Source: Candidatus Bathyarchaeota archaeon
Lineage (GTDB): Archaea > Thermoproteota > Bathyarchaeia > Bathyarchaeales > Bathycorpusculaceae
Assembly (NCBI GenBank): GCA_963782525.1
Contig: CAWAKC010000009.1
Span: forward strand, 1-64,000
Length of the DNA stretch: 64,000 nucleotides
Direction: 5' to 3'
In this document: positions 1-64,000 of the stretch, piece by piece
How the letters are laid out: each line of letters begins with the position of its first letter
Numbering within the stretch: position 1 is the stretch's first letter
Program-made: the position numbers and the translations under genes
The notes under the pieces: generated by a model
The model's database searches: none
Told to the model about the DNA's origin: nothing
What the model saw: only the letters and a program-made list of their open reading frames with translations

Positions 1-37
1 AAAGTCTTTATATTGATTCTTTGTAAGTTTATTTGAA

Positions 38-337
38 ATGAAGTCGCTGAAAGAAATAAAACGTGGATTGAAGGTTTTAAATCCAGTTCTTAAAGAGAAT
101 TTTTCAGTAAAAACTCTTGAGCTTTTCGGCTCTTATGTTAGAGGAGAACAAACTGAAAAAAGTGATTTGGATGTCTTAGTAACATTCTATGAGCCAAACA
201 ATGTTGATCTCTTCAAATTTATCGAACTTCGACTTTTTCTTAAAGATAACCTAGGTGTAGATGTTGATTTGATTGAAAAAGACGCTCTTAAGCCACGCTT
301 GAAAGGTCAGATACTTGAAGAGGCAATAAAGGTTTGA
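38..337 (+). CDS. mntA: Minimal nucleotidyltransferase (MNT) antitoxin
   Basis: FGSYVRGEQTEKSDLDVLV matches GSX10DXD; 99 aa; overlaps the downstream HEPN gene by 4 nt. Confidence 0.9.
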   Translation: MKSLKEIKRGLKVLNPVLKENFSVKTLELFGSYVRGEQTEKSDLDVLVTFYEPNNVDLFKFIELRLFLKDNLGVDVDLIEKDALKPRLKGQILEEAIKV

Positions 338-678
338 ACAAGGATTTCAAAGTATATTTAGATGATATGATAAATGCCATTGATGAAGCAGAAAAGTCCA
401 CCAAAAATGTTAGTTTTGAAGCTTTTGCAAGTAACTATGAAAAGATAAATTCTGTAGCATACAACGTTTTAATCATAGGCGAAGCCGTTGATAAAATTCC
501 ACAATCCGTGCAAGAAAATAATCCGCAAATTCCTTGGCGAATATTAAATGACATCAGAAACAAACACATTCACGAATACCACACGGTAAAACCTGATAAA
601 CTTTGGAAAATGGCAAAACTCAGTCTACCCAAGATAAAAACAATGCTTGAAGACCTCTTAAAAACAATTGAGAAATAA
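334..678 (+). CDS. hepT: HEPN/DUF86 ribonuclease toxin (HepT-like)
   Basis: IIGEAV...IPW...RNKHIHEY contains the RX4HXY motif; paired with MNT. Confidence 0.9.
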   Translation: MNKDFKVYLDDMINAIDEAEKSTKNVSFEAFASNYEKINSVAYNVLIIGEAVDKIPQSVQENNPQIPWRILNDIRNKHIHEYHTVKPDKLWKMAKLSLPKIKTMLEDLLKTIEK

Positions 679-761
679 CCCAACCTTAAGATCAACTAAG
701 ATTATTGTTGCCATCGAACAAGAAATTCATTTTGTTATTATTTCTACTAAAGGGCAGGGTT

Positions 762-825
762 AAGTTTAGGTGCTCGCCATCTCGGTTTTTTGGAGAATGT
801 TGACGGCACAACTACTTGCTAATTA
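762..825 (+). repeat. Dispersed ~57-bp dyad repeat Y, copy 1
   Basis: aagtttaggtgctcgcca-tctcggttttttggagaatgt-tgacggcacaactactt; arms GTGC(T)CGCCA and TGACGGCAC. Confidence 0.9.
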
Positions 826-953
826 TTTGCCTTTTTTGAGAAATGGCGAATATGAAAAGTTAAATCCTGTTAAGAAACAAACACTTCCCAAACTTGCATC
901 ACAAGGTTGGGGATTCGTTGGGTTTAATTCTGCCAGATGTAGTTAACCAGATT

Positions 954-1340
954 TTATTTTATCATTATTGCTTCTTTTAAGGGCTTGAAGTGAGGATCCC
1001 CCGTTAGAATTTTAGAATCAAGCCTTCTAGCAGTAGCCAAAACATAGGCATCTGCAAGCCCAAAATCTTTGGCTGTTTTACGCATTTCACAATGCAGTAA
1101 TCCTGCCTGCAATGAAAGTTCTTCATCGACAATAACTACTTGCGAATTCCCATGTAAAACATCATATGCGACCTTTGCATCTTTGCCCATCCGTGCAACT
1201 TTACTAACAACTTCTCCAAGAGTCACTGCACAGGTAAATATGTCATCGTTGTTTTCAAGAATCGCAGAGACCTTGTTTCCTGAATCGGTTCCATCCAAAT
1301 ATTCAATCCACGCATAAGCATCTATAATATACTTAGCCAT
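954..1340 (-). CDS. vapC: PIN-domain toxin VapC
   Basis: IIDAYAWIEY, GEV, GLADAYVLA, LTGDPHF PIN acidic motifs. Confidence 0.9.
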   Translation of the reverse strand: MAKYIIDAYAWIEYLDGTDSGNKVSAILENNDDIFTCAVTLGEVVSKVARMGKDAKVAYDVLHGNSQVVIVDEELSLQAGLLHCEMRKTAKDFGLADAYVLATARRLDSKILTGDPHFKPLKEAIMIK

Positions 1341-1542
1341 GCGTTGTCAACTCATCTTGGGCGGTGAAAGGACCTACTCCTTTGAGGACTCCAAAGCCAT
1401 CTTTACGCAGTTTCTTGATTTTAATTTCAATAATTTCGCCTTCCTTAATTCTGTTTGCCTCAACTAGCTCTTTAGGCAAGGTAACTACTAATGAACCGCC
1501 GACTTTCCTTGTTTTTGCTAAACATTCGGTCAAGTATACCAA
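1333..1542 (-). CDS. vapB: AbrB/MazE-type antitoxin
   Basis: RKVGGSLVVTLPKELV...IKEGEIIEI AbrB signature; overlaps vapC. Confidence 0.85.
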   Translation of the reverse strand: MVYLTECLAKTRKVGGSLVVTLPKELVEANRIKEGEIIEIKIKKLRKDGFGVLKGVGPFTAQDELTTHG

Positions 1543-1707
1543 CCATTACATATAATGATACATGTGTTATATTTGAATTATCTTTTTTTAGAACAAGGCA
1601 TTAAACCAGAACCAATTGGGATGTTGTTTCATAGAAAGATGGCCTGGAAGGTTTAATTAAAAGATTGTATACTTGTATATTTGTATATGTATAGAGGGGT
1701 AGATTTA

Positions 1708-1917
1708 ATGAATGATACGACAACCATTCGTGTTTCAAAAAAAACTGCTCAAGCACTTGAAAATCTAAGAGAGAAACTTGACGCTCAAAATCTCGACGAA
1801 ACAATCCAGTTACTGGTCAAAAAACAGCGAAAAGCTGCATTAACCAAAGGCTTTGGCACCGCAAAGAACCGTTTAAAACCATACACTGAGGCAGACCGCG
1901 GTGAAGATCGTAATTGA
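1708..1917 (+). CDS. vapB: RHH-type antitoxin (VapB-like)
   Basis: MNDTTTIRVSKKT..L..L...LDETIQLL; ATG at 1708 after GAGGGG; overlaps the PIN gene. Confidence 0.8.
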   Translation: MNDTTTIRVSKKTAQALENLREKLDAQNLDETIQLLVKKQRKAALTKGFGTAKNRLKPYTEADRGEDRN

Positions 1918-2308
1918 CACGTATGCATGGGTCGAGCTGCTGCTTGGAAGCGAAAAAGGCAAAAAAGTTAAGGAAATACTTGAAAACGCCGAAGAAGTCT
2001 ACACTCCAAGCATCGTGTTAGCTGAGAGCGCCCGAAAATTCCTAAGAGAAGGCAACAACGAAAGTACAGTCGCAGAATGGCTCGACATAATCAACGCGGC
2101 TTCAAACATAACCCAAATCGATCCCGCATTATCTCTGGAAACAGCAAAATGCCATGGTGAACTATCTGAAAGAGCAAAAAATTTCAAGCAAAATACGCCC
2201 AGCCTATTTGACGCAATTGTACTTGCAACAGCTAGAATAAATCAGTGCAAAGTCCTAACCGGAGACGAACACTTCAAAGACTTACCTGAAACCATATGGC
2301 TAAATTAG
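1901..2308 (+). CDS. vapC: PIN-domain toxin VapC
   Basis: VIDTYAWVE, VLAE, SLFDAIVLA, LTGDEHF. Confidence 0.9.
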   Translation: MKIVIDTYAWVELLLGSEKGKKVKEILENAEEVYTPSIVLAESARKFLREGNNESTVAEWLDIINAASNITQIDPALSLETAKCHGELSERAKNFKQNTPSLFDAIVLATARINQCKVLTGDEHFKDLPETIWLN

Positions 2309-2412
2309 AGATTTTTGAATAAACAGTCTCGTTTCTTGAGTAAGCTAGCTTTCGCAGCGAATCTGAGCTATTGTTTAGCGCGGATTGTGTTAAAAAGAAC
2401 AACACCCCTTTG

Positions 2413-2486
2413 ATGCGTAGTCAACTTTAGGTGCACGCCATCTCATATGGTTTGAGAATAATGACGGCACAACTACTTTCTAATTA
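2413..2486 (+). repeat. Repeat Y copy 2
   Basis: atgcgtagtcaactttaggtgcacgccatctcatatggtttgagaataatgacggcacaactactttctaatta. Confidence 0.9.
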
Positions 2487-2502
2487 CTTTTTATCTTATT
2501 GA

Positions 2503-2590
2503 ATTTTCTGCGTGTATTTGTGTTCTACTTGTAGATGGCGTTGACTATAATTACCCAAAGTTTATTAATACTTACGACTCGTGATATAAA
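2503..2590 (+). promoter_or_regulatory. Conserved promoter/upstream region of the TasA-like genes (BRE-TATA caaagTTTATTAA)
   Basis: About 85 bp colinear with 56224-56310 upstream of the paralog; TATA-like box about 45 bp before the ATG. Confidence 0.6.
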
Positions 2591-2605
2591 AACAGGGACC
2601 ACAAC

Positions 2606-3055
2606 ATGAAACTTAAAGGAACACCCAGCTTAGCCATAATCGCATTAGCAATAACTGCACTTGCACTAACACTAACAACAGCCGCAGTCCTAAGCAACAA
2701 CCAAACAGTTCCCCTAACAGGAACAATAAACGCAGTCAACTTAGGCGTGTACTCCGACAGTGGCTGCACCCAAGCCGCAACATCCCTAAACGCAGGAGCC
2801 CTCAACCCAGGCGGCACCGCAACACAAACAGTATACATCAAAAACACCGGCAACATACCAGAAACGCTAACCATGACAACAGGCAATTGGAGCCCGTCCA
2901 ACGCCAACACTTACCTAACTCTATCCTGGAACCGGCAAAACACAGTCCTAAACGCAGGAACATCAATACAAGCAACCCTAACACTAACAGCAGCATCAAA
3001 CACCGGCACCCTAACAACCTTCAGCTGCGACGTAACACTAACAGGCACCCAATAG
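2606..3055 (+). CDS. Secreted TasA/camelysin/archaeal bundling-pilin-like fibre subunit (putative)
   Basis: Hydrophobic signal ending LTLTTAAVLS; strand QTVPLTGTI; LNPGG..TVYIKNTGN motif; C-terminal LTGTQ; 2 Cys; close paralog at 56324-56773. Confidence 0.6.
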   Translation: MKLKGTPSLAIIALAITALALTLTTAAVLSNNQTVPLTGTINAVNLGVYSDSGCTQAATSLNAGALNPGGTATQTVYIKNTGNIPETLTMTTGNWSPSNANTYLTLSWNRQNTVLNAGTSIQATLTLTAASNTGTLTTFSCDVTLTGTQ

Positions 3056-3207
3056 ACAATTTACTTTCAGCACATCTGTTAGACCATTTTCTTTGGTCTT
3101 TATCCCGAATTTTTTTGGTCTTCAAGCCACTGCATGTTTAAAATGAGTACACTTTTTGTAAATAAGAAGGATTAGGATTTCAACATTCTTTATTTTAAGA
3201 AATAATT

Positions 3208-3280
3208 CGTAGTCAAACTTAGGTGCTCGCCTACCTCAGATTAATAAAGGCTGTTGACGGGACAACTGGTCGTATAATTA
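3208..3280 (+). repeat. Repeat Y copy 3
   Basis: cgtagtcaaacttaggtgctcgcctacctcagattaataaaggctgttgacgggacaact. Confidence 0.85.
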
Positions 3281-3404
3281 TTTTAAAAATTTTAAGAAAA
3301 TTTCAATTTGTGTTTGCGTTGGAGCAAGAGGCTGGGCGTTTCACCCAGCGTTTTTGGCTCTGCAAGCCAGTGTCTTTCTCGACCACCCTTGCATTAAAGT
3401 GGGT

Positions 3405-3488
3405 TGGAAGCCTTCTCCTTTTCTCAATCTTCCTTTCTCCTTAAACAAAGCAAACCGCAAAAAAGCATATAAGACGTATTTCCAAAAC
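3405..3488 (-). promoter_or_regulatory. Orphan promoter/5' stub, similar to 10242-10320 and to the upstream of the wHTH gene at 53209
   Basis: ccttaaacaaagcaaaccgcaaaaaagcatataagacgtatttc vs ccttaaacaagcaacctcgaaaaacgcatataagtaatatttc; CTTATATG TATA-like box on the minus strand. Confidence 0.55.
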
Positions 3489-3569
3489 CGTAACATACCA
3501 AAAATGGTAAAGCAAAAAAGAGGCAAAAATACAAGAATTTTGGGCCTTTCTTCAACAACTCCGGTGTTA

Positions 3570-3627
3570 GGTTTAGGTGCTCGCCAAACCCAGACTAGTG
3601 AAGAATGCTGACGGCACAACTACATTT
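3570..3627 (+). repeat. Repeat Y copy 4 (contains the exosortase stop codon)
   Basis: ggtttaggtgctcgccaaacccagactagtgaagaatgctgacggcacaactac; exosortase TAG at 3620-3622 lies in the right arm. Confidence 0.9.
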
Positions 3628-5746
3628 GAACTATTTTTACAATTTTTTTTATAAAATTAGAAAAGAAAAAGAGTTTATTGTTGTTTGGTGTGCGACTTTT
3701 CCATGCTATGGAGGGGTGGTCTTCTTTGTTTACTACCGCCTGCTCTACTAATCCAGCTACTTGGGCTTCTGAGAGTTTTTGGCTAAGCCATAGAGGGTCA
3801 GCTGATTGGTTGGTTAGTTTTTGCAGTTGGTCTGCGATGGCGTGGGTTGTTGGAGTGTGGTTGTTTTGGGCGTTTTTGACTGCTTTGTTTATTAGTTGGT
3901 CTTGTTTTGGAAGTTTTCCGTAGAGGTTTAGAAGACCAAGTTTCTCTTCTCTATCCAAATAAAAGGAGTAGAGTATGAGTAAAAAAAGAATTGCAGTGGC
4001 GCCAGCTGAGAGGGCTAAACCGTTTTGGCTGATGCTTAATGCGATGGTGCTCCAAGTGTGTATGGGTTGCCAATAGTTGTTGATGGCTTGAGCAATGGGC
4101 AGTTGTTGGTTTTCAGCTTCAGCTACCCCTTTGGAAGGCGATGCATACATAATAAGGCTAATCATGACGCTTTTTGTTTGGGCTGTGCCGTTTGTGTTGA
4201 AGGTGGCTGTTTGATACCAGTAGAGGGTAACTTGGGTTTGGTTTGTGTCTTTGTATTGGAAGGCAAAGTACCGTGCAGTTATCGGCGGGTTATCTTGCAG
4301 TTGGATGTCTCGAAGGTCAAGTTGATTCACCCTCGCCTGGTCGCCTTGGCTAAGGGGCCAATTAACGAGGCAGGTTTCCCATCGGTGCTCCCCTGATGAG
4401 GTAGCGGCAATTTGAACGCTTACCCAAACAACAGAATTTGTATTGTTAATTGAGTTGTAGGAGTAGACGAGATCTGCGTCGTTGCCAGATATTTTCTCAA
4501 AGGAGGTGTCCCTATAGGAGTAGCTTAGTTGGTAACCTGCGATGTTGGGTAAGAGGGAATTTGATATATCAACTTCCATGCCTGAAGGAGTTTGAACTAA
4601 GACTTGTGCTGGACCTTTCGTTAATGCAAACACAGGTGCTTGAATAGATAAGATCATAACTATGATTATGGCGATGCCGGCGATTTTTGCGATGTCTACT
4701 TTGTTGATTTTTGTTTTAGGGAATTTGAAGAGTTTTCCGCAGTTGGGGCAGAATGGTTCGGTTGGTTTTGCTGTGGGTGGTTTGCATGTTGGGCAGGGTT
4801 GGGGGGGTTTGGGTTTTTTGAAGGCTTTATCGGTTATAGCCAGCAACAGCAATGTGCCTATGAACATAAGGACTGTAGCGCCTATGGTGTGGAAAATTTG
4901 GAGGGCTAAGTCTTCGCCAAAGTTGTAGCCTATTGCAAGAATCGTTGTTATGCGGAGTATATTTAGGGCAACAATTAACGGGATCCCCATTATGAGGATT
5001 GCAAATTTGTTTCGCAGCATCCCACGTGTAATGTATGCTATGAATAATGCGAATATGAGGAAGCCTATGAGGCTGTAAACGCCTGAGCAAGCCACGTCCA
5101 CCCCAAAGGGTAAGGTTGTGTGGTTTGGCTTGAGGAGCGTTATTACTGGACCTATATTGCTTGTTGAGAGCGTTGCATGTAGTCCAATCACATTTGCAAG
5201 GCTGTTTGATGCTAATGCGCTTAGGTTTGCGAGTGCTGAGCCGACGCCGAAGAGAATTTCTGAGGGGGGTGGAGTGAGGAAGATTAGGAACGCTAAGGGG
5301 AAAAGGAGTTGTTTTAGTGTTTGAGTGTTGAATAGTATGAGAATAAGTCCTGCTGTTAGAAAAGGCAGGGTAAGCATATGATATTCAAGAGGGGTAAAAG
5401 TGTAGCTGCCATACCAATATGTGAGTACGGCAACTGCACACAAGGACATACCCGCTAGTGTGCTGAAGTATTTTTGGAACCCGCGCGCCCCAACATGAGA
5501 AGACTGAAGGGAAGCGTTAATCATTTTGCGTTTTCGGAAAACTAGGTAACCGAAAAGGAATGGTATAGCGAGTATATGAAATGTTGATTCGTCGGTTAAA
5601 GCCCCTTTAAAAACTATGCTTAAGTCTTGAAAGTACAATGTAACTGCAGCTATGGTTATAACGGAGAATTTTAGTGCAATCGCTAAACTATTCTGGTTTA
5701 GCATTGAAGCCATCTTTACGGTGTTGGGGATTTTTAGTTTCTGCAT
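3620..5746 (-). CDS. Exosortase/archaeosortase (EpsH-type) fused to a Zn-ribbon, an EpsI-like domain and a C-terminal wHTH-like domain
   Basis: Multi-TM; catalytic triad VDVACSG / LNILRI / IFH; CPTC..CPNCG; EpsI-like HRWETC and TLYWY. Confidence 0.85.
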   Translation of the reverse strand: MQKLKIPNTVKMASMLNQNSLAIALKFSVITIAAVTLYFQDLSIVFKGALTDESTFHILAIPFLFGYLVFRKRKMINASLQSSHVGARGFQKYFSTLAGMSLCAVAVLTYWYGSYTFTPLEYHMLTLPFLTAGLILILFNTQTLKQLLFPLAFLIFLTPPPSEILFGVGSALANLSALASNSLANVIGLHATLSTSNIGPVITLLKPNHTTLPFGVDVACSGVYSLIGFLIFALFIAYITRGMLRNKFAILIMGIPLIVALNILRITTILAIGYNFGEDLALQIFHTIGATVLMFIGTLLLLAITDKAFKKPKPPQPCPTCKPPTAKPTEPFCPNCGKLFKFPKTKINKVDIAKIAGIAIIIVMILSIQAPVFALTKGPAQVLVQTPSGMEVDISNSLLPNIAGYQLSYSYRDTSFEKISGNDADLVYSYNSINNTNSVVWVSVQIAATSSGEHRWETCLVNWPLSQGDQARVNQLDLRDIQLQDNPPITARYFAFQYKDTNQTQVTLYWYQTATFNTNGTAQTKSVMISLIMYASPSKGVAEAENQQLPIAQAINNYWQPIHTWSTIALSISQNGLALSAGATAILFLLILYSFYLDREEKLGLLNLYGKLPKQDQLINKAVKNAQNNHTPTTHAIADQLQKLTNQSADPLWLSQKLSEAQVAGLVEQAVVNKEDHPSIAWKSRTPNNNKLFFFSNFIKKIVKIVQM

Positions 5747-5889
5747 GAAGAATGCTCGTGTGCTTCCTCTTTCTATTTGGAGATTTTGGTTTATGTTTGG
5801 AGTAGGTGAATAGTTAGTCGAAGTTGTTAAGGAATTTAAAAAAATGAGAGAGGATGGTTCCTCTTTTGGTGGCGTGAAGTCCTCTGTTT

Positions 5890-6747
5890 TTAGAGGGGTT
5901 TATTCAGGCGTAGGAGGCTTTTGCGTTTGTAGAATAGCAGTGCTGCGAAACTTGTGCCTAGGGCTGCTAGAGCGCCAAGGGTGTATTCTGGAAGTACGTT
6001 CGTAGGTAGCTGACCGTTTTGGTTATTGATGGTGTTGGTGTCTAATGTTACTGCGGCATTTAGCGCTATCAATCTGCCATCCACGGTAACGCCTGTTGTT
6101 GCCGTGATCGATGCTACTGCCAGGATGGTTCCTGCGAAAGTTGTGCTTGTTCCAAGTGTTGCTGAACTGCCAACTGCCCAAACTACGTTGCAAGGTTGGA
6201 GACCGTTGATGTAGAGTACCTTGCTACTTGATGCTGTAGTGAGTGTGCTTCCTATCTGGAAGAAAAAGAATGCGTTAGGGTCGCCTTGTGCGTCGAGGGT
6301 GAGGGTTCCTGTTAATTGAGCTGAAGATGAGAAGAAGTAGACGCCTGGCGTAAGAGTTTTCCCACCAAGATCTTGACCAGTTAAGTCCGTGGTAGTTGGC
6401 TGTGCGACAGCAAAGTTATAGGCGGTTAAGGCATCAGTTTCAGCGTTAGCCGGCACTGCACCAGCTGAGTAAATCGTTGATGGAGAATTCACTATTCCAG
6501 GAGGGAAGCCCGTAATCGAAGTACCCGGCGAAACACCCACATCTCCTGTAATAACGGTAGAACCGGTATTGGTTACTGTCGTGGCAGCTAAAACTGAGAA
6601 AGAGGCAGCCGTTCCTAGAGTATAGGTAGATGCTGAGACTCCTTGAACGGTGAAGGCACATGCTGCAGCCAGTAGAAGACCTATGATAAAAAGTGCGCTA
6701 ATATTTTTTTTCCCGTTTGTTTTTTTAAAAATAGTTTGTTTTGTCAT
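5890..6747 (-). CDS. Ice-binding-like (DUF3494) secreted protein with a PE(Y/F)-CTERM sorting tail
   Basis: LGTAASFSVLA..TVTNTG..GDVGVSPG, LTPGVY, FFFQIGSTLTTA, VVWAVGSSATLG, FAGTILA; tail VLPEY + TM + KRK. Confidence 0.9.
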   Translation of the reverse strand: MTKQTIFKKTNGKKNISALFIIGLLLAAACAFTVQGVSASTYTLGTAASFSVLAATTVTNTGSTVITGDVGVSPGTSITGFPPGIVNSPSTIYSAGAVPANAETDALTAYNFAVAQPTTTDLTGQDLGGKTLTPGVYFFSSSAQLTGTLTLDAQGDPNAFFFFQIGSTLTTASSSKVLYINGLQPCNVVWAVGSSATLGTSTTFAGTILAVASITATTGVTVDGRLIALNAAVTLDTNTINNQNGQLPTNVLPEYTLGALAALGTSFAALLFYKRKSLLRLNKPL

Positions 6748-6917
6748 TCAAATCTTGTTCTCCTAAGATCAAATTTTAATACTACTTAATGTATAGCGAC
6801 GCTCAGCTTATAAGATTAGAAGTACCAAAAGTAGGGCTCTAAAGTACTCCTCAAGAGCCACAGCTCAAAAAACACTCATTAGGCAGCGCAAGTTTTTTAG
6901 AAAAACCAATTGAGGGC

Positions 6918-7229
6918 TCAGTATTCCTCGATAGAAGCAAGATCCTGAGACTTTCTAAGAGCAGCTAAAAAAATTCTTCCCCGCTCAGAAATCACATACG
7001 AGGAGCCCCCGCTATTATCGTCCGCTTTCACTATGAAACCCTTCCTCAAAGAATCATTAAAGTACCTGTTAAAACAATAAAAATTCAAATTAGCCTTATA
7101 AATAATTCTCGTCTTTTTCTGAGGAACCAAGGTTGCCTCTAAAATAGAGGCAGTAATAGTATCCCAACCACGTTTTCGCACCGTACTCTTCACCTTCACG
7201 CTGAATCTTTGGAAAACACTCTTAAGCAT
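6918..7229 (-). CDS. Archaeal winged-HTH regulator (HTH_45 type)
   Basis: KRGWDTITASILE..KKTRIIYKANLN..Y....L.KGFI...YVISERGR. Confidence 0.8.
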   Translation of the reverse strand: MLKSVFQRFSVKVKSTVRKRGWDTITASILEATLVPQKKTRIIYKANLNFYCFNRYFNDSLRKGFIVKADDNSGGSSYVISERGRIFLAALRKSQDLASIEEY

Positions 7230-7545
7230 CTTAATTGTGGGAGGAGAACAAATAAGAAACTATCTAAATGAGAAATCTTGCGTTATCATAAGCCGTGGCT
7301 AACTCTTCAAAATGATATCCCTAACCGAAAAATAGACATCACCTAGCACCACTCGAATCCGCGTCTAGATGATTATTAATAATATTGAAAAAAATTTTGC
7401 TTATCCGCTCTATTTTAGAGAGTGCGGGTTTGTGCTCAGTATTCTAAATTCATAACTGATTTAATGCCATTCATTAACTGTTTACGATTGGGTATAGCGA
7501 ATTCAAAACCTCAATCAGAATAAGATAGTTATAGAAGTACCTGAG

Positions 7546-9867
7546 CTGGCACCTTCAAACGAAAAGAATGTCATTCGAGTTTTACTTGTTGATGATGACC
7601 CCTCGATTCTAGAGATTTCAAAACAAATTCTAACCGATATGAGAGGGGATTTCGACATTGAAAATGCCTATTGTGTTGATGAAGCCTTCAAGAAACTATC
7701 AACTGGAAAATATGATGTGGTCATTTCTGATTATGAAATGCCCCAAAAAGATGGTCTCCAATTCCTATTGGAGTTGCGTAAGCAGAACAACGAAATTCCA
7801 TTTATTTTGTTCACTGGGAAAGGCAGAGAGGAAATAGCTATACAAGCGTTGAATCTTGGTGCAGATAGATACTTCAACAAACAAGGCAACCCCGAAACAG
7901 TTTATGGAGAATTAGTGTATGGAATTGTACAGTTAGTAAGTCAAAACAGACTTAGTGAGAAACTATCCTTAGAAGAAGAACGGTTTAGACAATTATTCTC
8001 CAATACGCCTATGGCAGTAATAATCTACGAGGCAATTGATGAGGGAGAAGATTTTGTTTTCAAAGATATCAATTCTGCCGCTGAGAAAATTGAGAAAATT
8101 GAAAAAGCTTCAGTTTTAGGAAAGCGCGTGACAAAAGTTTTTCCAGGACTTGAAAATTTTGGCATTTTGGAAGTTTTTAAAAGAGTAATTAAAACTGGGA
8201 AGACAGAGTAATTTCCAGATAAACTATACCAAGATAATCGAGATATTGGTTCATGGCGTGAAAACTGGGTAATTAAGCTGTCTAACAATAACATCGCAGC
8301 CATATTCAATGACATCACTGAACGCAAAAAAGCTGAAGCAGAGTTGAGGAGGACATTTGAGGTTCTTGAAAGAGTAGGGGAAGGCATTGATGCGGGTTTA
8401 GCTGTAATCGGCAAAGATTACCGTGTGGTTTGGGCTAATAAACGGCTGATGAATTTGGGTGTTGCGCCTAACAGGAAATGTTATCAGACATTCAACCATT
8501 CAAAGAAGACTTGTCCTGATTGCGGCGTAAAAAAAATCTTTGAACAGAATGCATCTCTTGATGTCCATGAATACAAAACGGTTAACTCTAAAGGTGAAAC
8601 AGTCTGGCTTGAATTAAGAGTGTCTCCTTTCAAAGATACATATGGGAAAGTGACAGCCGCATTAGAACTTGCAGTTCCGGTAACTGAGCGTAAGAAAGCC
8701 GAGGAAGCCTTAAAGGAAAGCGAGAAGAAGTCAAGAGCAATAGTTGCCTACGCTCCTATTGGGATTGCTACTTCAGGTCCTGATAAACACTTCTTGAGCG
8801 CAAATGAAGCCTTCTGCAAAATACTTGGATATACAGAAGACGAATTACGAAAGCTAACTTTCAAGGACATAACCACTTCACAAGACCTCAAAGAAAGTGC
8901 CATAAAAATGTGTGAATTGGAAAATGGGACAATAGTTTCTTTTACGCTTGAGAAACGGTATGTCAAAAAAGACGGAACCCTAATAGATGGAAAAATCATG
9001 GTTAGTGCGGTGCGAAACCAAAATGGGGAACCTATTCTTTTCATTGCTGAACTCGAAGACATAACTGAACGCAAGAAGGCTGAAGAGCGCCAAAAGGTTT
9101 TGGAATCAAAAGTAAACAACTATTCGAAACACTTGAAGAACATGGTTGATTTGAGAACTGTCCAGTTGAAGGATGCTAATGAGCGGCTAGTTAGGGCTGA
9201 ACGATTAGCCGCTATAGGTGAGTTAGCGAGTATGGTTGGGCATGACTTGCGTAATCCGTTGGCAGGCATTAAGAATGCGACTTACTTCTTGAAAAAGAAA
9301 GGAAAATCAATTTCTGAAGCTCAGGCTAAAGAAACGCTTGAAATCATCGATAAAGCCATTGACCACTCAGATAAAATCATCAACGACCTGCTAGACTACT
9401 CAAGAGAGATGCGTCTGGAACTCACAAAATACAAAGCACACACTCTTGTAAAGGATGCTTTAGGGATGATTCAAATTCCAGATCGAATACAAATTGTAAA
9501 TCACGTTCAGGAAGACGCTTGGATTTGGGTTAACCCTGACAAGATGATGCGAGTTTTCATAAACCTCATTAAGAATGCAGTAGACGCCATTCCTGAGAAG
9601 GGAACAGTCGAAATCAGCAGTTGCCAAGCAGGAGACATGGTGAAGGTTGTTTTCTCTGACACAGGCACAGGCATACCTGAAGAGATTGTGCATAAGATTT
9701 TCACGCCGCTGTTCACCACCAAGGCACAGGGGATGGGCTTTGGTTTAGCTATATGTAAACGTATCATAGAGGCACATGGAGGCACTATAACGGTGAAAAC
9801 AGAAGTAAACAAGGGAACCACATTCACAATTACTTTGCCCAGTAAACCTAAAGAGCCACCTAGCTAA
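7546..9867 (+). pseudogene. Hybrid REC-PAS-PAS-PAS-histidine kinase with one in-frame TAA at 8209-8211
   Basis: REC motifs VLLVDDD / SDYEMP / FTGK begin upstream of ATG 7639; frame continues through the stop into 8344-9867; H-box HDLRNPL, N-box NLIKNA, DTGTG, GMGFGLAIC; start uncertain (CTG 7546). Confidence 0.8.
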
Positions 9868-9929
9868 AGACACTTTGTTGTCTGATAGAACGTTTTTCTT
9901 TCGCTCTTTTTTGTATTGTTGATGGAAAA

Positions 9930-9946
9930 TTGCGAGCACCTTAGTT
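9930..9946 (-). repeat. Left half of repeat Y in reverse orientation
   Basis: Minus strand reads aactaaggtgctcgcaa; right arm absent. Confidence 0.4.
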
Positions 9947-10241
9947 CTTGACGACAAGATTCGAGAAGAATCACAGACTACTATTCAAATTTGAATATCA
10001 CTTTAAAAGTAGATACCAGAATTAGGCTGTAACTGAAAAAACCGTACAAACCCCAATTAGTCCTAACCACATTTTAACTGGATGCATTTTCTTCCAAACG
10101 CCCATCAAATAAACCTATATGTTTTCAGTAAAAGGCAAGTGCAAACTCCCGGAATATGTCAAGAATGATGGCATGTGCACTTGGAGCGCAGAAATTTGCT
10201 AAATTTGTTGAGTATCAAACGGTTAAAGGCTCAATAATAAA

Positions 10242-10320
10242 TGGAAGCCTTCCCTTCTCCTCGCACCTTTTCTCCTAATAAGGCAAACCGCAAAATAGCA
10301 TATAAGGGATATTTCAAAAA
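10242..10320 (-). promoter_or_regulatory. Second orphan promoter/5' stub
   Basis: tggaagccttc..tctcctaataaggcaaaccgcaaaatagcatataagggatatttc, colinear with 3405-3488. Confidence 0.5.
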
Positions 10321-10435
10321 ACATAATATATCACAATCACAGAGATGAGGCTTAACCTAAATTATCTTTCAAAGTATTATTAGTATAGTCACGACTAAAC
10401 GAGTAAATGTAACAAAAAATTGTCCTCCACACAAG

Positions 10436-10620
10436 CGGTTTTGGGCTGCGCTTTGGTGATTTAAGTTGGAAAATTAGCAGACGATTTTGATACTCACTTT
10501 TTGGCCTAAGGTTTAGGCGTTGCTTTTGACGGCTTGAGCTATTGCTTGATATGCACTAGAAGGGAGGTTGTTATAAAAACCAGAGTCAATTCGAATAAGC
10601 TAATGGGTAACGGAGTTTAA
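10436..10620 (-). pseudogene. 3' remnant of a DUF1616 gene plus downstream flank, paralogous to 14010-14190
   Basis: ttaggcgttgcttttgacggcttgagctattgcttgata matches ttaggcgctgattttaacagcttgagtttttgcttgata; shared flank aagttggaaaatta. Confidence 0.5.
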
Positions 10621-10682
10621 CTATCTTATGAAGTAGAGGTTAGGATTTTAACCTACTTTAGGCGCTTTTTGATTCCATTTGG

Positions 10683-10895
10683 CTATGGGTAGGCCATTAA
10701 ACCAATTATTCGGATGGCAACTGTTACGAAGAATAGGAGACCTGTGGTTATGGCTACGTTTTTGAGCCTTTTTTTATTTAATGTGAGGTTTTTTAGGCCA
10801 TAAGATGATGCGAATTCTGAGATTAGGAGTAGTAGGATGGAATCCACGGTCAGAAGTAAGATAATATCTGTTGAGGTTAAAGGCGGGAGTTGCAT
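10683..10895 (-). CDS. Small two-TM membrane protein
   Basis: 70 aa, two hydrophobic helices; paralog at 14778-14993. Confidence 0.75.
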   Translation of the reverse strand: MQLPPLTSTDIILLLTVDSILLLLISEFASSYGLKNLTLNKKRLKNVAITTGLLFFVTVAIRIIGLMAYP

Positions 10896-10898
10896 GTT

Positions 10899-11669
10899 TT
10901 ATTCCTCGAGTATTTGGTATTCTATATTTGTGGTTTTGGTTTCTTGGTTACGGGTTTCGTTTTGGATGGTTAAGGGTTGGCCTGAGGCTTTTGCTAAGGC
11001 GCAGGCAATAGCACTACTCAGGAGGCAACCGACTTGTTTGTGGGTTTTTGGTTGGAAATCGGTTTGTCGGCAAATTTCGTCGAGTAAACTTCCTATTATT
11101 TCCACGGTGACTGTGTTGCCTTGCATTTGGATTTCAACTTCTTCAGCGAGCTGCAGATCTTCGACGATAAGTTTTGGAAGTTTGAATTGTAATTGTAAGA
11201 GGTCGGTTTTTGTGAATGAGAAACCTAGTTCCCTTTCAAAATAGCGGGAGAGAGCTGATCCGGTTGGAACAATGAGCACGCCGCCTTTTCGATTGATAGT
11301 CAAGCTATCCGTTATATCTTCGGGGGAGGGAAGCGTGATTTTTGGTTTTTTAGGAATAAAAACGAAGCTGGAATCCGCGATCTTAAGATTCCTAGGCGGC
11401 AAATAAATCCCTAGGAGAGACACCCCAGACTCAGTTATTATCCGCTCAATGTTACTCGCACTCACCTCCGCCTCAGCGTTAAACATTGCGATAGGCACCT
11501 GCCTAGTCGGAGTTACATAAAGTAAAATGGCGCCTCCCAAAAACAAAGCAACCCCCAAAATAGCAATAATAGAAGAAACGTAAAACATAGAAATTATAAC
11601 AAGAACTAAACCTAAAACAAACATGGAAATTGCCACTGCTTGATTTAGAGTTATTGGTTTATTAAACAA
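10899..11669 (-). CDS. Two-TM protein with a C-terminal V4R-like (Cys-containing) domain
   Basis: GIYLPP, IC...HKQVGCLLSSAIACALAK; paralog at 14996-15769. Confidence 0.75.
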   Translation of the reverse strand: MFNKPITLNQAVAISMFVLGLVLVIISMFYVSSIIAILGVALFLGGAILLYVTPTRQVPIAMFNAEAEVSASNIERIITESGVSLLGIYLPPRNLKIADSSFVFIPKKPKITLPSPEDITDSLTINRKGGVLIVPTGSALSRYFERELGFSFTKTDLLQLQFKLPKLIVEDLQLAEEVEIQMQGNTVTVEIIGSLLDEICRQTDFQPKTHKQVGCLLSSAIACALAKASGQPLTIQNETRNQETKTTNIEYQILEE

Positions 11670-11830
11670 ACTTGTATTGTCACCTGATGACGATAAATAT
11701 TAGTTGAGCCTAGCAAATAAGAGTTGTTCACAACCCAAATTGCTAAAAAATAATTCGAAGAAGATTAAATTAATTGAGGATTTGGTGCAGCTTACATCTA
11801 AGTCTTCATTTTCGAGAATCTATTTGTCTC

Positions 11831-12055
11831 TTAGAGGAAAAACAGGTGTTTTTTGCACTTTGAATGGGGTTTGTTTTGGGCTAGTTTCATTGAACAGGTT
11901 CTTGAGCGCTTTCTGATTGCGTCTGCAAACGTCACATTTCTTCTACCGAAGGCAAAAAAACAAAGATGTTCTAGTTACTACTAAATGAGACAAACGCAGT
12001 CAAATTCAGGTACTCGTCAACTCCAAGTTGAAGAATGTTGACGACACAACTTTTT
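11831..12055 (+). repeat. Long repeat: element X followed by repeat Y copy 5 (11995-12055)
   Basis: About 225 bp colinear with 57112-57338. Confidence 0.8.
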
Positions 12056-12078
12056 CTCTAAAGTTTTTTTTGGCTAAG

Positions 12079-13089
12079 TCAAACGCTTTGTTTAAACCAC
12101 GATATTGTCTTCTTAAGTCCCTCTTCAAAGTTGACGTTTGGTTTCCATTGGACAAGTTTTTCGAGTTTGGTTGTGTCTGGGCAGCGTCTTTTTGGGTCAT
12201 CTTTAGGCAACGGGCGAAACTCTATGGTGGATTGGCTGTGCGTTATTTCTTTGATTTTGTTTGCAAGTTACAGGATGGTTGTTTCTTGGGTATTCCCAAC
12301 ATTCACAGCTTCCCCTTTAGCCTTCTCACAGGCTGCAAGCAAAAACAAGCCCGTAACATTATCGGTTATGTAACAAAATGACCTTGTCTGCTTTCCATCC
12401 CCATAAACCGTAATCGGTTCACCAGTCAACGCCTGTGAAACAAAACGTGACAGAGCTCTGCCATACAAACCGTCTTCTCGTAAACGTGGACCGTACGTAT
12501 TAATAATCCTTGGGAACTTAACATCTAACCCATACTGCTTATAATAAGCCATAAACAATGCTTCAGCAAACCGTTTCCCCTCATCATAACACGACCGAAT
12601 ACCAATTGGGTTAACTTTTCCCCAGTAACTCTCAGGAGTGGGAACATCTTCCGCGTCCCCATAAACCTCCGAAGTCGAAGCAAACAACAACGTGGCATCA
12701 TTTTTTCTAGCTAACTCTGCCATGCGAAAGCTACCTAACGCGCTAGTCTTTAAGGTCTCAATTGGATGCGCTTGATATTCATCTGGGGATGCATGCCCGG
12801 CCATGTGAAAAATAAAATCAAACTTTTCGTTGCTGTCAAAGGTGCAAACATCGGACTTTACAAACTCGAACAATCTGCTTTTATTTAGATGGTCGATGTT
12901 TTTGATTCTTCCAGTAGACAGATCATCTATAGCGGTTACGTTGACGCCAAAACTTACGAGCACATCGCAAAGCCAACTGCCAATAAACCCCGCCCCACCA
13001 GTGACAAGGATTTTCTTACCTTCAAAAACGTCTCCTTTAACAATTCTCTTTACCGCATCAAGATCATTGTTGATTATGTCATCTATCAT
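12079..13089 (-). pseudogene. UDP-glucuronate decarboxylase-like NAD-dependent epimerase with an in-frame TAA at 12268-12270
   Basis: VTGGAGFIGS, ASTSEVYG, YDEGKR; the frame continues TIL*LANKIK...DDPKRRCPD...EEGLKKTISWF to TGA at 12079. Confidence 0.85.
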
Positions 13090-13883
13090 AAGTTTGACCT
13101 CGAATATAGCTGATTATATGACAATTCTAAAGCCTGCCAATACCGCTCAGGACTTCCAATGTCAAGATGCGAATAACCGCTACCCAATTTAACTGCATAT
13201 ACTTTTAAGCCCCAGTCAACAAGCTTTTGAATAGCATCTGTTAGTTGTATTTCACCATTTTTTCCAGGTTTCATTGTTTCCAATGCCTTGAAAATAATGG
13301 GGTGAAAAACATACATAGCAATTATCGCCCTATTCGTCTTAGGCTTCTCAGGCTTCTCAACAACCGATGTTACCCTTATTATTCCCGGTTCAACCTAGTC
13401 ACCCTCAACAATACCATACTGGGTGGGGTTCTCAATCTCCAGCACCAGAAACGCAGCATCCGCCCTAAAACGCTTAAAGGCGCCTATCAATTTCTGTATG
13501 TAATCCATGTCTTTTGAAATTATACAACTGTCTCCTGCATGCACCAAACAACTTTGATTCTGAACAAAAGGTTGAGCCATTAACACTGCGTTTCCCAACC
13601 CTTTTGGCGAGGTCTGATTAACCCAGTTAATCGAAGAAGTTTCAAGTTTCTCTTAAAAAGCCTCAAGATCAGAAGCTTGACCATTTTTGCCTATTCCCTC
13701 AAGAGTTGTAATACAGTTTGCATCAGGAGTGAAATGGTCTTCTATTCCCCGTTTACCCCGCCCAACAACGTAACAAAACTCGCGAAACCCAGCATCATAT
13801 AATTGCTCAGGTTGCTCCTTAGTAGCTGGAAATAAACGAGTTCCCAAACCCGCAGCAGGAATAATAACTTTACGAACCATCAA
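13086..13883 (-). pseudogene. galU: UTP-glucose-1-phosphate uridylyltransferase-like nucleotidyltransferase; two in-frame stops (13653, 13395) and an internal deletion
   Basis: IPAAGLGTRLFPATKEQP, PKGLGNAV, VEKP, GEIQLTDAI; the three ORF pieces are in one frame. Confidence 0.8.
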
Positions 13884-14090
13884 TCAGCCTCTTACATTCA
13901 TTCTTCTATTAATCCACATATACTTATTTGAAAACTAAATCTAAGTTGACATCTAATTTGAGGATTTACCTTTGGAAAAACAATCAAAAATTTCGGTTAT
14001 AGGCGCTGGTTACGGTGTTTTGGGCTTTGCCTTCATAATTAAAGTTGGAAAATTAATAGACGGTTTTGTTAATCTTTGTATAGTTAATAA

Positions 14091-14753
14091 TTAGGCGCTG
14101 ATTTTAACAGCTTGAGTTTTTGCTTGATATTCGCGTAGGACGGCAGCTGTTGCAGAAACTACGGTTAATGCGAGCAAGCTAAGGGTTATGGGTGCTACGC
14201 GTATGCCCCAGGGTGAATAATTTAGGATTAAACCAACTATGGGAATGATTGATAAGCTTAAGCCAAGACTTAGGGCTAAGCGTTCAACCGCATCTATGTT
14301 TTGGCTGTTAGTTGCGATAGGTACTTTTGTGGGATAAAGCATTTTTATAAATGTGAAGCCTGGAAGGAAAAGAATGAATATTACGCCCAGTGCCGAGCGG
14401 AGGTAAACGATTGGGTAAGCGGTGTCAGGTATGGCGAAAACTGTTATGACAGTTATAAAAGCCAACGCGACTGTAACCCAGTACCATCTTGCCTGTTTTG
14501 AGAAAAGGTACGCTTTTGGTGTTGGAGAGATCGGGGTTTCTTTTTGGGTGAAATGAATTCTGTCTTCACTTTCAAGGCCCATCAGCAGTTGATTTATTTC
14601 TTCATGGGTCAATGAGGTTTTTTCTTGTACTAGTTTGATTAGCTGTGGAGTGGTTTCAGGCCTCTGTTCTTTGATGTTTTCGAGTATGATTTGTTTTGTT
14701 TGCTCGTTTGCTTTGTCGCGGTAGCTTTGTTTTTTAACCATTTGCCTTGTCAC
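14091..14753 (-). CDS. DUF1616-type membrane protein with an N-terminal wHTH-like domain
   Basis: ILFLPG, ERLALSLGLS, LNYSPWGI. Confidence 0.8.
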   Translation of the reverse strand: MTRQMVKKQSYRDKANEQTKQIILENIKEQRPETTPQLIKLVQEKTSLTHEEINQLLMGLESEDRIHFTQKETPISPTPKAYLFSKQARWYWVTVALAFITVITVFAIPDTAYPIVYLRSALGVIFILFLPGFTFIKMLYPTKVPIATNSQNIDAVERLALSLGLSLSIIPIVGLILNYSPWGIRVAPITLSLLALTVVSATAAVLREYQAKTQAVKISA

Positions 14754-14777
14754 TTGCTTTTATTTAGTTTTCTGAGC

Positions 14778-14993
14778 CTATGGGCTGGTGAACAGACCGA
14801 TTATTTTGATAGATACAATTAATAAAAATAATATTCCTATGAAAAGAGCAACGTAGCGTAATTTTTTTTTGTTTATAGTTAGATTTGTTAAGCCGTAATG
14901 GGGTGATGCAATCTCAGAGGTGATAAGAAGCGTGATGGCTCCTAAAATTACTATGAGACTCAGGTCTGTAAAAGTTAAAGGTGGAAGTTGCGT
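14778..14993 (-). CDS. Small two-TM protein, not in the ORF track (ACG start)
   Basis: ACG CAA CTT CCA CCT = (M)QLPPLTFTD...; open 71 codons; paralog of 10683-10895 in the same position. Confidence 0.65.
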   Translation of the reverse strand, partial: TQLPPLTFTDLSLIVILGAITLLITSEIASPHYGLTNLTINKKKLRYVALFIGILFLLIVSIKIIGLFTSP

Positions 14994-14995
14994 TT

Positions 14996-15769
14996 TTATC
15001 CCTCTTCTATTCGATATTCGATGGTGGTGGTTTTGGTTTCTGGCGTTTGCGTTTCTTTTTGGATGGTTATGGGTTTTCCAGTTGCCTTAGCCAAAACACA
15101 AGCTAATGCACTGCTTAGCAAACAACCGACTTGTGCGTGAGTTCTTGGTTGACTATCGGTTTCAGAACAAAGACTATTAAATAAACTTCCCGTTACTTCA
15201 ACAATTATCCTATTTTCCTCCATTTTGACCTCAATGTCTTCAGCTATTTCGAGGACCTCTACGAGAAGTTTTGGAAGGATTTTCCTTAATTCAACAGGAT
15301 CAATCTTTGTAAATGAATCGCCGATTTCCTTTTCGAAGAATTGTGAAAGTGCCAATCCAGGCGGAGTTATAAAAATTCCATTTCCGCTTTCTAAAGAAAG
15401 TTTTTCTGTGTTTTCTTCTGGATTAGGTAAAGCGATTTGACGCGTTCTAGGGACGAAGACTAAACTTGATACCTCTTTTCCAAGGTTCTTCGGTGGCAAG
15501 TAAATGCCGTTTTCTGTAAGGTTAAATTCTGTTAAGGCTCGTTCGATATTACTTTCATTCAGATTAGCCGAAGCGTTAAGCAAGGCCAAAGGTACATGCT
15601 TAACCGGCGTTATATAGAGGAGAATCACGACCCAAAACAGTAAGGCTGTGCCAAATATGGCTAAGAAAGATGAAACATAAAATGCCGAAAGTACTAATAG
15701 GAAAAGACCTAATGAAAAAATAGCAATTATGGCGATTTTAGTAAAACTTGATAGTTTTTGTCGCGGCAT
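14996..15769 (-). CDS. Two-TM protein with a V4R-like domain (paralog)
   Basis: GIYLPP, HAQVGCLLSSALACVLAK. Confidence 0.75.
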   Translation of the reverse strand: MPRQKLSSFTKIAIIAIFSLGLFLLVLSAFYVSSFLAIFGTALLFWVVILLYITPVKHVPLALLNASANLNESNIERALTEFNLTENGIYLPPKNLGKEVSSLVFVPRTRQIALPNPEENTEKLSLESGNGIFITPPGLALSQFFEKEIGDSFTKIDPVELRKILPKLLVEVLEIAEDIEVKMEENRIIVEVTGSLFNSLCSETDSQPRTHAQVGCLLSSALACVLAKATGKPITIQKETQTPETKTTTIEYRIEEG

Positions 15770-16127
15770 TTAAAGTCCACCATTATATTGAGGCTGTTCT
15801 ACTCTTTGCTGTGACAAATAAGCTTATTCCATATTCTGCACAGAAATTTTTAGCCCACATTTTGGAGAATCACTGTTAAGTTCTTAGTGCACAGCGACTA
15901 AATGGATTTCTATTCATAAGGATTCGTTTATGATGCTGTATATGTCAAATCTCAATTAGCATATGGCTAAATTGATACGACTAATTGAAAATTTGGAATA
16001 GTTGAAAAGGTTTCATATTAATTGTTCAACGATGATTTTGGATGTTGTATGGGGTGTTGGTCAGGAGCTAATGTTGTTTAGTAATACTCAATGCTTAATA
16101 AGCGTTCTTTGATGATTAAAAGACACA

Positions 16128-17687
16128 ATGACAGCACGAAAAAATGCGACATGGACAATAGTCACATTCACAGTTATAGGATTACTCTTAACATTAGCGA
16201 CAAGCGGACAACTCAGTCCAGCTCAAATTATTCATACAAACGGGACTATAATAGCACCCAATATGAGCGGGATAACAGTAACGCCTTCCAACATAATAGG
16301 AACAAATAATCTGGCATTAGGGGCTCAGTTTACGTATGGTGACTTGGAATATTTCCATAGTGACAGTCAAGGACAAGCTTTGATGCAGAACTCAGGTATT
16401 AAACTTGTGAGGATTGGCGACAATAATCTTGATGATATAGGCACTCCGCTGGTTTTGAGCTGGAATGAAACTACCCATACTGGAACATTTAATTGGACAG
16501 TTATTGACCCCGTTATTCAAGCAATCTATGCCTCTGGCGCACAACCGATAATTGTTTTAATGGGAAATATGGCTGGTGCCGCACTTTCTAATACTACGCA
16601 ATTTACTAATGGAATGAAAGGTGACCCAGCATCGGATGGGTTGCCTTTTCCAGCGGATGCCGCAAGCTACGCGGCAGCATGGGTCACGCACATGCAAACG
16701 ATGGGGTACCCAGTTATATATTACGAAATTAGCAATGAAATTCAAAATTATCTTGGAGATGGCGGATGGCCGATTATACCATTTAGCGGTTCAAATTTAA
16801 TTCGTATGGGAGATTTTGCTACAGTGTACAATACTACTGTAACAGCGATGAAAGAGGTTAATCCCGCCCTAAGTGCAAGTTTCGATTTTTCGTGGTTTGG
16901 AAGCGTAATAAATTGGTGGGTGACTAATTACACTGGCACACCATTAGACCGTATAGATTTCCACAACTACGCTACTAACTATATTGGTGAATATAGTAAC
17001 GATTCAGGATTGCTCCAGGCTGCTCAATCAATCACCACAGGTAATACAGGCTATGGCACAGGTTTTTGGAGCGGGAGCAACCCCGTTCTCGCGCAGGAAA
17101 CGTATTATAATGCGAAAGCAGTGACTCTGCCTCTTTTTGATACAGAAAGTAATTTAGACAGCCAATGGAGCCCAAATACTGACCCGAAAATAGTACAGAT
17201 GGTTGGCGCGGTTTTCGCTGCGCTTTTGTTGAAGACTGAAATCCTTGAAAATGTAGAAGCCCATATTTATTTTGACTGGGATGCAAGTTTAAGCTACCAT
17301 CAGTCGCTTTCGCCTCCAAGTTACGGTTTCGGGTTAATCGATGGTGACAATCATCAACCGTGGTATCCATACTACGTTTATCAGATGATAGGGAACAATT
17401 TGCAAGTTGGCGACTCAATTGTTTCTTCAACTAATTCTGGGAACGTTTCAAGCTTCGCATGGATAGACAAGGGAAACCTAAACATCTTGCTGATTAACAC
17501 TGCTAACAGTACCGTGTCAATAACCGTTAGCGGCGCATCAGGAAACTTCAACTACAAAAAAATAGACAATACCTACTCATTCCTAAATGCTCAACCCCAA
17601 ACCGGAACACTATCGTTGCCTTCTTCAATAACCATGAACGGCTACACAGTAATATTATTGACATCAACCCCAACGCCCCCTGCATAG
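16128..17687 (+). CDS. Secreted GH39-like (clan GH-A) glycoside hydrolase
   Basis: FNWTVID, YYEISNE (acid/base), IDFHNY, DTESN (nucleophile), C-terminal beta-sandwich; N-terminal signal. Confidence 0.7.
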   Translation: MTARKNATWTIVTFTVIGLLLTLATSGQLSPAQIIHTNGTIIAPNMSGITVTPSNIIGTNNLALGAQFTYGDLEYFHSDSQGQALMQNSGIKLVRIGDNNLDDIGTPLVLSWNETTHTGTFNWTVIDPVIQAIYASGAQPIIVLMGNMAGAALSNTTQFTNGMKGDPASDGLPFPADAASYAAAWVTHMQTMGYPVIYYEISNEIQNYLGDGGWPIIPFSGSNLIRMGDFATVYNTTVTAMKEVNPALSASFDFSWFGSVINWWVTNYTGTPLDRIDFHNYATNYIGEYSNDSGLLQAAQSITTGNTGYGTGFWSGSNPVLAQETYYNAKAVTLPLFDTESNLDSQWSPNTDPKIVQMVGAVFAALLLKTEILENVEAHIYFDWDASLSYHQSLSPPSYGFGLIDGDNHQPWYPYYVYQMIGNNLQVGDSIVSSTNSGNVSSFAWIDKGNLNILLINTANSTVSITVSGASGNFNYKKIDNTYSFLNAQPQTGTLSLPSSITMNGYTVILLTSTPTPPA

Positions 17688-17952
17688 TGCACGCCGCGTA
17701 CGATCGTGTGGTGCAACCAACCCGAGATAGCCGTGTTTGGACAGTAGGAGTCGCCATCATTAAAAAACTTAAGCTCGGAAAGCGTTAAGGTGAAATGAAT
17801 TGCAGACGATAGACCATTACTGCTTTTTTCTTGTTTGTATTTTAGTTTTAAGTTTGTTTGCAACTGTTTCAGTCGGTTCGTGTACGAGCTAAAGCAGAGG
17901 GTGAATTGCATTTTATAAGTTAGGTTTTGCGGGCGCAATCGAGCTTTTTTTG

Positions 17953-19686
17953 CTATCGAGCAGGTGGGTTATTTATGAACACTCCGGTTATGTTGCCGCT
18001 GCTGTAGATTACATCTTGTGTTTCAGTCAAATTGTTGGCTGCTGAATAAAGTTCTGGAGATATATACAATGACCCATATTTTAGACCGTTGGCATCAAAC
18101 ATTACGATATTACCTCCAGGAAAAGTTAATCCACTGAGCATACTTACAGTCATGTTATTGCTTTTTAAGAAAGGATTAACTGCTATGCTAATCTTGTAAT
18201 CCAAAACCACCTTCGTTTCATTTCCGTAACTATAAAGGAAGTTGCCTGCAGAATATTTTGAGAAGGGTTCCAGTCGTGAATCTTCAACCGTTGTTATGGG
18301 GTCATGAACAGATTTTACAGGGACACCATAGATTGTGGCCAAAGAGGCTAAAACTATGAGCACTAAAAGCAGCGTCAAGATAACTTTTTTATTTATTTTT
18401 TTAAGCAGTTTATCCGAAGTGAAGAAAAATGGCAAGGCAAAGGTTATGAATACTATCGCGATAGTTCGAATATCAGATGAGGTTGTTTCTGGCACAGCAA
18501 CTGTTCCGAGATAGGTCGCTGTGGCGATTGCCAGAAAGAGCCATACGCAGATTAGCGCTGCTTTAAATGAGGCAAGTTTAAAGTTTTCTGAATATGAACT
18601 TGGTTTCGCATTTTTTTCTCGACTAAAGGTTAACAACAATGCAACAAGCAGAGTTAGAAACATTAGAGACAAATACGCTGCTGATGTGACGTAGCTGTCG
18701 CCGGTGGTGGGGCTGGCGCCTACTCGCTGCCAGGGCAATGTTCGGATAGGAAATTGACCGACTAATAAATCTTTGAAGAAAGTTATGAATCCGTTCCATG
18801 CAGATATAGCGTATCCTTTCACCGACAAAACGTAGTCGAATGCAGCGTAAATCATGTAGCCCAATGGAATGAAGCTGTAAAAGAGTTTACTTTTTGTGCT
18901 AAGGAAGGCAGCAATAAAGAAAAATGGAATAAGAAAGAAAGCACCAACAGTTGTTCCCCATGTAATTGCTAGCACTAGAACAATCATGATAATTGAAGTA
19001 GCTCTGCTCTTAAATCGCCCATCGAAAATTAACCACAAAAGCAACATGACTAAAACGAATGTTGGTCCACCGCGTGCTGAATTGGCAAAAGATATTGATA
19101 ATACTGCAATAAGTGGTGGCAAAATATTATAAAGGGTGCTGTTTTTGGAGTAAGCTTCTACTTTTTTCTTTACCAAATGGAAAATTAGGATGCTAGCAAG
19201 CGTTATGAGGGATACGGAAAGGGCAAAATTTAAGTAGACAATTAAAGAGGGAGTTAAACCGCATTCTGTGCTTAGAAAAACATTTAACGTTGGTGGAAGG
19301 AAGAAATAGGAATGCGGCGATGAAATTTCCAAGTGTCCAGCTTGACTGTATTGTTGAGCAAGCACAGAAGTCGCGGAGTGCACTTGGGTTTCTATGTATT
19401 GGGGTAGCAGGAAATTGGCGTTGTATAATGCAAAAATCAAGGAAATTGCCAAAAGGATTGAGTAAACAGTTTTCATGCCAAAGTAACGCGTTTTGTAAAC
19501 GATTACCAACAAGAACACAGAAATAAAAAAAGAGGAAATTAAGGCAATGCGAGCTTCAAGACTTGACCCGAAATAACTTGCAGCGCAGACTGTTATTATA
19601 GCTATGAGCAGAAAAACCAGTAACGTGCTTAGATACGGTTTTTTGTTACTGTACATTTGCTCACCAAACGCATGCTTCTTGATCAT
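17953..19686 (-). CDS. Multi-pass membrane protein, GT-C/polymerase-like (putative)
   Basis: About 13 TM helices plus a soluble tail ending VIYSSGNI; lies in the glycosylation cluster. Confidence 0.55.
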   Translation of the reverse strand: MIKKHAFGEQMYSNKKPYLSTLLVFLLIAIITVCAASYFGSSLEARIALISSFFISVFLLVIVYKTRYFGMKTVYSILLAISLIFALYNANFLLPQYIETQVHSATSVLAQQYSQAGHLEISSPHSYFFLPPTLNVFLSTECGLTPSLIVYLNFALSVSLITLASILIFHLVKKKVEAYSKNSTLYNILPPLIAVLSISFANSARGGPTFVLVMLLLWLIFDGRFKSRATSIIMIVLVLAITWGTTVGAFFLIPFFFIAAFLSTKSKLFYSFIPLGYMIYAAFDYVLSVKGYAISAWNGFITFFKDLLVGQFPIRTLPWQRVGASPTTGDSYVTSAAYLSLMFLTLLVALLLTFSREKNAKPSSYSENFKLASFKAALICVWLFLAIATATYLGTVAVPETTSSDIRTIAIVFITFALPFFFTSDKLLKKINKKVILTLLLVLIVLASLATIYGVPVKSVHDPITTVEDSRLEPFSKYSAGNFLYSYGNETKVVLDYKISIAVNPFLKSNNMTVSMLSGLTFPGGNIVMFDANGLKYGSLYISPELYSAANNLTETQDVIYSSGNITGVFINNPPAR

Positions 19687-19789
19687 TTGATTCTACTTTT
19701 TGTTCCCAGAGATTCCGTTAGTTATGTAACTTAAATTACGAAAGGAGATTTCATGACGGGCCAATTTTCAAAGCGTGCCCACATTTGCC

Positions 19790-20248
19790 TTAACTAATCT
19801 TTTTGGCAATTATGATTCCACAATTCTCGTGATTTAGAAGTTTGCCTATTGTATTCAAAGGTGTAGAGTATGGTGTAAGTTGGGTACAGTAACCTGCAAG
19901 TTTAACAATTTTGAAGCCGTTTCTTGCAAGTATTTCATGTATTTGTTTATAGTTAAGCGATCTTTGAACATCCGTTTTAGAATAGTCAAGATCGGGAAGA
20001 ACTTCAAAAGCGGTCTTTTTACCTATCTTGTATTATCGTATTAAGAATCGGTACTGTCCCCCTTTAGATGCATTAACACTTTTTCCGCTTTTCCTGCAGC
20101 TTTTTTGAATATTAGAAGCAAAACCCTCAATTATAGAAAAGGTTTTTCCGCAAAAATCTGGGACACGACGCAATTTCTTAAACGCAGGAGATAAATCACC
20201 TAAATTAGGACAGTACCGAAAATTTTGTACCGTAGAAAAAACTGGCAA
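19790..20248 (-). pseudogene. Probable SAM-methyltransferase 3' remnant
   Basis: The frame continues past TAA 20033 into ...LNYKQIHEILARNGFKIVK...IIIAKK*. Confidence 0.35.
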
Positions 20249-20357
20249 GTACTGTCAAAAGTAACTGTATTACAACAAATATTACGCTTTTTGCTTGAAT
20301 CAACTTTTATTCCTCATTTATGAGGTCAAACGAAGTTGGCCTGCGTGCTTGAAATTT

Positions 20358-21458
20358 TTAAGGGGGTAACCTTTCAAAATATAATATGGTGATACCTTGT
20401 TCTGATTGGTCTTTGGAACTGCGTGATTGTGCAAATCCTGCTTTTTTGAATTTGTTAATTATGCTCCTCTTAATTTCTTCGGAATGCACCTCAACGATAT
20501 AATAGTTGATTTTTCTAAGTGTTTCTTTTGACAATTGTAAAAGGCTAATTTCAGCACCTTCGCAGTCAAATTTGGCTATGTCTGCTTTGCTCTTATCTAT
20601 TACAGACTTAACATTTTTTGTTCTAATTTTCATTTCATTTTTTCCTTTGCTTGGCTGTCCAAAACCCAAATTAGCAGCATCATATTTCACGGTAATCAAT
20701 CTGTCTTCTTGTCCAATTCCTTCTTCGTGAATTTCTGCATTAATGTTATTGAGCTCGATGTTCCTTTTTATAAAGTGATGATGGGCTGAAACGGGTTCAT
20801 ATATTATGAGCTTTTTTGCTCCTTGTGATGCAAAGAAAACGGCAGTTTCGCCGCAGAATGCACCAACATCTAGCACAATTCTGTTTCGGAAATCATAATC
20901 GTATGTACCACCTTCACATTCGGAAAGATACACACGCAGGGAATCATGGGGTACAATCAGCTGTATTTTGTCAGATTTGACATCAAATATGTCAGTGCTA
21001 AGCTGACGAACAAAGTATTTGGCGTTGTTTTTCTTAAATTGGAAAAATAAATTGTCCGTTTGTTCAATAATCCACCCATTATTAATTAAAGAGAACGAAG
21101 CCATGAGATGCGCAGGAATCCCTCTTAGGGAGGGATTGAAAATAATGGTTCCATTACCATGTCCTTTGATCTTATAGGTATTGTTTGTTTTTTGAATTGT
21201 GAAATGCGTTTTAGAGAGAATTTCAACCGCATCACGCATTCGCCAATATTGTTCCCAATCTAGATCCATTGTCAATTGATTTCTGAAGGCTATTCGCCTT
21301 GCTCTATTCGTGACTACAACAAGCACAGGTGCCCAAAAATTCCTTGTTGTCCTGATGGTCACTCTTGCAGACTTTAGAACGTTCTTAAAGAAGTCATAAA
21401 CCGAACCTCTCATGCAAAGTTTCCTTAACAGATTTGTTGAGGCTGTTAATGTAATCAT
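20358..21458 (-). CDS. FkbM-family methyltransferase
   Basis: VLDVGAFCG, YEP, AKFDCEGAE, VEVH. Confidence 0.85.
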   Translation of the reverse strand: MITLTASTNLLRKLCMRGSVYDFFKNVLKSARVTIRTTRNFWAPVLVVVTNRARRIAFRNQLTMDLDWEQYWRMRDAVEILSKTHFTIQKTNNTYKIKGHGNGTIIFNPSLRGIPAHLMASFSLINNGWIIEQTDNLFFQFKKNNAKYFVRQLSTDIFDVKSDKIQLIVPHDSLRVYLSECEGGTYDYDFRNRIVLDVGAFCGETAVFFASQGAKKLIIYEPVSAHHHFIKRNIELNNINAEIHEEGIGQEDRLITVKYDAANLGFGQPSKGKNEMKIRTKNVKSVIDKSKADIAKFDCEGAEISLLQLSKETLRKINYYIVEVHSEEIKRSIINKFKKAGFAQSRSSKDQSEQGITILYFERLPP

Positions 21459-22072
21459 GGTAGAACCTCAGGAGGCAGATTTTTGTTGACAAATTCTTCA
21501 ATGTTGCCTGAAAGAAGGAGAGGCATATTTTCTTTTATACGCTGAATCGTCCAGTCCCACCATTTAATTCTGAACAGTTTAACTATTGTCGCCTCGTCAA
21601 ATCTCATTCTCACTAATCTAGCAGGGTTACCTGCGGCTATTGCATAAGGAGGTACGTCTTTTGTAACTACACTGGAGGCGCCGATAACTGCGCCATCTCC
21701 GATTTTAACACCGGACATTATCATCGCCTTCATTCCTATCCAAACATCGTTTCCTATGACAACATCACCCTTCGTTGCTGGGTGCCCCCTAAAATGCTGA
21801 AAATCTTTAAAACAAGCATTAAATGGATATGTTGTAACCCAATCGACATGATGTTCGCCACCAAGAAGAATAACCACATCTTCGGCAATTGCGCAAAATT
21901 TTCCTATTTTGAGTGTTGATGGTTCTCCCCACCTTAATATTATTGGGTCTCCATAAGAAAACTGGCCAATTTTGTACTTAGAATATTTTGAATTTCTGTT
22001 CATGAACTTATTTTTCTTTATACCTAAAGTCTTGAACAAATACTCGTCAATCAATACAAAAAGATTTTGCAT
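21455..22072 (-). CDS. CatB/XAT-like hexapeptide O-acetyltransferase
   Basis: IGKFCAIA, TTYPF, IGNDVWIG, GNPAR, WWDW. Confidence 0.85.
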   Translation of the reverse strand: MQNLFVLIDEYLFKTLGIKKNKFMNRNSKYSKYKIGQFSYGDPIILRWGEPSTLKIGKFCAIAEDVVILLGGEHHVDWVTTYPFNACFKDFQHFRGHPATKGDVVIGNDVWIGMKAMIMSGVKIGDGAVIGASSVVTKDVPPYAIAAGNPARLVRMRFDEATIVKLFRIKWWDWTIQRIKENMPLLLSGNIEEFVNKNLPPEVLP

Positions 22073-22173
22073 ATTACTTCCTTCTTAAAATGGTTAACTC
22101 TCTGACTTGATTACAAAACCGAATGTCCATACGAGGGCACACAAAATAAAAGGTTGAATTACGTATCACGTTG

Positions 22174-23160
22174 TTAATTAACAAAAGATTTGAGGTTCTC
22201 GGTTAGCGAGGGGGGAAAAATATGTTCAAGCATTCCCACCAACTCGTCATCAGCAACTCTCCTAGAAGATTGTATGAAATATCTTCTTTTCATTATCAGT
22301 TTAAGATGACAAACGACCCAAAAAGCTGACTTTGCCTGAATATATCCTCTAACGGGATTGCGTAGAATATTGAAAAATGGGATGGGCGCAAATCTCAGCA
22401 GGTATTTTGGAACATTTTTTGTCTCAAAGTTTTGGATAACCATAACTAAGTCGTTTTTGAACCCATGATACTCAAACATCAGATTTACTTGCTGCCCTTT
22501 GCGCAACGTGCCTCTATTATGATAAATTTCGGCGCTCGGAACCGTTTTATTCGAATACCCAAGTAACCACAATCGCCAACCAAAGTCCATATCATGCTTT
22601 TCAACGAAAAAATCGTTATAGAAACCACCAGCCTCCTGAAAAGTTTTAATTCTCGTAACTAAACATGCGCCTATGCAGTAAAGAATTTTGCGGCTATTCC
22701 TGTAAAGAGTTGCGTCCATACCGCGTATTGCGCCGCTTTCATTTATGTCATAGCTGTCAATAAACCGCTTGTCGTTAGCATTAATGACCTTCGGCTGAAC
22801 AGAACCAACAGTTGGATTTAATTCGAGATTATACACTAATTCTTCTATGACTGAAGGCGTCATTTCAATATCGTGGTCAATAATACAAAGAAATTCTCCT
22901 GAGGATTCTTGGATCGCCAAATTCGCAGCTGAACAAAAGCCAATATTTTCATCCAATCTAAACAATCTTAGGGTCAACTTCTTATTGAGTTCAGGCAAAA
23001 TTTCGTCTATTATCCGAAGAGAAACATCATTTGATTTATTGTCTACGATTAGCAGTTCTAAGTCTTTACAGTCAAGGCATAAAATGCTTTTCAGAAGAGG
23101 CTCAAGAGTCCTCGCACTATTAAAAGTTACAAGAATGATAGATACCCTGTTTTTTATCAT
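22174..23160 (-). CDS. Glycosyltransferase family 2
   Basis: VSIILVTFN, VDNKSND, ENIGFC, DHD, DFGWR. Confidence 0.85.
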   Translation of the reverse strand: MIKNRVSIILVTFNSARTLEPLLKSILCLDCKDLELLIVDNKSNDVSLRIIDEILPELNKKLTLRLFRLDENIGFCSAANLAIQESSGEFLCIIDHDIEMTPSVIEELVYNLELNPTVGSVQPKVINANDKRFIDSYDINESGAIRGMDATLYRNSRKILYCIGACLVTRIKTFQEAGGFYNDFFVEKHDMDFGWRLWLLGYSNKTVPSAEIYHNRGTLRKGQQVNLMFEYHGFKNDLVMVIQNFETKNVPKYLLRFAPIPFFNILRNPVRGYIQAKSAFWVVCHLKLIMKRRYFIQSSRRVADDELVGMLEHIFPPSLTENLKSFVN

Positions 23161-23420
23161 TTAAAGATCCCCACAGCTAAAGGTTCATTCATGTTGCCTT
23201 ATTTCAAGCCTCAAGTATTCGCTAAGACCCACCGAGTAATTTTTACACAATGTGCAACCTTCTACTCTTTTTATCCAGGATTCCATTTTTTGACTAATCT
23301 AACATCTTTAGGGGTGTAAACAATTCGTTCTATTCCTCGAACAGAAAAGAGTAGCTATTCTGCGAATAAACATATTTTATCGGAGAGACGAACATGCATT
23401 CCCACACCAAAATCATGCAG

Positions 23421-24074
23421 CTAACGAAACAGAGCACCAGTCTGCAACAAATAGTCAATCTCATTTGAACGCTTGCCAATAACTTTTGCAGGCACCCCCC
23501 CAACAATTGCAAATGGGGGCACATCTTTTGTAACTACACTTCCCGCCGCAACTATCGCGCCTTCACCAACTGTTACACCTTGTAGAATCATTGCGCGAGT
23601 ACATATCCAAACATCATCCTTGATTATAATAGGCTCAAAATGCGGTTTGAAGGTTACGAAATCATGTGAACCACACTCTAGAATTGTGTAACTTGATATG
23701 TCCACGTTGTTCCCGATTGTAAGTGCCCCTCTGCCATCAAGCCTACAGTTCGAGCCAATAATACAGTGTTCCCCAATAATGATTTTATCCAACTGCCGGA
23801 GTTCACACTTTCTAAAAATACGGGAGCTTTTACCTATTTTCATACCCATCCGTCTATAAAAAAATAACCTAACATTGTGGGAAGGTATCCATTGTATGAC
23901 CTCATTTATGATAATGAGATTCCAGTAAAGAAACAGCGCTTCGTGGACAAGCCTGAGAATCCACGAGATTTTTTGCATATCTGCTTTCGTTCCTGAACTT
24001 CCGTCATTGTGTATTATTGCTAAAGCCATATCAATCTCTGTAAAACAATATAGGAAGCAACTGCACCCATTCAA
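23421..24074 (-). CDS. Left-handed beta-helix acyltransferase
   Basis: Hexapeptide repeats; DDVWIC, AAGSVVTKDVPP, GGVPAK. Confidence 0.85.
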   Translation of the reverse strand: MNGCSCFLYCFTEIDMALAIIHNDGSSGTKADMQKISWILRLVHEALFLYWNLIIINEVIQWIPSHNVRLFFYRRMGMKIGKSSRIFRKCELRQLDKIIIGEHCIIGSNCRLDGRGALTIGNNVDISSYTILECGSHDFVTFKPHFEPIIIKDDVWICTRAMILQGVTVGEGAIVAAGSVVTKDVPPFAIVGGVPAKVIGKRSNEIDYLLQTGALFR

Positions 24075-24098
24075 ACAGCTGGCTTAACATAAACCCAT

Positions 24099-25160
24099 TC
24101 AAATATACATCGTTTTTTCTTGGATTTCCTGAATACTTTTGCACATTTGCTCAAGGATTCTTATTACTTCTGATGCATCCTCTACAGTAACTGGAGGGTC
24201 GGTATGGTTTAAGTAGCAGTCAGCAAAAAGACTTATGTATTTTTGATGCCCGCTCAACCATTTTCCTGACGCTGTAGCTCCAAGGTTCTTAGTTGCAGAT
24301 TTGGTTAGTTGTGAAGCTTGCCTTATTGAATCATAACCTTTATTGAACCTGCTTGTAACTCGCCTAGGCAAGAAAGTCACTGTAGAGTTAATTACGTCTA
24401 GTTTAAGGATTGCGCGCCTGCCATATAGACTTATGAATATTGCGTCGCGCGAAGAATTGAAGGAGGCATAAACTCGACCTAATTTCTGTCCAGATTTAAA
24501 GAAAGCACAGAGCTCATCTGACCTCATCCAAGGATAGGGTCCCAATTTAGTAACTTGAATATCAACGGGAATAATGTCTCTGCCAATGAAATGTCTGACT
24601 AAATAAATTGGATGAACTAGCATCTCGCTGAATCTACCACCAGTCAAAGTATGGGACCAATGGCGTTCGTTTGCTGCCATAGAATCGGATGGAGGCGCAA
24701 GAGCTTCAACTTCAATGCTCATTATTTCACCTAAAGCGCCTTTTTCAACAAGCGCCTTTGCATCTAAAACAGAACGATCAAACAGCCAATTATGGATAAC
24801 TCCAACAGTCTTACCTGTGGCCTTCTTGCATTGCAAAATAGCATCTGCGTCTTTAGTTGTAATAGTCATTGGTTTTTCGATAAGAACATCTGCATCAGCC
24901 TTCATTGCTTCCACTGCTAGGGTAGCGTGAACTTGCGGAGGGGTGCAGATATCTATTACATCTACTTTTTCATGGCTGAGAAGTTGTGTCAGTGAAGGAT
25001 AGAATGAGGGAATCTTCCAGGTCTCAGCAGTGCGTTTAGCAACAGATTCATTTACATCAGCAACAGCAACGATTTGCGAACCCTGAACTTTTCTCCATCC
25101 GCTCAAATGTCCATCCGCTACCGGTCCACAGCCCACAATTCCTACTTTTATTTTAGTCAT
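24099..25160 (-). CDS. Gfo/Idh/MocA oxidoreductase
   Basis: GIVGCG, ICTPPQVH, EKPM. Confidence 0.85.
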   Translation of the reverse strand: MTKIKVGIVGCGPVADGHLSGWRKVQGSQIVAVADVNESVAKRTAETWKIPSFYPSLTQLLSHEKVDVIDICTPPQVHATLAVEAMKADADVLIEKPMTITTKDADAILQCKKATGKTVGVIHNWLFDRSVLDAKALVEKGALGEIMSIEVEALAPPSDSMAANERHWSHTLTGGRFSEMLVHPIYLVRHFIGRDIIPVDIQVTKLGPYPWMRSDELCAFFKSGQKLGRVYASFNSSRDAIFISLYGRRAILKLDVINSTVTFLPRRVTSRFNKGYDSIRQASQLTKSATKNLGATASGKWLSGHQKYISLFADCYLNHTDPPVTVEDASEVIRILEQMCKSIQEIQEKTMYI

Positions 25161-25250
25161 CTCAGATTTCTTCTTGGTTTTTTTATTTGTTTTATAAGAT
25201 TGCCCAAAATTTTCTTACAAAAGCTCCTTTGGACAGTTTACAGGAGAAAA

Positions 25251-26459
25251 CTAATTTGAGCCTTCAATCGTTTCAATAAGGTCAATAAAGTGATTCAGCG
25301 AATCTGCATTTGAAAAGCGTTGTCGGAATACAGCCGTATTCTTAAAGCCCAATTCGAGTATTGTTTCGTTATCAATGCATGTTTGAAGCTCAAGGGCTTG
25401 TTTTAGTTCTTCAGTATTACCTGCTTCAAGCAATTTAACTCCTTTGCATCCAGAAACTTGCTCGGGAATTCCTCCGATACTTGAGGCAATGATGTATCTT
25501 CCGCTGAGCAGGGCTTCAACGATAGCATATGGCCACGGTTCAGGCCAAAGCGAGGGAACAAGGACAGTACTTATTTTTTTGTATAGAACGTTATATGTTT
25601 GTTTATCTAGTTTTCCATTGAGAATAAAGCCTGCTTTTTCTAGATAAGCATGTTCCCTTACATTTTTTGGAATTTTTGTTGTTTGAATATTGATGGTGGC
25701 TTCTGCGTTAGTGTTTACTGATGCAACAGCTTTTAGCAACGTTCGGAAGCCTTTGAACTTATCCGATCCACCAAAATAGCCAAAATCTTTCCCTTCAATA
25801 GTACTGTCTTCTGGTTCAACATAGGGATTAAAGATAACGGATGTTTTAGGTAGGAGACGCGGGGCATTTTGAGTTATGATGTCTTTTTGAGCCTTAGAAA
25901 CACAAACAACGGCGTCGCTTAATTCTATCAATTTTGGAAAGATATTTCCGAGGGTTAAATTTGAGATAGTTGAAACAAGAGTTCGCCTTAAGCTGCCTTC
26001 TTGCTCAAAAGCGTAAATGCAGTTGAGGCAAGACAGCTTATCACAAGGTTTTGTTTCTGTTTTGCGGTATACGTTTGACAGGGGACAAATCGGGATATAG
26101 TCATGTAAATGAACTATAACGGGTTTTTTGTGCATCTTGGCGAAGGGTATTGCCAAAAACCAAAATCTGGGAACATACACTACATCCGCCCAATCTATAA
26201 GTTCAGTAAGAAGCTTAGAAAATAAAACATCTGACCTTTTTAGCATCGAGTACTTGGGAGATTGGTTAGGTCCAAATAGTGGCAGATAATGTACGGTAAC
26301 ATTTTTTTCTTTAACCACCTTACGAGTTTCTGAAAAACTGTTTGTGACAACCGCAACATCAAAACCCTTCTGTCCTAAGAGTTCGGCATACAAAGAAGTT
26401 GCAACTTCAGCCCCGCTTCCAAATGGATAGTACTGCTCGCTAAGGAAAAGAACGTTCAA
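25251..26459 (-). CDS. Glycosyltransferase family 4
   Basis: HLHDY, KG, PSLWPEPWPYAIVEAL, GGIPE. Confidence 0.85.
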   Translation of the reverse strand: MNVLFLSEQYYPFGSGAEVATSLYAELLGQKGFDVAVVTNSFSETRKVVKEKNVTVHYLPLFGPNQSPKYSMLKRSDVLFSKLLTELIDWADVVYVPRFWFLAIPFAKMHKKPVIVHLHDYIPICPLSNVYRKTETKPCDKLSCLNCIYAFEQEGSLRRTLVSTISNLTLGNIFPKLIELSDAVVCVSKAQKDIITQNAPRLLPKTSVIFNPYVEPEDSTIEGKDFGYFGGSDKFKGFRTLLKAVASVNTNAEATINIQTTKIPKNVREHAYLEKAGFILNGKLDKQTYNVLYKKISTVLVPSLWPEPWPYAIVEALLSGRYIIASSIGGIPEQVSGCKGVKLLEAGNTEELKQALELQTCIDNETILELGFKNTAVFRQRFSNADSLNHFIDLIETIEGSN

Positions 26460-26507
26460 AGATTATCAGCTCCAAACATGAAAGCAAATTCTTGCTAAGT
26501 TATTGGT

Positions 26508-27341
26508 TTAATTCAATAGGTAGCCTGCTTCATAGGCTATTCCTTTTAAAATGAGAAGCAGGTAGCTTTGGAAAACAAGTTTAGGCTTTCCCGAAGAAAG
26601 AGACCCCTTCCTGAAACCCTGCCTCTTTGTTACAAACTTCGCATATGTACATTGCGTCTTAAACAATCTGGCTGAGACTCCATATCGGTAGTTGTGCCTG
26701 AAAAACTCGCCAAAGCCTTTTACATCCATGTGTGAAAGAGCCTCCGGCACAAAACCCACATGTGTACTTAGTTTATACAGTTCATAGTAGGTCACAGCGT
26801 CCTCAAAAATAACTACGTCACGAATTACATTTTTATCCATTTTTTTAAAAGCATTCAAATATAATTCCTTTTTGAAAAATCTGGGCAGAAGATTCCCATT
26901 CGAAGGATCAAGTTGAACGTCTATAAGGCTATTCATAAGCTTTCGGTCAGCATCAGCAAGATGCTCCAGCCAAGTTGTAGGCATATAGCTTGATTCTGCC
27001 AATATCAACATATCATAGCTACTAAAAAGCGACAGTACCTCTTTTATAAGATCCTTACGCTTCAACACTTGATCAGAATCAAGCGCCAATACATATTTAC
27101 CATTACAGTTTTCGGCACCAAGATACCGAGCCCCCAGTAATTTCCAGTGAGTTTGAATTATACGACAATTATAGGCCATCGCAATAGCTATTGTGTTATC
27201 TCTTGAGTAGCTATCAACCACAATTATCTCAATATCTTTGAATGACTGCTGCCAGACCGATTCTATACATGCTTTAAGAGTCTTGCCTGAATTAAACGTC
27301 GGTATAACCACTGAAACAAGAGGGATGCAAGACTTTTTCAT
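26508..27341 (-). CDS. Glycosyltransferase family 2
   Basis: VSVVIPTFN, VVDSYSRD, LDSD. Confidence 0.85.
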   Translation of the reverse strand: MKKSCIPLVSVVIPTFNSGKTLKACIESVWQQSFKDIEIIVVDSYSRDNTIAIAMAYNCRIIQTHWKLLGARYLGAENCNGKYVLALDSDQVLKRKDLIKEVLSLFSSYDMLILAESSYMPTTWLEHLADADRKLMNSLIDVQLDPSNGNLLPRFFKKELYLNAFKKMDKNVIRDVVIFEDAVTYYELYKLSTHVGFVPEALSHMDVKGFGEFFRHNYRYGVSARLFKTQCTYAKFVTKRQGFRKGSLSSGKPKLVFQSYLLLILKGIAYEAGYLLN

Positions 27342-27410
27342 TCGTGTTAGTCCTCAACGAACAATTTCAAGTTCTACTTCACAGGATCAAAAAAAGCTAC
27401 CGCCGACGGT

Positions 27411-28523
27411 TTAGCAGGCTGACAGAGCCTTTCTGGAACCTATGATATCTTTGGAATCATTGTATAAAACGTCTAATTTAGCGGCAACATCAGCCCAAGT
27501 AAGAACAAAGTGATCACTAAAAGCAGAAGGATTGAAATTACCGTTTAAAACATCATTAATTTGAAGAGACAGCTTCTCGTAATCAACTGGAAAATCAACG
27601 CCAAAGCAGACCTTGTTGTCAACCCAGTCAGATAGAGCTGATTCGTTAGATAACAAACAGGGAACTCTAAAACTTAGGGCTTCAGCGACGCATATTCCGT
27701 AAGCTTCACGCGTTGAAAGGAGCGCGAAAAGACTGGCTTGAGCATATTGGTTGTACAATTCGCTTTGGGACAGATTCTCAAAAAAGCTAACGCGACCCAC
27801 TACACCCTTTTTTGAAGCCAGTTTAACTAGAACGTCTTTATATGGACCCTTGCCAACAACTACTAAAACAACGTTTTCTTTTAGTTCAGGCAGGATCTCG
27901 ATGATGTGCTGAATGCCCTTATACTGCTCAAGTCTACACACACAGAGAATCCTTTTCAAGTCGTCCCTGGGCTTAGTCGGATGCTGATTGCATAAATTGA
28001 CACCGTTAGGTATAACTACACTTTTTGAAGAGTCAAGCTTGAAATCTTGAAGAACCAACTTCTGCTCGTACTTTGAAACGCTAATTACCTTGTTTGCCTT
28101 TTTGAAAGCTCTTCGCCCAAGAATTTTGTAGGGCAAATAGAGAGTAGAATTAAACTTGGAGATGCCTGATCCGTGATAATGAAGGGTCAGAAATAAATTC
28201 TTGGCTTTATTTGATTTGCAAGCGTATAAAGCTGGAATAAGCCCATGCGCATGGACGACATCAAAATTTCCAGAGTTTTCTGAAAGATACTTTGTAAGTC
28301 TTTTTGAAAAGCGGAAACCAGCCAAATCTACCGCTTTAAATCTTTTTATCAAGACACCGTTAATTACTTCCTCTTCAGGCAAGTGGCTGGAAGAATCCAT
28401 GGTTAAAACTGTTACCTCATGGTTGAGTGCGCTCAAGTGCTCGGAGATTTCGCTAATGTGTGTTTCCATTCCGCCCATGTCGGGCAAATAACGGGAAGCA
28501 ACTTGTGCAATCTTCATGGTCAT
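27411..28523 (-). CDS. Glycosyltransferase family 4
   Basis: GGME, VIPNGV, RLEQYKG, EAYGICVAEAL. Confidence 0.85.
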   Translation of the reverse strand: MTMKIAQVASRYLPDMGGMETHISEISEHLSALNHEVTVLTMDSSSHLPEEEVINGVLIKRFKAVDLAGFRFSKRLTKYLSENSGNFDVVHAHGLIPALYACKSNKAKNLFLTLHYHGSGISKFNSTLYLPYKILGRRAFKKANKVISVSKYEQKLVLQDFKLDSSKSVVIPNGVNLCNQHPTKPRDDLKRILCVCRLEQYKGIQHIIEILPELKENVVLVVVGKGPYKDVLVKLASKKGVVGRVSFFENLSQSELYNQYAQASLFALLSTREAYGICVAEALSFRVPCLLSNESALSDWVDNKVCFGVDFPVDYEKLSLQINDVLNGNFNPSAFSDHFVLTWADVAAKLDVLYNDSKDIIGSRKALSAC

Positions 28524-29644
28524 AAACCAGCTTTCTTATTTGAAAGTGTGTCACTATAGATTGTGTCAATACTTTTGGCCACAGTCCTCCAATCGTGGAA
28601 AAGCTGAACATAAGCCCTTGCCTTTGAACCAAGATCATATGGACTTTTTCGAAGCGTTTGAATAGCTTCAGCTAATGCCAATGGGTCCCTGATCGGGACA
28701 ATAATACCACATTTACTTTTCTTAATTAACTCTACGGCGCCGGGGATTATGTTGGTAGCAATAATCGGCTTACCGGTCGCCATAGCCTCAAGCAGTATTA
28801 ACCCGAAGGATTCAAGGCGAGTAATTGATGGCAGAACGATGACCTGAGCACTTCGATAGTAATCATGAAGCGCATCCTTAGAAATGGCACCTGTGAAAAA
28901 CACCCTATCTTTAAGACCCAACTTTTGGTAAAGACTCACCAAAGAATCATAATAATGGCTATCGACTACTTTCCCAATAATTACTAAATTAGTTCGCTCA
29001 TCCAAGTATTTCAGCGCTTTTATTAAATAATGGATACCTTTCTCTGGGATTATCCTTCCGACAAAAACAATCTCATGAGGACAATCAAAAGAGGGAATGA
29101 ATTGTTTAGTATCGATCCCCATGGAAGCTATTGTTATCTTATCTTGATGCTTAAGCAACAATTGTGAACCTTCACAAAAGGCTTTGGAGGATACTAAAAT
29201 TCTATCAACATTATTTAGAATCATATCCATAACGCCCCAATTGTAGATAGGTGCCATCAATCGACCGCTCAACGATTCAAGGGCAATATCAAAATGATAA
29301 GTGGCAACCATTATGCCTGAATGCCGTCGTCTTAGGCGGGAATTTAAAAGAACAAATAGATCACCGGTTATTGGAAAAGGCAAGTGTATATGGAAAACAT
29401 CAAAGGATTCTTTTGAAGAGCTCAAAATCTTAAGTGGTAAGCTGAATGAAACTGGGTTTCTAAGAATTGTTAGCAATGGCTTCTTATTTATGAGCTTACC
29501 GGCGCAATCTTCCATTCGTATTCCAGAAGTAAAAATAGTTACTGAGTGCCCTAAACGCATTTGAGCTTCAGCTAAGCCGGTCGCGTACTCTTGTGTACCA
29601 CCATGATATGGATAGGAAAGTATGTGAGCGATTTTTAGTGGCAT
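28520..29644 (-). CDS. Glycosyltransferase family 4
   Basis: FVGRIIPEKG, ESFGLILLEAMATGKP. Confidence 0.85.
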   Translation of the reverse strand: MPLKIAHILSYPYHGGTQEYATGLAEAQMRLGHSVTIFTSGIRMEDCAGKLINKKPLLTILRNPVSFSLPLKILSSSKESFDVFHIHLPFPITGDLFVLLNSRLRRRHSGIMVATYHFDIALESLSGRLMAPIYNWGVMDMILNNVDRILVSSKAFCEGSQLLLKHQDKITIASMGIDTKQFIPSFDCPHEIVFVGRIIPEKGIHYLIKALKYLDERTNLVIIGKVVDSHYYDSLVSLYQKLGLKDRVFFTGAISKDALHDYYRSAQVIVLPSITRLESFGLILLEAMATGKPIIATNIIPGAVELIKKSKCGIIVPIRDPLALAEAIQTLRKSPYDLGSKARAYVQLFHDWRTVAKSIDTIYSDTLSNKKAGL

Positions 29645-29749
29645 AAAAGAATCCTCAAAATCAAAATGTTATATCTGATCGGGTTAAGTAGACTTAGTCA
29701 ACTGAGCTCAAACTAACAACACGCACAATGAAATGGTTCTTAGAAGTGT

Positions 29750-30075
29750 TCAAGAACTCTTTGAAAGATGAAGATCAAGGGAAACAAAGCGATTGTCAAA
29801 GTTGGTTGAGCCCTGTGATGGGTTATAAATCCATAATTCAAAGAAAAGCTGATAATCAAATGCACCATTTATGCCCAAACTTGAAGGCTTGTTCAAGCCA
29901 AACTCACGGCTATTAACAGTTAGAGTTTGGACAAGAGACTGATTACCGCTGAAGGTGGCAGCTATTATTGAAAAATTAAACAGGCCCTCCCAATTTAGTT
30001 GTCTCAACATAGATTGTATAATTCTGGCCAACAGCGATGTTGGATGGGTAGTTCTCAGCCATTTTGTTTGGGCAG
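29750..30075 (-). pseudogene. Internally deleted paralog of the DUF1616-like gene at 48743-49342
   Basis: PNKMAENYPSNIAVGQNY fused out of frame to NWEGLFNFS...YQLFFELWIYN...RFVSL. Confidence 0.65.
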
Positions 30076-30221
30076 TCGCAGATAGATGCTTAAAAGCAAT
30101 ATGCTAAGAATCAGCACGGCAAGTAAAGATATATGGGACAGTTTACAGCGGGCAATCAGTTGTTTCTCCACTGTTTTCAGGTTTTATGCCTTCAAAACTA
30201 ATTCAGAGCCAGCACTATCAA

Positions 30222-30262
30222 ATCCCTTCCTGACGGAAATGGACATGGACAGTAAACTCTAA
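30222..30262 (-). repeat. Motif upstream of both glycosylation operons (second copy 51480-51522)
   Basis: atcccttcctgac.gaa...gaca....agtaaa(g)ctctaa in both places. Confidence 0.45.
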
Positions 30263-30484
30263 AGTAGATACATTCCTTGCCCTTTCGTCTCCCCTAACGA
30301 CTGCTATTTTCAATTGATAATTCTTTTAAGCCTTTTGCAAGAATACGATAATTATCAATATTAAACAAATTACAATGATATCAAACATCTCAGTTCCGAC
30401 ACGACATATGAATCACAATAATTCATAGACCAAACAATAGAAAAAAGATACTCGCTCTTCTCAATTCAAAAGTCGTAATCTGTA

Positions 30485-30558
30485 ATGCGAAGTTAACTTT
30501 AGGTATACGCCAACCCCAGAATAATGGAGAATGATGACGGCACAACTACTTTCTAATA
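30485..30558 (+). repeat. Repeat Y copy 6
   Basis: atgcgaagttaactttaggtatacgccaaccccagaataatggagaatgatgacggcacaactactttctaa. Confidence 0.9.
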
Positions 30559-30614
30559 ACTTGTTGACATGCTGCGGCAGAGGGAGTGCTTTTGAGTTGT
30601 TTTTGATGAGTTGG

Positions 30615-30745
30615 TAGATGCAACAGTCGATTTGCAAAACTCAATTGTTGCAGCAGCAGCTGCATCTTCTCTTAATCTATTTTTGTGTCAATAGTAGTTG
30701 TTGCAACCCGTCTGCCGAAGGCAATTGCAACAACAACAACTTCTA
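30615..30745 (+). repeat. Paired palindromic elements A (30615-30672) and B (30692-30745)
   Basis: agatgca...tgcatct and gttgttgcaa...ttgcaacaac stems; homologs at 52681-52865. Confidence 0.75.
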
Positions 30746-30833
30746 CGGACATTGCAGATTTGAGTGCGGAACTGAAAAGTCATCAGAAATGCTAAGCTAC
30801 AACCACTAAAAGAACGCAAAACACCTACATACC

Positions 30834-30887
30834 CAAACTTAGGTGAACACCTATAACCTTAACCAGGAGAATGATGACAGTGCAAAT
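30834..30887 (+). repeat. Repeat Y copy 7 (degenerate)
   Basis: caaacttaggtgaacacc...ggagaatgatgacagtgcaa. Confidence 0.6.
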
Positions 30888-30957
30888 CTGGTTTTGTGGG
30901 TATAAGATTCTAATCTGAATTCAGATTTCACAAAGGCTATATTAAGAAACAAGTTAG

Positions 30958-32124
30958 CTGTGTAGTGTTGGGGAACCACAAATACTAGAACACAAGCAAT
31001 TCAAAGAAACAATTGATAACCTAGATGATTCCCCTTCCTTCAAAAACAAGATAACTGTCAAAGTAATCACAACAGTTGATGATATTGGCAAAGATGCCAT
31101 TGACTCTATTTCGCAAGATGGTTTTTTCACTTACGGATACTTTAAAACATTCGAGATACTCAAATCTTGCAAAATTGATCTTTTTTACATAGTAGCATAT
31201 ATGAAAGAAAAAGTAGTGGGTTTCACACCCTGTTTTTTTGATTCACTCGACAATCACTTAGTCTTCAGAGCAAACAAAAAAATTTTCAGTCTCTGCAGTG
31301 GCCTGCGTTTACTCCAAAATCGCATACTAATATGCAGTTCACCGTTTTCCTTCCATAGTCAAATACTAATCAAACAAGGGGTACCACAAAAGACCATTGT
31401 GGATACGATGCTTCAGAAAATCGACGAAATATGCCAAAAAGAAGGCATCAAATTTAGTCTTTTCCCATTCGTTTCAGAGTTCGAAAAACCCTTAGTAGAT
31501 AAACTTCAATATTATGACTACGTCAAACTGCATTCAAAAAAAGCTCTATATCTTGATATTAAATGGTCCTGTTTTGAGGATTACTTGAAAAGTTTTAATG
31601 CGAATACCAGACGCAACATTAAAAGAGAGATTGAGAATTTCAAGAAAAACAAAGTAATCATCGAAGAAATACCTGAATTCAAGGAATTCGCAAAGATATT
31701 CTCCGAGTTATATTCAAACCTCTTTTCCAAATACAACAAAGACGTAAATCATGTCTACACAGCTGCATTCTTTTCCAACCTAAATGAATACGCAAAAGAC
31801 AAGACAAAGGTCTTCGTCGCCAAACGAATTGGAAAAATAGTCGGATTCTGCTTATGCCTACGACAAAACGACACAGTTGATTGCTTTATCTGTGGATTCT
31901 AATACGACGATCTGAAGGAAGCAGCTCAAACTTACTTTAATGTATGTTACTACGGACCCATAAGCTGGGCAGCTAAAGAGAAAATAAAGACGATCCATTA
32001 CAGGTTTGCTTCGGAAGAAGCCAAAGTGAGACGCGGATGCCAACCAGAAGAAATATACTGGTTACTCAAATCTCATAACCGACTGATTGCAAAAACATTT
32101 AACCTATATTCTAAAATACATTAA
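30958..32124 (+). pseudogene. FemAB/GNAT-type acyltransferase with an in-frame TAA at 31900
   Basis: FEDYLKS...RRNIKRE, IVGFCL; the frame is open from 30958 and continues GF*YDD...YFNVCYY...EAKVRRGC. Confidence 0.75.
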
Positions 32125-32550
32125 CCGTGGACAAAACTTTGGAAGGACTTAGAGACAATTTAGTAATGGACTTGGATGATGTGTTTTTCTCATTGTTTTT
32201 CTGTGGCTTCACTTTCTCATTATATTGTGTAGGCTAATGTTGTATAAATTAACACCAAAGTGTTTGCAAACTCAGCTTAACAAATTAGCAAAGATGCATA
32301 AAAGTTAGGCTCTGTGGTCCATACAAACAGCTATCAAAGTTAACAAAAACCAAACATCCATTTAACAAAAAAGCTTAAAAATTACCCATGTAATTAAAGT
32401 CAAAATCAGTAGGAATAGAGAAGAGAGAGGAATAATGAAAGCTCACAACTTAAAATTAGAAGACTCCCTAAACCCCAGACCCCCCAATTTGGAGTTCAAA
32501 GCTCAAACTTCAAGCCCAACCCAACCTGGAAATCTGGGAATTGTGTCTAA

Positions 32551-33852
32551 ATGAACCGCACACATTTAATTGTCATAGTAATAGTTTCTTTGTTTTTAGC
32601 CTCATCTTTTTTTGCATTATCATCAGAAGCAAGAATTAACACTTCACGTTGGAATCCTTACCCAACATCACATCCCACCTCAACGCCGACTCCAACCGCA
32701 ACTCCTAAACCAACCTCCACACCAACCTCGACTCCAACCCCTTCAAGCGTTGCTGACCAAATTAATCAAGCCCTAAAATCTAACACCAACATAACCTTGC
32801 CGTCGGGAACTTACACTCTAACAAAAACTCTCTATCTATCGGGTTTAACAAACACTCAACTTCAAAGTTCAGGAACAACCATTTTAGTCGTCCCATCCGA
32901 CGTTGAAATAGTGGGCCTTTACGCATTTCAGTGTAGTGGACTTAAGATTTTTAACGTGACGCTGCAAGGAAGCAAAAACACACAATACAATACTGCCGAC
33001 ATAAACAATCAACATGGCATTTATCTTAATCAATGTACCAACAGCCAAGTAGAAAATGTCACTGTAGAAGACTTTGCCCACACCGGCATTGTAACTTACA
33101 TGAGTCAAAGCATAACTCTAAGGAATAACAAACTGCTAAACAATGGACTCCCTAACACTATCCAAGTTGGGTCAGGCATTGATTCAGATGAAGACTCGGC
33201 TATGACAGTTACGGGCAACTACATTTCTGGTTCATGGGACAACAACCTTTGGATTTCACGCACAAGCAACAGCCTAATCACTAACAACACCTTACTAAAA
33301 GCCGGACACGCCAATTTACGGGTTGGCGCAGTTTCTACTCTTGCAGACAACGCCCATAACAACACATTCAACAACAATGTTTTATCAGAAGGCAATCTTG
33401 AAGGAAACGATGGACAAGCAGGCTTAGCTAACCTCTACGTCACCTACGCAACTGGCAACGTTTTTAATGGAAACACAATAACAGGCGGCAAACTTGTAGG
33501 ATTAGCGTTCGACTCAGCAAACCAAAATACTGTGATTGGAGGCAACATAAGTTTTAATGCTGAAGGAGTAGATTTCAGAGGATCAAGTTCAGCCAACACG
33601 TTATCAAATGCTACAATCACACATAACACTCACAACGGCGTTAACCTTCTTGATTCAGCCGCATCAAACCAAATATTGTATAATCGCATCGTGGATAGTG
33701 GCGACTACGAAATCGTAGTTCAATCAAGCGGATCCGTAACAAACACCACAATCATAGGAAACACAGTATCATACCCAAACGTCACACATACAGGAACCAT
33801 AATCAACAACTCAGCATCCTCCACAATAAAGAACAACGTCGGTTACCCCTGA
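32551..33852 (+). CDS. Secreted right-handed beta-helix (pectate-lyase-like) protein with a Pro/Thr linker
   Basis: Signal peptide, PTSTPTPT linker, LPSGTY, repeated N-x-I-x-x-N turns. Confidence 0.8.
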   Translation: MNRTHLIVIVIVSLFLASSFFALSSEARINTSRWNPYPTSHPTSTPTPTATPKPTSTPTSTPTPSSVADQINQALKSNTNITLPSGTYTLTKTLYLSGLTNTQLQSSGTTILVVPSDVEIVGLYAFQCSGLKIFNVTLQGSKNTQYNTADINNQHGIYLNQCTNSQVENVTVEDFAHTGIVTYMSQSITLRNNKLLNNGLPNTIQVGSGIDSDEDSAMTVTGNYISGSWDNNLWISRTSNSLITNNTLLKAGHANLRVGAVSTLADNAHNNTFNNNVLSEGNLEGNDGQAGLANLYVTYATGNVFNGNTITGGKLVGLAFDSANQNTVIGGNISFNAEGVDFRGSSSANTLSNATITHNTHNGVNLLDSAASNQILYNRIVDSGDYEIVVQSSGSVTNTTIIGNTVSYPNVTHTGTIINNSASSTIKNNVGYP

Positions 33853-33883
33853 AAACTTCTTTTTCTTTGTTCCGAATTAATAA

Positions 33884-33957
33884 TTAGGTGTCTAATAATG
33901 GGCAGCTATTTAACGCCAAAACACAAACAACCATGAGTGGAGAATTATAATGGCACA
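33884..33957 (+). repeat. Repeat Y copy 8 (very degenerate)
   Basis: ttaggtg...cgccaa...gtggagaattataatggcaca between convergent genes. Confidence 0.4.
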
Positions 33958-33971
33958 TCGCTTTTGAGATC

Positions 33972-35288
33972 TCAGCAACACCTTCTCAGCAGTTTTGCAA
34001 TTCGAATCTTTTTCTTTGCATTTCTGCTTAAAGAGAGAGCTGTTTCAGCAAAGAACGGTAATGGATCAGATATTGCAAAGTTGTCATAATGAATGTTTTT
34101 TTCATAGAACTTAAGAAAACGAAAAATAGCAAACAATCGTTTAGATGATTAATTTTTTGGGAATGATTGTCCGTCTATAAATGTTGAGAATAAATTTTGC
34201 GTGTCACCGATCAACCAACGACACTTCACACCAATTTTATAGGTAAAAATTGGATCCAAACGCTCACCTTTGGCCAAGAGAAACATCAAGTATGGAAAAT
34301 CTACTCCACTTTCTATGGCAACCTTCATCGATCCCCAGAATCGAGCATTAATCTCCATGAGTTTAGGGGTTAAATCTTTCGAGTTAACCCTAAACTCTAC
34401 ATCAGCCACTCCATGCCAAAGGAGCCCCTTAAGTAAGCTGGAAGCATATTTTAGAAGCATAGGATTAAGGGGCACACTTTCTCGAAGGACACTTATGCCG
34501 CCTGTTAAAGGCATGGTTCTATGCTCCTTTATGGAACAAGCTGCAATAGGTTTTCCTCGGTCAAAAAGTAGAGGCACACTGATATTGTATCCCGAAACAT
34601 ATTCTTGAATCAAAGGTGCAGGAAAGATTTCATTGACTTTTGTGTAAACTGAGACCAACTCTGAGGGAGAGTTAACATAAGAAGGTCGGGAAAAGTTAGC
34701 CTTTCCGTTTTTTCCCCAAACAAAAGAATATCTAGGTTTGATAACGGCAGGATACTGAATCTTTGATGAAATAGCCTGAACTTCGGTTAAGTTAGAAGCG
34801 CGAAATGTCACCGGAGTCGGTATTCCTAAATTTTCTGCGAGCTCGAGAGTCCTCGATTTGTCACAGGCTATTTCAACAGATTCATGGCTTGGAAGCACAA
34901 GCTTCAGATGAGAAGCGAGTTGATTTCGGTTCTCTGAAATAGGTAAAAGAGATGTCTCACTCATTGGAAATACAGTGAGGTATTTTCCACCTCTAACAAT
35001 TCGAAATAAGTTGGCAATGAAAACTTCCAAATTATCGACTGGAGCGGAGCAGTAAACTCTCCCTGGACGCCAACGCGAAAACAATGATGGCGACAACAAA
35101 TTTTGAGTAGCTAAGGTAGTTGCAACATTTTTTCTTTCAAGACTCCCAACGACTGCTTGAGTATAAAAAACGTGAGGATCTGTTATCAAAACTCTATCTT
35201 GAAGATCGATTTTAGGCCTACGACTCAACTCTATGAATTTAGCCAAAAATACCTCAAATCCGCGTGTGATCGTTTCTACATCTTTCAA
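33972..35288 (-). pseudogene. ATP-grasp ligase with a probable premature TAA at 34149
   Basis: CDKSRT, YPAVIKP, IQEYVSG, MEINARFWGS; the frame continues to YDNFAISDPLPFF and TGA at 33972. Confidence 0.7.
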
Positions 35289-35393
35289 CCAGCTTCAAAA
35301 CAAGCTTGTATGCAATATTAAAGCAAAATGAAGCCAGGATTGTTAACCACAATTGAAGAAAACTAAGCTGAAGGAAAAATTGGGTGCAAGGTT

Positions 35394-36482
35394 TCATTTA
35401 CTACTAACCCAAATATCTCTTTTCAGCTTTCTCTGATAAAGATTTAAAATCTTATCTCTTACCAATCGTAGCGCATAGGGTTCTCCACAAAAATAGGTAA
35501 GTTCAACGGTCCCCATTGTATTGACATTAGTGTTGTTGTGAGTTCCTTTTACATAGCACGAACCTTCCCAGAGACCTTCCACTCTTTGTTCTCTCATAGT
35601 CGGCATAATGGTAAGCGCGATGTCATATTTGGGAATTGTAAGGTTCCAACCGGATGAAAAGTAGCGTTTAAAGAAAAGACCCCCCAAGAACAATTGCTTA
35701 ACGCTTCGATCTGGTTTCCACTCCAAAAAACCAAGGGGTTGCAACAAGAAATCTTTTTCACTGAAAAGGCTAGTAGAAGTCCCATCGGCAAACATTATAC
35801 TTAACGCGTAATTGATCCTGCGTTCAGTTTTGAAATCATAGAACAAATAAAGCATAATTTCGGTGTTATCGTCAAGTTGCAGAGCAAACCATTCCCAACC
35901 CGCGTAATTTCTTGTCCAATCTCCCCATTGGCGATCAATCCAAGCAATTCCATCGACAGACTCAACAACACCATTGTGAATGAAGGTTCCATTTAATGTT
36001 AGATTGGTTTGGGAATAATAATAGGAACTGCCGCCTATGCCCATCTTAATTAGTCCATCACCATGGACTAACGGCGACTTGGTAGCTGAAAGGTTGACAT
36101 CAAAAACATATTGGTCATCAATTTCGGAGTATAATTTGTAATTGAAGGGTTTGTCCGCCTGCTCTCGCCAATAATCGTGGTCTCCATCGGAGTTTGAATA
36201 AGCAATATTGAGTAGTCCTTTTTTTGATTCACAAGGCCCTCCTTTTAGCTGATTGAAATAGGTTTGGTTAGTTTCATCGGTTATGGATGTCTGGCGATTA
36301 TAATAAGCTGGGTTTAACCCAAGGTATGCAAGGGTATAACTAAATTTACGACCTGTTTTGGTCTTGAAATGAGAGGTTAGATACCACCAATCAGATAGTG
36401 TATCGTGGTCGCCTTCGTCTGTAGGAAAGACCAATTTTCCTTTTGAGTAAACATTTGAATTTGACATAGAGCCCAATTCCAA
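35394..36482 (-). CDS. CrtC/AttH lipocalin-like domain protein
   Basis: FPTDEGDH..DWWYL, SYYYSQT, AWIDRQWG, GWEWFALQLDD, WEG. Confidence 0.8.
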   Translation of the reverse strand: MELGSMSNSNVYSKGKLVFPTDEGDHDTLSDWWYLTSHFKTKTGRKFSYTLAYLGLNPAYYNRQTSITDETNQTYFNQLKGGPCESKKGLLNIAYSNSDGDHDYWREQADKPFNYKLYSEIDDQYVFDVNLSATKSPLVHGDGLIKMGIGGSSYYYSQTNLTLNGTFIHNGVVESVDGIAWIDRQWGDWTRNYAGWEWFALQLDDNTEIMLYLFYDFKTERRINYALSIMFADGTSTSLFSEKDFLLQPLGFLEWKPDRSVKQLFLGGLFFKRYFSSGWNLTIPKYDIALTIMPTMREQRVEGLWEGSCYVKGTHNNTNVNTMGTVELTYFCGEPYALRLVRDKILNLYQRKLKRDIWVSSK

Positions 36483-36560
36483 TTTTATTATAATAGTATT
36501 TTATATCACTTGCTACTTTCTCATGAAATGATAGAATCAGAAAATCTCTTGAAAATGGGC

Positions 36561-37400
36561 CTACGCGGGTTTACCTAGCAACTTCTTGAACTGGACACCC
36601 TTACCATAGTCACCAACGAAGCGAAGCATAATCAGCGAAAGAGCAATTGCTAAAGCAGTAGAGAAGTCTAGAACAAAGAATAGAAGCAGTAAGTAAACGA
36701 ACGATCCTACAACAAATACTGATAGAAGCTTTTGTCCGAAGTCGCCTCCAACGTGTCTAACCCAGGTGCGAGTTCCAGATTTTTCATCATTTTTGAAATC
36801 TGCAAGTTGATGACCCAGTTCATCTTGAAACCCAATCATGAATAACCAACCTGTAAAGAACAAGACGAAAAAGAGCGAAGGGGAAAGAGAGAGCCAGAAA
36901 AATATAAATGGAATTGACCGCATGCCAAGGTTCGCCACAATTATTGCCAGAATCCCTCGCTCTTTAAAACGGGTTGGTTTTAGTGAGTAGAGGTTGGCTA
37001 GTGCAATGCCTATTATGAAACCGACTGTTGCTAGCAAGTTACCAGAAAAGATAAGTATGGCAAGGGTGAAAAATGATAGGAGAATAAGGGTTAGGATAGT
37101 TTTTGCATTTGAAAATGAATGAATAGGTTTGTACTTTCCTTCTTTGATGTCTGCCTCTTTGTCGCCGACATCATTAACTACAAAGCTATAAGTTAAGAAA
37201 AGAGATACAGCTACCGTATAATATAGAACATAAGTTATGTTCAACTTTGCAAAGGGCAACACAAGTATAAGCATTAAAGCCGCCACTAAGTTCTCTTGCA
37301 GGATGGGGATCCAGTTTCTGAATCGTGTTAAACTTAACAGATCCGAAAAAGCGCGCTTGAGTCCACTTTCTTTATGATACATTAATACATCCTCTTCCAA
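36561..37400 (-). CDS. UbiA-family prenyltransferase
   Basis: NDVGDKEAD, YSLKPTRFKERG, HQLADFKNDEKSGTRT; multi-TM. Confidence 0.85.
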   Translation of the reverse strand: MEEDVLMYHKESGLKRAFSDLLSLTRFRNWIPILQENLVAALMLILVLPFAKLNITYVLYYTVAVSLFLTYSFVVNDVGDKEADIKEGKYKPIHSFSNAKTILTLILLSFFTLAILIFSGNLLATVGFIIGIALANLYSLKPTRFKERGILAIIVANLGMRSIPFIFFWLSLSPSLFFVLFFTGWLFMIGFQDELGHQLADFKNDEKSGTRTWVRHVGGDFGQKLLSVFVVGSFVYLLLLFFVLDFSTALAIALSLIMLRFVGDYGKGVQFKKLLGKPA

Positions 37401-37587
37401 TAAATTATTACAACAATATATTCCTTTTAGATTTCAAATTTTAATTTCAAAACCTCAAATCAACATACTTAATCCATCAAGCTCTTTTTGAATGAGTTTC
37501 CATTTTAATTCATGTCTAAACCAAAAAGTCTACCAAAAAAAACAAGACACCCTGAACATTACAACATATAGACATAAAGTTGAATTT

Positions 37588-38079
37588 TTAGGACTGGAGT
37601 TCTTTAAATTCAAGTCTCATAGCCACGGACGCCAAAATAATTGTAAGTACAAACAAACTAAGAGAAATGGTTTTTAGCTCTATGCCCAAAGGCGTATAAT
37701 TAAAGAATAAGCCGATAAAAGCCGTTAAAGCTATACTCAACGCAATACTCAACACAAATCTTTCGATTGGTTTTATGTTCTCATCGCTTTGGCCTTTAAT
37801 TCTTTTGTAAAAAAGCAACCTAATCAAAGCGTAGCCGGGCACAAATACCAAGAATATCAAGCCTATCGCAGAGAAAAAGTCGCCTATGGGGTACCAATTT
37901 ATCGGCATGTTAAACAAAATCAGAATGGAAACTATTGAGAAAGCTACAGTAGTTCGGTACCAGAGAGTTTTTCTTGAAAGAAGATAATCACGAAGCAGCA
38001 TTAGCCGAGGCCCATCTTTCTTCGCGAAATCAAGTTTTCCATCTTCTTCATGACCGAACGCACACATTGAATCTACCAC
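37588..38079 (-). CDS. DUF1616-type membrane protein
   Basis: FVPGY, ERFVLSIALS, NYTPLGI. Confidence 0.75.
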   Translation of the reverse strand: MVDSMCAFGHEEDGKLDFAKKDGPRLMLLRDYLLSRKTLWYRTTVAFSIVSILILFNMPINWYPIGDFFSAIGLIFLVFVPGYALIRLLFYKRIKGQSDENIKPIERFVLSIALSIALTAFIGLFFNYTPLGIELKTISLSLFVLTIILASVAMRLEFKELQS

Positions 38080-38103
38080 CTAGACAGCATTAATTCACTA
38101 AAG

Positions 38104-39417
38104 TTAATAACTCAATATTTGATCAGCACATTTCATTGCGCTTTGGATACACTCATCCATATTCATATACTTGAACTCTCCAAACCGACCCAACAAATTT
38201 AACCCTATCTCAGCAGCATAATCTTGGGCTATTGCCAAATTTTTCTTGTAATCCAAATCAGAAATGACGTAAGCATATTCAGATCGCGAGACTTCAGCAA
38301 AACAAACCTCAGATTTGTTAATAACCTGTAGCGTATGCAAATTCTCAATAACTTTTTCCTTTAATTCATCGTTTGACATATTCCATAAAGAACTATGCTT
38401 GTCGCAGGTTATTTCAGCAAGCACAGCAGATTTTCCTTTGGGGGCAACATTCGGGCTATAGTTTGATGGAAAACTTATTCGATGAGTTAAAATTTCTTTG
38501 TTTGGAATATAAAGCCAGGACAAATCATTCAACTTTTCCGAATCTAGTCCTATCATTACACAGATAAGCGAATTATACTTAAGATTGTCAACGGCAGCCT
38601 TCACATTTTTGGGTGCGTTTATAACACTGATTAGGTTTTGGACTGGTATTGTTGATACTATTTTATCAAACTGCTTCGCTTGCTTGCCATCAGATACAAA
38701 CCATTTTTTTGCTTTACTCAATTGTGTAATCTCAAAATTTGTAACAATGTGATCCTGTATTTTTTCCTCTAAAGCCTTGATAATTGCTTGAATTCCGCCA
38801 ACTCGTGGATAATAGAAGAAAAGTTGATGACGGTACCCTTCAGTTTCTATGCCTAAAGATGACTTGACAATATCCCCTATCGGAGGGTCAGGCACTCTTT
38901 CAACCCAATCAAGTCCCATTTGGTCAGGGGGAAATTTCCAAATCTTTTCGTTATATGGAATTAGGTATTTTTCAGATATGCCACTTCCAAAAGTGTAGTA
39001 AAACCATTGTTGAAGATTAACGGGTTTTTCGATTTCGCCTTTTTCTTTTTTAATCAAATTTTGAATAAAACTAAATAAACAATCAAAATTATCGCTCTTG
39101 GATAGATCTGAGAGGCCATTTTCGAACGGATATTTTACATAGCGACCATCATATAAGACCCTTGTTTCCCTGCGAGTCTGCACATTGTTGTTTTGGAGGA
39201 GATTTAGCATAAAATTCAAGGATTCTTCATTCCTTGAAAAAATTATATGCGAACCTGCGCAATCAAAAGTGTAACCCGCATCTTCACGGGTTCTCATCAA
39301 TCCACCGCATTCACAATTCTTTTCCAAAATTTCAAAATCTATGCCTTTTTGACTCAACAAGTAACCTAAAGTAAGACCTGATAAGCCTCCGCCAAGTATT
39401 CCTATTTTCATAATCAT
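38104..39417 (-). CDS. FAD-dependent oxidoreductase (UDP-galactopyranose mutase/HemY-like)
   Basis: GGGLSG, GGLMRT, GSHIIF, PYNEKIW, GRFGEFKYMNMD. Confidence 0.8.
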   Translation of the reverse strand: MIMKIGILGGGLSGLTLGYLLSQKGIDFEILEKNCECGGLMRTREDAGYTFDCAGSHIIFSRNEESLNFMLNLLQNNNVQTRRETRVLYDGRYVKYPFENGLSDLSKSDNFDCLFSFIQNLIKKEKGEIEKPVNLQQWFYYTFGSGISEKYLIPYNEKIWKFPPDQMGLDWVERVPDPPIGDIVKSSLGIETEGYRHQLFFYYPRVGGIQAIIKALEEKIQDHIVTNFEITQLSKAKKWFVSDGKQAKQFDKIVSTIPVQNLISVINAPKNVKAAVDNLKYNSLICVMIGLDSEKLNDLSWLYIPNKEILTHRISFPSNYSPNVAPKGKSAVLAEITCDKHSSLWNMSNDELKEKVIENLHTLQVINKSEVCFAEVSRSEYAYVISDLDYKKNLAIAQDYAAEIGLNLLGRFGEFKYMNMDECIQSAMKCADQILSY

Positions 39418-39539
39418 CCCTCATTTGATTTTAGAAATGTAGAGAACATAATATGTTATGGATTTGCCAAAGTTATTAGATGCTATCAAACAAATTTGAA
39501 ACTGAAAGATTTTTATCCACCCAACATTCCATATGCTTG

Positions 39540-41120
39540 CTAATTTCCTTTAGTGATTAACAAATTATTTGAAACCACAGTGGTCGTTGGTACATTGGTA
39601 ATTTCGTGTCCAATATCTATTCCGGATATTGCATAAATGACATTATTTGTCACTTGATTATAGTTGCAAACACCCCACGCTTGGCAATTAATGGCGCAAC
39701 CCCCATTATTGTCAAGAATGTTGGAGTCTATAACGTTGAAGTTTGATCCATCATGCAATCGGATGCCATCTTGCTCAGTAGAATTAACCATATTATTTGA
39801 AATTGTAATATTGGATGAATATTGCACGTCTATTCCAGTCAAAAGAGAATTCAAGACTTCATTATTACAAATCACAGAAAAAGTCGAATTATCAATAATT
39901 ATTCCCGAGGACTTTTCACCAGACACAGTGTTTCCATAACCAGTCGCATTTGAACTGGAGTAAAGATAAATGCCCGCGTAACCACCGTTGTTTTCCAAAT
40001 TATTTTCAGTTATGCTGTAATTTGATCCTGATTGAACAAAAATGCCTTCTAGGCCATTTTCTTTAGCGGAATTATTTTTAAAAGTAATGTAATTTGAACC
40101 AAAAGCTCCAAACCCCCTATTCACATTAAAAAGAGAAGTATTGTTACTTATGGCTATATTACTGGAGCCTTCAGTCACAAATATGCCATTATTGCCGTTT
40201 TCATAAACAATATTTTCGGAAACGGAAACATTTGAAGCTACATGGAAGAATATGCCATTGGCTCCTGCAGAACTATTCGAGCCAATGTTGAAAGAGCAAT
40301 AATTATTTTTGATAGTTGCATTGCTCAAAGCATTCACCCAAATACCGTTTACAAAATTGCCAGTGCTCGTGTTATTAGTTACGGTAAGATTGCTGGTTCC
40401 GTCGATATCGATTCCTGATCCTGAAGTTGGTTGATGGGCACCATTATTCATGGAGACAGAATTCTCAACGATTAAGTCATGACCCAAATAAGTATTGATT
40501 CCGGTATGCTCACATTCTTCGACCCAAACATTGCTAACCCTGGAATAGTTAGCTGAAGAAAAGTTTATTCCATGTTGGATTCCCCAATCAGCTGTATCTG
40601 TCATGTGGGCTTTGTTTCCGTTTATTTTTAGATTTTCAATTACAGTACCTATTCGATTTAAAATAAGAATCACATCTGTTAGAGTGTTGTCAGCGAGTTT
40701 AAGTTCTGTTGAGGACCCTTCACCTGTTAAAGTTATGTTATTTGACCACACAACGATTCTATTGGTTAATGTGTAGAGACCTCTTTGAACGAAAATCTTG
40801 CCCCCATGAGTAAGATTGCCGGTTGCAGCATTGAGAATCGCGGAGGCATTATTCGACAACCAAACAGTTTTTCCAGTAGCCATATTGACCATAAAATAGA
40901 ATGTGCCGTTGGTTGAAATTGTATAATTAGCGCCCAGGGATGGTTGAGAATTGCTAAACATGATACCAGAAAAGGGTATAGTTGCTTTAGCTGTTGCAGA
41001 ATTTGAAGACCCGAATGCAATCGGACTCGTTATGCTTGAGGCGATAAGAAGTAATAGTATGGAAACTCCGAAAGAAGAAACAAATGACCTACTAACAAAC
41101 CTAGGTTTTGAATTGGGCAT
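39540..41120 (-). CDS. Secreted right-handed beta-helix protein
   Basis: Signal peptide, GGKIFVQRGLY, LTGEG..T.LKL, repeated GI / N-x-I-x-x-N turns. Confidence 0.8.
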   Translation of the reverse strand: MPNSKPRFVSRSFVSSFGVSILLLLIASSITSPIAFGSSNSATAKATIPFSGIMFSNSQPSLGANYTISTNGTFYFMVNMATGKTVWLSNNASAILNAATGNLTHGGKIFVQRGLYTLTNRIVVWSNNITLTGEGSSTELKLADNTLTDVILILNRIGTVIENLKINGNKAHMTDTADWGIQHGINFSSANYSRVSNVWVEECEHTGINTYLGHDLIVENSVSMNNGAHQPTSGSGIDIDGTSNLTVTNNTSTGNFVNGIWVNALSNATIKNNYCSFNIGSNSSAGANGIFFHVASNVSVSENIVYENGNNGIFVTEGSSNIAISNNTSLFNVNRGFGAFGSNYITFKNNSAKENGLEGIFVQSGSNYSITENNLENNGGYAGIYLYSSSNATGYGNTVSGEKSSGIIIDNSTFSVICNNEVLNSLLTGIDVQYSSNITISNNMVNSTEQDGIRLHDGSNFNVIDSNILDNNGGCAINCQAWGVCNYNQVTNNVIYAISGIDIGHEITNVPTTTVVSNNLLITKGN

Positions 41121-41218
41121 CTCTTAATCCGCTAAAAATCTGAGAAGCCCACACACACCTAAATATATTACGACTTAATAAACAATATTGCCATCAAAAC
41201 AACAGACCAACAACAAAA

Positions 41219-43036
41219 CTACGGCAAAGCAAAATCATGCTTAAGAAAATTCACATCATACTCTCCATTGTCATAAATTCTGCTCAATCGCGACTCATTC
41301 GTACTATTATCCAAGTAATAATTATAGGCCGTTATATTATACCCAAGAAAACCGTTCTTATAAAATCCCTGACCATTAATATCAAATATCACATAGTTAA
41401 CGTTCGTAATTTCAGAATAAGGAAGAGGATAAAAATCATTGAAAGTGTAATGGTTCAACGAATAATTAGCACTTGAAAGCAGACGACCACCCAAAGTACC
41501 CACAGAGATATTCTTTGAATCTCCTAAGAACTGTGAAGTTGCAACAGCTTGATCATTAATTGTGAAAAAAGTTGACTGATACCAAGCTGTAGAGAAACCA
41601 AGTAAGCAAGTTACAATTATTAAGGGTACAACAACAAGCTTTAGATATTTTATAAAACGTAAATGCCCAATAGATGCAGAAATTCGCTGAATCCGAAAAG
41701 TCAACTTAGAACTCGACTTATCCATTCCTACCACATTTTTGGAACTACTCTGAAGGATACCCAGTTTTTCTAGAAGCAAAACTGACAGAATAGAAGAGGT
41801 GATCAAAAAGAAAGAAAGAAAACGGTCAAAAATTGAGGCCCCAAAAACGCCGTTTCTAAAAAGAACATCAGCTAAAGTGAGCAAAACCGGAGCTAAAATA
41901 AAAGCAACGTAAGTATAAAAATGCTTATCAGTTGAACGCCATTTCATTAACCACCCAAAGAACAAATAAGATAGCGACATTACGCCGAAAACAGCTAGAA
42001 CAAAAAATCTTATACGCTGAGGGTAAACCGTTACCTCAGCCGCGGTTTTATGTGTAAACTGTTGTGCAATGACACTTGGAATTGAAAGAATATTTTTGGA
42101 GCCGCCAATTATGCCGTTAACGATTTCTTGTTGATTTGAGGTTGCAAACAAAGTAAGCCAAGACAACCACATAATAACAAACAAGAATACGGGCGACTTG
42201 AATAAACCTGAAAATCTAATGGGCTTACCTGAAAAAACTGCAGTAACCAATCCGCGAACAACAAGAAAAGTTAAAACAATAACAAGAGTCGTTGGATGCG
42301 AAATAATTATGAAACCAAACAAAACAGTAGCAATTAACTTCCATTTGAAGCCAGACCGCTCCAAAGCCACAAGAACAAGAATCCCCATCACAAAGCCAAG
42401 CGATTCGGGAGAGAGATGCAATTGCAAGTAACTGTTAGCTAAAATGGCGAAGAGCAGGGCAAGACGATAATTTACTGATGACAAATAGGTCTTAAAAAAC
42501 AAGAAAAACGCAATAAAAGTAAGAGTTCCAGAGAACACGGGGTAAAAACGAATCAAAGGCATGATTTCAACATTTGAAGAAGAAATAGGACCAGCAAGAT
42601 TTAGCACCGGCCTAATAGTATCTAGCCAAATAGAAAACCCCGGATAATTTATAGGATAATCTCTGAAAAGCCCCGAAGGATCCGAATTAGCTAAGGGAAT
42701 GTGACCAGTAGTTGCAAGGGGACTAGATTCAAAGAAGTGAAGATAAGAATCCCAATGGTAGGGATTGCTAAGAAACATCGATGGGATGTTCCAAACTAAC
42801 AACCCTAAAAGTAAGGCTTTTACAAAGAAAAATCTGTCAGAATCAGACTTAAACGAAATCAAAATAGAAGCTATGCAAAACCCGATCCCAACAAAATATG
42901 CGATGGGAAGCATCTGCATTAAGCCAAATTGAAAATTTAGTGGAACATAATTTATGGAAGGTTTTATCGAAAGAAGACACAGACTAACTCCAAGAGCAAA
43001 ACAAATTAGTGAAATCTTCTCTGGTGATTTAGTCAT
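41219..43036 (-). CDS. Multi-pass GT-C/polymerase-like membrane protein
   Basis: WDSYLH, YPGF, SPESLGF, SHPTT, DRF, C-terminal RIYDNG. Confidence 0.6.
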   Translation of the reverse strand: MTKSPEKISLICFALGVSLCLLSIKPSINYVPLNFQFGLMQMLPIAYFVGIGFCIASILISFKSDSDRFFFVKALLLGLLVWNIPSMFLSNPYHWDSYLHFFESSPLATTGHIPLANSDPSGLFRDYPINYPGFSIWLDTIRPVLNLAGPISSSNVEIMPLIRFYPVFSGTLTFIAFFLFFKTYLSSVNYRLALLFAILANSYLQLHLSPESLGFVMGILVLVALERSGFKWKLIATVLFGFIIISHPTTLVIVLTFLVVRGLVTAVFSGKPIRFSGLFKSPVFLFVIMWLSWLTLFATSNQQEIVNGIIGGSKNILSIPSVIAQQFTHKTAAEVTVYPQRIRFFVLAVFGVMSLSYLFFGWLMKWRSTDKHFYTYVAFILAPVLLTLADVLFRNGVFGASIFDRFLSFFLITSSILSVLLLEKLGILQSSSKNVVGMDKSSSKLTFRIQRISASIGHLRFIKYLKLVVVPLIIVTCLLGFSTAWYQSTFFTINDQAVATSQFLGDSKNISVGTLGGRLLSSANYSLNHYTFNDFYPLPYSEITNVNYVIFDINGQGFYKNGFLGYNITAYNYYLDNSTNESRLSRIYDNGEYDVNFLKHDFALP

Positions 43037-43100
43037 ATCAGGTAGTCTTCTAATCTTCCACGCACCTCCTTAAAAACTGCTCTTGCAAACACCGCAATAT

Positions 43101-44219
43101 TTAAGCAGGGTAAACTTTTTGCGCACCTTGCTTCTTAACAAACAGGCGATAAAGCTTAACGAAAGCCTTCTTGTCAAGCTTTGAATATTTTAAAGCAAAC
43201 TTCATCAACATCTGTGATCTACGTATACTTTTGTAGCTACTGCCGCTTTTCCATTCTTTTTCAAATTGACCCAAAAAAGCTTCATTAAACTTGCTTTCTT
43301 CCAGAGCCCTTACAGCTATTTCACCCGCCAACGTTCCCCCCATAATGCCGTGCCCAATACCACTCCCCCAATTTGAATCAACCATTCCAGCAGCATCCCC
43401 AATCACCAACATTCGGTCTCCATGAATTTTAGACGCATGCTCTAAAGGAATAAGGGCTGCAGTGAATCTCAACTTCGCTTTTCCAGACAACTTCACGGAC
43501 GCTAAAGGATGCTTGTATACGAGAAAATCCAAATAATCTCGAATATTTTTTTGCATTGACGAAACCACGCACCCAACACCAACATTTACGACATCCCTTT
43601 TAGGAAAAATCCATCCATAACCCCAATTTGAAACATCTCGATCAAAGAAAATCTCAAGACTCTCAGAGGAATTAGCATGCGATTCCAGCTCATAGATCGC
43701 CGAAAGCGACTTTAACATGTTACTACGGGCGTTAAAACCAATTCCAAACTTTTTAAAAGCAAGAGTGTTAGGTCCATCAGCAAATATAACGAGCTTAGTC
43801 TTTGTGCTAGAATTTTCTCCTGTTACGCAATTTTTCAAGCTAACGATTAGTCCGTTTCGATCTCGCGATACATCAGTTACCAATGTAGAGGGCAACAATT
43901 CTGCTCCTTCGTTTGAGGCTTTCGTTGCCAAGAATCTATCAAATACATTTCTTTGAACTGATATACAGGGTTGCTTATGCACATATTCTTCAGATGGAAA
44001 ATAGTAAATTGATTCCGAGATATTTTTCTCCACTACTTCCGTTGGCAAATTCAAATGTTGAGCATATATCCCTTCAATTCCACCCGCACAAACATTATTC
44101 TGCCCGGGGAAAGAATCTTTCTCAATTAGAAGAACCTTGATTCCTTTCTTAGCTATCTCACTGGCAGCAGAGGATCCAGCGGGTCCAGCCCCAATTATAA
44201 CAACATCAGAAGCAAACAT
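43101..44219 (-). CDS. Geranylgeranyl reductase family flavoprotein
   Basis: IGAGPAGS, VCAGG, FDRFLA, ADG, GYGWIFPK, IGDAAG..GSGI. Confidence 0.85.
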   Translation of the reverse strand: MFASDVVIIGAGPAGSSAASEIAKKGIKVLLIEKDSFPGQNNVCAGGIEGIYAQHLNLPTEVVEKNISESIYYFPSEEYVHKQPCISVQRNVFDRFLATKASNEGAELLPSTLVTDVSRDRNGLIVSLKNCVTGENSSTKTKLVIFADGPNTLAFKKFGIGFNARSNMLKSLSAIYELESHANSSESLEIFFDRDVSNWGYGWIFPKRDVVNVGVGCVVSSMQKNIRDYLDFLVYKHPLASVKLSGKAKLRFTAALIPLEHASKIHGDRMLVIGDAAGMVDSNWGSGIGHGIMGGTLAGEIAVRALEESKFNEAFLGQFEKEWKSGSSYKSIRRSQMLMKFALKYSKLDKKAFVKLYRLFVKKQGAQKVYPA

Positions 44220-44350
44220 TTCGTATCCCTTCTCCCCATTATTTTTTGGCTAATAGAAAACTATGTCCAACTAATGAATTACCAAATTAGATGAATGGTA
44301 CTAGATTCTACCGTAAAAGTACAATCAGAAATTTTTTAGCGCTCTTAAAA

Positions 44351-45616
44351 TTAGCTAATTTCTTTTGTAACTTCTTCATAAAGCTCATAATAGGAATCCA
44401 ACATCTTCGACATAGTAAATTCTGTTCTAATTCGCCGATACGCATTTTCTGCATAGCGGTCTCTTTCCGTTTGATTGTTCAGAAGCCGAGCGATTGATTG
44501 GGCAACGATTTGAGGATTTTCAGGAGGAATTAAAATAGCACTATTAGAATCAAACATTTCCAAGTTTCCACCAACGGCAGTTGTGACTATAGGTAATTTC
44601 ATTGCACCTGCTTCAAGCAAAGCAATATCAAAGACTGCAACTACGGATGGAATAACAAAAATAGAAGCTACATTTAGAAACTTTAAGAGATCAAGTCTAT
44701 CCAAATAATCCACTATTAATATGGTATCCTGCAACTTCTTGTCATGTATGGTCTTTTGAAGTGTTTCTTTTAGCGGACCCCTTCCTACAATAACACAGCT
44801 AAATTTGAAAGGAACGGACTTAACTAACAACTCTATTGCTAAAATTAAGTCTGTGACACCTTTATCTTCAACCAATTTGGATACACACAAAATTAGGGGA
44901 TACGTCGAATTTATGCCAAATTTGGTTAAAAAAAGAGGATCATCGGGAATCTGATCGAACTGTCTAAAATCAATTCCGTTATAAACAATTCGAACATCTT
45001 TGTTTGAAAGCAACCTAGGATTAGCAATTTCAAACAAGTCTTGTGCGCCTTTGCTGGGAAAAGTAATGATTTCGGCTTGCTCAATTGCCTTTCGTTCAAT
45101 GTACTTCATAACTATGGGAAGTGGACCTCTTCGAAAGGTTACAGGAATTTGGTTTAGAAGATCTCGTACCCAACCACCTTTATAATGTATTGAAATTATA
45201 ATAGGATATTTTCTTCCATAGCATAACTGGCAAACAAATGCGGACAAAAGATCATTAGCATGAAAAATTACAGATGAATTCTTATGAGCGGCCAATTCAT
45301 TTCCAATGTTGTACAAGAGCATAGGGATGGAGCGAACAAACGCAAAACAGAGTCGTAAGAACCTAGGAATACGCTCACGTTTTTTGAGATTACCTTTAGA
45401 CAAAACATCCTTGTCTAATGCCTCAAGCTCTCTATAAGAATGAACAATTCTATCAAAATAAACAGCTGACACAGTGAGTTTCTGGTTTGTTTCTTCAAAA
45501 CCCTTCAACAGAACGCGGACCATTAGAGGTGGGCCGCCTAAACTGTCTTTGCTGACGTCTTTAGTAAGCAAGATCGTATGCAAACGACTACTCTTCAAAT
45601 CTGAGCTATTTTCCAT
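44351..45616 (-). CDS. Glycosyltransferase family 4
   Basis: VYNGID, EDKG, LLEAGA, VGGNLE. Confidence 0.85.
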   Translation of the reverse strand: MENSSDLKSSRLHTILLTKDVSKDSLGGPPLMVRVLLKGFEETNQKLTVSAVYFDRIVHSYRELEALDKDVLSKGNLKKRERIPRFLRLCFAFVRSIPMLLYNIGNELAAHKNSSVIFHANDLLSAFVCQLCYGRKYPIIISIHYKGGWVRDLLNQIPVTFRRGPLPIVMKYIERKAIEQAEIITFPSKGAQDLFEIANPRLLSNKDVRIVYNGIDFRQFDQIPDDPLFLTKFGINSTYPLILCVSKLVEDKGVTDLILAIELLVKSVPFKFSCVIVGRGPLKETLQKTIHDKKLQDTILIVDYLDRLDLLKFLNVASIFVIPSVVAVFDIALLEAGAMKLPIVTTAVGGNLEMFDSNSAILIPPENPQIVAQSIARLLNNQTERDRYAENAYRRIRTEFTMSKMLDSYYELYEEVTKEIS

Positions 45617-45659
45617 CCTAAATCCACTCTGTTCAAATATTCAATAAAACCTGTCAAAA

Positions 45660-46778
45660 TTACTGCAGACGATTAAATAATGATTCCATAGTATCAATCA
45701 TTAAGCCTATTGTGTACTTTTTCCTATAAAGACTATAAGCGATAGCAGATTTTTCATCAATAACTTCAGGAGACATCTCAAGTTGTTCCAATTTCAACCT
45801 GAAATCTTCAGGTGTCTTACTGAAGTATATTGCAGAGTTTTCAGCAACCTCTCTATTATAGGGACAATCAATAGCTAAAGTCACATTTTTGCAGCTTAAA
45901 GCTTCAATTAAAGAAGGATTTGCTCCACCAACTTCATGACCATGAACATAAACAAAACAATTATGCCTCAAAGTTCTTTGAACCTGAGGGTCAAATATTC
46001 CACCTAAGAAAAGAACTCTATCATCATGGCACTCCAAAAGTTTCCTTACAAAATCACTGTTTTTCAATGGCCCAACAATGGCCAACTTCTTTTTTGAATT
46101 AGATATGCAGAATTCAGCTAAAATCAAGTCTATGTTATTTTCAGGCTCTAACCTTGCAATTACCAAATAATAATCTTGTTTTGATAGGTTAAATTTATTC
46201 AAACATTCATCTGCAGAACTGTTTTCAAATGGTTGAATTTCCTCCACACCAGTTGGAACATACAATGAAGCAATTGAATAATTTTGATCATAATATTGGC
46301 CAATGACCGGCGAATCAACAAGTACTTTATTTGAAACTTTAACGATGACTTTTTCGAACTGTTTAAGTTGGAACCGCAAAAAACGGCTAAATTTCCTACG
46401 TTTCCACTCTAACCCGTCGACGTGAACAAAAACTTTGCGTCCCAACAATCTAGGAACGATTAGGCTTGGTGGAAAATAACAACCTAACATTAAAATATGA
46501 TCAGTCTTTAGAGAAGCCCAAAAAATGGAAAGCATATCATACAAACCAGGTTCAGCTAAATTGCGAATTGCTTCAATAATTGGAAAATAGACTAATTTAG
46601 CTCCATAATATTCTTCAGAAGCTTTAGGATTAAGGAGTTTTGTTTCACAACTTACGTATACTTCAAAACCTCTTAAGGACAATTCCTTACTAAGGTGTTT
46701 TGCAATTGTTTCAAAGCCACCGTACTTTGGAGGCAGTCCTCGGGTTCCAAGAATAGCAATTGATGTTTTTCTATTCAT
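45660..46778 (-). CDS. GT4, DUF1972 rhamnosyltransferase-like
   Basis: GTRGLPPKYGGFET, DGLEWKR, RLEPENN, HGHEVGGANPSLIEAL. Confidence 0.85.
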   Translation of the reverse strand: MNRKTSIAILGTRGLPPKYGGFETIAKHLSKELSLRGFEVYVSCETKLLNPKASEEYYGAKLVYFPIIEAIRNLAEPGLYDMLSIFWASLKTDHILMLGCYFPPSLIVPRLLGRKVFVHVDGLEWKRRKFSRFLRFQLKQFEKVIVKVSNKVLVDSPVIGQYYDQNYSIASLYVPTGVEEIQPFENSSADECLNKFNLSKQDYYLVIARLEPENNIDLILAEFCISNSKKKLAIVGPLKNSDFVRKLLECHDDRVLFLGGIFDPQVQRTLRHNCFVYVHGHEVGGANPSLIEALSCKNVTLAIDCPYNREVAENSAIYFSKTPEDFRLKLEQLEMSPEVIDEKSAIAYSLYRKKYTIGLMIDTMESLFNRLQ

Positions 46779-46942
46779 AATCCCGTCAACAACTATGGTG
46801 ATTTATAATCGTATTGGCAACTCACTCGATAGGAAATCAATATTGCGTTTAGACCCGCTTACAAAATAAGGGCGAAAAACAACCGAACTTTAAGGCTTTC
46901 TTGCGTCTCAAAAACAAAATAGTTGAACTAATAACAAATCGA

Positions 46943-47695
46943 CTATAAGGAACGAAAAAACTCTAGAAAAATTGTGTTAAGAATTCTGAAGCCATCTCTA
47001 AAAGTGTGGAGGTTAGAATTTCCATTTTTTCTCTCATACTCTATACTCGGAACCTCTTGAACCACTAACCCCAAATCTAATGCTTTAATAAAAATCTCAG
47101 TCTCGATCTCAAAGCCATCAGACTTCAAAACCGGAGACAACTTTTCAATCGCATTCTTGTTAAATGCCATATACCCATAACACAAATCAGTGTATTTACT
47201 TAACCAGAAAAGATTCACGGCGAATATCATCATGGAATTGCCAAACCACCTAAGAGCATCCATATCGAAAGTCCGGCCACCTTTTAAGAAGCGAGAACCT
47301 TTTACAACGTCTACGCCATGATTCAGAGCTTTAACAAACTCGGGTATTTCCCCAGGATTCATGGAACAATCTGCGTCCATTAGAACATAGGCGTCAACGT
47401 CAAAATAGTGGTTTTTTAGAACTTGACGAATGGCATTTCCTTTTCCTTGATCTACTTGAGAGACAACTTTTGCACCACATTTTTCTGCAACTTTTATGGT
47501 ATTGTCTTTTGACTTCCCATCAATAACTAAAATATTTTTGTAACCTATCTTATTCACCTTATTGAGAACTTCTTCAATATTTTTCTCCTCATTTATTGCA
47601 GGTATAACAATTCCGACGTTTAACGGCGTATATTTTGAAATTTCTTCAATATTATCCTTAGATGACATCGATGAAGACCCAGAATTAACCACCAT
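46943..47695 (-). CDS. GT2, dolichol-phosphate glycosyltransferase-like
   Basis: IPAINEE, DGKSKD, DADC, GSRF, DLCYG, FEIETE. Confidence 0.85.
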   Translation of the reverse strand: MVVNSGSSSMSSKDNIEEISKYTPLNVGIVIPAINEEKNIEEVLNKVNKIGYKNILVIDGKSKDNTIKVAEKCGAKVVSQVDQGKGNAIRQVLKNHYFDVDAYVLMDADCSMNPGEIPEFVKALNHGVDVVKGSRFLKGGRTFDMDALRWFGNSMMIFAVNLFWLSKYTDLCYGYMAFNKNAIEKLSPVLKSDGFEIETEIFIKALDLGLVVQEVPSIEYERKNGNSNLHTFRDGFRILNTIFLEFFRSL

Positions 47696-47964
47696 AAAAC
47701 ACCAACCTCAAAACACGATTTTTAGATTTCTTGTATTTTCACTACAATTCCAATTTGGAAAAAGAATTAGATTGAGCAGCATCACTCGTTAGGAAAAACC
47801 GTTAGCTTTTAAAATTTAACTCTTTGAACAGTTAGTATTTTCTTTTTAGAGTCAATCTTGCGAAAGTTCACGAATCAAAATTACACAAATTCTTATTGCT
47901 TTTGTAATTATTTCTTTAAACCAGTTTATTTCAAAATTTTGAACAGTCTTTAAATAATTCAGAC

Positions 47965-48684
47965 TTAATATGTAGCATTTGACATTATTCTTCTAAAAAT
48001 TTCAAGACTATTCTTGAATCCAAGTTTCTTTTCACCCAAACGCTCACGATACCTAATCGGAACCTCCATGATTCCAAAACCTTCCCGCTCAATATGATTA
48101 TTGAGCACTTCAATATAAAAGCCCTTAGATTTTACCCTCCAATTTCTAAGGATACCCGCACGCACCACACGCAATCCTGTCAACGGACCAACCAACGAGA
48201 CACTGTTTAACAAATTATGGACAAAGGCAATGAACCGATTGCCCAAGTAGAAAATGCCATTTAATCCTTTGAGGTCTAAGTAACCGCTGAATCTGTTACC
48301 ACATACCGTGCCCACATCGGGCGTCTCCTCCAAAATTTTAATCATCTCTGGAACGTGTTCAGCGGGATACGTGTAATCTGCATCTGTTATAACAATGCAA
48401 TCAACTTTTGGATCCGAGAACTAAATTGCCGTAGCTAAAGCATCACCCTTGCCTAATCCATCTTGTAAAAGAACTTGGGCGCCCAATTTCTTGGCTACCT
48501 CGACCGTTCGATCTGTGCTTCTGCCATCAACAACCAAAATCCGCGTATTCTTAAGAGTTTTGTTAAGCTCAGAAATTGTGAGGCCGATGCCTTCTTCCTC
48601 GTTTAGCGCAGCTATGAGGACTTGCGTAGAAGGGGCACCCTGTTTTCCTCCCGCCACCTTATGCTCCTCTGAATACTTACTCAA
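47965..48684 (-). pseudogene. GT2 DPM-like duplicate of 50321-51019 with an in-frame TAG at 48421
   Basis: The frame continues ATAI*FSDPKVDCIVITDADYTYP into ORF 47965-48345. Confidence 0.85.
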
Positions 48685-48742
48685 TTAGCAAACCAACCTC
48701 TTTTCAGGTTCTATTCGAAATTTTGGGTTATAAAACAGGAAT

Positions 48743-49342
48743 TTAGAGGGTTCGGGTTAGATTCAATTGAAGGCTTACGTATCGATAGTTAAATTCAACT
48801 GTTCCTGTTTGCCCATTGTAGAGCCATAGTTCAAAGAATAGTCGATATGAGTATGTGGTGCTGTTTGAATTCCATGTGGTGGGTTTTTCTACGTTAAGTG
48901 TGACATCGTTTATTTTTAGGGTGTTGATTTGTGCGTTGTTTCCTTGGATTGAAGCGTTAGAAACTGAAAAATTCAGAAGGCTCTGCCAATTTGTGCTGTC
49001 TGGAATTGAAAACCGGTATTCATACAAGGGCGTAAGGGGACTTGGTGTTCCAGAAGTTGCATTTGGAAATTGATCGGTCTCGTTGCCAAGCTTCACATAC
49101 AAGACATAGTAAGCTGAGGCGCCTAAGTGGTTTCCAACATTTACATAAACGGAGTAGTTCTGGCCAACCGCCATGTTGGATGGGTAGTTTTCAGCCATTT
49201 GGTTTGGACCTAAAAGGTAAAGCTCAGAAAACTGCTCGCCGACGGGAGGCTGAATGGCGCCAGCAATTGCGTGGGAGGCAATGAGCAGAGAGCCAATTAT
49301 TGCAACGGCAATAAAGATGAGTTTGTAGTCTCCAAGTTTCAT
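48743..49342 (-). CDS. DUF1616 C-terminal-like extracellular protein
   Basis: N-terminal TM, EQFSELYLLG...AENYP, VGNHLG, RLFFELW. Confidence 0.7.
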   Translation of the reverse strand: MKLGDYKLIFIAVAIIGSLLIASHAIAGAIQPPVGEQFSELYLLGPNQMAENYPSNMAVGQNYSVYVNVGNHLGASAYYVLYVKLGNETDQFPNATSGTPSPLTPLYEYRFSIPDSTNWQSLLNFSVSNASIQGNNAQINTLKINDVTLNVEKPTTWNSNSTTYSYRLFFELWLYNGQTGTVEFNYRYVSLQLNLTRTL

Positions 49343-49845
49343 GAGTTGACTACCTCGGGTTTTGCTTCAGATAAACGCTCAATGTAATTTCGTTTATAAC
49401 GTCGCCAAACCAAGAACAAAACTAAAACAAACACTAAAACACCAATGACTGTTAAGGCTATGGTGGACCAGAAGCCGTTTTGACTGGAGACTATGGCGGT
49501 TTGTTGGGCATCTTGAGCTTCGTTTGTGACTTGTTGCGCTATTGGGAGGACGCTGTCTGCCTGAGTTGCGGCTTTGTTGGAGTCTCCAGTTCGGTTTGAG
49601 TTTTCTGCTTGAGCCAAGAGGCCCTGGGCAACATTAATCTGAGCCAGCAGATCTGCAACGTTAGCGCCAGCTTTTTCAGCATCCAAAACTGCGTTAAACG
49701 CCTGGTTAACTGCAGTGTTGGCTGCCTGCAACTTTGAGGTAGCTTGGTCTATTTGAGCAGTTGCCAGTTGAACACCAAGAAGGCATACGCTAAGCGCAAG
49801 CACAATCAGTAAAGCAACTATCGATTGTTTGATGTTAACACCCAA
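49339..49845 (-). CDS. Secreted/membrane helical protein with a C-terminal TM anchor
   Basis: Signal peptide, AEKAGANV helical core, TM followed by RRYKR. Confidence 0.7.
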   Translation of the reverse strand: MGVNIKQSIVALLIVLALSVCLLGVQLATAQIDQATSKLQAANTAVNQAFNAVLDAEKAGANVADLLAQINVAQGLLAQAENSNRTGDSNKAATQADSVLPIAQQVTNEAQDAQQTAIVSSQNGFWSTIALTVIGVLVFVLVLFLVWRRYKRNYIERLSEAKPEVVNS

Positions 49846-49872
49846 TTTTTTTCGCTCACAAATGTTGCTTTT

Positions 49873-50170
49873 CTAACAGCGTTGAGCTAGCCGTTCACGC
49901 TCCGAAACTAAGTTGTTGAGCATTTTCTGGGCGTTGCAGTAGCGCTCATGCAATTGTTTGTATTGGTTTAGCATTGTTGCGCCATGCTCAGTTGTCGTAT
50001 ACTTAGTTCCGTTCGCCTCAACAAATCCAGCCCGCAGGCAAATATCCAAATATTTTTCTAGAAGAGTGAAGCTCAAGTTTGCGCTAAACATGATTTGTTT
50101 TGCTTGCACCACATTTCACTGCTTCCAATATTGCAGCAATGATGCTTAGCCCATCACGATTTTTACCCAA
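49873..50170 (-). pseudogene. HTH_45-type winged-HTH regulator, frameshifted
   Basis: TTG 50170 gives MGKNRDGLSIIAAILE..ASKT, then a shift into IMFSANLSF..KYL. Confidence 0.7.
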
Positions 50171-50320
50171 AAAAACCTTTCCAGTCAAAGATTTTTCTAT
50201 CGAATCCCTCACTAATTCCTGCTATTGAGAAATCGCAGAACAAAGGGCTCGTTCATTAGTTATGATAATGTTACTTTTTGAAACAGATTAACTTGATTTA
50301 AAGTCGTTCGAAGAGTGCGT

Positions 50321-51019
50321 TTAATATGTTGCTTCAGACATTATGCGCATAAAAATTTCGATGCTATTCATAAATCCAAGCTTCTTCTCACCCAACCGCT
50401 CACGGTACTTAATGGGAACTTCTACAATGCCAAAACCTTCACGCTCCACATAATGATTAAGCTCCACCTCAACATCAAAACCCTTAGATCTTACACACCA
50501 ATTTCTAAGAAGCTTCGCACGCACCACTCGCAATCCTGTCAACGGATCCGCTAAAGAGACTCCGTTTAGAATGTTGTGTGCAAAAGCAATTAACCGATTG
50601 CCCAAATAAAATACGGCATTCAAACCCTTTAAATCTAAATAACCGCTAAATCGGTTTCCGCAAACCATTCCCACTTCAGGATTTTCATCCAAAATCTGAA
50701 TCATTCCTGGAACATGTTCAGCAGGATATGTGTAATCTGCATCTGTAATAACGATATAATCAACGGTTAAGTCCGAGCACTTAATCGCCGTAGCTAACGC
50801 AGTACCCTTGCCTAAGCCCTCCTGCAAAATAACTTGGGCGCCCAAATTCTTGGCTACCTCGACGGTATGATCTGTGCTTCTGCCATCAACAACCAAAATC
50901 CGCGTATTCTTAAGAGTTTTGTTAAGCTCAGAAATTGTGAGGCCGATGCCTTCTTCCTCGTTTAGCGCAGCTATGAGGACTTGCGTAGAAGGGGCACTAG
51001 GCATTTCTTTTTTCACCAC
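50321..51019 (-). CDS. GT2, dolichol-phosphate glycosyltransferase-like
   Basis: AALNEE, VDGRSTD, DADYTYP, DPLTGLR, FDVEVE. Confidence 0.85.
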   Translation of the reverse strand: MVKKEMPSAPSTQVLIAALNEEEGIGLTISELNKTLKNTRILVVDGRSTDHTVEVAKNLGAQVILQEGLGKGTALATAIKCSDLTVDYIVITDADYTYPAEHVPGMIQILDENPEVGMVCGNRFSGYLDLKGLNAVFYLGNRLIAFAHNILNGVSLADPLTGLRVVRAKLLRNWCVRSKGFDVEVELNHYVEREGFGIVEVPIKYRERLGEKKLGFMNSIEIFMRIMSEATY

Positions 51020-51747
51020 TTATCAAAACTCTTTTTTTATGGCTACAAACTTTTAAACTATGAATGTCTTTTAGTCGATACGATGATATATCAACTTTTA
51101 TAATCTCAAATTGTCAATCCTATTAGCGCAACAACCCAACAATTTATGAAAAATCTGCAAAGTTGTTTCTCGTGACATACATAGCCGACAATTACAAAAC
51201 CTTATATCCTAAGAGTCAAGCAGGAGTACAATACAGGTGTACCGAAGATAAATGCAACCTGTAGAAAAAAACGCAGTAAACTCGCATTAGTTTCACTCGC
51301 TCCCTTATTCTGGGCAGTCTTTGTTGTCGGCTGGATCATGTCTTGGATAGGACAATTAAGCCATTAAACATCCACAAACACTAACTCGCCCAAAAATATC
51401 TCGCACAATGAAAACCCTAATGCAAAAAACCAGCTAAAGCCCCCAACACAAAAACAAAAAATAAGCTTACCGCCAATGGATCCCTTCCTGACAGAAGCAG
51501 ACAGAAAAAAGTAAAGCTCTAACTAAGCGTTAAAAAAACAATTCGCTTTCGCCAGATGTTATTCTGAATGTATCTGTATTTACGTTTTTCGCTATCAACC
51601 GTTAAATCCATTGCTTGGTTGGTGAAAATATTTTTGATGAATTCTTTTCAACTCTAAACTGTTTTCTCAAAAACCAGTAGTTTTAAAATAAAGGATTTAT
51701 TTCATATTCAAAAAATTGGTATACCCAACCAAAAAATCTCTCGGCAT

Positions 51748-51981
51748 TTATTGCGGCTTTTCTTTTTTTTCGGTTTGGCCTGCTATATTTAGGACCTGCT
51801 TGGTTAATGCGTCGTTTAGGCGTTCAGCTTCTGCGGGTGTACAGTGGGGGGCTTTCAAATTTTGGAGATGCATATTTACATGATCTTCTATGGCTTTGCC
51901 CATTTCTTTCAAATCGGGCACCACCAGGATTTCGTCTCCACACTCGCACCTAACTTTGGGTAAGCCTTTGGGTTTCTTCAT
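51748..51981 (-). CDS. Small putative Zn-binding protein
   Basis: CECG...HVNMH; 77 aa. Confidence 0.55.
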   Translation of the reverse strand: MKKPKGLPKVRCECGDEILVVPDLKEMGKAIEDHVNMHLQNLKAPHCTPAEAERLNDALTKQVLNIAGQTEKKEKPQ

Positions 51982-52037
51982 TTTCCATCAACTTAATCTT
52001 TATTTTGATAAAAGTGGCTTGCAAAAATTTTTTTCTT

Positions 52038-52400
52038 TTATTTCAGGGATTCCCCTTTTCCAATTCCGCACATGTTTTCAAGGTGTTGTCGGTCTTTTGT
52101 GTTTTTCTCGACTTCTCCTATCAAACGATTTGAACGTTTTAGATATTCTTCATAGAGCTCAAGAAACTCTTTTCCTGTCGTTGTAGTTAAGTAGCCTGAT
52201 TCCCCGTCGAATGACAGAAGAGCGTTTCCCAAAAGAGCGCTTAGGTACTTTTCTAATTGATGAAAACTCAAATTAGCCCTATACATGATTCTAGTCTTGC
52301 AAACCTTAACTAACGCGATAGAAAGAACTTCGCGCACAATGTCTAAACTACTGCGATTCTTGTTGGCTGGTTTTTGATCTTTCAAAGACAAAAACAACAC
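52038..52400 (-). CDS. HTH_45-type winged-HTH regulator
   Basis: NRSSLDIVREVL..KTRIMYRANLS..KYL..YLTTTTGKEFL. Confidence 0.8.
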   Translation of the reverse strand: MLFLSLKDQKPANKNRSSLDIVREVLSIALVKVCKTRIMYRANLSFHQLEKYLSALLGNALLSFDGESGYLTTTTGKEFLELYEEYLKRSNRLIGEVEKNTKDRQHLENMCGIGKGESLK

Positions 52401-52680
52401 TTCAACGTTTTATATTTCAAGAATACAATCTTTTCAAATTAATGCTTTACAGTTCTAGGGGTTAGTCGTGAACTTGTTTCCACTAACAAATCCCCCCGTG
52501 ACCGGAGTGGACAATTCTTAAACTTTAAAGCTTAGCAATCAAGAACACTGCGGTTTAAGGTTATAAACTATAAAGGGCAACAAATAGAGCCCTTAGGTCC
52601 ACACAAAAAAACCACAATCCCAGCTCAACCTACAAGAAATAGATGGTTAACATTGAAATTTTTCAAGCAACAATAGAGCC

Positions 52681-52865
52681 AGAGAAGATGCAACTGCTAC
52701 TGCTGCTGCAACAACAGAAATTTGCACACCAATTGTTGCATCTATCAAAGACTCAACACCCAACCATCTACTTCAAAGTTGAAAGGAAGCAGAATCAAAG
52801 ATACGCGATAGAAGTTGTTGTTGTTGTTGTTACTACTGCATTCTCTGCAGACCGGTTGCAACAAC
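52681..52865 (-). repeat. Paired palindromic elements A' (52681-52744) and B' (52809-52865)
   Basis: Each is the reverse complement of A or B at 30615-30745. Confidence 0.75.
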
Positions 52866-52933
52866 GATCAAAAACAAACCCAAATTATACAACTCAGATT
52901 TCTAAAACTCAAAAGCAACCAAATAAATTATTA

Positions 52934-53209
52934 CTAAATAGAATACCCGAGATCATTTACTTTCCTAAGCAATAACAGCAAAGCTTTGCCTCGTGAAGTT
53001 ATGCAATAGCAACCGTTGCCTTCACCATCCTTGAATGCCTCAATAAAGCCCTTGCTTAGGAAATCTGAGAGATATCGGTTGAAACGTACGTAATTCAAAT
53101 TCGCTTGGTACATTATCCTCATTTTTTTCTGAGGCTTTAGGGTTGCCTCTAAAATGTCTATTGTGATGGTTACGCGGCTACGTTTCTGCAATATCTTCGC
53201 CTTAAACAA
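52934..53209 (-). CDS. HTH_45-type winged-HTH regulator
   Basis: KRSRVTITIDILE..KKMRIMYQANLN..RYL..KGFI..YCITSRGK; paralog of 6918-7229. Confidence 0.8.
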   Translation of the reverse strand: MFKAKILQKRSRVTITIDILEATLKPQKKMRIMYQANLNYVRFNRYLSDFLSKGFIEAFKDGEGNGCYCITSRGKALLLLLRKVNDLGYSI

Positions 53210-53336
53210 GCAACCTCGAAAAACGCATATAAGTAATATTTCGTGTATCGAAATATATCAAGAAAATAGCCGAGGTTTCCTATTTACCATCTCGTTTTTG
53301 CTTTAGAATGGTTTTGGCATCTGCAAATCAAATAAT

Positions 53337-53480
53337 TTGGCTTCATCATGCGTGTCGTTGTTTGTTGCTCATTTGGATCTTTGAGTTAAAAGTTGTCCTC
53401 GAGGAATATTTGAGTCATCTTTTCTGCGGGCTCAACTTCCAAGCTCCTGAAATACTCAGCTACTTTCGCAAAAAAACCTG
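53337..53480 (-). pseudogene. 3' stub of the gene at 62067-63032 plus downstream flank
   Basis: GFFAKVAEYFRSLEVEPAEKMTQIF; DNA colinear with 62019-62160. Confidence 0.8.
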
Positions 53481-53482
53481 CT

Positions 53483-53788
53483 TTGCCTGCAGTGGTTGCG
53501 GTGGCCGACCAAAAAACAGAAAGCGTAGTAGAAGACCAAGATTTTCACTCTTCTTCTCTTAGACCATCCGCTGAACCTAAAGAGGCTGCGTTAATTGAGC
53601 CTGAGCCAATCCACTACCATTGTCTGCCGCCCAATGAGCCTCATCCATGCGACAAATACGGCTGCGCACGAGAAGCCAAATACCAACTTGGCAACGGCTA
53701 CTACTACCATGATAAGGCGGTTAGCCATTTTTCTGAGGTTGCAAACAAATGCCGAAAAGAAGGATTCGAGTTAATCGAGGATGTGTAG
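53483..53788 (+). pseudogene. Probable 3' fragment of a mobile-element gene with a Cys/His tail
   Basis: HPCDKYGC..AKYQL; begins exactly where the 62067-type stub ends; no clear RBS. Confidence 0.35.
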
Positions 53789-53823
53789 AGGTTTGACGTT
53801 TAACCGTTTGATTTTGAAGGCAT

Positions 53824-53958
53824 CTTTGTTTGATAGAAGAAGAACCGTGGTTGCTCCACTGCAGCGGAGTTTGCGTTTTAGGTTGCTTTTCTGGTTTGGG
53901 CTTTGGGGCGAATTTTGGATGCGTCTTTATGCGTCTTAATGCGGTTGGGGAAGGTTTG
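53824..53958 (+). repeat. Element X copy
   Basis: About 135 bp colinear with 59902-60033. Confidence 0.8.
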
Positions 53959-54046
53959 GGAGATAGATTGTTCTAGATTCCCTCTCTTTCTGCCTACGGT
54001 TAGAAGACGGTCATTTGTTTTTCGATGAAAAGATAAAGATGAACAA

Positions 54047-54484
54047 TCAGGGACTTGCCAGAGGATCTTTGAAGGTTAGGTTGGTGTCCTTCCAAGTTAT
54101 GCTTTGTAGTTTTAGGAGTTCTTTGTCGTGGGTGTACATGGTGGGGGTTTGGTTTGCTAGAAAGTTGGCTATTATTAGGGAGTCTCTTCCTCCGAGTTTG
54201 TACAGTACAGATAAGTTGAGGGCTATGATGCTGGTTTTTCGGGTTTGATTGTAAAATTCTATGTATGGGTTTTTTAGGAGCAGTCTTATGGCGTTTGCTG
54301 CTTCCTGTGGATGCCATTTATGCCCAAAAACCAATACGTGATAGGCTTCGTGGATAGTTGTCGGGTTTATGGCTATTTTATTTTCGGTTGATAGCTTAAG
54401 CAGTAGGTCGTTTAGCTGTTTATTTTCGGGGTATTCTTCGTCTAAGGCGTAGCAGATGATGTTTGTGTCTAGGCCAACGATCAC
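54047..54484 (-). CDS. vapC: PIN-domain toxin VapC
   Basis: LDTNIICY, HEAY, GGRDSLIIA, YTHDKEL. Confidence 0.85.
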   Translation of the reverse strand: MIVGLDTNIICYALDEEYPENKQLNDLLLKLSTENKIAINPTTIHEAYHVLVFGHKWHPQEAANAIRLLLKNPYIEFYNQTRKTSIIALNLSVLYKLGGRDSLIIANFLANQTPTMYTHDKELLKLQSITWKDTNLTFKDPLASP

Positions 54485-54732
54485 TCGGATTTGCTCCAGA
54501 TTGCCTTGATCTGTTCAGGTGACCAGTTCTCTGGTGTGTCTGTTCGGCGATGCTTGGATTTGATGACTTTTCGCAATTCTTCGATGGGGTCTTCTTTTTT
54601 GCCGGGCAGTAGTAGAAATCCCTGGGGTGTTCTTTTTAGGGTGGCTGTGTCGCCGATTTCTTGGCGAATTTCTGCTGGAATGCAGATACGGCCTTTGGAG
54701 TCTACTTTTACGTTGACTTGTTCAGCTTCCAT
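54481..54732 (-). CDS. vapB: AbrB-type antitoxin
   Basis: KVDSKGRICIPAEIR; ATG at 54732; overlaps vapC by 4 nt. Confidence 0.8.
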   Translation of the reverse strand: MEAEQVNVKVDSKGRICIPAEIRQEIGDTATLKRTPQGFLLLPGKKEDPIEELRKVIKSKHRRTDTPENWSPEQIKAIWSKSE

Positions 54733-55240
54733 TTTTCCCACACTAACATGTGGGATGAAGAAGAATTTAAAACTTCCCATTTCGAATAATACCCGGTTTC
54801 TTGATGAGTACAAACGCGCGAAGCAGCTATTAGGGCAGCTAGAACGCCTAACATGTAGATAGCATTTGTTACAGAAGGCTTACTATTGAGAGCAAGCATC
54901 CGGCAAACCAATCCCAGCCATCCTCACCTGCACAATCACTAAATAGCCTTCCTAAAAGAAGAACAGCCGCTACTGCAAAAAAGACTGGCCAATTGATCAT
55001 ATTCTGAACCCTAACAAGCCCCCAACTCAACAAGGACCAAAGTTACCTCGAAACCTCTCTTACAGAACAATCACCAAGGAAGTTCTATCAAAACCTAAGC
55101 TCCGCCAACACAAGATAAACAATGCCAAAAAAGAGCTGTGATATCAGCAGATAAAAACACGGTTAAAACGAGACTGACTATGGATCTTTAACTACAAAAC
55201 TCTGTCTTATACAACAAAAACACTTACTGCTGCAAAATAT

Positions 55241-55303
55241 GGGGGTTTGTGTTTTGGGTTGCTTTTTTTGTTTGGGGTTTGCTGCGTGTTTTGGATGCGT
55301 CTT
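55241..55303 (+). repeat. Element X partial copy
   Basis: gtttgtgttttgggttgcttttt..gtttgggg..ttttggatgcgtct. Confidence 0.7.
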
Positions 55304-55374
55304 GGCTTGTCTGGTGAAGGTACTGATAACAAATCTGGCCTAATGTGTTTGAGACGATATCGACAGTGGTAGTA

Positions 55375-55596
55375 TCACTTTAGTAAATTTAGAAATTCTT
55401 CTCTGCTCAGCCCGGATTGTTGAATTATTGCTAAAGCGTTCCTTTTTGAATTATATCGTGACGTGGAACAGTAATTTTGTGTTTGCCGTCGGTTAGGTAC
55501 ATGTGACTTCCTTTCTGATGAATAATTCTGAAGCCTGCTTTGTTTAAAGCCCGAAGCAGTTTACGGTGGGATAATGTAAGGCAGTTTCTCAGACAG
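55375..55596 (-). pseudogene. hicA: HicA toxin, frameshifted
   Basis: LLRALNKAGFRIIHQKGSHMYL..ITVPRH..IQKGTL; single-base indels near both ends. Confidence 0.8.
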
Positions 55597-55809
55597 TTAT
55601 TTCCACCAGCTCGCGTTTTCGTTTAAGCTGGTCTAATTCTTCTGGAAAAGCTTCAAGGTATCCTTCGATAGCTGCTTTTATGTTCGCTATGGCATCTTTT
55701 TTGTTTTCCCTTGACTAATACAACCGGGTAATTCGACAACTTGGGCTGAATAGCCCGTATCTTCTTCACGTAAAATAACAGTAAATTTAGCGTCGTCTAC
55801 CCCAACCAT
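55589..55809 (-). pseudogene. hicB: HicB antitoxin, frameshifted in an A-run
   Basis: GYSAQVVELPGCISQGKT then a shift to DAIANIKAAIEGYLE. Confidence 0.8.
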
Positions 55810-55921
55810 GGAACTCCACCGAATATCATTAGACAGCTCAATTTAATATAAAAGTTTGCAACGTAAAATTCGAATTCTATCAGAGGCAACATGGAAACCG
55901 AGTGCAAATTCTCAGGCTTTC

Positions 55922-55983
55922 CTTTAGGTGTTCAACAGCTGCTGATTGAAATGCAACAGAATAGCTGCTGGCACAAAAAACTC
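55922..55983 (+). repeat. Repeat Y copy 9 (degenerate)
   Basis: ctttaggtgttcaac...agaatagctgctggcacaa; same position after an epimerase 3' end as copy 5. Confidence 0.5.
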
Positions 55984-56013
55984 TGAAGCTATGACGTTGA
56001 TTATGGCTAATCT

Positions 56014-56190
56014 TCAAGCCATTTGTTTAGACCATGTTACTGTTTTTTTGAGTCCTTCTTTAAAGCTCACGTTTGGCTTCCATTGGACAAGTTTTTTTAG
56101 TTTTTGTGTGTCAGGGCAGCGTCTTTTTGGGTCATCCCTCGGCAGTGGGTGGGATGTTATTTTAGATTTGCATTTTGTGATATCTTACTC
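56014..56190 (-). pseudogene. 3' stub of an epimerase paralog
   Basis: PLPRDDPKRRCPDTQKLKKLVQWKPNVSFKEGLKKTVTW matches the end of 12079-13089. Confidence 0.8.
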
Positions 56191-56323
56191 TTCACTAACT
56201 CTCATGCGTATTTAGCTTCGTTTTTTCTGTGTGTATTTGTGTACACCATGTAGGTAGCATTGACCACCAATTCTCAAAGTTTATTAATACTCACGACTTA
56301 CGACATAAATTGTGAAGATCACA

Positions 56324-56773
56324 ATGAACACTCAAAAACTCTCCAAAATAGCAGTAATAGCTTTAGCAATAGCCGCACTCGCCCTAACACTAACCACAGC
56401 TGCACTCCTCAGCACAAGTCAAAACATTCCCCTAAACGGAACAATAAACGCAGTAAATTTAGGCGTATACTCCGACAGCGCCTGCACACAAACCTGTTCA
56501 GCCCTAAACGTTGGATCCCTCAATCCTGGAGGAACCGGCACACAAACAATATACATCAAAAACACCGGCAACGTCCCAGAAACACTAACCATGAACGCAA
56601 GCAATTGGAATCCAACTGACGCCACCTCTTCACTAACTCTAACCTGGAACCAACAAAACACCGTCCTACCCGCTGGACAGTCGATCCAAGCAACACTAAC
56701 CTTAACCGCAGCAGCAAACACCGGCAGCCTCACAACCTTCAGCTGCGACGTAACACTCACAGGCACCCAATAA
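56324..56773 (+). CDS. Secreted TasA/bundling-pilin-like subunit (paralog 2)
   Basis: Highly similar to 2606-3055; QNIPLNGTI, LNPGG, IYIKNTGN, LTGTQ. Confidence 0.6.
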   Translation: MNTQKLSKIAVIALAIAALALTLTTAALLSTSQNIPLNGTINAVNLGVYSDSACTQTCSALNVGSLNPGGTGTQTIYIKNTGNVPETLTMNASNWNPTDATSSLTLTWNQQNTVLPAGQSIQATLTLTAAANTGSLTTFSCDVTLTGTQ

Positions 56774-56824
56774 ACAATAAGACAAAACTTGGACCTTTTT
56801 TGCGCGTATTTTTTTAGTCCTTTA

Positions 56825-57031
56825 TCAGAAGTAGGGTGCCCTATCTTTAATTGTAAAACGGTTTTGGTAACATCTTTTAGACGGATTTGGCTCGGCTATT
56901 AGTCTTCCAGCTTCGATTTTGTAACTAACTTTTGTGTGGGCGTAAAGTTTTAGTTTTTCTCTGATTTCTTTAGAAGGGAAAAGCTCTCTTTCGAACCCAC
57001 TCGACTTTGCTGCATTTATCTGATCCCCCAA
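56825..57031 (-). pseudogene. Degraded AbrB-type antitoxin
   Basis: ELFPSKEIREKL..KVSYKIEAGRLIAEP; SRVGSK in another frame; no toxin nearby. Confidence 0.5.
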
Positions 57032-57111
57032 ATAAAACTATATTTTTTCGATAATAAACTTAGGCAGATTTCAGAATTGTTGTATATTTTGTTTGGGAGT
57101 GGTTAGTTGTG

Positions 57112-57338
57112 TTAGAAGAAGCTTGGCTTTTTTGCGTTTTAGTAGAAGGTTTGTTTTAAGTTGCTTTTGTTGAACAAGCTTTGAAGAGCATTTTGGTTGC
57201 GTCTGCATATGTCATGGTTCGTCTGCCGAAAACAAGGATGTTCCAGTTACTGCTAAATGAGATAAGCGCAATCAAGTTTAGGTGCTCGCTAACCACAGAT
57301 TAATGAAGAATGATGACGGCAAAACTACTTTATAACTA
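57112..57338 (+). repeat. Element X followed by repeat Y copy 10 (57266-57338)
   Basis: Colinear with 11831-12055. Confidence 0.85.
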
Positions 57339-57383
57339 CTCAATTTATTAGGGTGCAGCCATAAAGTTTTCTAAGGGATTTAT

Positions 57384-57644
57384 TTGACTGAGACAGACTT
57401 AGAAAAAGTCTATACAGAAATGAAACGTGTTAGGGTAGAGTTAAAGTCCATAGAAAGAACACTTGAAAGTCTCGCAGAATCTCTAATACCAAAGGAAAAA
57501 GCAAGCCCAGAGGAAATAAAAGAACTTGAATCTCTCAGGAATGAAGCGGAGTGTGGAGACAGCATTCCTTTGGAAGAAGTGCTAAAGAAGCACGGAGTAA
57601 AAAGCTGCCTTTTGCTGAAACCTTCGCCATTTCGGCTGCTTTAG
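57384..57644 (+). CDS. Orphan RelB-like antitoxin (putative)
   Basis: Coiled coil plus EEIKEL...GDSIPLEEVLKK tail; flanked by Y copies 10 and 11; no toxin. Confidence 0.5.
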   Translation: MTETDLEKVYTEMKRVRVELKSIERTLESLAESLIPKEKASPEEIKELESLRNEAECGDSIPLEEVLKKHGVKSCLLLKPSPFRLL

Positions 57645-57733
57645 TCGTCATTTTCTTTCTTTACCTGATATTGTGATGTATATTTCTTTAGTTCTTCTAC
57701 TTTACCTTAAGAAAAGGCGTAAAACAAATAATA

Positions 57734-57799
57734 ATCAACTTTAGGTGCTCGCAAACCTCAGGTTAGTAGAGAACGATAACGGCACAAAAACTGCTCTAA
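57734..57799 (+). repeat. Repeat Y copy 11
   Basis: atcaactttaggtgctcgcaaacctcaggttagtagagaacgataacggcacaa. Confidence 0.85.
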
Positions 57800-57812
57800 C
57801 GAAAAATATTGT

Positions 57813-58095
57813 TTATTTAAAAAATCTAGAACCAATGCGTAACGACTTGAACTTGCCCTCTTCAGGTAATAGACTTCTCCACGCGAACGCTGGCTTATCC
57901 TTTTTGTTCACCAACGCCTTTTCTATCAACCCGACTTTTTCAGCCTCTTGAAGCTCACTTTTTAGTTGTTCTTTATCGGTGGGCATGTTCGTTAGTTTGG
58001 TTAATTCGTCGGCTATGCGTCTGTTGTTGGGTTGCCTTGTTTTTGGGCGTTATCGACGGTTTTGATTGGGCTTTCTGGCTAATTTTTTTGGGTAA
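57813..58095 (-). pseudogene. 3' stub of a second exosortase fusion
   Basis: NAQKQGNPTT/RIADELTKLTN..LQEAEKVGLIEKALVNKKDKPAFAWRS matches the C-terminus of 3620-5746. Confidence 0.75.
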
Positions 58096-58121
58096 TTCAA
58101 CATCAATTCACAACTTCAAAT

Positions 58122-58550
58122 CTAAGTTTTCTTGTTTGGGTATTCCATGAAGTTGTAGTATTTTGTGCCTTCAAGCTTCTTTACAAGCTTTTGGTCTAAA
58201 GTTAGCAACTGTGCATCTAGCTTCTCGGCAAGCGATAGGAAAGCAGCGTCATAAACTGTAATGTTTAGTTCTATTGCTAGAACCATTGCGTCTTTTATGA
58301 CTTCTGAAAAGTTATGTACCGCGTAGAGATCCATCATTTCTGCGGCTTGTATGAAGGCTTTTATTGCATCCTTTGCATCAAGCCTATCGGATTTCTTGTA
58401 CTTTATCGCGTTGGCTACTTCGTAATAGTTCAAGTCCAGAGCATGGAAGTTATCATACTCTGATAATCTCTTAGAAGCCCAATCAGAGTGTTCCTCTGGT
58501 GTGACTAGTGCAGCAACCACAGATGAATCAACAACAACCTCAGTGGGCAT
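58122..58550 (-). CDS. vapC: PIN-domain toxin VapC
   Basis: VVDSSVVA, YEVANAI, TVYDAAFLSLA, LLTLDQKL. Confidence 0.9.
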   Translation of the reverse strand: MPTEVVVDSSVVAALVTPEEHSDWASKRLSEYDNFHALDLNYYEVANAIKYKKSDRLDAKDAIKAFIQAAEMMDLYAVHNFSEVIKDAMVLAIELNITVYDAAFLSLAEKLDAQLLTLDQKLVKKLEGTKYYNFMEYPNKKT

Positions 58551-58773
58551 GCTCGCGATCCTCCCTAATGATATCTGCCGAAGGCGTTGTCACTCCAGCT
58601 TTTTTGTACAGATCATCTCTGAACCTATCCACCTGTCTCATTAACTGCTTTAATTTCTTCCTTTTCACCATTCGCTCAAGACATTCCCTAACCTCTTGGG
58701 CATAATCTAAGTTTAATTCCTGAAGTTCGTCTTTGAGCTTCTTGGATACTCTGACTGCAATTACAGCGCTCAT
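58540..58773 (-). CDS. vapB: RHH-type VapB antitoxin
   Basis: SAVIAVRVSKKLKDEL..SADIIREDRE; overlaps vapC. Confidence 0.85.
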   Translation of the reverse strand: MSAVIAVRVSKKLKDELQELNLDYAQEVRECLERMVKRKKLKQLMRQVDRFRDDLYKKAGVTTPSADIIREDREHAH

Positions 58774-59058
58774 GTGTAAACATTAAATAAACAAAATATA
58801 TAAATAATTTGTTAACAATATGTAAACGCCGTCAATTTTGCGCTTAACTCTTCCTATGGACCGGTAACTTGTATTAGTGTTAAACAGCAAGAATATTTAA
58901 TGTTGCATGAAAATCTGGCACTTGTTTTTCTGGGGGTTTTGCCGTTGCTTAACTTTTTGTTTGTTGATAGAACAACAACACTTGGGAATGGATTGTTGTT
59001 GTTCTCCCTTTGGGCGGCAATTAAAGAAGCAGAACACTTAGCTGCATGGCAGCCAACT

Positions 59059-59772
59059 TTAGTTTTTAATCTGCCTCTGCATTTTAGCTATTTTATCTTT
59101 TCTGTTTTTTTCCTCAGCTTGCATGACTTCTTCTACTTTGGACTCATCGTTTAGTAGAAAACTGTGAATTTCTCTAAGGCTGCCTTCGGGGTACTCCGAT
59201 AGTATTTTTTGGAAGAATCTGGTGTCCTCTAAGAAAACGCCGTTAAGGTAGTAATCGAATATGTAATCGAGTTTTGCTGAGTCGGTGAACTGGGCACCTC
59301 TTACATAACTACTTAAATACGCTGCAAACATCTCCATGGCGTCTTCGAAAATTATTTTCATCTGTGTTTTGAGGTATTCGGTTTTTTCTTTGCCATTGAG
59401 GCTTTGGGCTTTTTCTTTGATGTCTTTATATTGTTGTTCTAAAGAATAGGGTTTGTTTTGGTCGCTTTTTGTTTGTTGGGTGGTTTTTTCTTGGTTAATG
59501 TCGAGTTCTTCGAGGGGGGTTGCGATTTTGTACCAGACTTCTGCTCCGCCGTCGGGTCCTAATCTGGCTTCTTTGTTTATGCTTCCTTCATCGTGCATCT
59601 TGTCTAGGTTTTGTTTTAGTGTGGTTGGTCCCATTTGGAGTTCTTTTAGGTGGTCTTTGAGGGTTTTCCATCTTGCTTGGCCGCCGGTTTGGATTAAGAC
59701 TTTGTAGATGTCTTCTCTTCTGATCTTGAGTTTGTTGTATTCGGTGTTGCCTTTCATGTTGTTTCTCCCCAA
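59059..59772 (-). CDS. N-terminal winged-HTH protein (mobile-element regulator-like)
   Basis: IYKVL..ARWKTL..MGPTTLKQNLDKM..EGSINK..VWYKI. Confidence 0.6.
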   Translation of the reverse strand: MGRNNMKGNTEYNKLKIRREDIYKVLIQTGGQARWKTLKDHLKELQMGPTTLKQNLDKMHDEGSINKEARLGPDGGAEVWYKIATPLEELDINQEKTTQQTKSDQNKPYSLEQQYKDIKEKAQSLNGKEKTEYLKTQMKIIFEDAMEMFAAYLSSYVRGAQFTDSAKLDYIFDYYLNGVFLEDTRFFQKILSEYPEGSLREIHSFLLNDESKVEEVMQAEEKNRKDKIAKMQRQIKN

Positions 59773-59901
59773 GCATTTTCAGTATTGAGATACTATATCA
59801 GTATCGTTTTAATAAAAGTTTTACCAAGATACTATTGGGGGTAATCAAGTTACCGCTAAATCAAAAAACAAGCAGAAAAGCAACAACAACGCAGACCCTG
59901 A

Positions 59902-60033
59902 CTTTGTTTGATAGAAGAAGACAGTTAGTTGCCCCCTGCGGCGGAGTTTGTGTTTTGGGTTGCTTTTCTTGTTTGGGCTTTGCAGCGTTTTCTGGCTGCG
60001 TCTTCACCCGTCGCTATATGGTTGGGGAAGGTT
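59902..60033 (+). repeat. Element X copy, leader of the tandem-AbrB-like gene
   Basis: Colinear with 53824-53958. Confidence 0.8.
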
Positions 60034-60051
60034 GGTTTAGGAGGTGTTTTT

Positions 60052-60330
60052 GTGCCCCTAACTGAGAGAGTTGTTTTCAAAACCCGCATGCAACGAGGCG
60101 GCAGAGTACAAGTCAACAAATACGTAAGATGGCGCTACAAGCTTGAACCAAGTCAGTACCTATCAGTGTGGGTAAACGTCCCGGCTATCTGGAATTCTGC
60201 AGAGGGTTTTTTGTGTAGAATGACCAAAGACGGCAGAATAGTAATCCCCAAACTCACAATGGCATGCCTCAAAAAAGATAAACCAAACTTAGACGGCTAC
60301 CTAATAGAAGTCACCCTAAAACCCTTCTAA
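60052..60330 (+). CDS. Tandem AbrB-like DNA-binding protein
   Basis: GTG after AGGAGGTG; two halves MQRGGRVQV and MTKDGRIVIPK. Confidence 0.6.
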   Translation: MPLTERVVFKTRMQRGGRVQVNKYVRWRYKLEPSQYLSVWVNVPAIWNSAEGFLCRMTKDGRIVIPKLTMACLKKDKPNLDGYLIEVTLKPF

Positions 60331-60458
60331 CATCAAGCAGTTTATGAGGGGTGCTGGACAATATACCCAATTTGCTAAATCTATAAAATAGCAAAACACT
60401 AATTAACTAATTTGTCAAAATAGTAAAGTAGTTGTTCGTCATTGAGGTAATCGTTAAT

Positions 60459-61718
60459 ATGAACATTGAATCGGCGCTTACAAGATATGTTGATTACGCA
60501 AATAAAATAGAATTAATTAAAAGAGACGTTGCTTTGCGAGAAGGGAATTTCATCAATGCGATAATAGGTCCCAGACGCTCAGGCAAAACATCTTTGATGC
60601 TATTATACATTAAAAGTCTTGACGTTGAGAAGGGCAACAAAGTATTCATCAACTGTGAAGACATAGATTTTGTAGGAATAACAGCAAACGATCTTACCGC
60701 ATTAGAAGAAGCCATATACCGAATCTACAAACCAGATATGACCAAAGACATTTACTTCTTCATCGATGAAGTGCAGACTTTTCCTGAATGGTCCAGATGG
60801 CTAAGAACCCTCTTTGACGAACGGAGATATAAGATCTTTATAACAGGCTCAACCTCAGACTTATCACTAGACAAATTGCCCTCAGAACTACGTGGCAGAG
60901 CTGTTAACACTTTGGTTCTGCCTTTTTCATTCAGGGAATACTTAAGAATAAAGAGAATAACGCCAGAAGAATACATGAAAACAGACGAGACCAGCAAAGT
61001 CGTGGGAGCGCTGTCTGAATTCCTTGATTTCGGTGGTTACCCCGAGATAGCAAAAAGTGAAGACCCTGTTTTGAAGCATACCTTGCTCTCCGAGTTATAC
61101 GCTACCGTAATACAGCGGGACCTCATAGAGAAATATGGCATAAGAAAAACCGCTGTTTTCAAAGCTTTTGTGAATTCCCTCTTCGGTTCAGCATGCAGAA
61201 ACGTATCCATACCCAGCCTTATCAGTTGGTTCGAAATGCAGGGAACAAAAATAAGTAGTGTAACCGCACTCAACTACCTGAATAATGCACAGTCAGCATT
61301 CCTTTTCTTTTTGATATATCCATATTCTAGAAAAATAAAAGAAAGAACCACCAAACCAAAGCTCTACGTTTCAGACACTGGAATACTAGGGCTTTTTGAC
61401 ACAGGCAAAGGAAAAAAACTCGAAAACACTGTGCTTGTAGAACTCATTAGAAGAAAAGAAAACATTCACTACTATAAGGCTAAGTCAGCTGATGTAGATT
61501 TTGTGCTAACTAAAGAAAACGTTCCATTTGAACTCATTCAAGTCAGCTACAGCATAAACCATCCAGAAACGTACGCGAGAGAAACTAATTCTCTTCTGGA
61601 AGCAAGCGAGAAGTTAAACTGCAACAACCTCACCATAGTTACTTTCAATGAAGAAAGAAATATCGAACGAAACGGAAAAATCATCAGAGTTCTACCAGCA
61701 TGGAAATGGCTAAAATAG
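60459..61718 (+). CDS. AAA_14 ATPase with a DUF4143 C-terminal domain
   Basis: GPRRSGKT, FIDEVQ, ITGS, GGYPE, KLYVSDTG, LEN, DVDF..IQVS. Confidence 0.85.
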   Translation: MNIESALTRYVDYANKIELIKRDVALREGNFINAIIGPRRSGKTSLMLLYIKSLDVEKGNKVFINCEDIDFVGITANDLTALEEAIYRIYKPDMTKDIYFFIDEVQTFPEWSRWLRTLFDERRYKIFITGSTSDLSLDKLPSELRGRAVNTLVLPFSFREYLRIKRITPEEYMKTDETSKVVGALSEFLDFGGYPEIAKSEDPVLKHTLLSELYATVIQRDLIEKYGIRKTAVFKAFVNSLFGSACRNVSIPSLISWFEMQGTKISSVTALNYLNNAQSAFLFFLIYPYSRKIKERTTKPKLYVSDTGILGLFDTGKGKKLENTVLVELIRRKENIHYYKAKSADVDFVLTKENVPFELIQVSYSINHPETYARETNSLLEASEKLNCNNLTIVTFNEERNIERNGKIIRVLPAWKWLK

Positions 61719-61877
61719 CTAAAGCTACAGATTATTCGCCTTGCACATGGTGATTTTCATTATGTTCCAATGAGGTTGGGAACTTGCCGAGAAAACCCGA
61801 GTTTTCTGAGCATTTTGAAAGAGCTTAGAATAAACCTCCTTCTGCGAGAATAATTGCATTTTCCGCTTAGGGCCTAA

Positions 61878-61927
61878 TTAGGTTTAATTGCTCGCCAACA
61901 TAGATTAGTGGAGAATGCTGGTGGTAC
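61878..61927 (+). repeat. Repeat Y copy 12
   Basis: ttaggtttaattgctcgccaacatagattagtggagaatgctggtggtac. Confidence 0.7.
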
Positions 61928-62066
61928 GTTGAACGTAAAAGTAAAGAGGAAAAAACTATTTCTCTGTGCCTTTTTCCTTAGCTGCTTTAGGTAATTCTGC
62001 TTTATGTCAGCTTGCATTTTGGCTTCATCATTTGTGTTGTTGTTTATGGCTCATTTGGATCTTGGG

Positions 62067-63032
62067 TTAAGAGTTGTGCTCGGAGAATATTTGGGTCATC
62101 TTTTCTGCGGGCTCAACTTCCAAGCTCCTGTAATACTCAGCTACATTCGCAAAAAAGCCCCGCAAAGCTTCATTACGCATATTGCCTGCCCCTTTATTTT
62201 GGCAGAATTCGTTTGCAAAACGTGCAGCAAACCCCATGTTCCACCATTTATTTTCTTGCGCTCGTAGAATCTTCAGCGTTTCTTCTGCTTCCTTGAGGTT
62301 TTCCATTACGGGTGCCAAGGGATCATAGTCTGTTTCAACAATTTTATCCCCTTTGATTACTCTTGTCTTTCTTTTGTTTTTTGGCTGTCGGAGTATGAGC
62401 CATCTTTGGTTCCTCAGATCATTGACTTGCTTTTGAGTACTCTTAATAAGTCGCATGGCACCCATGGGAAATGGTTGCAGGTCATTGATAATTTTGGCTT
62501 GCCATATTAGGGTCTTGAAGATTTCGTGGCCATATTTTTCTTTTAGCCAGCGGATTTCACTGAATAGCGGGTAGTGGAGTGTTTTGCCGTATATTTCTAA
62601 AAAAACCGCGATTTTTTCGAGCTCTTTGTGGTATTTCTCTTCTTCTTTTTCCTGTCGTTTTTTGTAAGCCTCTATTGTTTCATATTTGTGCAAGGGGCTT
62701 ATGCTTGACGGCTCATGAATTATTTTATTTGTCTTGTTGATTTCTGATTCAGTATTGTTTTCTGATTCGTTTTTTTCAAGGATTGTGATTGAAGCGAGGT
62801 GTGCTACAATGCCTTTGAATGTTAATCCGTAGAGTTTCAATTCTTTGTTTCTTTCTGAAGTGGTTGTACCAACGGTTATTGCGTATCCGTCTTTTTCTAA
62901 TAGAGAAATTGCGTCGGAAACTCGAGGGTATTTGATGTCCAATGTTTGTTTGAGTTCCCATTTGGTCATGGGTTTGGTTGCTAGTTTGTTTAGAATTTTG
63001 TTTGGGTTTTTCATTTCTATTATTGTAGCCAT
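62067..63032 (-). CDS. N-terminal winged-HTH protein with a helical C-terminus
   Basis: MTKWELKQ..KYPRVSDAISLLEKDGY..YGLTFKG. Confidence 0.65.
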   Translation of the reverse strand: MATIIEMKNPNKILNKLATKPMTKWELKQTLDIKYPRVSDAISLLEKDGYAITVGTTTSERNKELKLYGLTFKGIVAHLASITILEKNESENNTESEINKTNKIIHEPSSISPLHKYETIEAYKKRQEKEEEKYHKELEKIAVFLEIYGKTLHYPLFSEIRWLKEKYGHEIFKTLIWQAKIINDLQPFPMGAMRLIKSTQKQVNDLRNQRWLILRQPKNKRKTRVIKGDKIVETDYDPLAPVMENLKEAEETLKILRAQENKWWNMGFAARFANEFCQNKGAGNMRNEALRGFFANVAEYYRSLEVEPAEKMTQIFSEHNS

Positions 63033-63166
63033 TTCATTAACCTACTATGCTTTTTTTAAGGCATGTCTCACTATACGTTTTTTCATCTCAGTTATGGGAT
63101 ACACTGTATAATAATAAGGTTGCCAATAAACCCCACGGTTGAAAACCAACTAAGGAAGAATCAAAA

Positions 63167-63373
63167 ATGTATGACTTAAATGAAATTGAAAGAACAAAAA
63201 CGGTTGGAGCAAGAGTGACACCACGATTTGCTCAAATCATGGAAATATGTCGTCGCCAAGACGCTTACCAAACCCGCTCAGACTTTATCCGAGAAGCGTT
63301 AATGGAAAAGCTTCAGCGAGACGTACCTGATCTCTGCAAGCGCTATTTTGGCTGGAGGCAAAAAAATGAATAA
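63167..63373 (+). CDS. Ribbon-helix-helix (CopG-like) regulator
   Basis: TVGARVT....YQTRSDFIREALMEKL. Confidence 0.75.
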   Translation: MYDLNEIERTKTVGARVTPRFAQIMEICRRQDAYQTRSDFIREALMEKLQRDVPDLCKRYFGWRQKNE

Positions 63374-63722
63374 TCATGTGGAATTTTTAGTAAAACTTCG
63401 AGACTCCAGCCAACAGCTCGCCGATGCAGCAAACCAGTACATACAAACCTTAGCGCCGCCAGAGCTGAAGCTAGGACTCATCGCTGCTAATGAGTTTAAA
63501 TTTTTACCCCTAAAGTTTGAGCCGCAGAGGGGCGCTAAACTTGGCGACTTTGAAATCGCCCACAAAGCAGCCAACATAGAAGCCCAATGGCAAACCGCCT
63601 ACAATATCCTAAAAAACAGCAATGCGACCATAAAAGACCGCTACCATGACGACACCTACCAGTACAGCTACTGGCTTTTTGGGCAAGATAAGATTTTTCG
63701 ACAGAAACTGAAGCCCAAATGA
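63366..63722 (+). CDS. Hypothetical protein
   Basis: ATG after GGAGG; overlaps the RHH gene; open 118 codons. Confidence 0.55.
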   Translation: MNNHVEFLVKLRDSSQQLADAANQYIQTLAPPELKLGLIAANEFKFLPLKFEPQRGAKLGDFEIAHKAANIEAQWQTAYNILKNSNATIKDRYHDDTYQYSYWLFGQDKIFRQKLKPK

Positions 63723-63734
63723 GGTGCAATTTCT

Positions 63735-64000
63735 TTGAAACCCTATCGAGCCTGGGCTCAGTTAAATTGGGATGCAAAAGAAGAATGGCGAGACGTTTTT
63801 CCAGATGGCAAGATCCCGATTAAACCATTTACCGCTCAAGCAGTCCGGTTCGATGGGTTTAGGGATCCAGAGTCTGTTTTTTGTGTTGATTGGAATTTTT
63901 TGGCTGATTGGCAGCGTGATGCGTTTCTAAAAAAGTTGAGCGAAGATGGGTTGATGAAGTTAGTGGTTGAAAGCGGGCAGGGTGTATGTTTTTTGTTTGG
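63735..64000 (+). CDS. Hypothetical protein, runs off the window
   Basis: TTG after GAGGTG; MKPYRAWAQLNWDAKEEWRDVFPDGKIPI... open to the end. Confidence 0.55.
   Translation, partial: MKPYRAWAQLNWDAKEEWRDVFPDGKIPIKPFTAQAVRFDGFRDPESVFCVDWNFLADWQRDAFLKKLSEDGLMKLVVESGQGVCFLF

Follow-up and report, generated by a model that had tools for sequence, protein, structure and literature searches.

In sedentary chromosomal integrons and CALINs, for example the superintegron of Vibrio with VCRs as its attC sites, imperfect hairpins that resemble one another and share one orientation recur about every 1 kb, each 3' of its upstream gene. The cassettes between these sites, some of them without ORFs, are rich in toxin-antitoxin (TA) and defence genes, and genomes share cassettes but order them differently. 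CIME/ICE accretion arrays and the pdif modules of Acinetobacter plasmids also consist of discrete TA or accessory modules that lie between copies of a recombination site and are re-assorted between replicons; the att and pdif sites, each a short double-stranded core, belong to known tyrosine recombinases (Int, XerC/D), and those of the pdif type alternate in orientation. Short imperfect palindromes outside genes, at the 3' ends of these, are also known from REP/BIME elements (RAYT transposases) and from the ends of IS200/IS605; they have a bulged base and a conserved head, and REPs lie scattered over the whole genome in either orientation. Integrons and CALINs are reported from nine archaeal phyla, including Thermoproteota, in Ghaly et al. 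(2022, Sci Adv, PMC9668308); these were found with attC models, fold as canonical attC sites and include IntI with the IntI-specific domain. The arrays of Bathyarchaeia described here share all the features listed above for chromosomal integrons and, like the archaeal integrons, occur in archaeal MAGs as mostly integrase-less clusters of sites with short cassettes, but they have neither the R-box nor such an IntI. We give an even chance to the reading in which the repeat serves as the cassette junction of an integron-like array confined to one genus.

The repeat was first noted in a 64-kb window. It forms a hairpin and is genuine, well beyond chance: the 12-mer TGACGGCACAAC has 12 matches with at most 2 mismatches, compared to 2.96 expected, and none of 100 shuffles reached 12. 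Across the 2.87 Mb of the genome, a profile built from the copies found 9 matches (E 5e-21 to 1e-12). Each of them is on the window's contig between 749 and 61944 and on the + strand, the orientation in which the site was first written; the other 11 contigs gave none. A covariance model (CM) run with filters off recovered the same 9 copies at 59-88 bits. The clustering and common strand that the preliminary description had claimed thus hold for 9/9 copies within 62 kb. Twelve copies had been listed, of which nine stand; the one at 55922 is marginal, a possibly decayed copy at 55912..55994 (13.6 bits, E 2, filters off), and those at 30834 and 33884 are unsupported, with no covariance-model match at E<=10. 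Near 33884 there is only a weak nhmmer match (33933-33965, E 0.16), and some recognisable words can be seen by eye near 30834.

Copies are given here on the (-) strand, which is the model orientation and the opposite of the strand first chosen; folding predictions favour it as the better-folding one. The array then begins with its most divergent copy at 61872..61947 (59.4 bits), followed by 57729..57806 (76.0 bits) and by a long-form copy at 57145..57342 (88.3 bits), in which the element (57266-57342) is joined to a conserved extension (57145-57263; extension profile E 1.5e-28). The copy at 30487..30563 (87.9 bits) heads, on the ORF map, an 18-kb glycosylation operon (30031-12268). A second long form at 11865..12068 (68.7 bits) comprises the element (11994-12068) and a conserved non-coding downstream extension of about 125 nt (11865-11991; E 4.4e-29). 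Next come the copy at 3561..3637 (84.5 bits) and three short forms at 3207..3284 (77.4 bits), 2415..2490 (82.7 bits) and 754..829 (82.9 bits, nhmmer E 4.6e-19), the last of the array. As had been noted, the copies are intergenic or at a stop codon: they lie outside long ORFs save 3561-3637, which overlaps the stop of the exosortase-like gene 3620-5746 and shares 18 nt with its 3' end. This pairing recurs in a second species, where a homologous exosortase gene is followed by the element (locus L031), and many metagenome contigs match 3569-3622 alone, that is, the conserved core of this copy.

The element is about 77 nt long. Its conserved core of about 55 nt has a main stem of 9 bp, in which one base is bulged out, and an inner stem of 4 bp; an internal loop separates the two, and the terminal loop differs between copies in both sequence and length. 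The earlier account had described the consensus correctly, as well as the extra base in the imperfect inverted repeat of the arms and the variable centre. A GTAG word marks the 5' edge of the core, and the flanks around it are semi-conserved, the upstream one with stop codons in all three frames. In the alignment, 96.4% of main-stem and 88.9% of inner-stem positions are paired. At three positions one strand has G-U where the other has C-A, an asymmetry that speaks for the cassette-junction reading. Sites of the attC type are likewise asymmetric, with more G:T pairs on the recombining strand, and they too have a bulged base as well as a terminal loop that varies (Nivina 2016, PMC5027507). The predicted RNA folding energies range from -8.6 to -15.3 kcal/mol for the model strand compared to -4.7 to -12.2 kcal/mol for the other, and the model strand folded better as RNA in 6/6 copies, the best predicted hairpin among the folded copies being that of 2415..2490 (-15.3 kcal/mol, z -2.9). 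As single-stranded DNA both strands are predicted to fold weakly, 3/4 copies no better than shuffles; this differs from chromosomal integrons and counts against a cassette junction, as does the lack of covariation above shuffles in the element alignment.

The element is restricted to a single genus of soil and peat Bathyarchaeia. It was found in 8/36 other species of the same genus and in 0/24 genomes from other families of the order; its distribution is patchy, with 1 to 25 matches at E<=0.001 in each of 9/61 genomes, all of one genus, and an exact-pattern search of 185,579 species genomes gave 35 matches, all titled Bathyarchaeota or Bathyarchaeia. Orientation was uniform in 53/53 fetched loci with at least 2 copies, some of which overlap, so that the strict co-orientation seen in the window extends to every multi-copy locus fetched; in the single case of two arrays on one contig, these are 28 kb apart and oppositely oriented. 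Copies are spaced by a median of 1227 nt (quartiles 933-2282, n=133). Clustering, orientation, spacing and distribution all favour a cassette junction. The upstream neighbour gene ends at the site in 112/157 cases, in favour of the cassette-junction reading. Only 61% of coding residues are on the element's strand; the 39% on the other strand argue against it, and the cassettes, in this respect unlike those of chromosomal integrons, look like self-contained transcription units.

The main rival explanation is an RNA element, for which we see a possible but rather unlikely case. In transcripts of the better-folding strand it would be a structured RNA that stabilises or terminates 3' ends, or that serves cassette genes in common as a processing site between cistrons; recombination between copies would be no more than a by-product of sequence repetition. 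The strand preference in RNA folding fits this explanation, as do the weak folding of single-stranded DNA on both strands, the conservation of G-U pairs and the changes that preserve pairing (at one position UG 46, UA 5, CG 4, unpaired 0). Gene ends also outnumber gene starts at the site (190/307 neighbours), and the window's large operons are on the same strand as the element. However, orientation tracks the array and not the adjoining gene, the neighbour being on the other strand in 45/157 upstream and 78/150 downstream cases. Against an RNA element are also the modest folding z-scores (-0.5 to -2.9), the absence of covariation, an Rfam search without a match, and a confinement to variable islands of 9/61 genomes that would be odd for a general RNA signal.

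The cassette-junction reading draws on comparisons between arrays. Homology ends within 15 nt of an element in 35/211 cases compared to 7.1 expected, which bears out the proposal that the site bounds cassette-like modules re-assorted between genomes. Two pairs of units, L021:4308-5281 with L032:4100-5089 (84% identity) and L034:5961-7056 with L021:5224-6314 (91.5%), have different neighbours, and in both pairs homology begins and ends in elements. Overall, cassettes of 84-95% identity are found in different species beside different neighbours. Identities of 88-95% between species stand against 69-74% for larger genes in or beside the arrays (the exosortase-like gene, a GT2 block and a 321-aa gene); the exchange thus appears to be recent, in favour of a cassette junction. 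Peat metagenome contigs join 745 to 3566 and 3059 to 791, the shorter sides of these joints being 51 and 38 nt. In the most recent pairs, which are not independent of each other, linkage to the upstream flank ends at alignment columns 0-20 in 9/10 and linkage to the downstream flank starts at column 66 or later in 19/27; the core therefore travels with neither flank. The alignments show that units have been swapped between species and re-ordered, and that the flanks of a site re-assort through a site alone; in 0/164 elements were the two flanks joined elsewhere with the element missing, which also favours a cassette junction. A single site-specific crossover point, as had been supposed, did not emerge: exchange maps to both core edges and sometimes within the core, with no single nucleotide, in contrast to chromosomal integrons and to the disadvantage of the cassette-junction reading. 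Under that reading, recombination between two copies of the site would excise the interval, which would then be re-inserted at another copy. The driver might be a recombinase acting in trans at the base of the hairpin; alternatively, the imperfect palindrome might provoke breakage with subsequent repair, or recombination over short homology. Such a system would be integron-like in its working but not a member of the family, because it has no integron integrase, no attI/Pc platform and no attC R-box; it looks like integron-style gene shuffling achieved with different parts and without a known recombinase.

No recombinase was found in the 64-kb window, as stated in the preliminary description, nor adjoining any array, which weighs against a cassette junction. 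Large ORFs near the arrays were counted by family in two sets, of 102 and 44 ORFs, and the 25 families listed for each set include no recombinase; the window's contig has no PF00589 match. The expectation that the enzyme lies outside the window was not borne out either: the six intact tyrosine recombinases of genome G000 score at most 68 bits against an integron-integrase cut-off of 265, serine recombinases are absent from the 5 array-bearing genomes searched, and neither two tyrosine-recombinase families nor the 321-aa wHTH gene neighbouring the first element co-occur with the element across the genus. The ends of the arrays showed neither a conserved gene nor a conserved sequence, another difference from chromosomal integrons.

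These searches also bear on a further explanation, in which serial integration (accretion) left the copies as att scars and a larger mobile element supplied, in trans, the integrase that mobilised the small integrase-less modules. A candidate is the primase-helicase element by the array, with a D5_N/DUF5906 gene at C9:64067-66697, 2.1 kb past the first element; this domain pair occurs in 3/102 large ORFs scanned near arrays, and a homologous 851-aa ORF lies inside another species' array. Several mobile tyrosine-recombinase families are present in these genomes, same-orientation direct repeats are the expected product of tandem integration, and the modules, discrete, often TA, site-bounded and re-assorted, resemble those of CIME/ICE and pdif arrays. 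We nevertheless consider this explanation improbable, given the lack of co-occurrence just described, a crossover that is not fixed, and some arrays of twenty units of about 1 kb with a TA pair alone in each. The element pattern has no match in viral contigs, nor the long-form copy in plasmids and phages; unlike att and pdif sites, the site is a 55-nt hairpin with all copies direct and without a known cognate enzyme.

It is very improbable that the core is a tiny non-autonomous hairpin insertion element (REP/PATE-like, mobilised by an IS200/IS605 Y1 transposase) inserted between pre-existing modules. The core is unlinked to either flank in recent pairs, and the element, which is short, extragenic and at gene 3' ends and has a conserved head, one bulge and GTAG at the 5' edge of its core, presumably resembles REP and IS608 ends; Y1_Tnp genes are present (3 in G000, 10 in G002). 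Yet 0/164 elements have an empty site, with both flanks joined elsewhere without the element; unlike REPs, copies occur only in arrays and in one orientation, with none elsewhere in the 2.87 Mb; and Y1_Tnp was not found in the two copy-richest genomes, G012 and G029 (25 and 19 matches). That this is a canonical integron array without its integrase (a CALIN), as already known from Archaea, is hardly tenable despite the same layout (co-oriented sites less than 4 kb apart, short ORFs), as the RYYYAAC...GTTRRRY arrangement spans 0/9 elements, in line with the earlier statement that the site is not a canonical attC, GTT-like and AAC-like words come in reverse order, no protein reaches the integron-integrase cut-off, units end, as judged by eye, in T-runs of their own that look like terminators, one unit also having a TATA-like box, and the main text of Ghaly 2022 (PMC9668308) does not mention Bathyarchaeia.

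The contents of the intervals (TA, candidate defence, glycosylation as a single gene or an entire operon, small surface or secreted proteins, ORF-less) are typical of cassette arrays and mostly as first described, according to Pfam, Rfam and the ORF map. Across arrays they include PIN, MNT/HepT, DUF3368, AAA_14-DUF4143, GT2, flippases and epimerases, in favour of the cassette-junction reading; several TA modules that adjoin without a site between them, as in L021:6324-15516, point the other way. In the window, 1..753 (+) at the contig end holds an MNT/HepT pair (38-678; Pfam NTP_transf_2 and HepT-like, PADLOC PDC-S09) followed by an element. The interval 830..2414 contains two divergent PIN/antitoxin pairs (Pfam PIN, MazE_antitoxin) at 954-1542 (-) and 1681-2308 (+); these may be separate modules elsewhere, since a peat contig joins 1587 to 2413, a weak indication as the side of the joint is only 28 nt. 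A cassette at 2491..3206 (+) encodes one 149-aa secreted Ig-like protein (2606-3055), with a paralogue at 56312-56773 and homologues between elements in other species. The interval 3285..3560 (-) is ORF-less, with a tRNA-like sequence at 3323-3392 (Rfam tRNA, 37.9 bits) in which ARAGORN called no tRNA, and 12069-30486 is a long glycosylation operon. At 57343..57728 (+), a cassette with an 86-aa ORF is 90% identical to one in another species' array; 57272-57603 aligns to L022 at 90.4% identity and the homology stops within the element. Several genes lie in the interval 57807..61871: a PIN pair at 58122-58773, a 237-aa gene and, at 60432-61718, an ATPase of the AAA_14/DUF4143 type, which is a match to defence candidate PDC-S01.

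A profile search of the 2.87-Mb genome (12 contigs) returned nine copies of the element, all on the + strand and within the first 62 kb of contig CAWAKC010000009.1 (C9), and a covariance model run with filters off recovered the identical nine at 59-88 bits. The preliminary description had listed 12 copies: nine are confirmed by both searches, one, at 55912-55994, is marginal (13.6 bits, E 2 with the covariance model), and those at 30834 and 33884 are unsupported, the unfiltered covariance model giving no match at either position. The clustering and common orientation for which a genome scan had been proposed were borne out by 9/9 copies (one 62-kb stretch, one strand). Matches to the right-arm 12-mer with up to 2 mismatches numbered 12 in the window against 2.96 expected, a count reached in 0/100 shuffles, and 11 of the 12 were on the + strand. 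The G+C content of the window is 39.4%, compared with 41-44% for the contigs. Among 61 related genomes, this one included, the model matched nine, all from one genus (8 of 36 other species of that genus), with 1 to 25 matches per positive genome at E<=0.001; the model search found the element in 0/24 genomes from the order's 11 other families. An exact 26-base pattern, searched in 185,579 species each represented by a single genome, retrieved 35 stretches, all titled Candidatus Bathyarchaeota or Bathyarchaeia, so the element is a practical marker of these islands. In metagenomes the same pattern was found on 40 contigs, together holding 65 copies. Viral contigs yielded zero matches to the element pattern, and plasmid and phage collections zero matches to a long-form copy. 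Orientation was uniform within each fetched locus carrying at least two copies (53/53, some loci overlapping), and one contig bore two arrays, 28 kb apart, that faced each other. Neighbouring elements lay a median 1227 nt apart (quartiles 933-2282, n=133), with 105/133 spacings below 2.5 kb. No contig-end repeat connects the start of the window's contig to another contig. The repeat is a real, genus-restricted and strictly oriented junction element of a cassette array, and we found no description of it in the literature.

The conserved unit is about 77 nt long and, in model orientation, reads along the minus strand of the window. Its 5' flank is rich in A and T (consensus TAAATAATTAGAAAGTAG) and contains stop codons in each of the three frames; a core and then a short 3' flank, CTAAAC-NTGACTAYGC, follow. 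In the core, a 9-bp stem containing one bulged base leads through an internal loop to an inner stem of 4 bp, capped by a terminal loop whose length and sequence vary; the core is closed in all frames, which rules out a coding repeat. Pairing was scored on 55 distinct metagenome copies from outside the model-building set: 96.4% of cells were paired in the main stem and 88.9% in the inner stem, and an outer helix, GTAGTT/GACTAC, was dropped as only 65.5% paired. Covariation in the stems did not rise above that of shuffles because the sequence of the element is so conserved. At three positions the model strand mostly has G-U pairs, corresponding to C-A mismatches on the opposite strand, and substitutions there preserve pairing. 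RNA folding of six copies gave -8.6 to -15.3 kcal/mol for the model strand and -4.7 to -12.2 kcal/mol for the other, the model strand being the better fold in 6/6; for the consensus fold the values were -5.86 and -0.93 kcal/mol, respectively. Folded as single-stranded DNA, the favoured strand reached -0.5 to -8.1 kcal/mol with z near 0 in 3/4 copies (computed without an attC control fold), and folding was weak on the other strand too. The consistent RNA-fold preference and the weak folding of single-stranded DNA would suit an element acting at the RNA level, but covariation at shuffle level and the lack of a match to any Rfam family (gathering threshold, whole window) speak against it, and we consider this reading unlikely. 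The sole match in that scan, a tRNA-like sequence at 3323-3392 (- strand; Rfam tRNA, 37.9 bits, anticodon loop GCA, atypical T-arm), was not called by ARAGORN and is the only feature of a 276-nt interval that lacks ORFs and separates two elements; it overlaps neither, which ruled out a tRNA-derived att site. Sensitive Rfam scans of 3100-3700 and 56900-57420 returned sub-threshold chance matches only.

Many of the intervals are about 1 kb long and hold one two-gene unit encoding proteins of about 80 and 130 aa, which, where scanned, were PIN, MazE-like, MNT/HepT or DUF3368-PIN proteins. In other intervals the cargo is one GT2 glycosyltransferase, flippase or epimerase, a small Ig-like protein that is secreted, or an AAA_14-DUF4143 ATPase matching the defence candidate PDC-S01, and some intervals contain non-coding sequence alone. 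In the window, certain intervals accommodate whole operons, namely an 18-kb glycosylation block (12-30 kb) and an exosortase block. Coding residues are on the element's strand for 61% and on the other for 39%. The nearest upstream gene has its 3' end at the element in 112/157 cases, and the nearest downstream gene is convergent in 78 and co-directional in 72. By eye, cassettes carry T-runs of their own just before the element, and a TATA-like box follows it in at least one case. At 3620-6747 (- strand), the exosortase block encodes two neighbours: an exosortase (EpsH)-like protein of 708 aa whose C-terminal part resembles DUF3485, and an ice-binding-like protein ending in PEY, a hydrophobic helix and KRK, the three-part layout of exosortase/archaeosortase sorting signals. 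In a second species (locus L031) a homologous exosortase is followed by an element. A response-regulator/PAS gene and a PAS histidine kinase within the same block (7639-9867, + strand) could regulate the surface-protein and glycan genes. Two paralogous proteins of about 150 aa (2606-3055 and 56312-56773, + strand) carry a hydrophobic signal at the N-terminus together with an Ig-like domain (weak HYDIN/VesB-like match), and their relatives adjoin elements in at least four other genomes.

Comparison of arrays shows that these cassettes move between species. A cassette common to loci L021 and L032, from different species, was 84% identical, and one common to L034 and L021 was 91.5% identical (86% to L028); in both cases the flanks beyond both elements were unrelated. 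Between species, cassettes were 88-95% identical, as against 69-74% for larger genes in or beside the arrays (exosortase-like gene 68.8%, GT2 block 74.0%, 321-aa gene 74.4%). Homology between arrays of different species ended at most 15 nt from an element in 35/211 cases, compared with 7.1 expected. Read-level data took the form of Logan contigs, each with a small share of the stretch, and only the parts that they cover are informative. Contigs from one peat metagenome, at least 88% identical to parts of 500-4000, join 745 to 3566 and 3059 to 791, that is, the same modules rearranged with junctions at elements; many peat contigs match the core at 3569-3622 alone. These contigs probably come from relatives. 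Four of the seven metagenome joints have sides shorter than 30 nt and may stem from repeats or other organisms. An RNA run contributed two contigs, covering only 1234-1538 (a vapBC pair) outside the element, and the search for circular contigs found a terminal repeat in 0/40 metagenome loci.

Where exchange occurs was read from near-identical recent pairs, which are non-independent: in 9/10 pairs the upstream flank is linked no further than columns 0-20, in 19/27 the downstream flank is linked only from column 66 or beyond, and in the remaining pairs the exchange points are scattered within the core. As linkage ends at both core edges, the flanks are part of the cassettes, and the core often moves with neither flank. 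The site-specific recombination proposed in the preliminary description does not hold as a single crossover, since exchange points fall at both core edges and inside the core and none is fixed; the pattern does not fit a single integron-type crossover. Among the readings considered, an integron-like cassette-junction site ranks first, at about even odds. Exchange might take place at either foot of the hairpin; alternatively, the palindrome could break and another copy serve as the template for its repair.

A recombinase had been expected outside the window, and none that could be linked to the arrays emerged from tests of PF00589, IntI, serine recombinases, Y1 and co-occurrence. PF00589 (tyrosine recombinase) had no match on the window's 240-kb contig, and two scans, covering 146 large ORFs near arrays in all, each listed 25 families, with no recombinase family among those listed. 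The genome's six intact tyrosine recombinases (L070-L075) scored at most 68 bits against the TIGR02249 integron-integrase cut-off of 265; their best score against archaeal XerA was 75 bits (NCBIfam cut-off 220), so the chromosome-resolution recombinase of this genome is either divergent or unassembled. Serine recombinases were found in 0/5 array-bearing genomes. The copies might also be att scars of serial integration, a reading that we judge distinctly unlikely, as neither of the two tyrosine-recombinase families tested across the genus (41 genomes) tracks the element. The first, of about 500 aa, occurs in 28/41, with a broken copy in G012 and none found in G002; the second, of 432 aa, occurs in 9/41 and was not found in the window's genome (G000), G001 or G023. 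Both were rejected as partners, as was a 321-aa wHTH gene beside the first element (10/41; not found in G001, G002 or G029). The ~500-aa family is represented several times in this genome (C1:2101-3618, C8:86013-87515 and C4:37660-39117); its copies are often broken, often lie close to a contig end, and probably represent a transposon-like element at which assemblies break.

Beyond the first element, the 321-aa wHTH gene (62067-64000 region) is followed by an 876-aa D5_N/DUF5906 primase-helicase (C9:64067-66697, or L078:67-2697; PHROG DNA primase, E 6e-75), and together they make up the replication module of an integrated mobile element that lacks a nearby integrase. The 321-aa protein has no PHROG or PDB relative, and its AlphaFold model (pLDDT 46) was too poor for a structure search. 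In at least four other genomes (G005, G031, G034 and, at about 1 kb, G023) a tyrosine recombinase is encoded no more than a few kb from its gene; in the first three this recombinase belongs to the ~500-aa family.

A hairpin mini-transposon is very unlikely. MITE-like elements show filled and empty sites and a target-site duplication, whereas flanks joined element-free were found for 0/164 elements (all extracted loci and the genome), a result that speaks against insertion of a mini-element; similarity between adjacent cores barely exceeds that between others (0.742 versus 0.727 and 0.705), and a target-duplication model was ruled out on that ground. REP sequences are dispersed through the genome and flank a RAYT (Y1) gene, whereas all nine copies here share one 62-kb stretch. 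Y1 transposases were present in 3/5 genomes searched, but Y1_Tnp was not found in G012 and G029, the genomes richest in element matches (25 and 19).

An integron platform consists of intI (a tyrosine recombinase with an IntI-specific domain), attI and Pc beside the array; at attC a single crossover takes place at one end of the site, which travels with its cassette. The arrays differ from such a platform in having no IntI and, at their ends, no conserved gene or sequence that we could see, and the element differs from attC in having no single crossover point. According to Nivina et al. 2016 (PMC5027507), attC sites have, where the hairpin starts, R boxes complementary to each other (5'-RYYYAAC ... 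GTTRRRY-3', conserved AAC/GTT triplets); the hairpin has an extrahelical base and a terminal loop that varies, and G:T pairs are more numerous on one strand. The element resembles them in its imperfect hairpin, bulged base, internal loop and variable terminal loop, and in its strand-biased folding with G-U pairs on the favoured strand (RNA energies, 6/6 copies). An R-box regex on both strands gave 14 matches in the window, four of them complementary at 6/7 positions or more, and the arrangement spans or overlaps 0/9 elements; the preliminary description was right that this is not a canonical attC, and with no protein reaching the IntI cut-off a canonical integron is highly improbable. A CALIN is defined, in Ghaly et al. 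2022 (PMC9668308), as two or more attC sites spaced by less than 4 kb with no integrase; the main text of that paper describes canonical integrons in archaeal MAGs, Thermoproteota included, and does not mention Bathyarchaeia. The arrays have CALIN-like spacing, and the layout and content of sedentary integrons and CALINs, but their sites are not attC by the R-box test. They work like an integron array in outcome, yet are not members of the family.

To our knowledge, integrons are the only well-understood system filing genes as interchangeable cassettes, and archaeal integrons use the same attC/IntI parts as bacterial ones. We tentatively propose, as a possibility that we find doubtful as a whole, that the genus runs an independently built integron-like cassette capture, in which a recombinase or nuclease of no recognised family would recognise both feet of a new structured hairpin site, allowing TA, defence and cell-surface glycan cassettes to be stockpiled and exchanged between species. 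If true, the same logic with a different site and no IntI would mean that the filing of cassettes has more than one evolutionary origin, would point to a new recombination activity and would explain how abundant uncultured archaea of soil and peat vary their surface glycans, TA sets and defence genes.

At locus L024 an apparent tandem duplication of about 5.0 kb (about 5002-15054) encloses three elements together with their cassettes; neither end falls at an element, and the duplication may be real or an assembly artefact. A long form of the element, with about 125 nt more of conserved non-coding sequence after it, accounts for 39 of 126 unique copies, among them those at 57266 and 11994 in the window. 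The extension was ruled out as a coding repeat, as most copies have stops in every frame (at best 13/39 are open in one frame), and no convincing consensus fold was obtained on either strand. Loci L027 and L028 each have two elements about 250 nt apart with no ORF between them; in L027 this interval is essentially the extension, and we assumed the same for L028. The extension is a second repeat family: weaker copies without a core occur in the window (59944-60068 and 53867-53985) and elsewhere in the genome (C9:69028-69145, C9:69520-69634 and C1:83295-83409), at least two of them upstream of co-directional genes.
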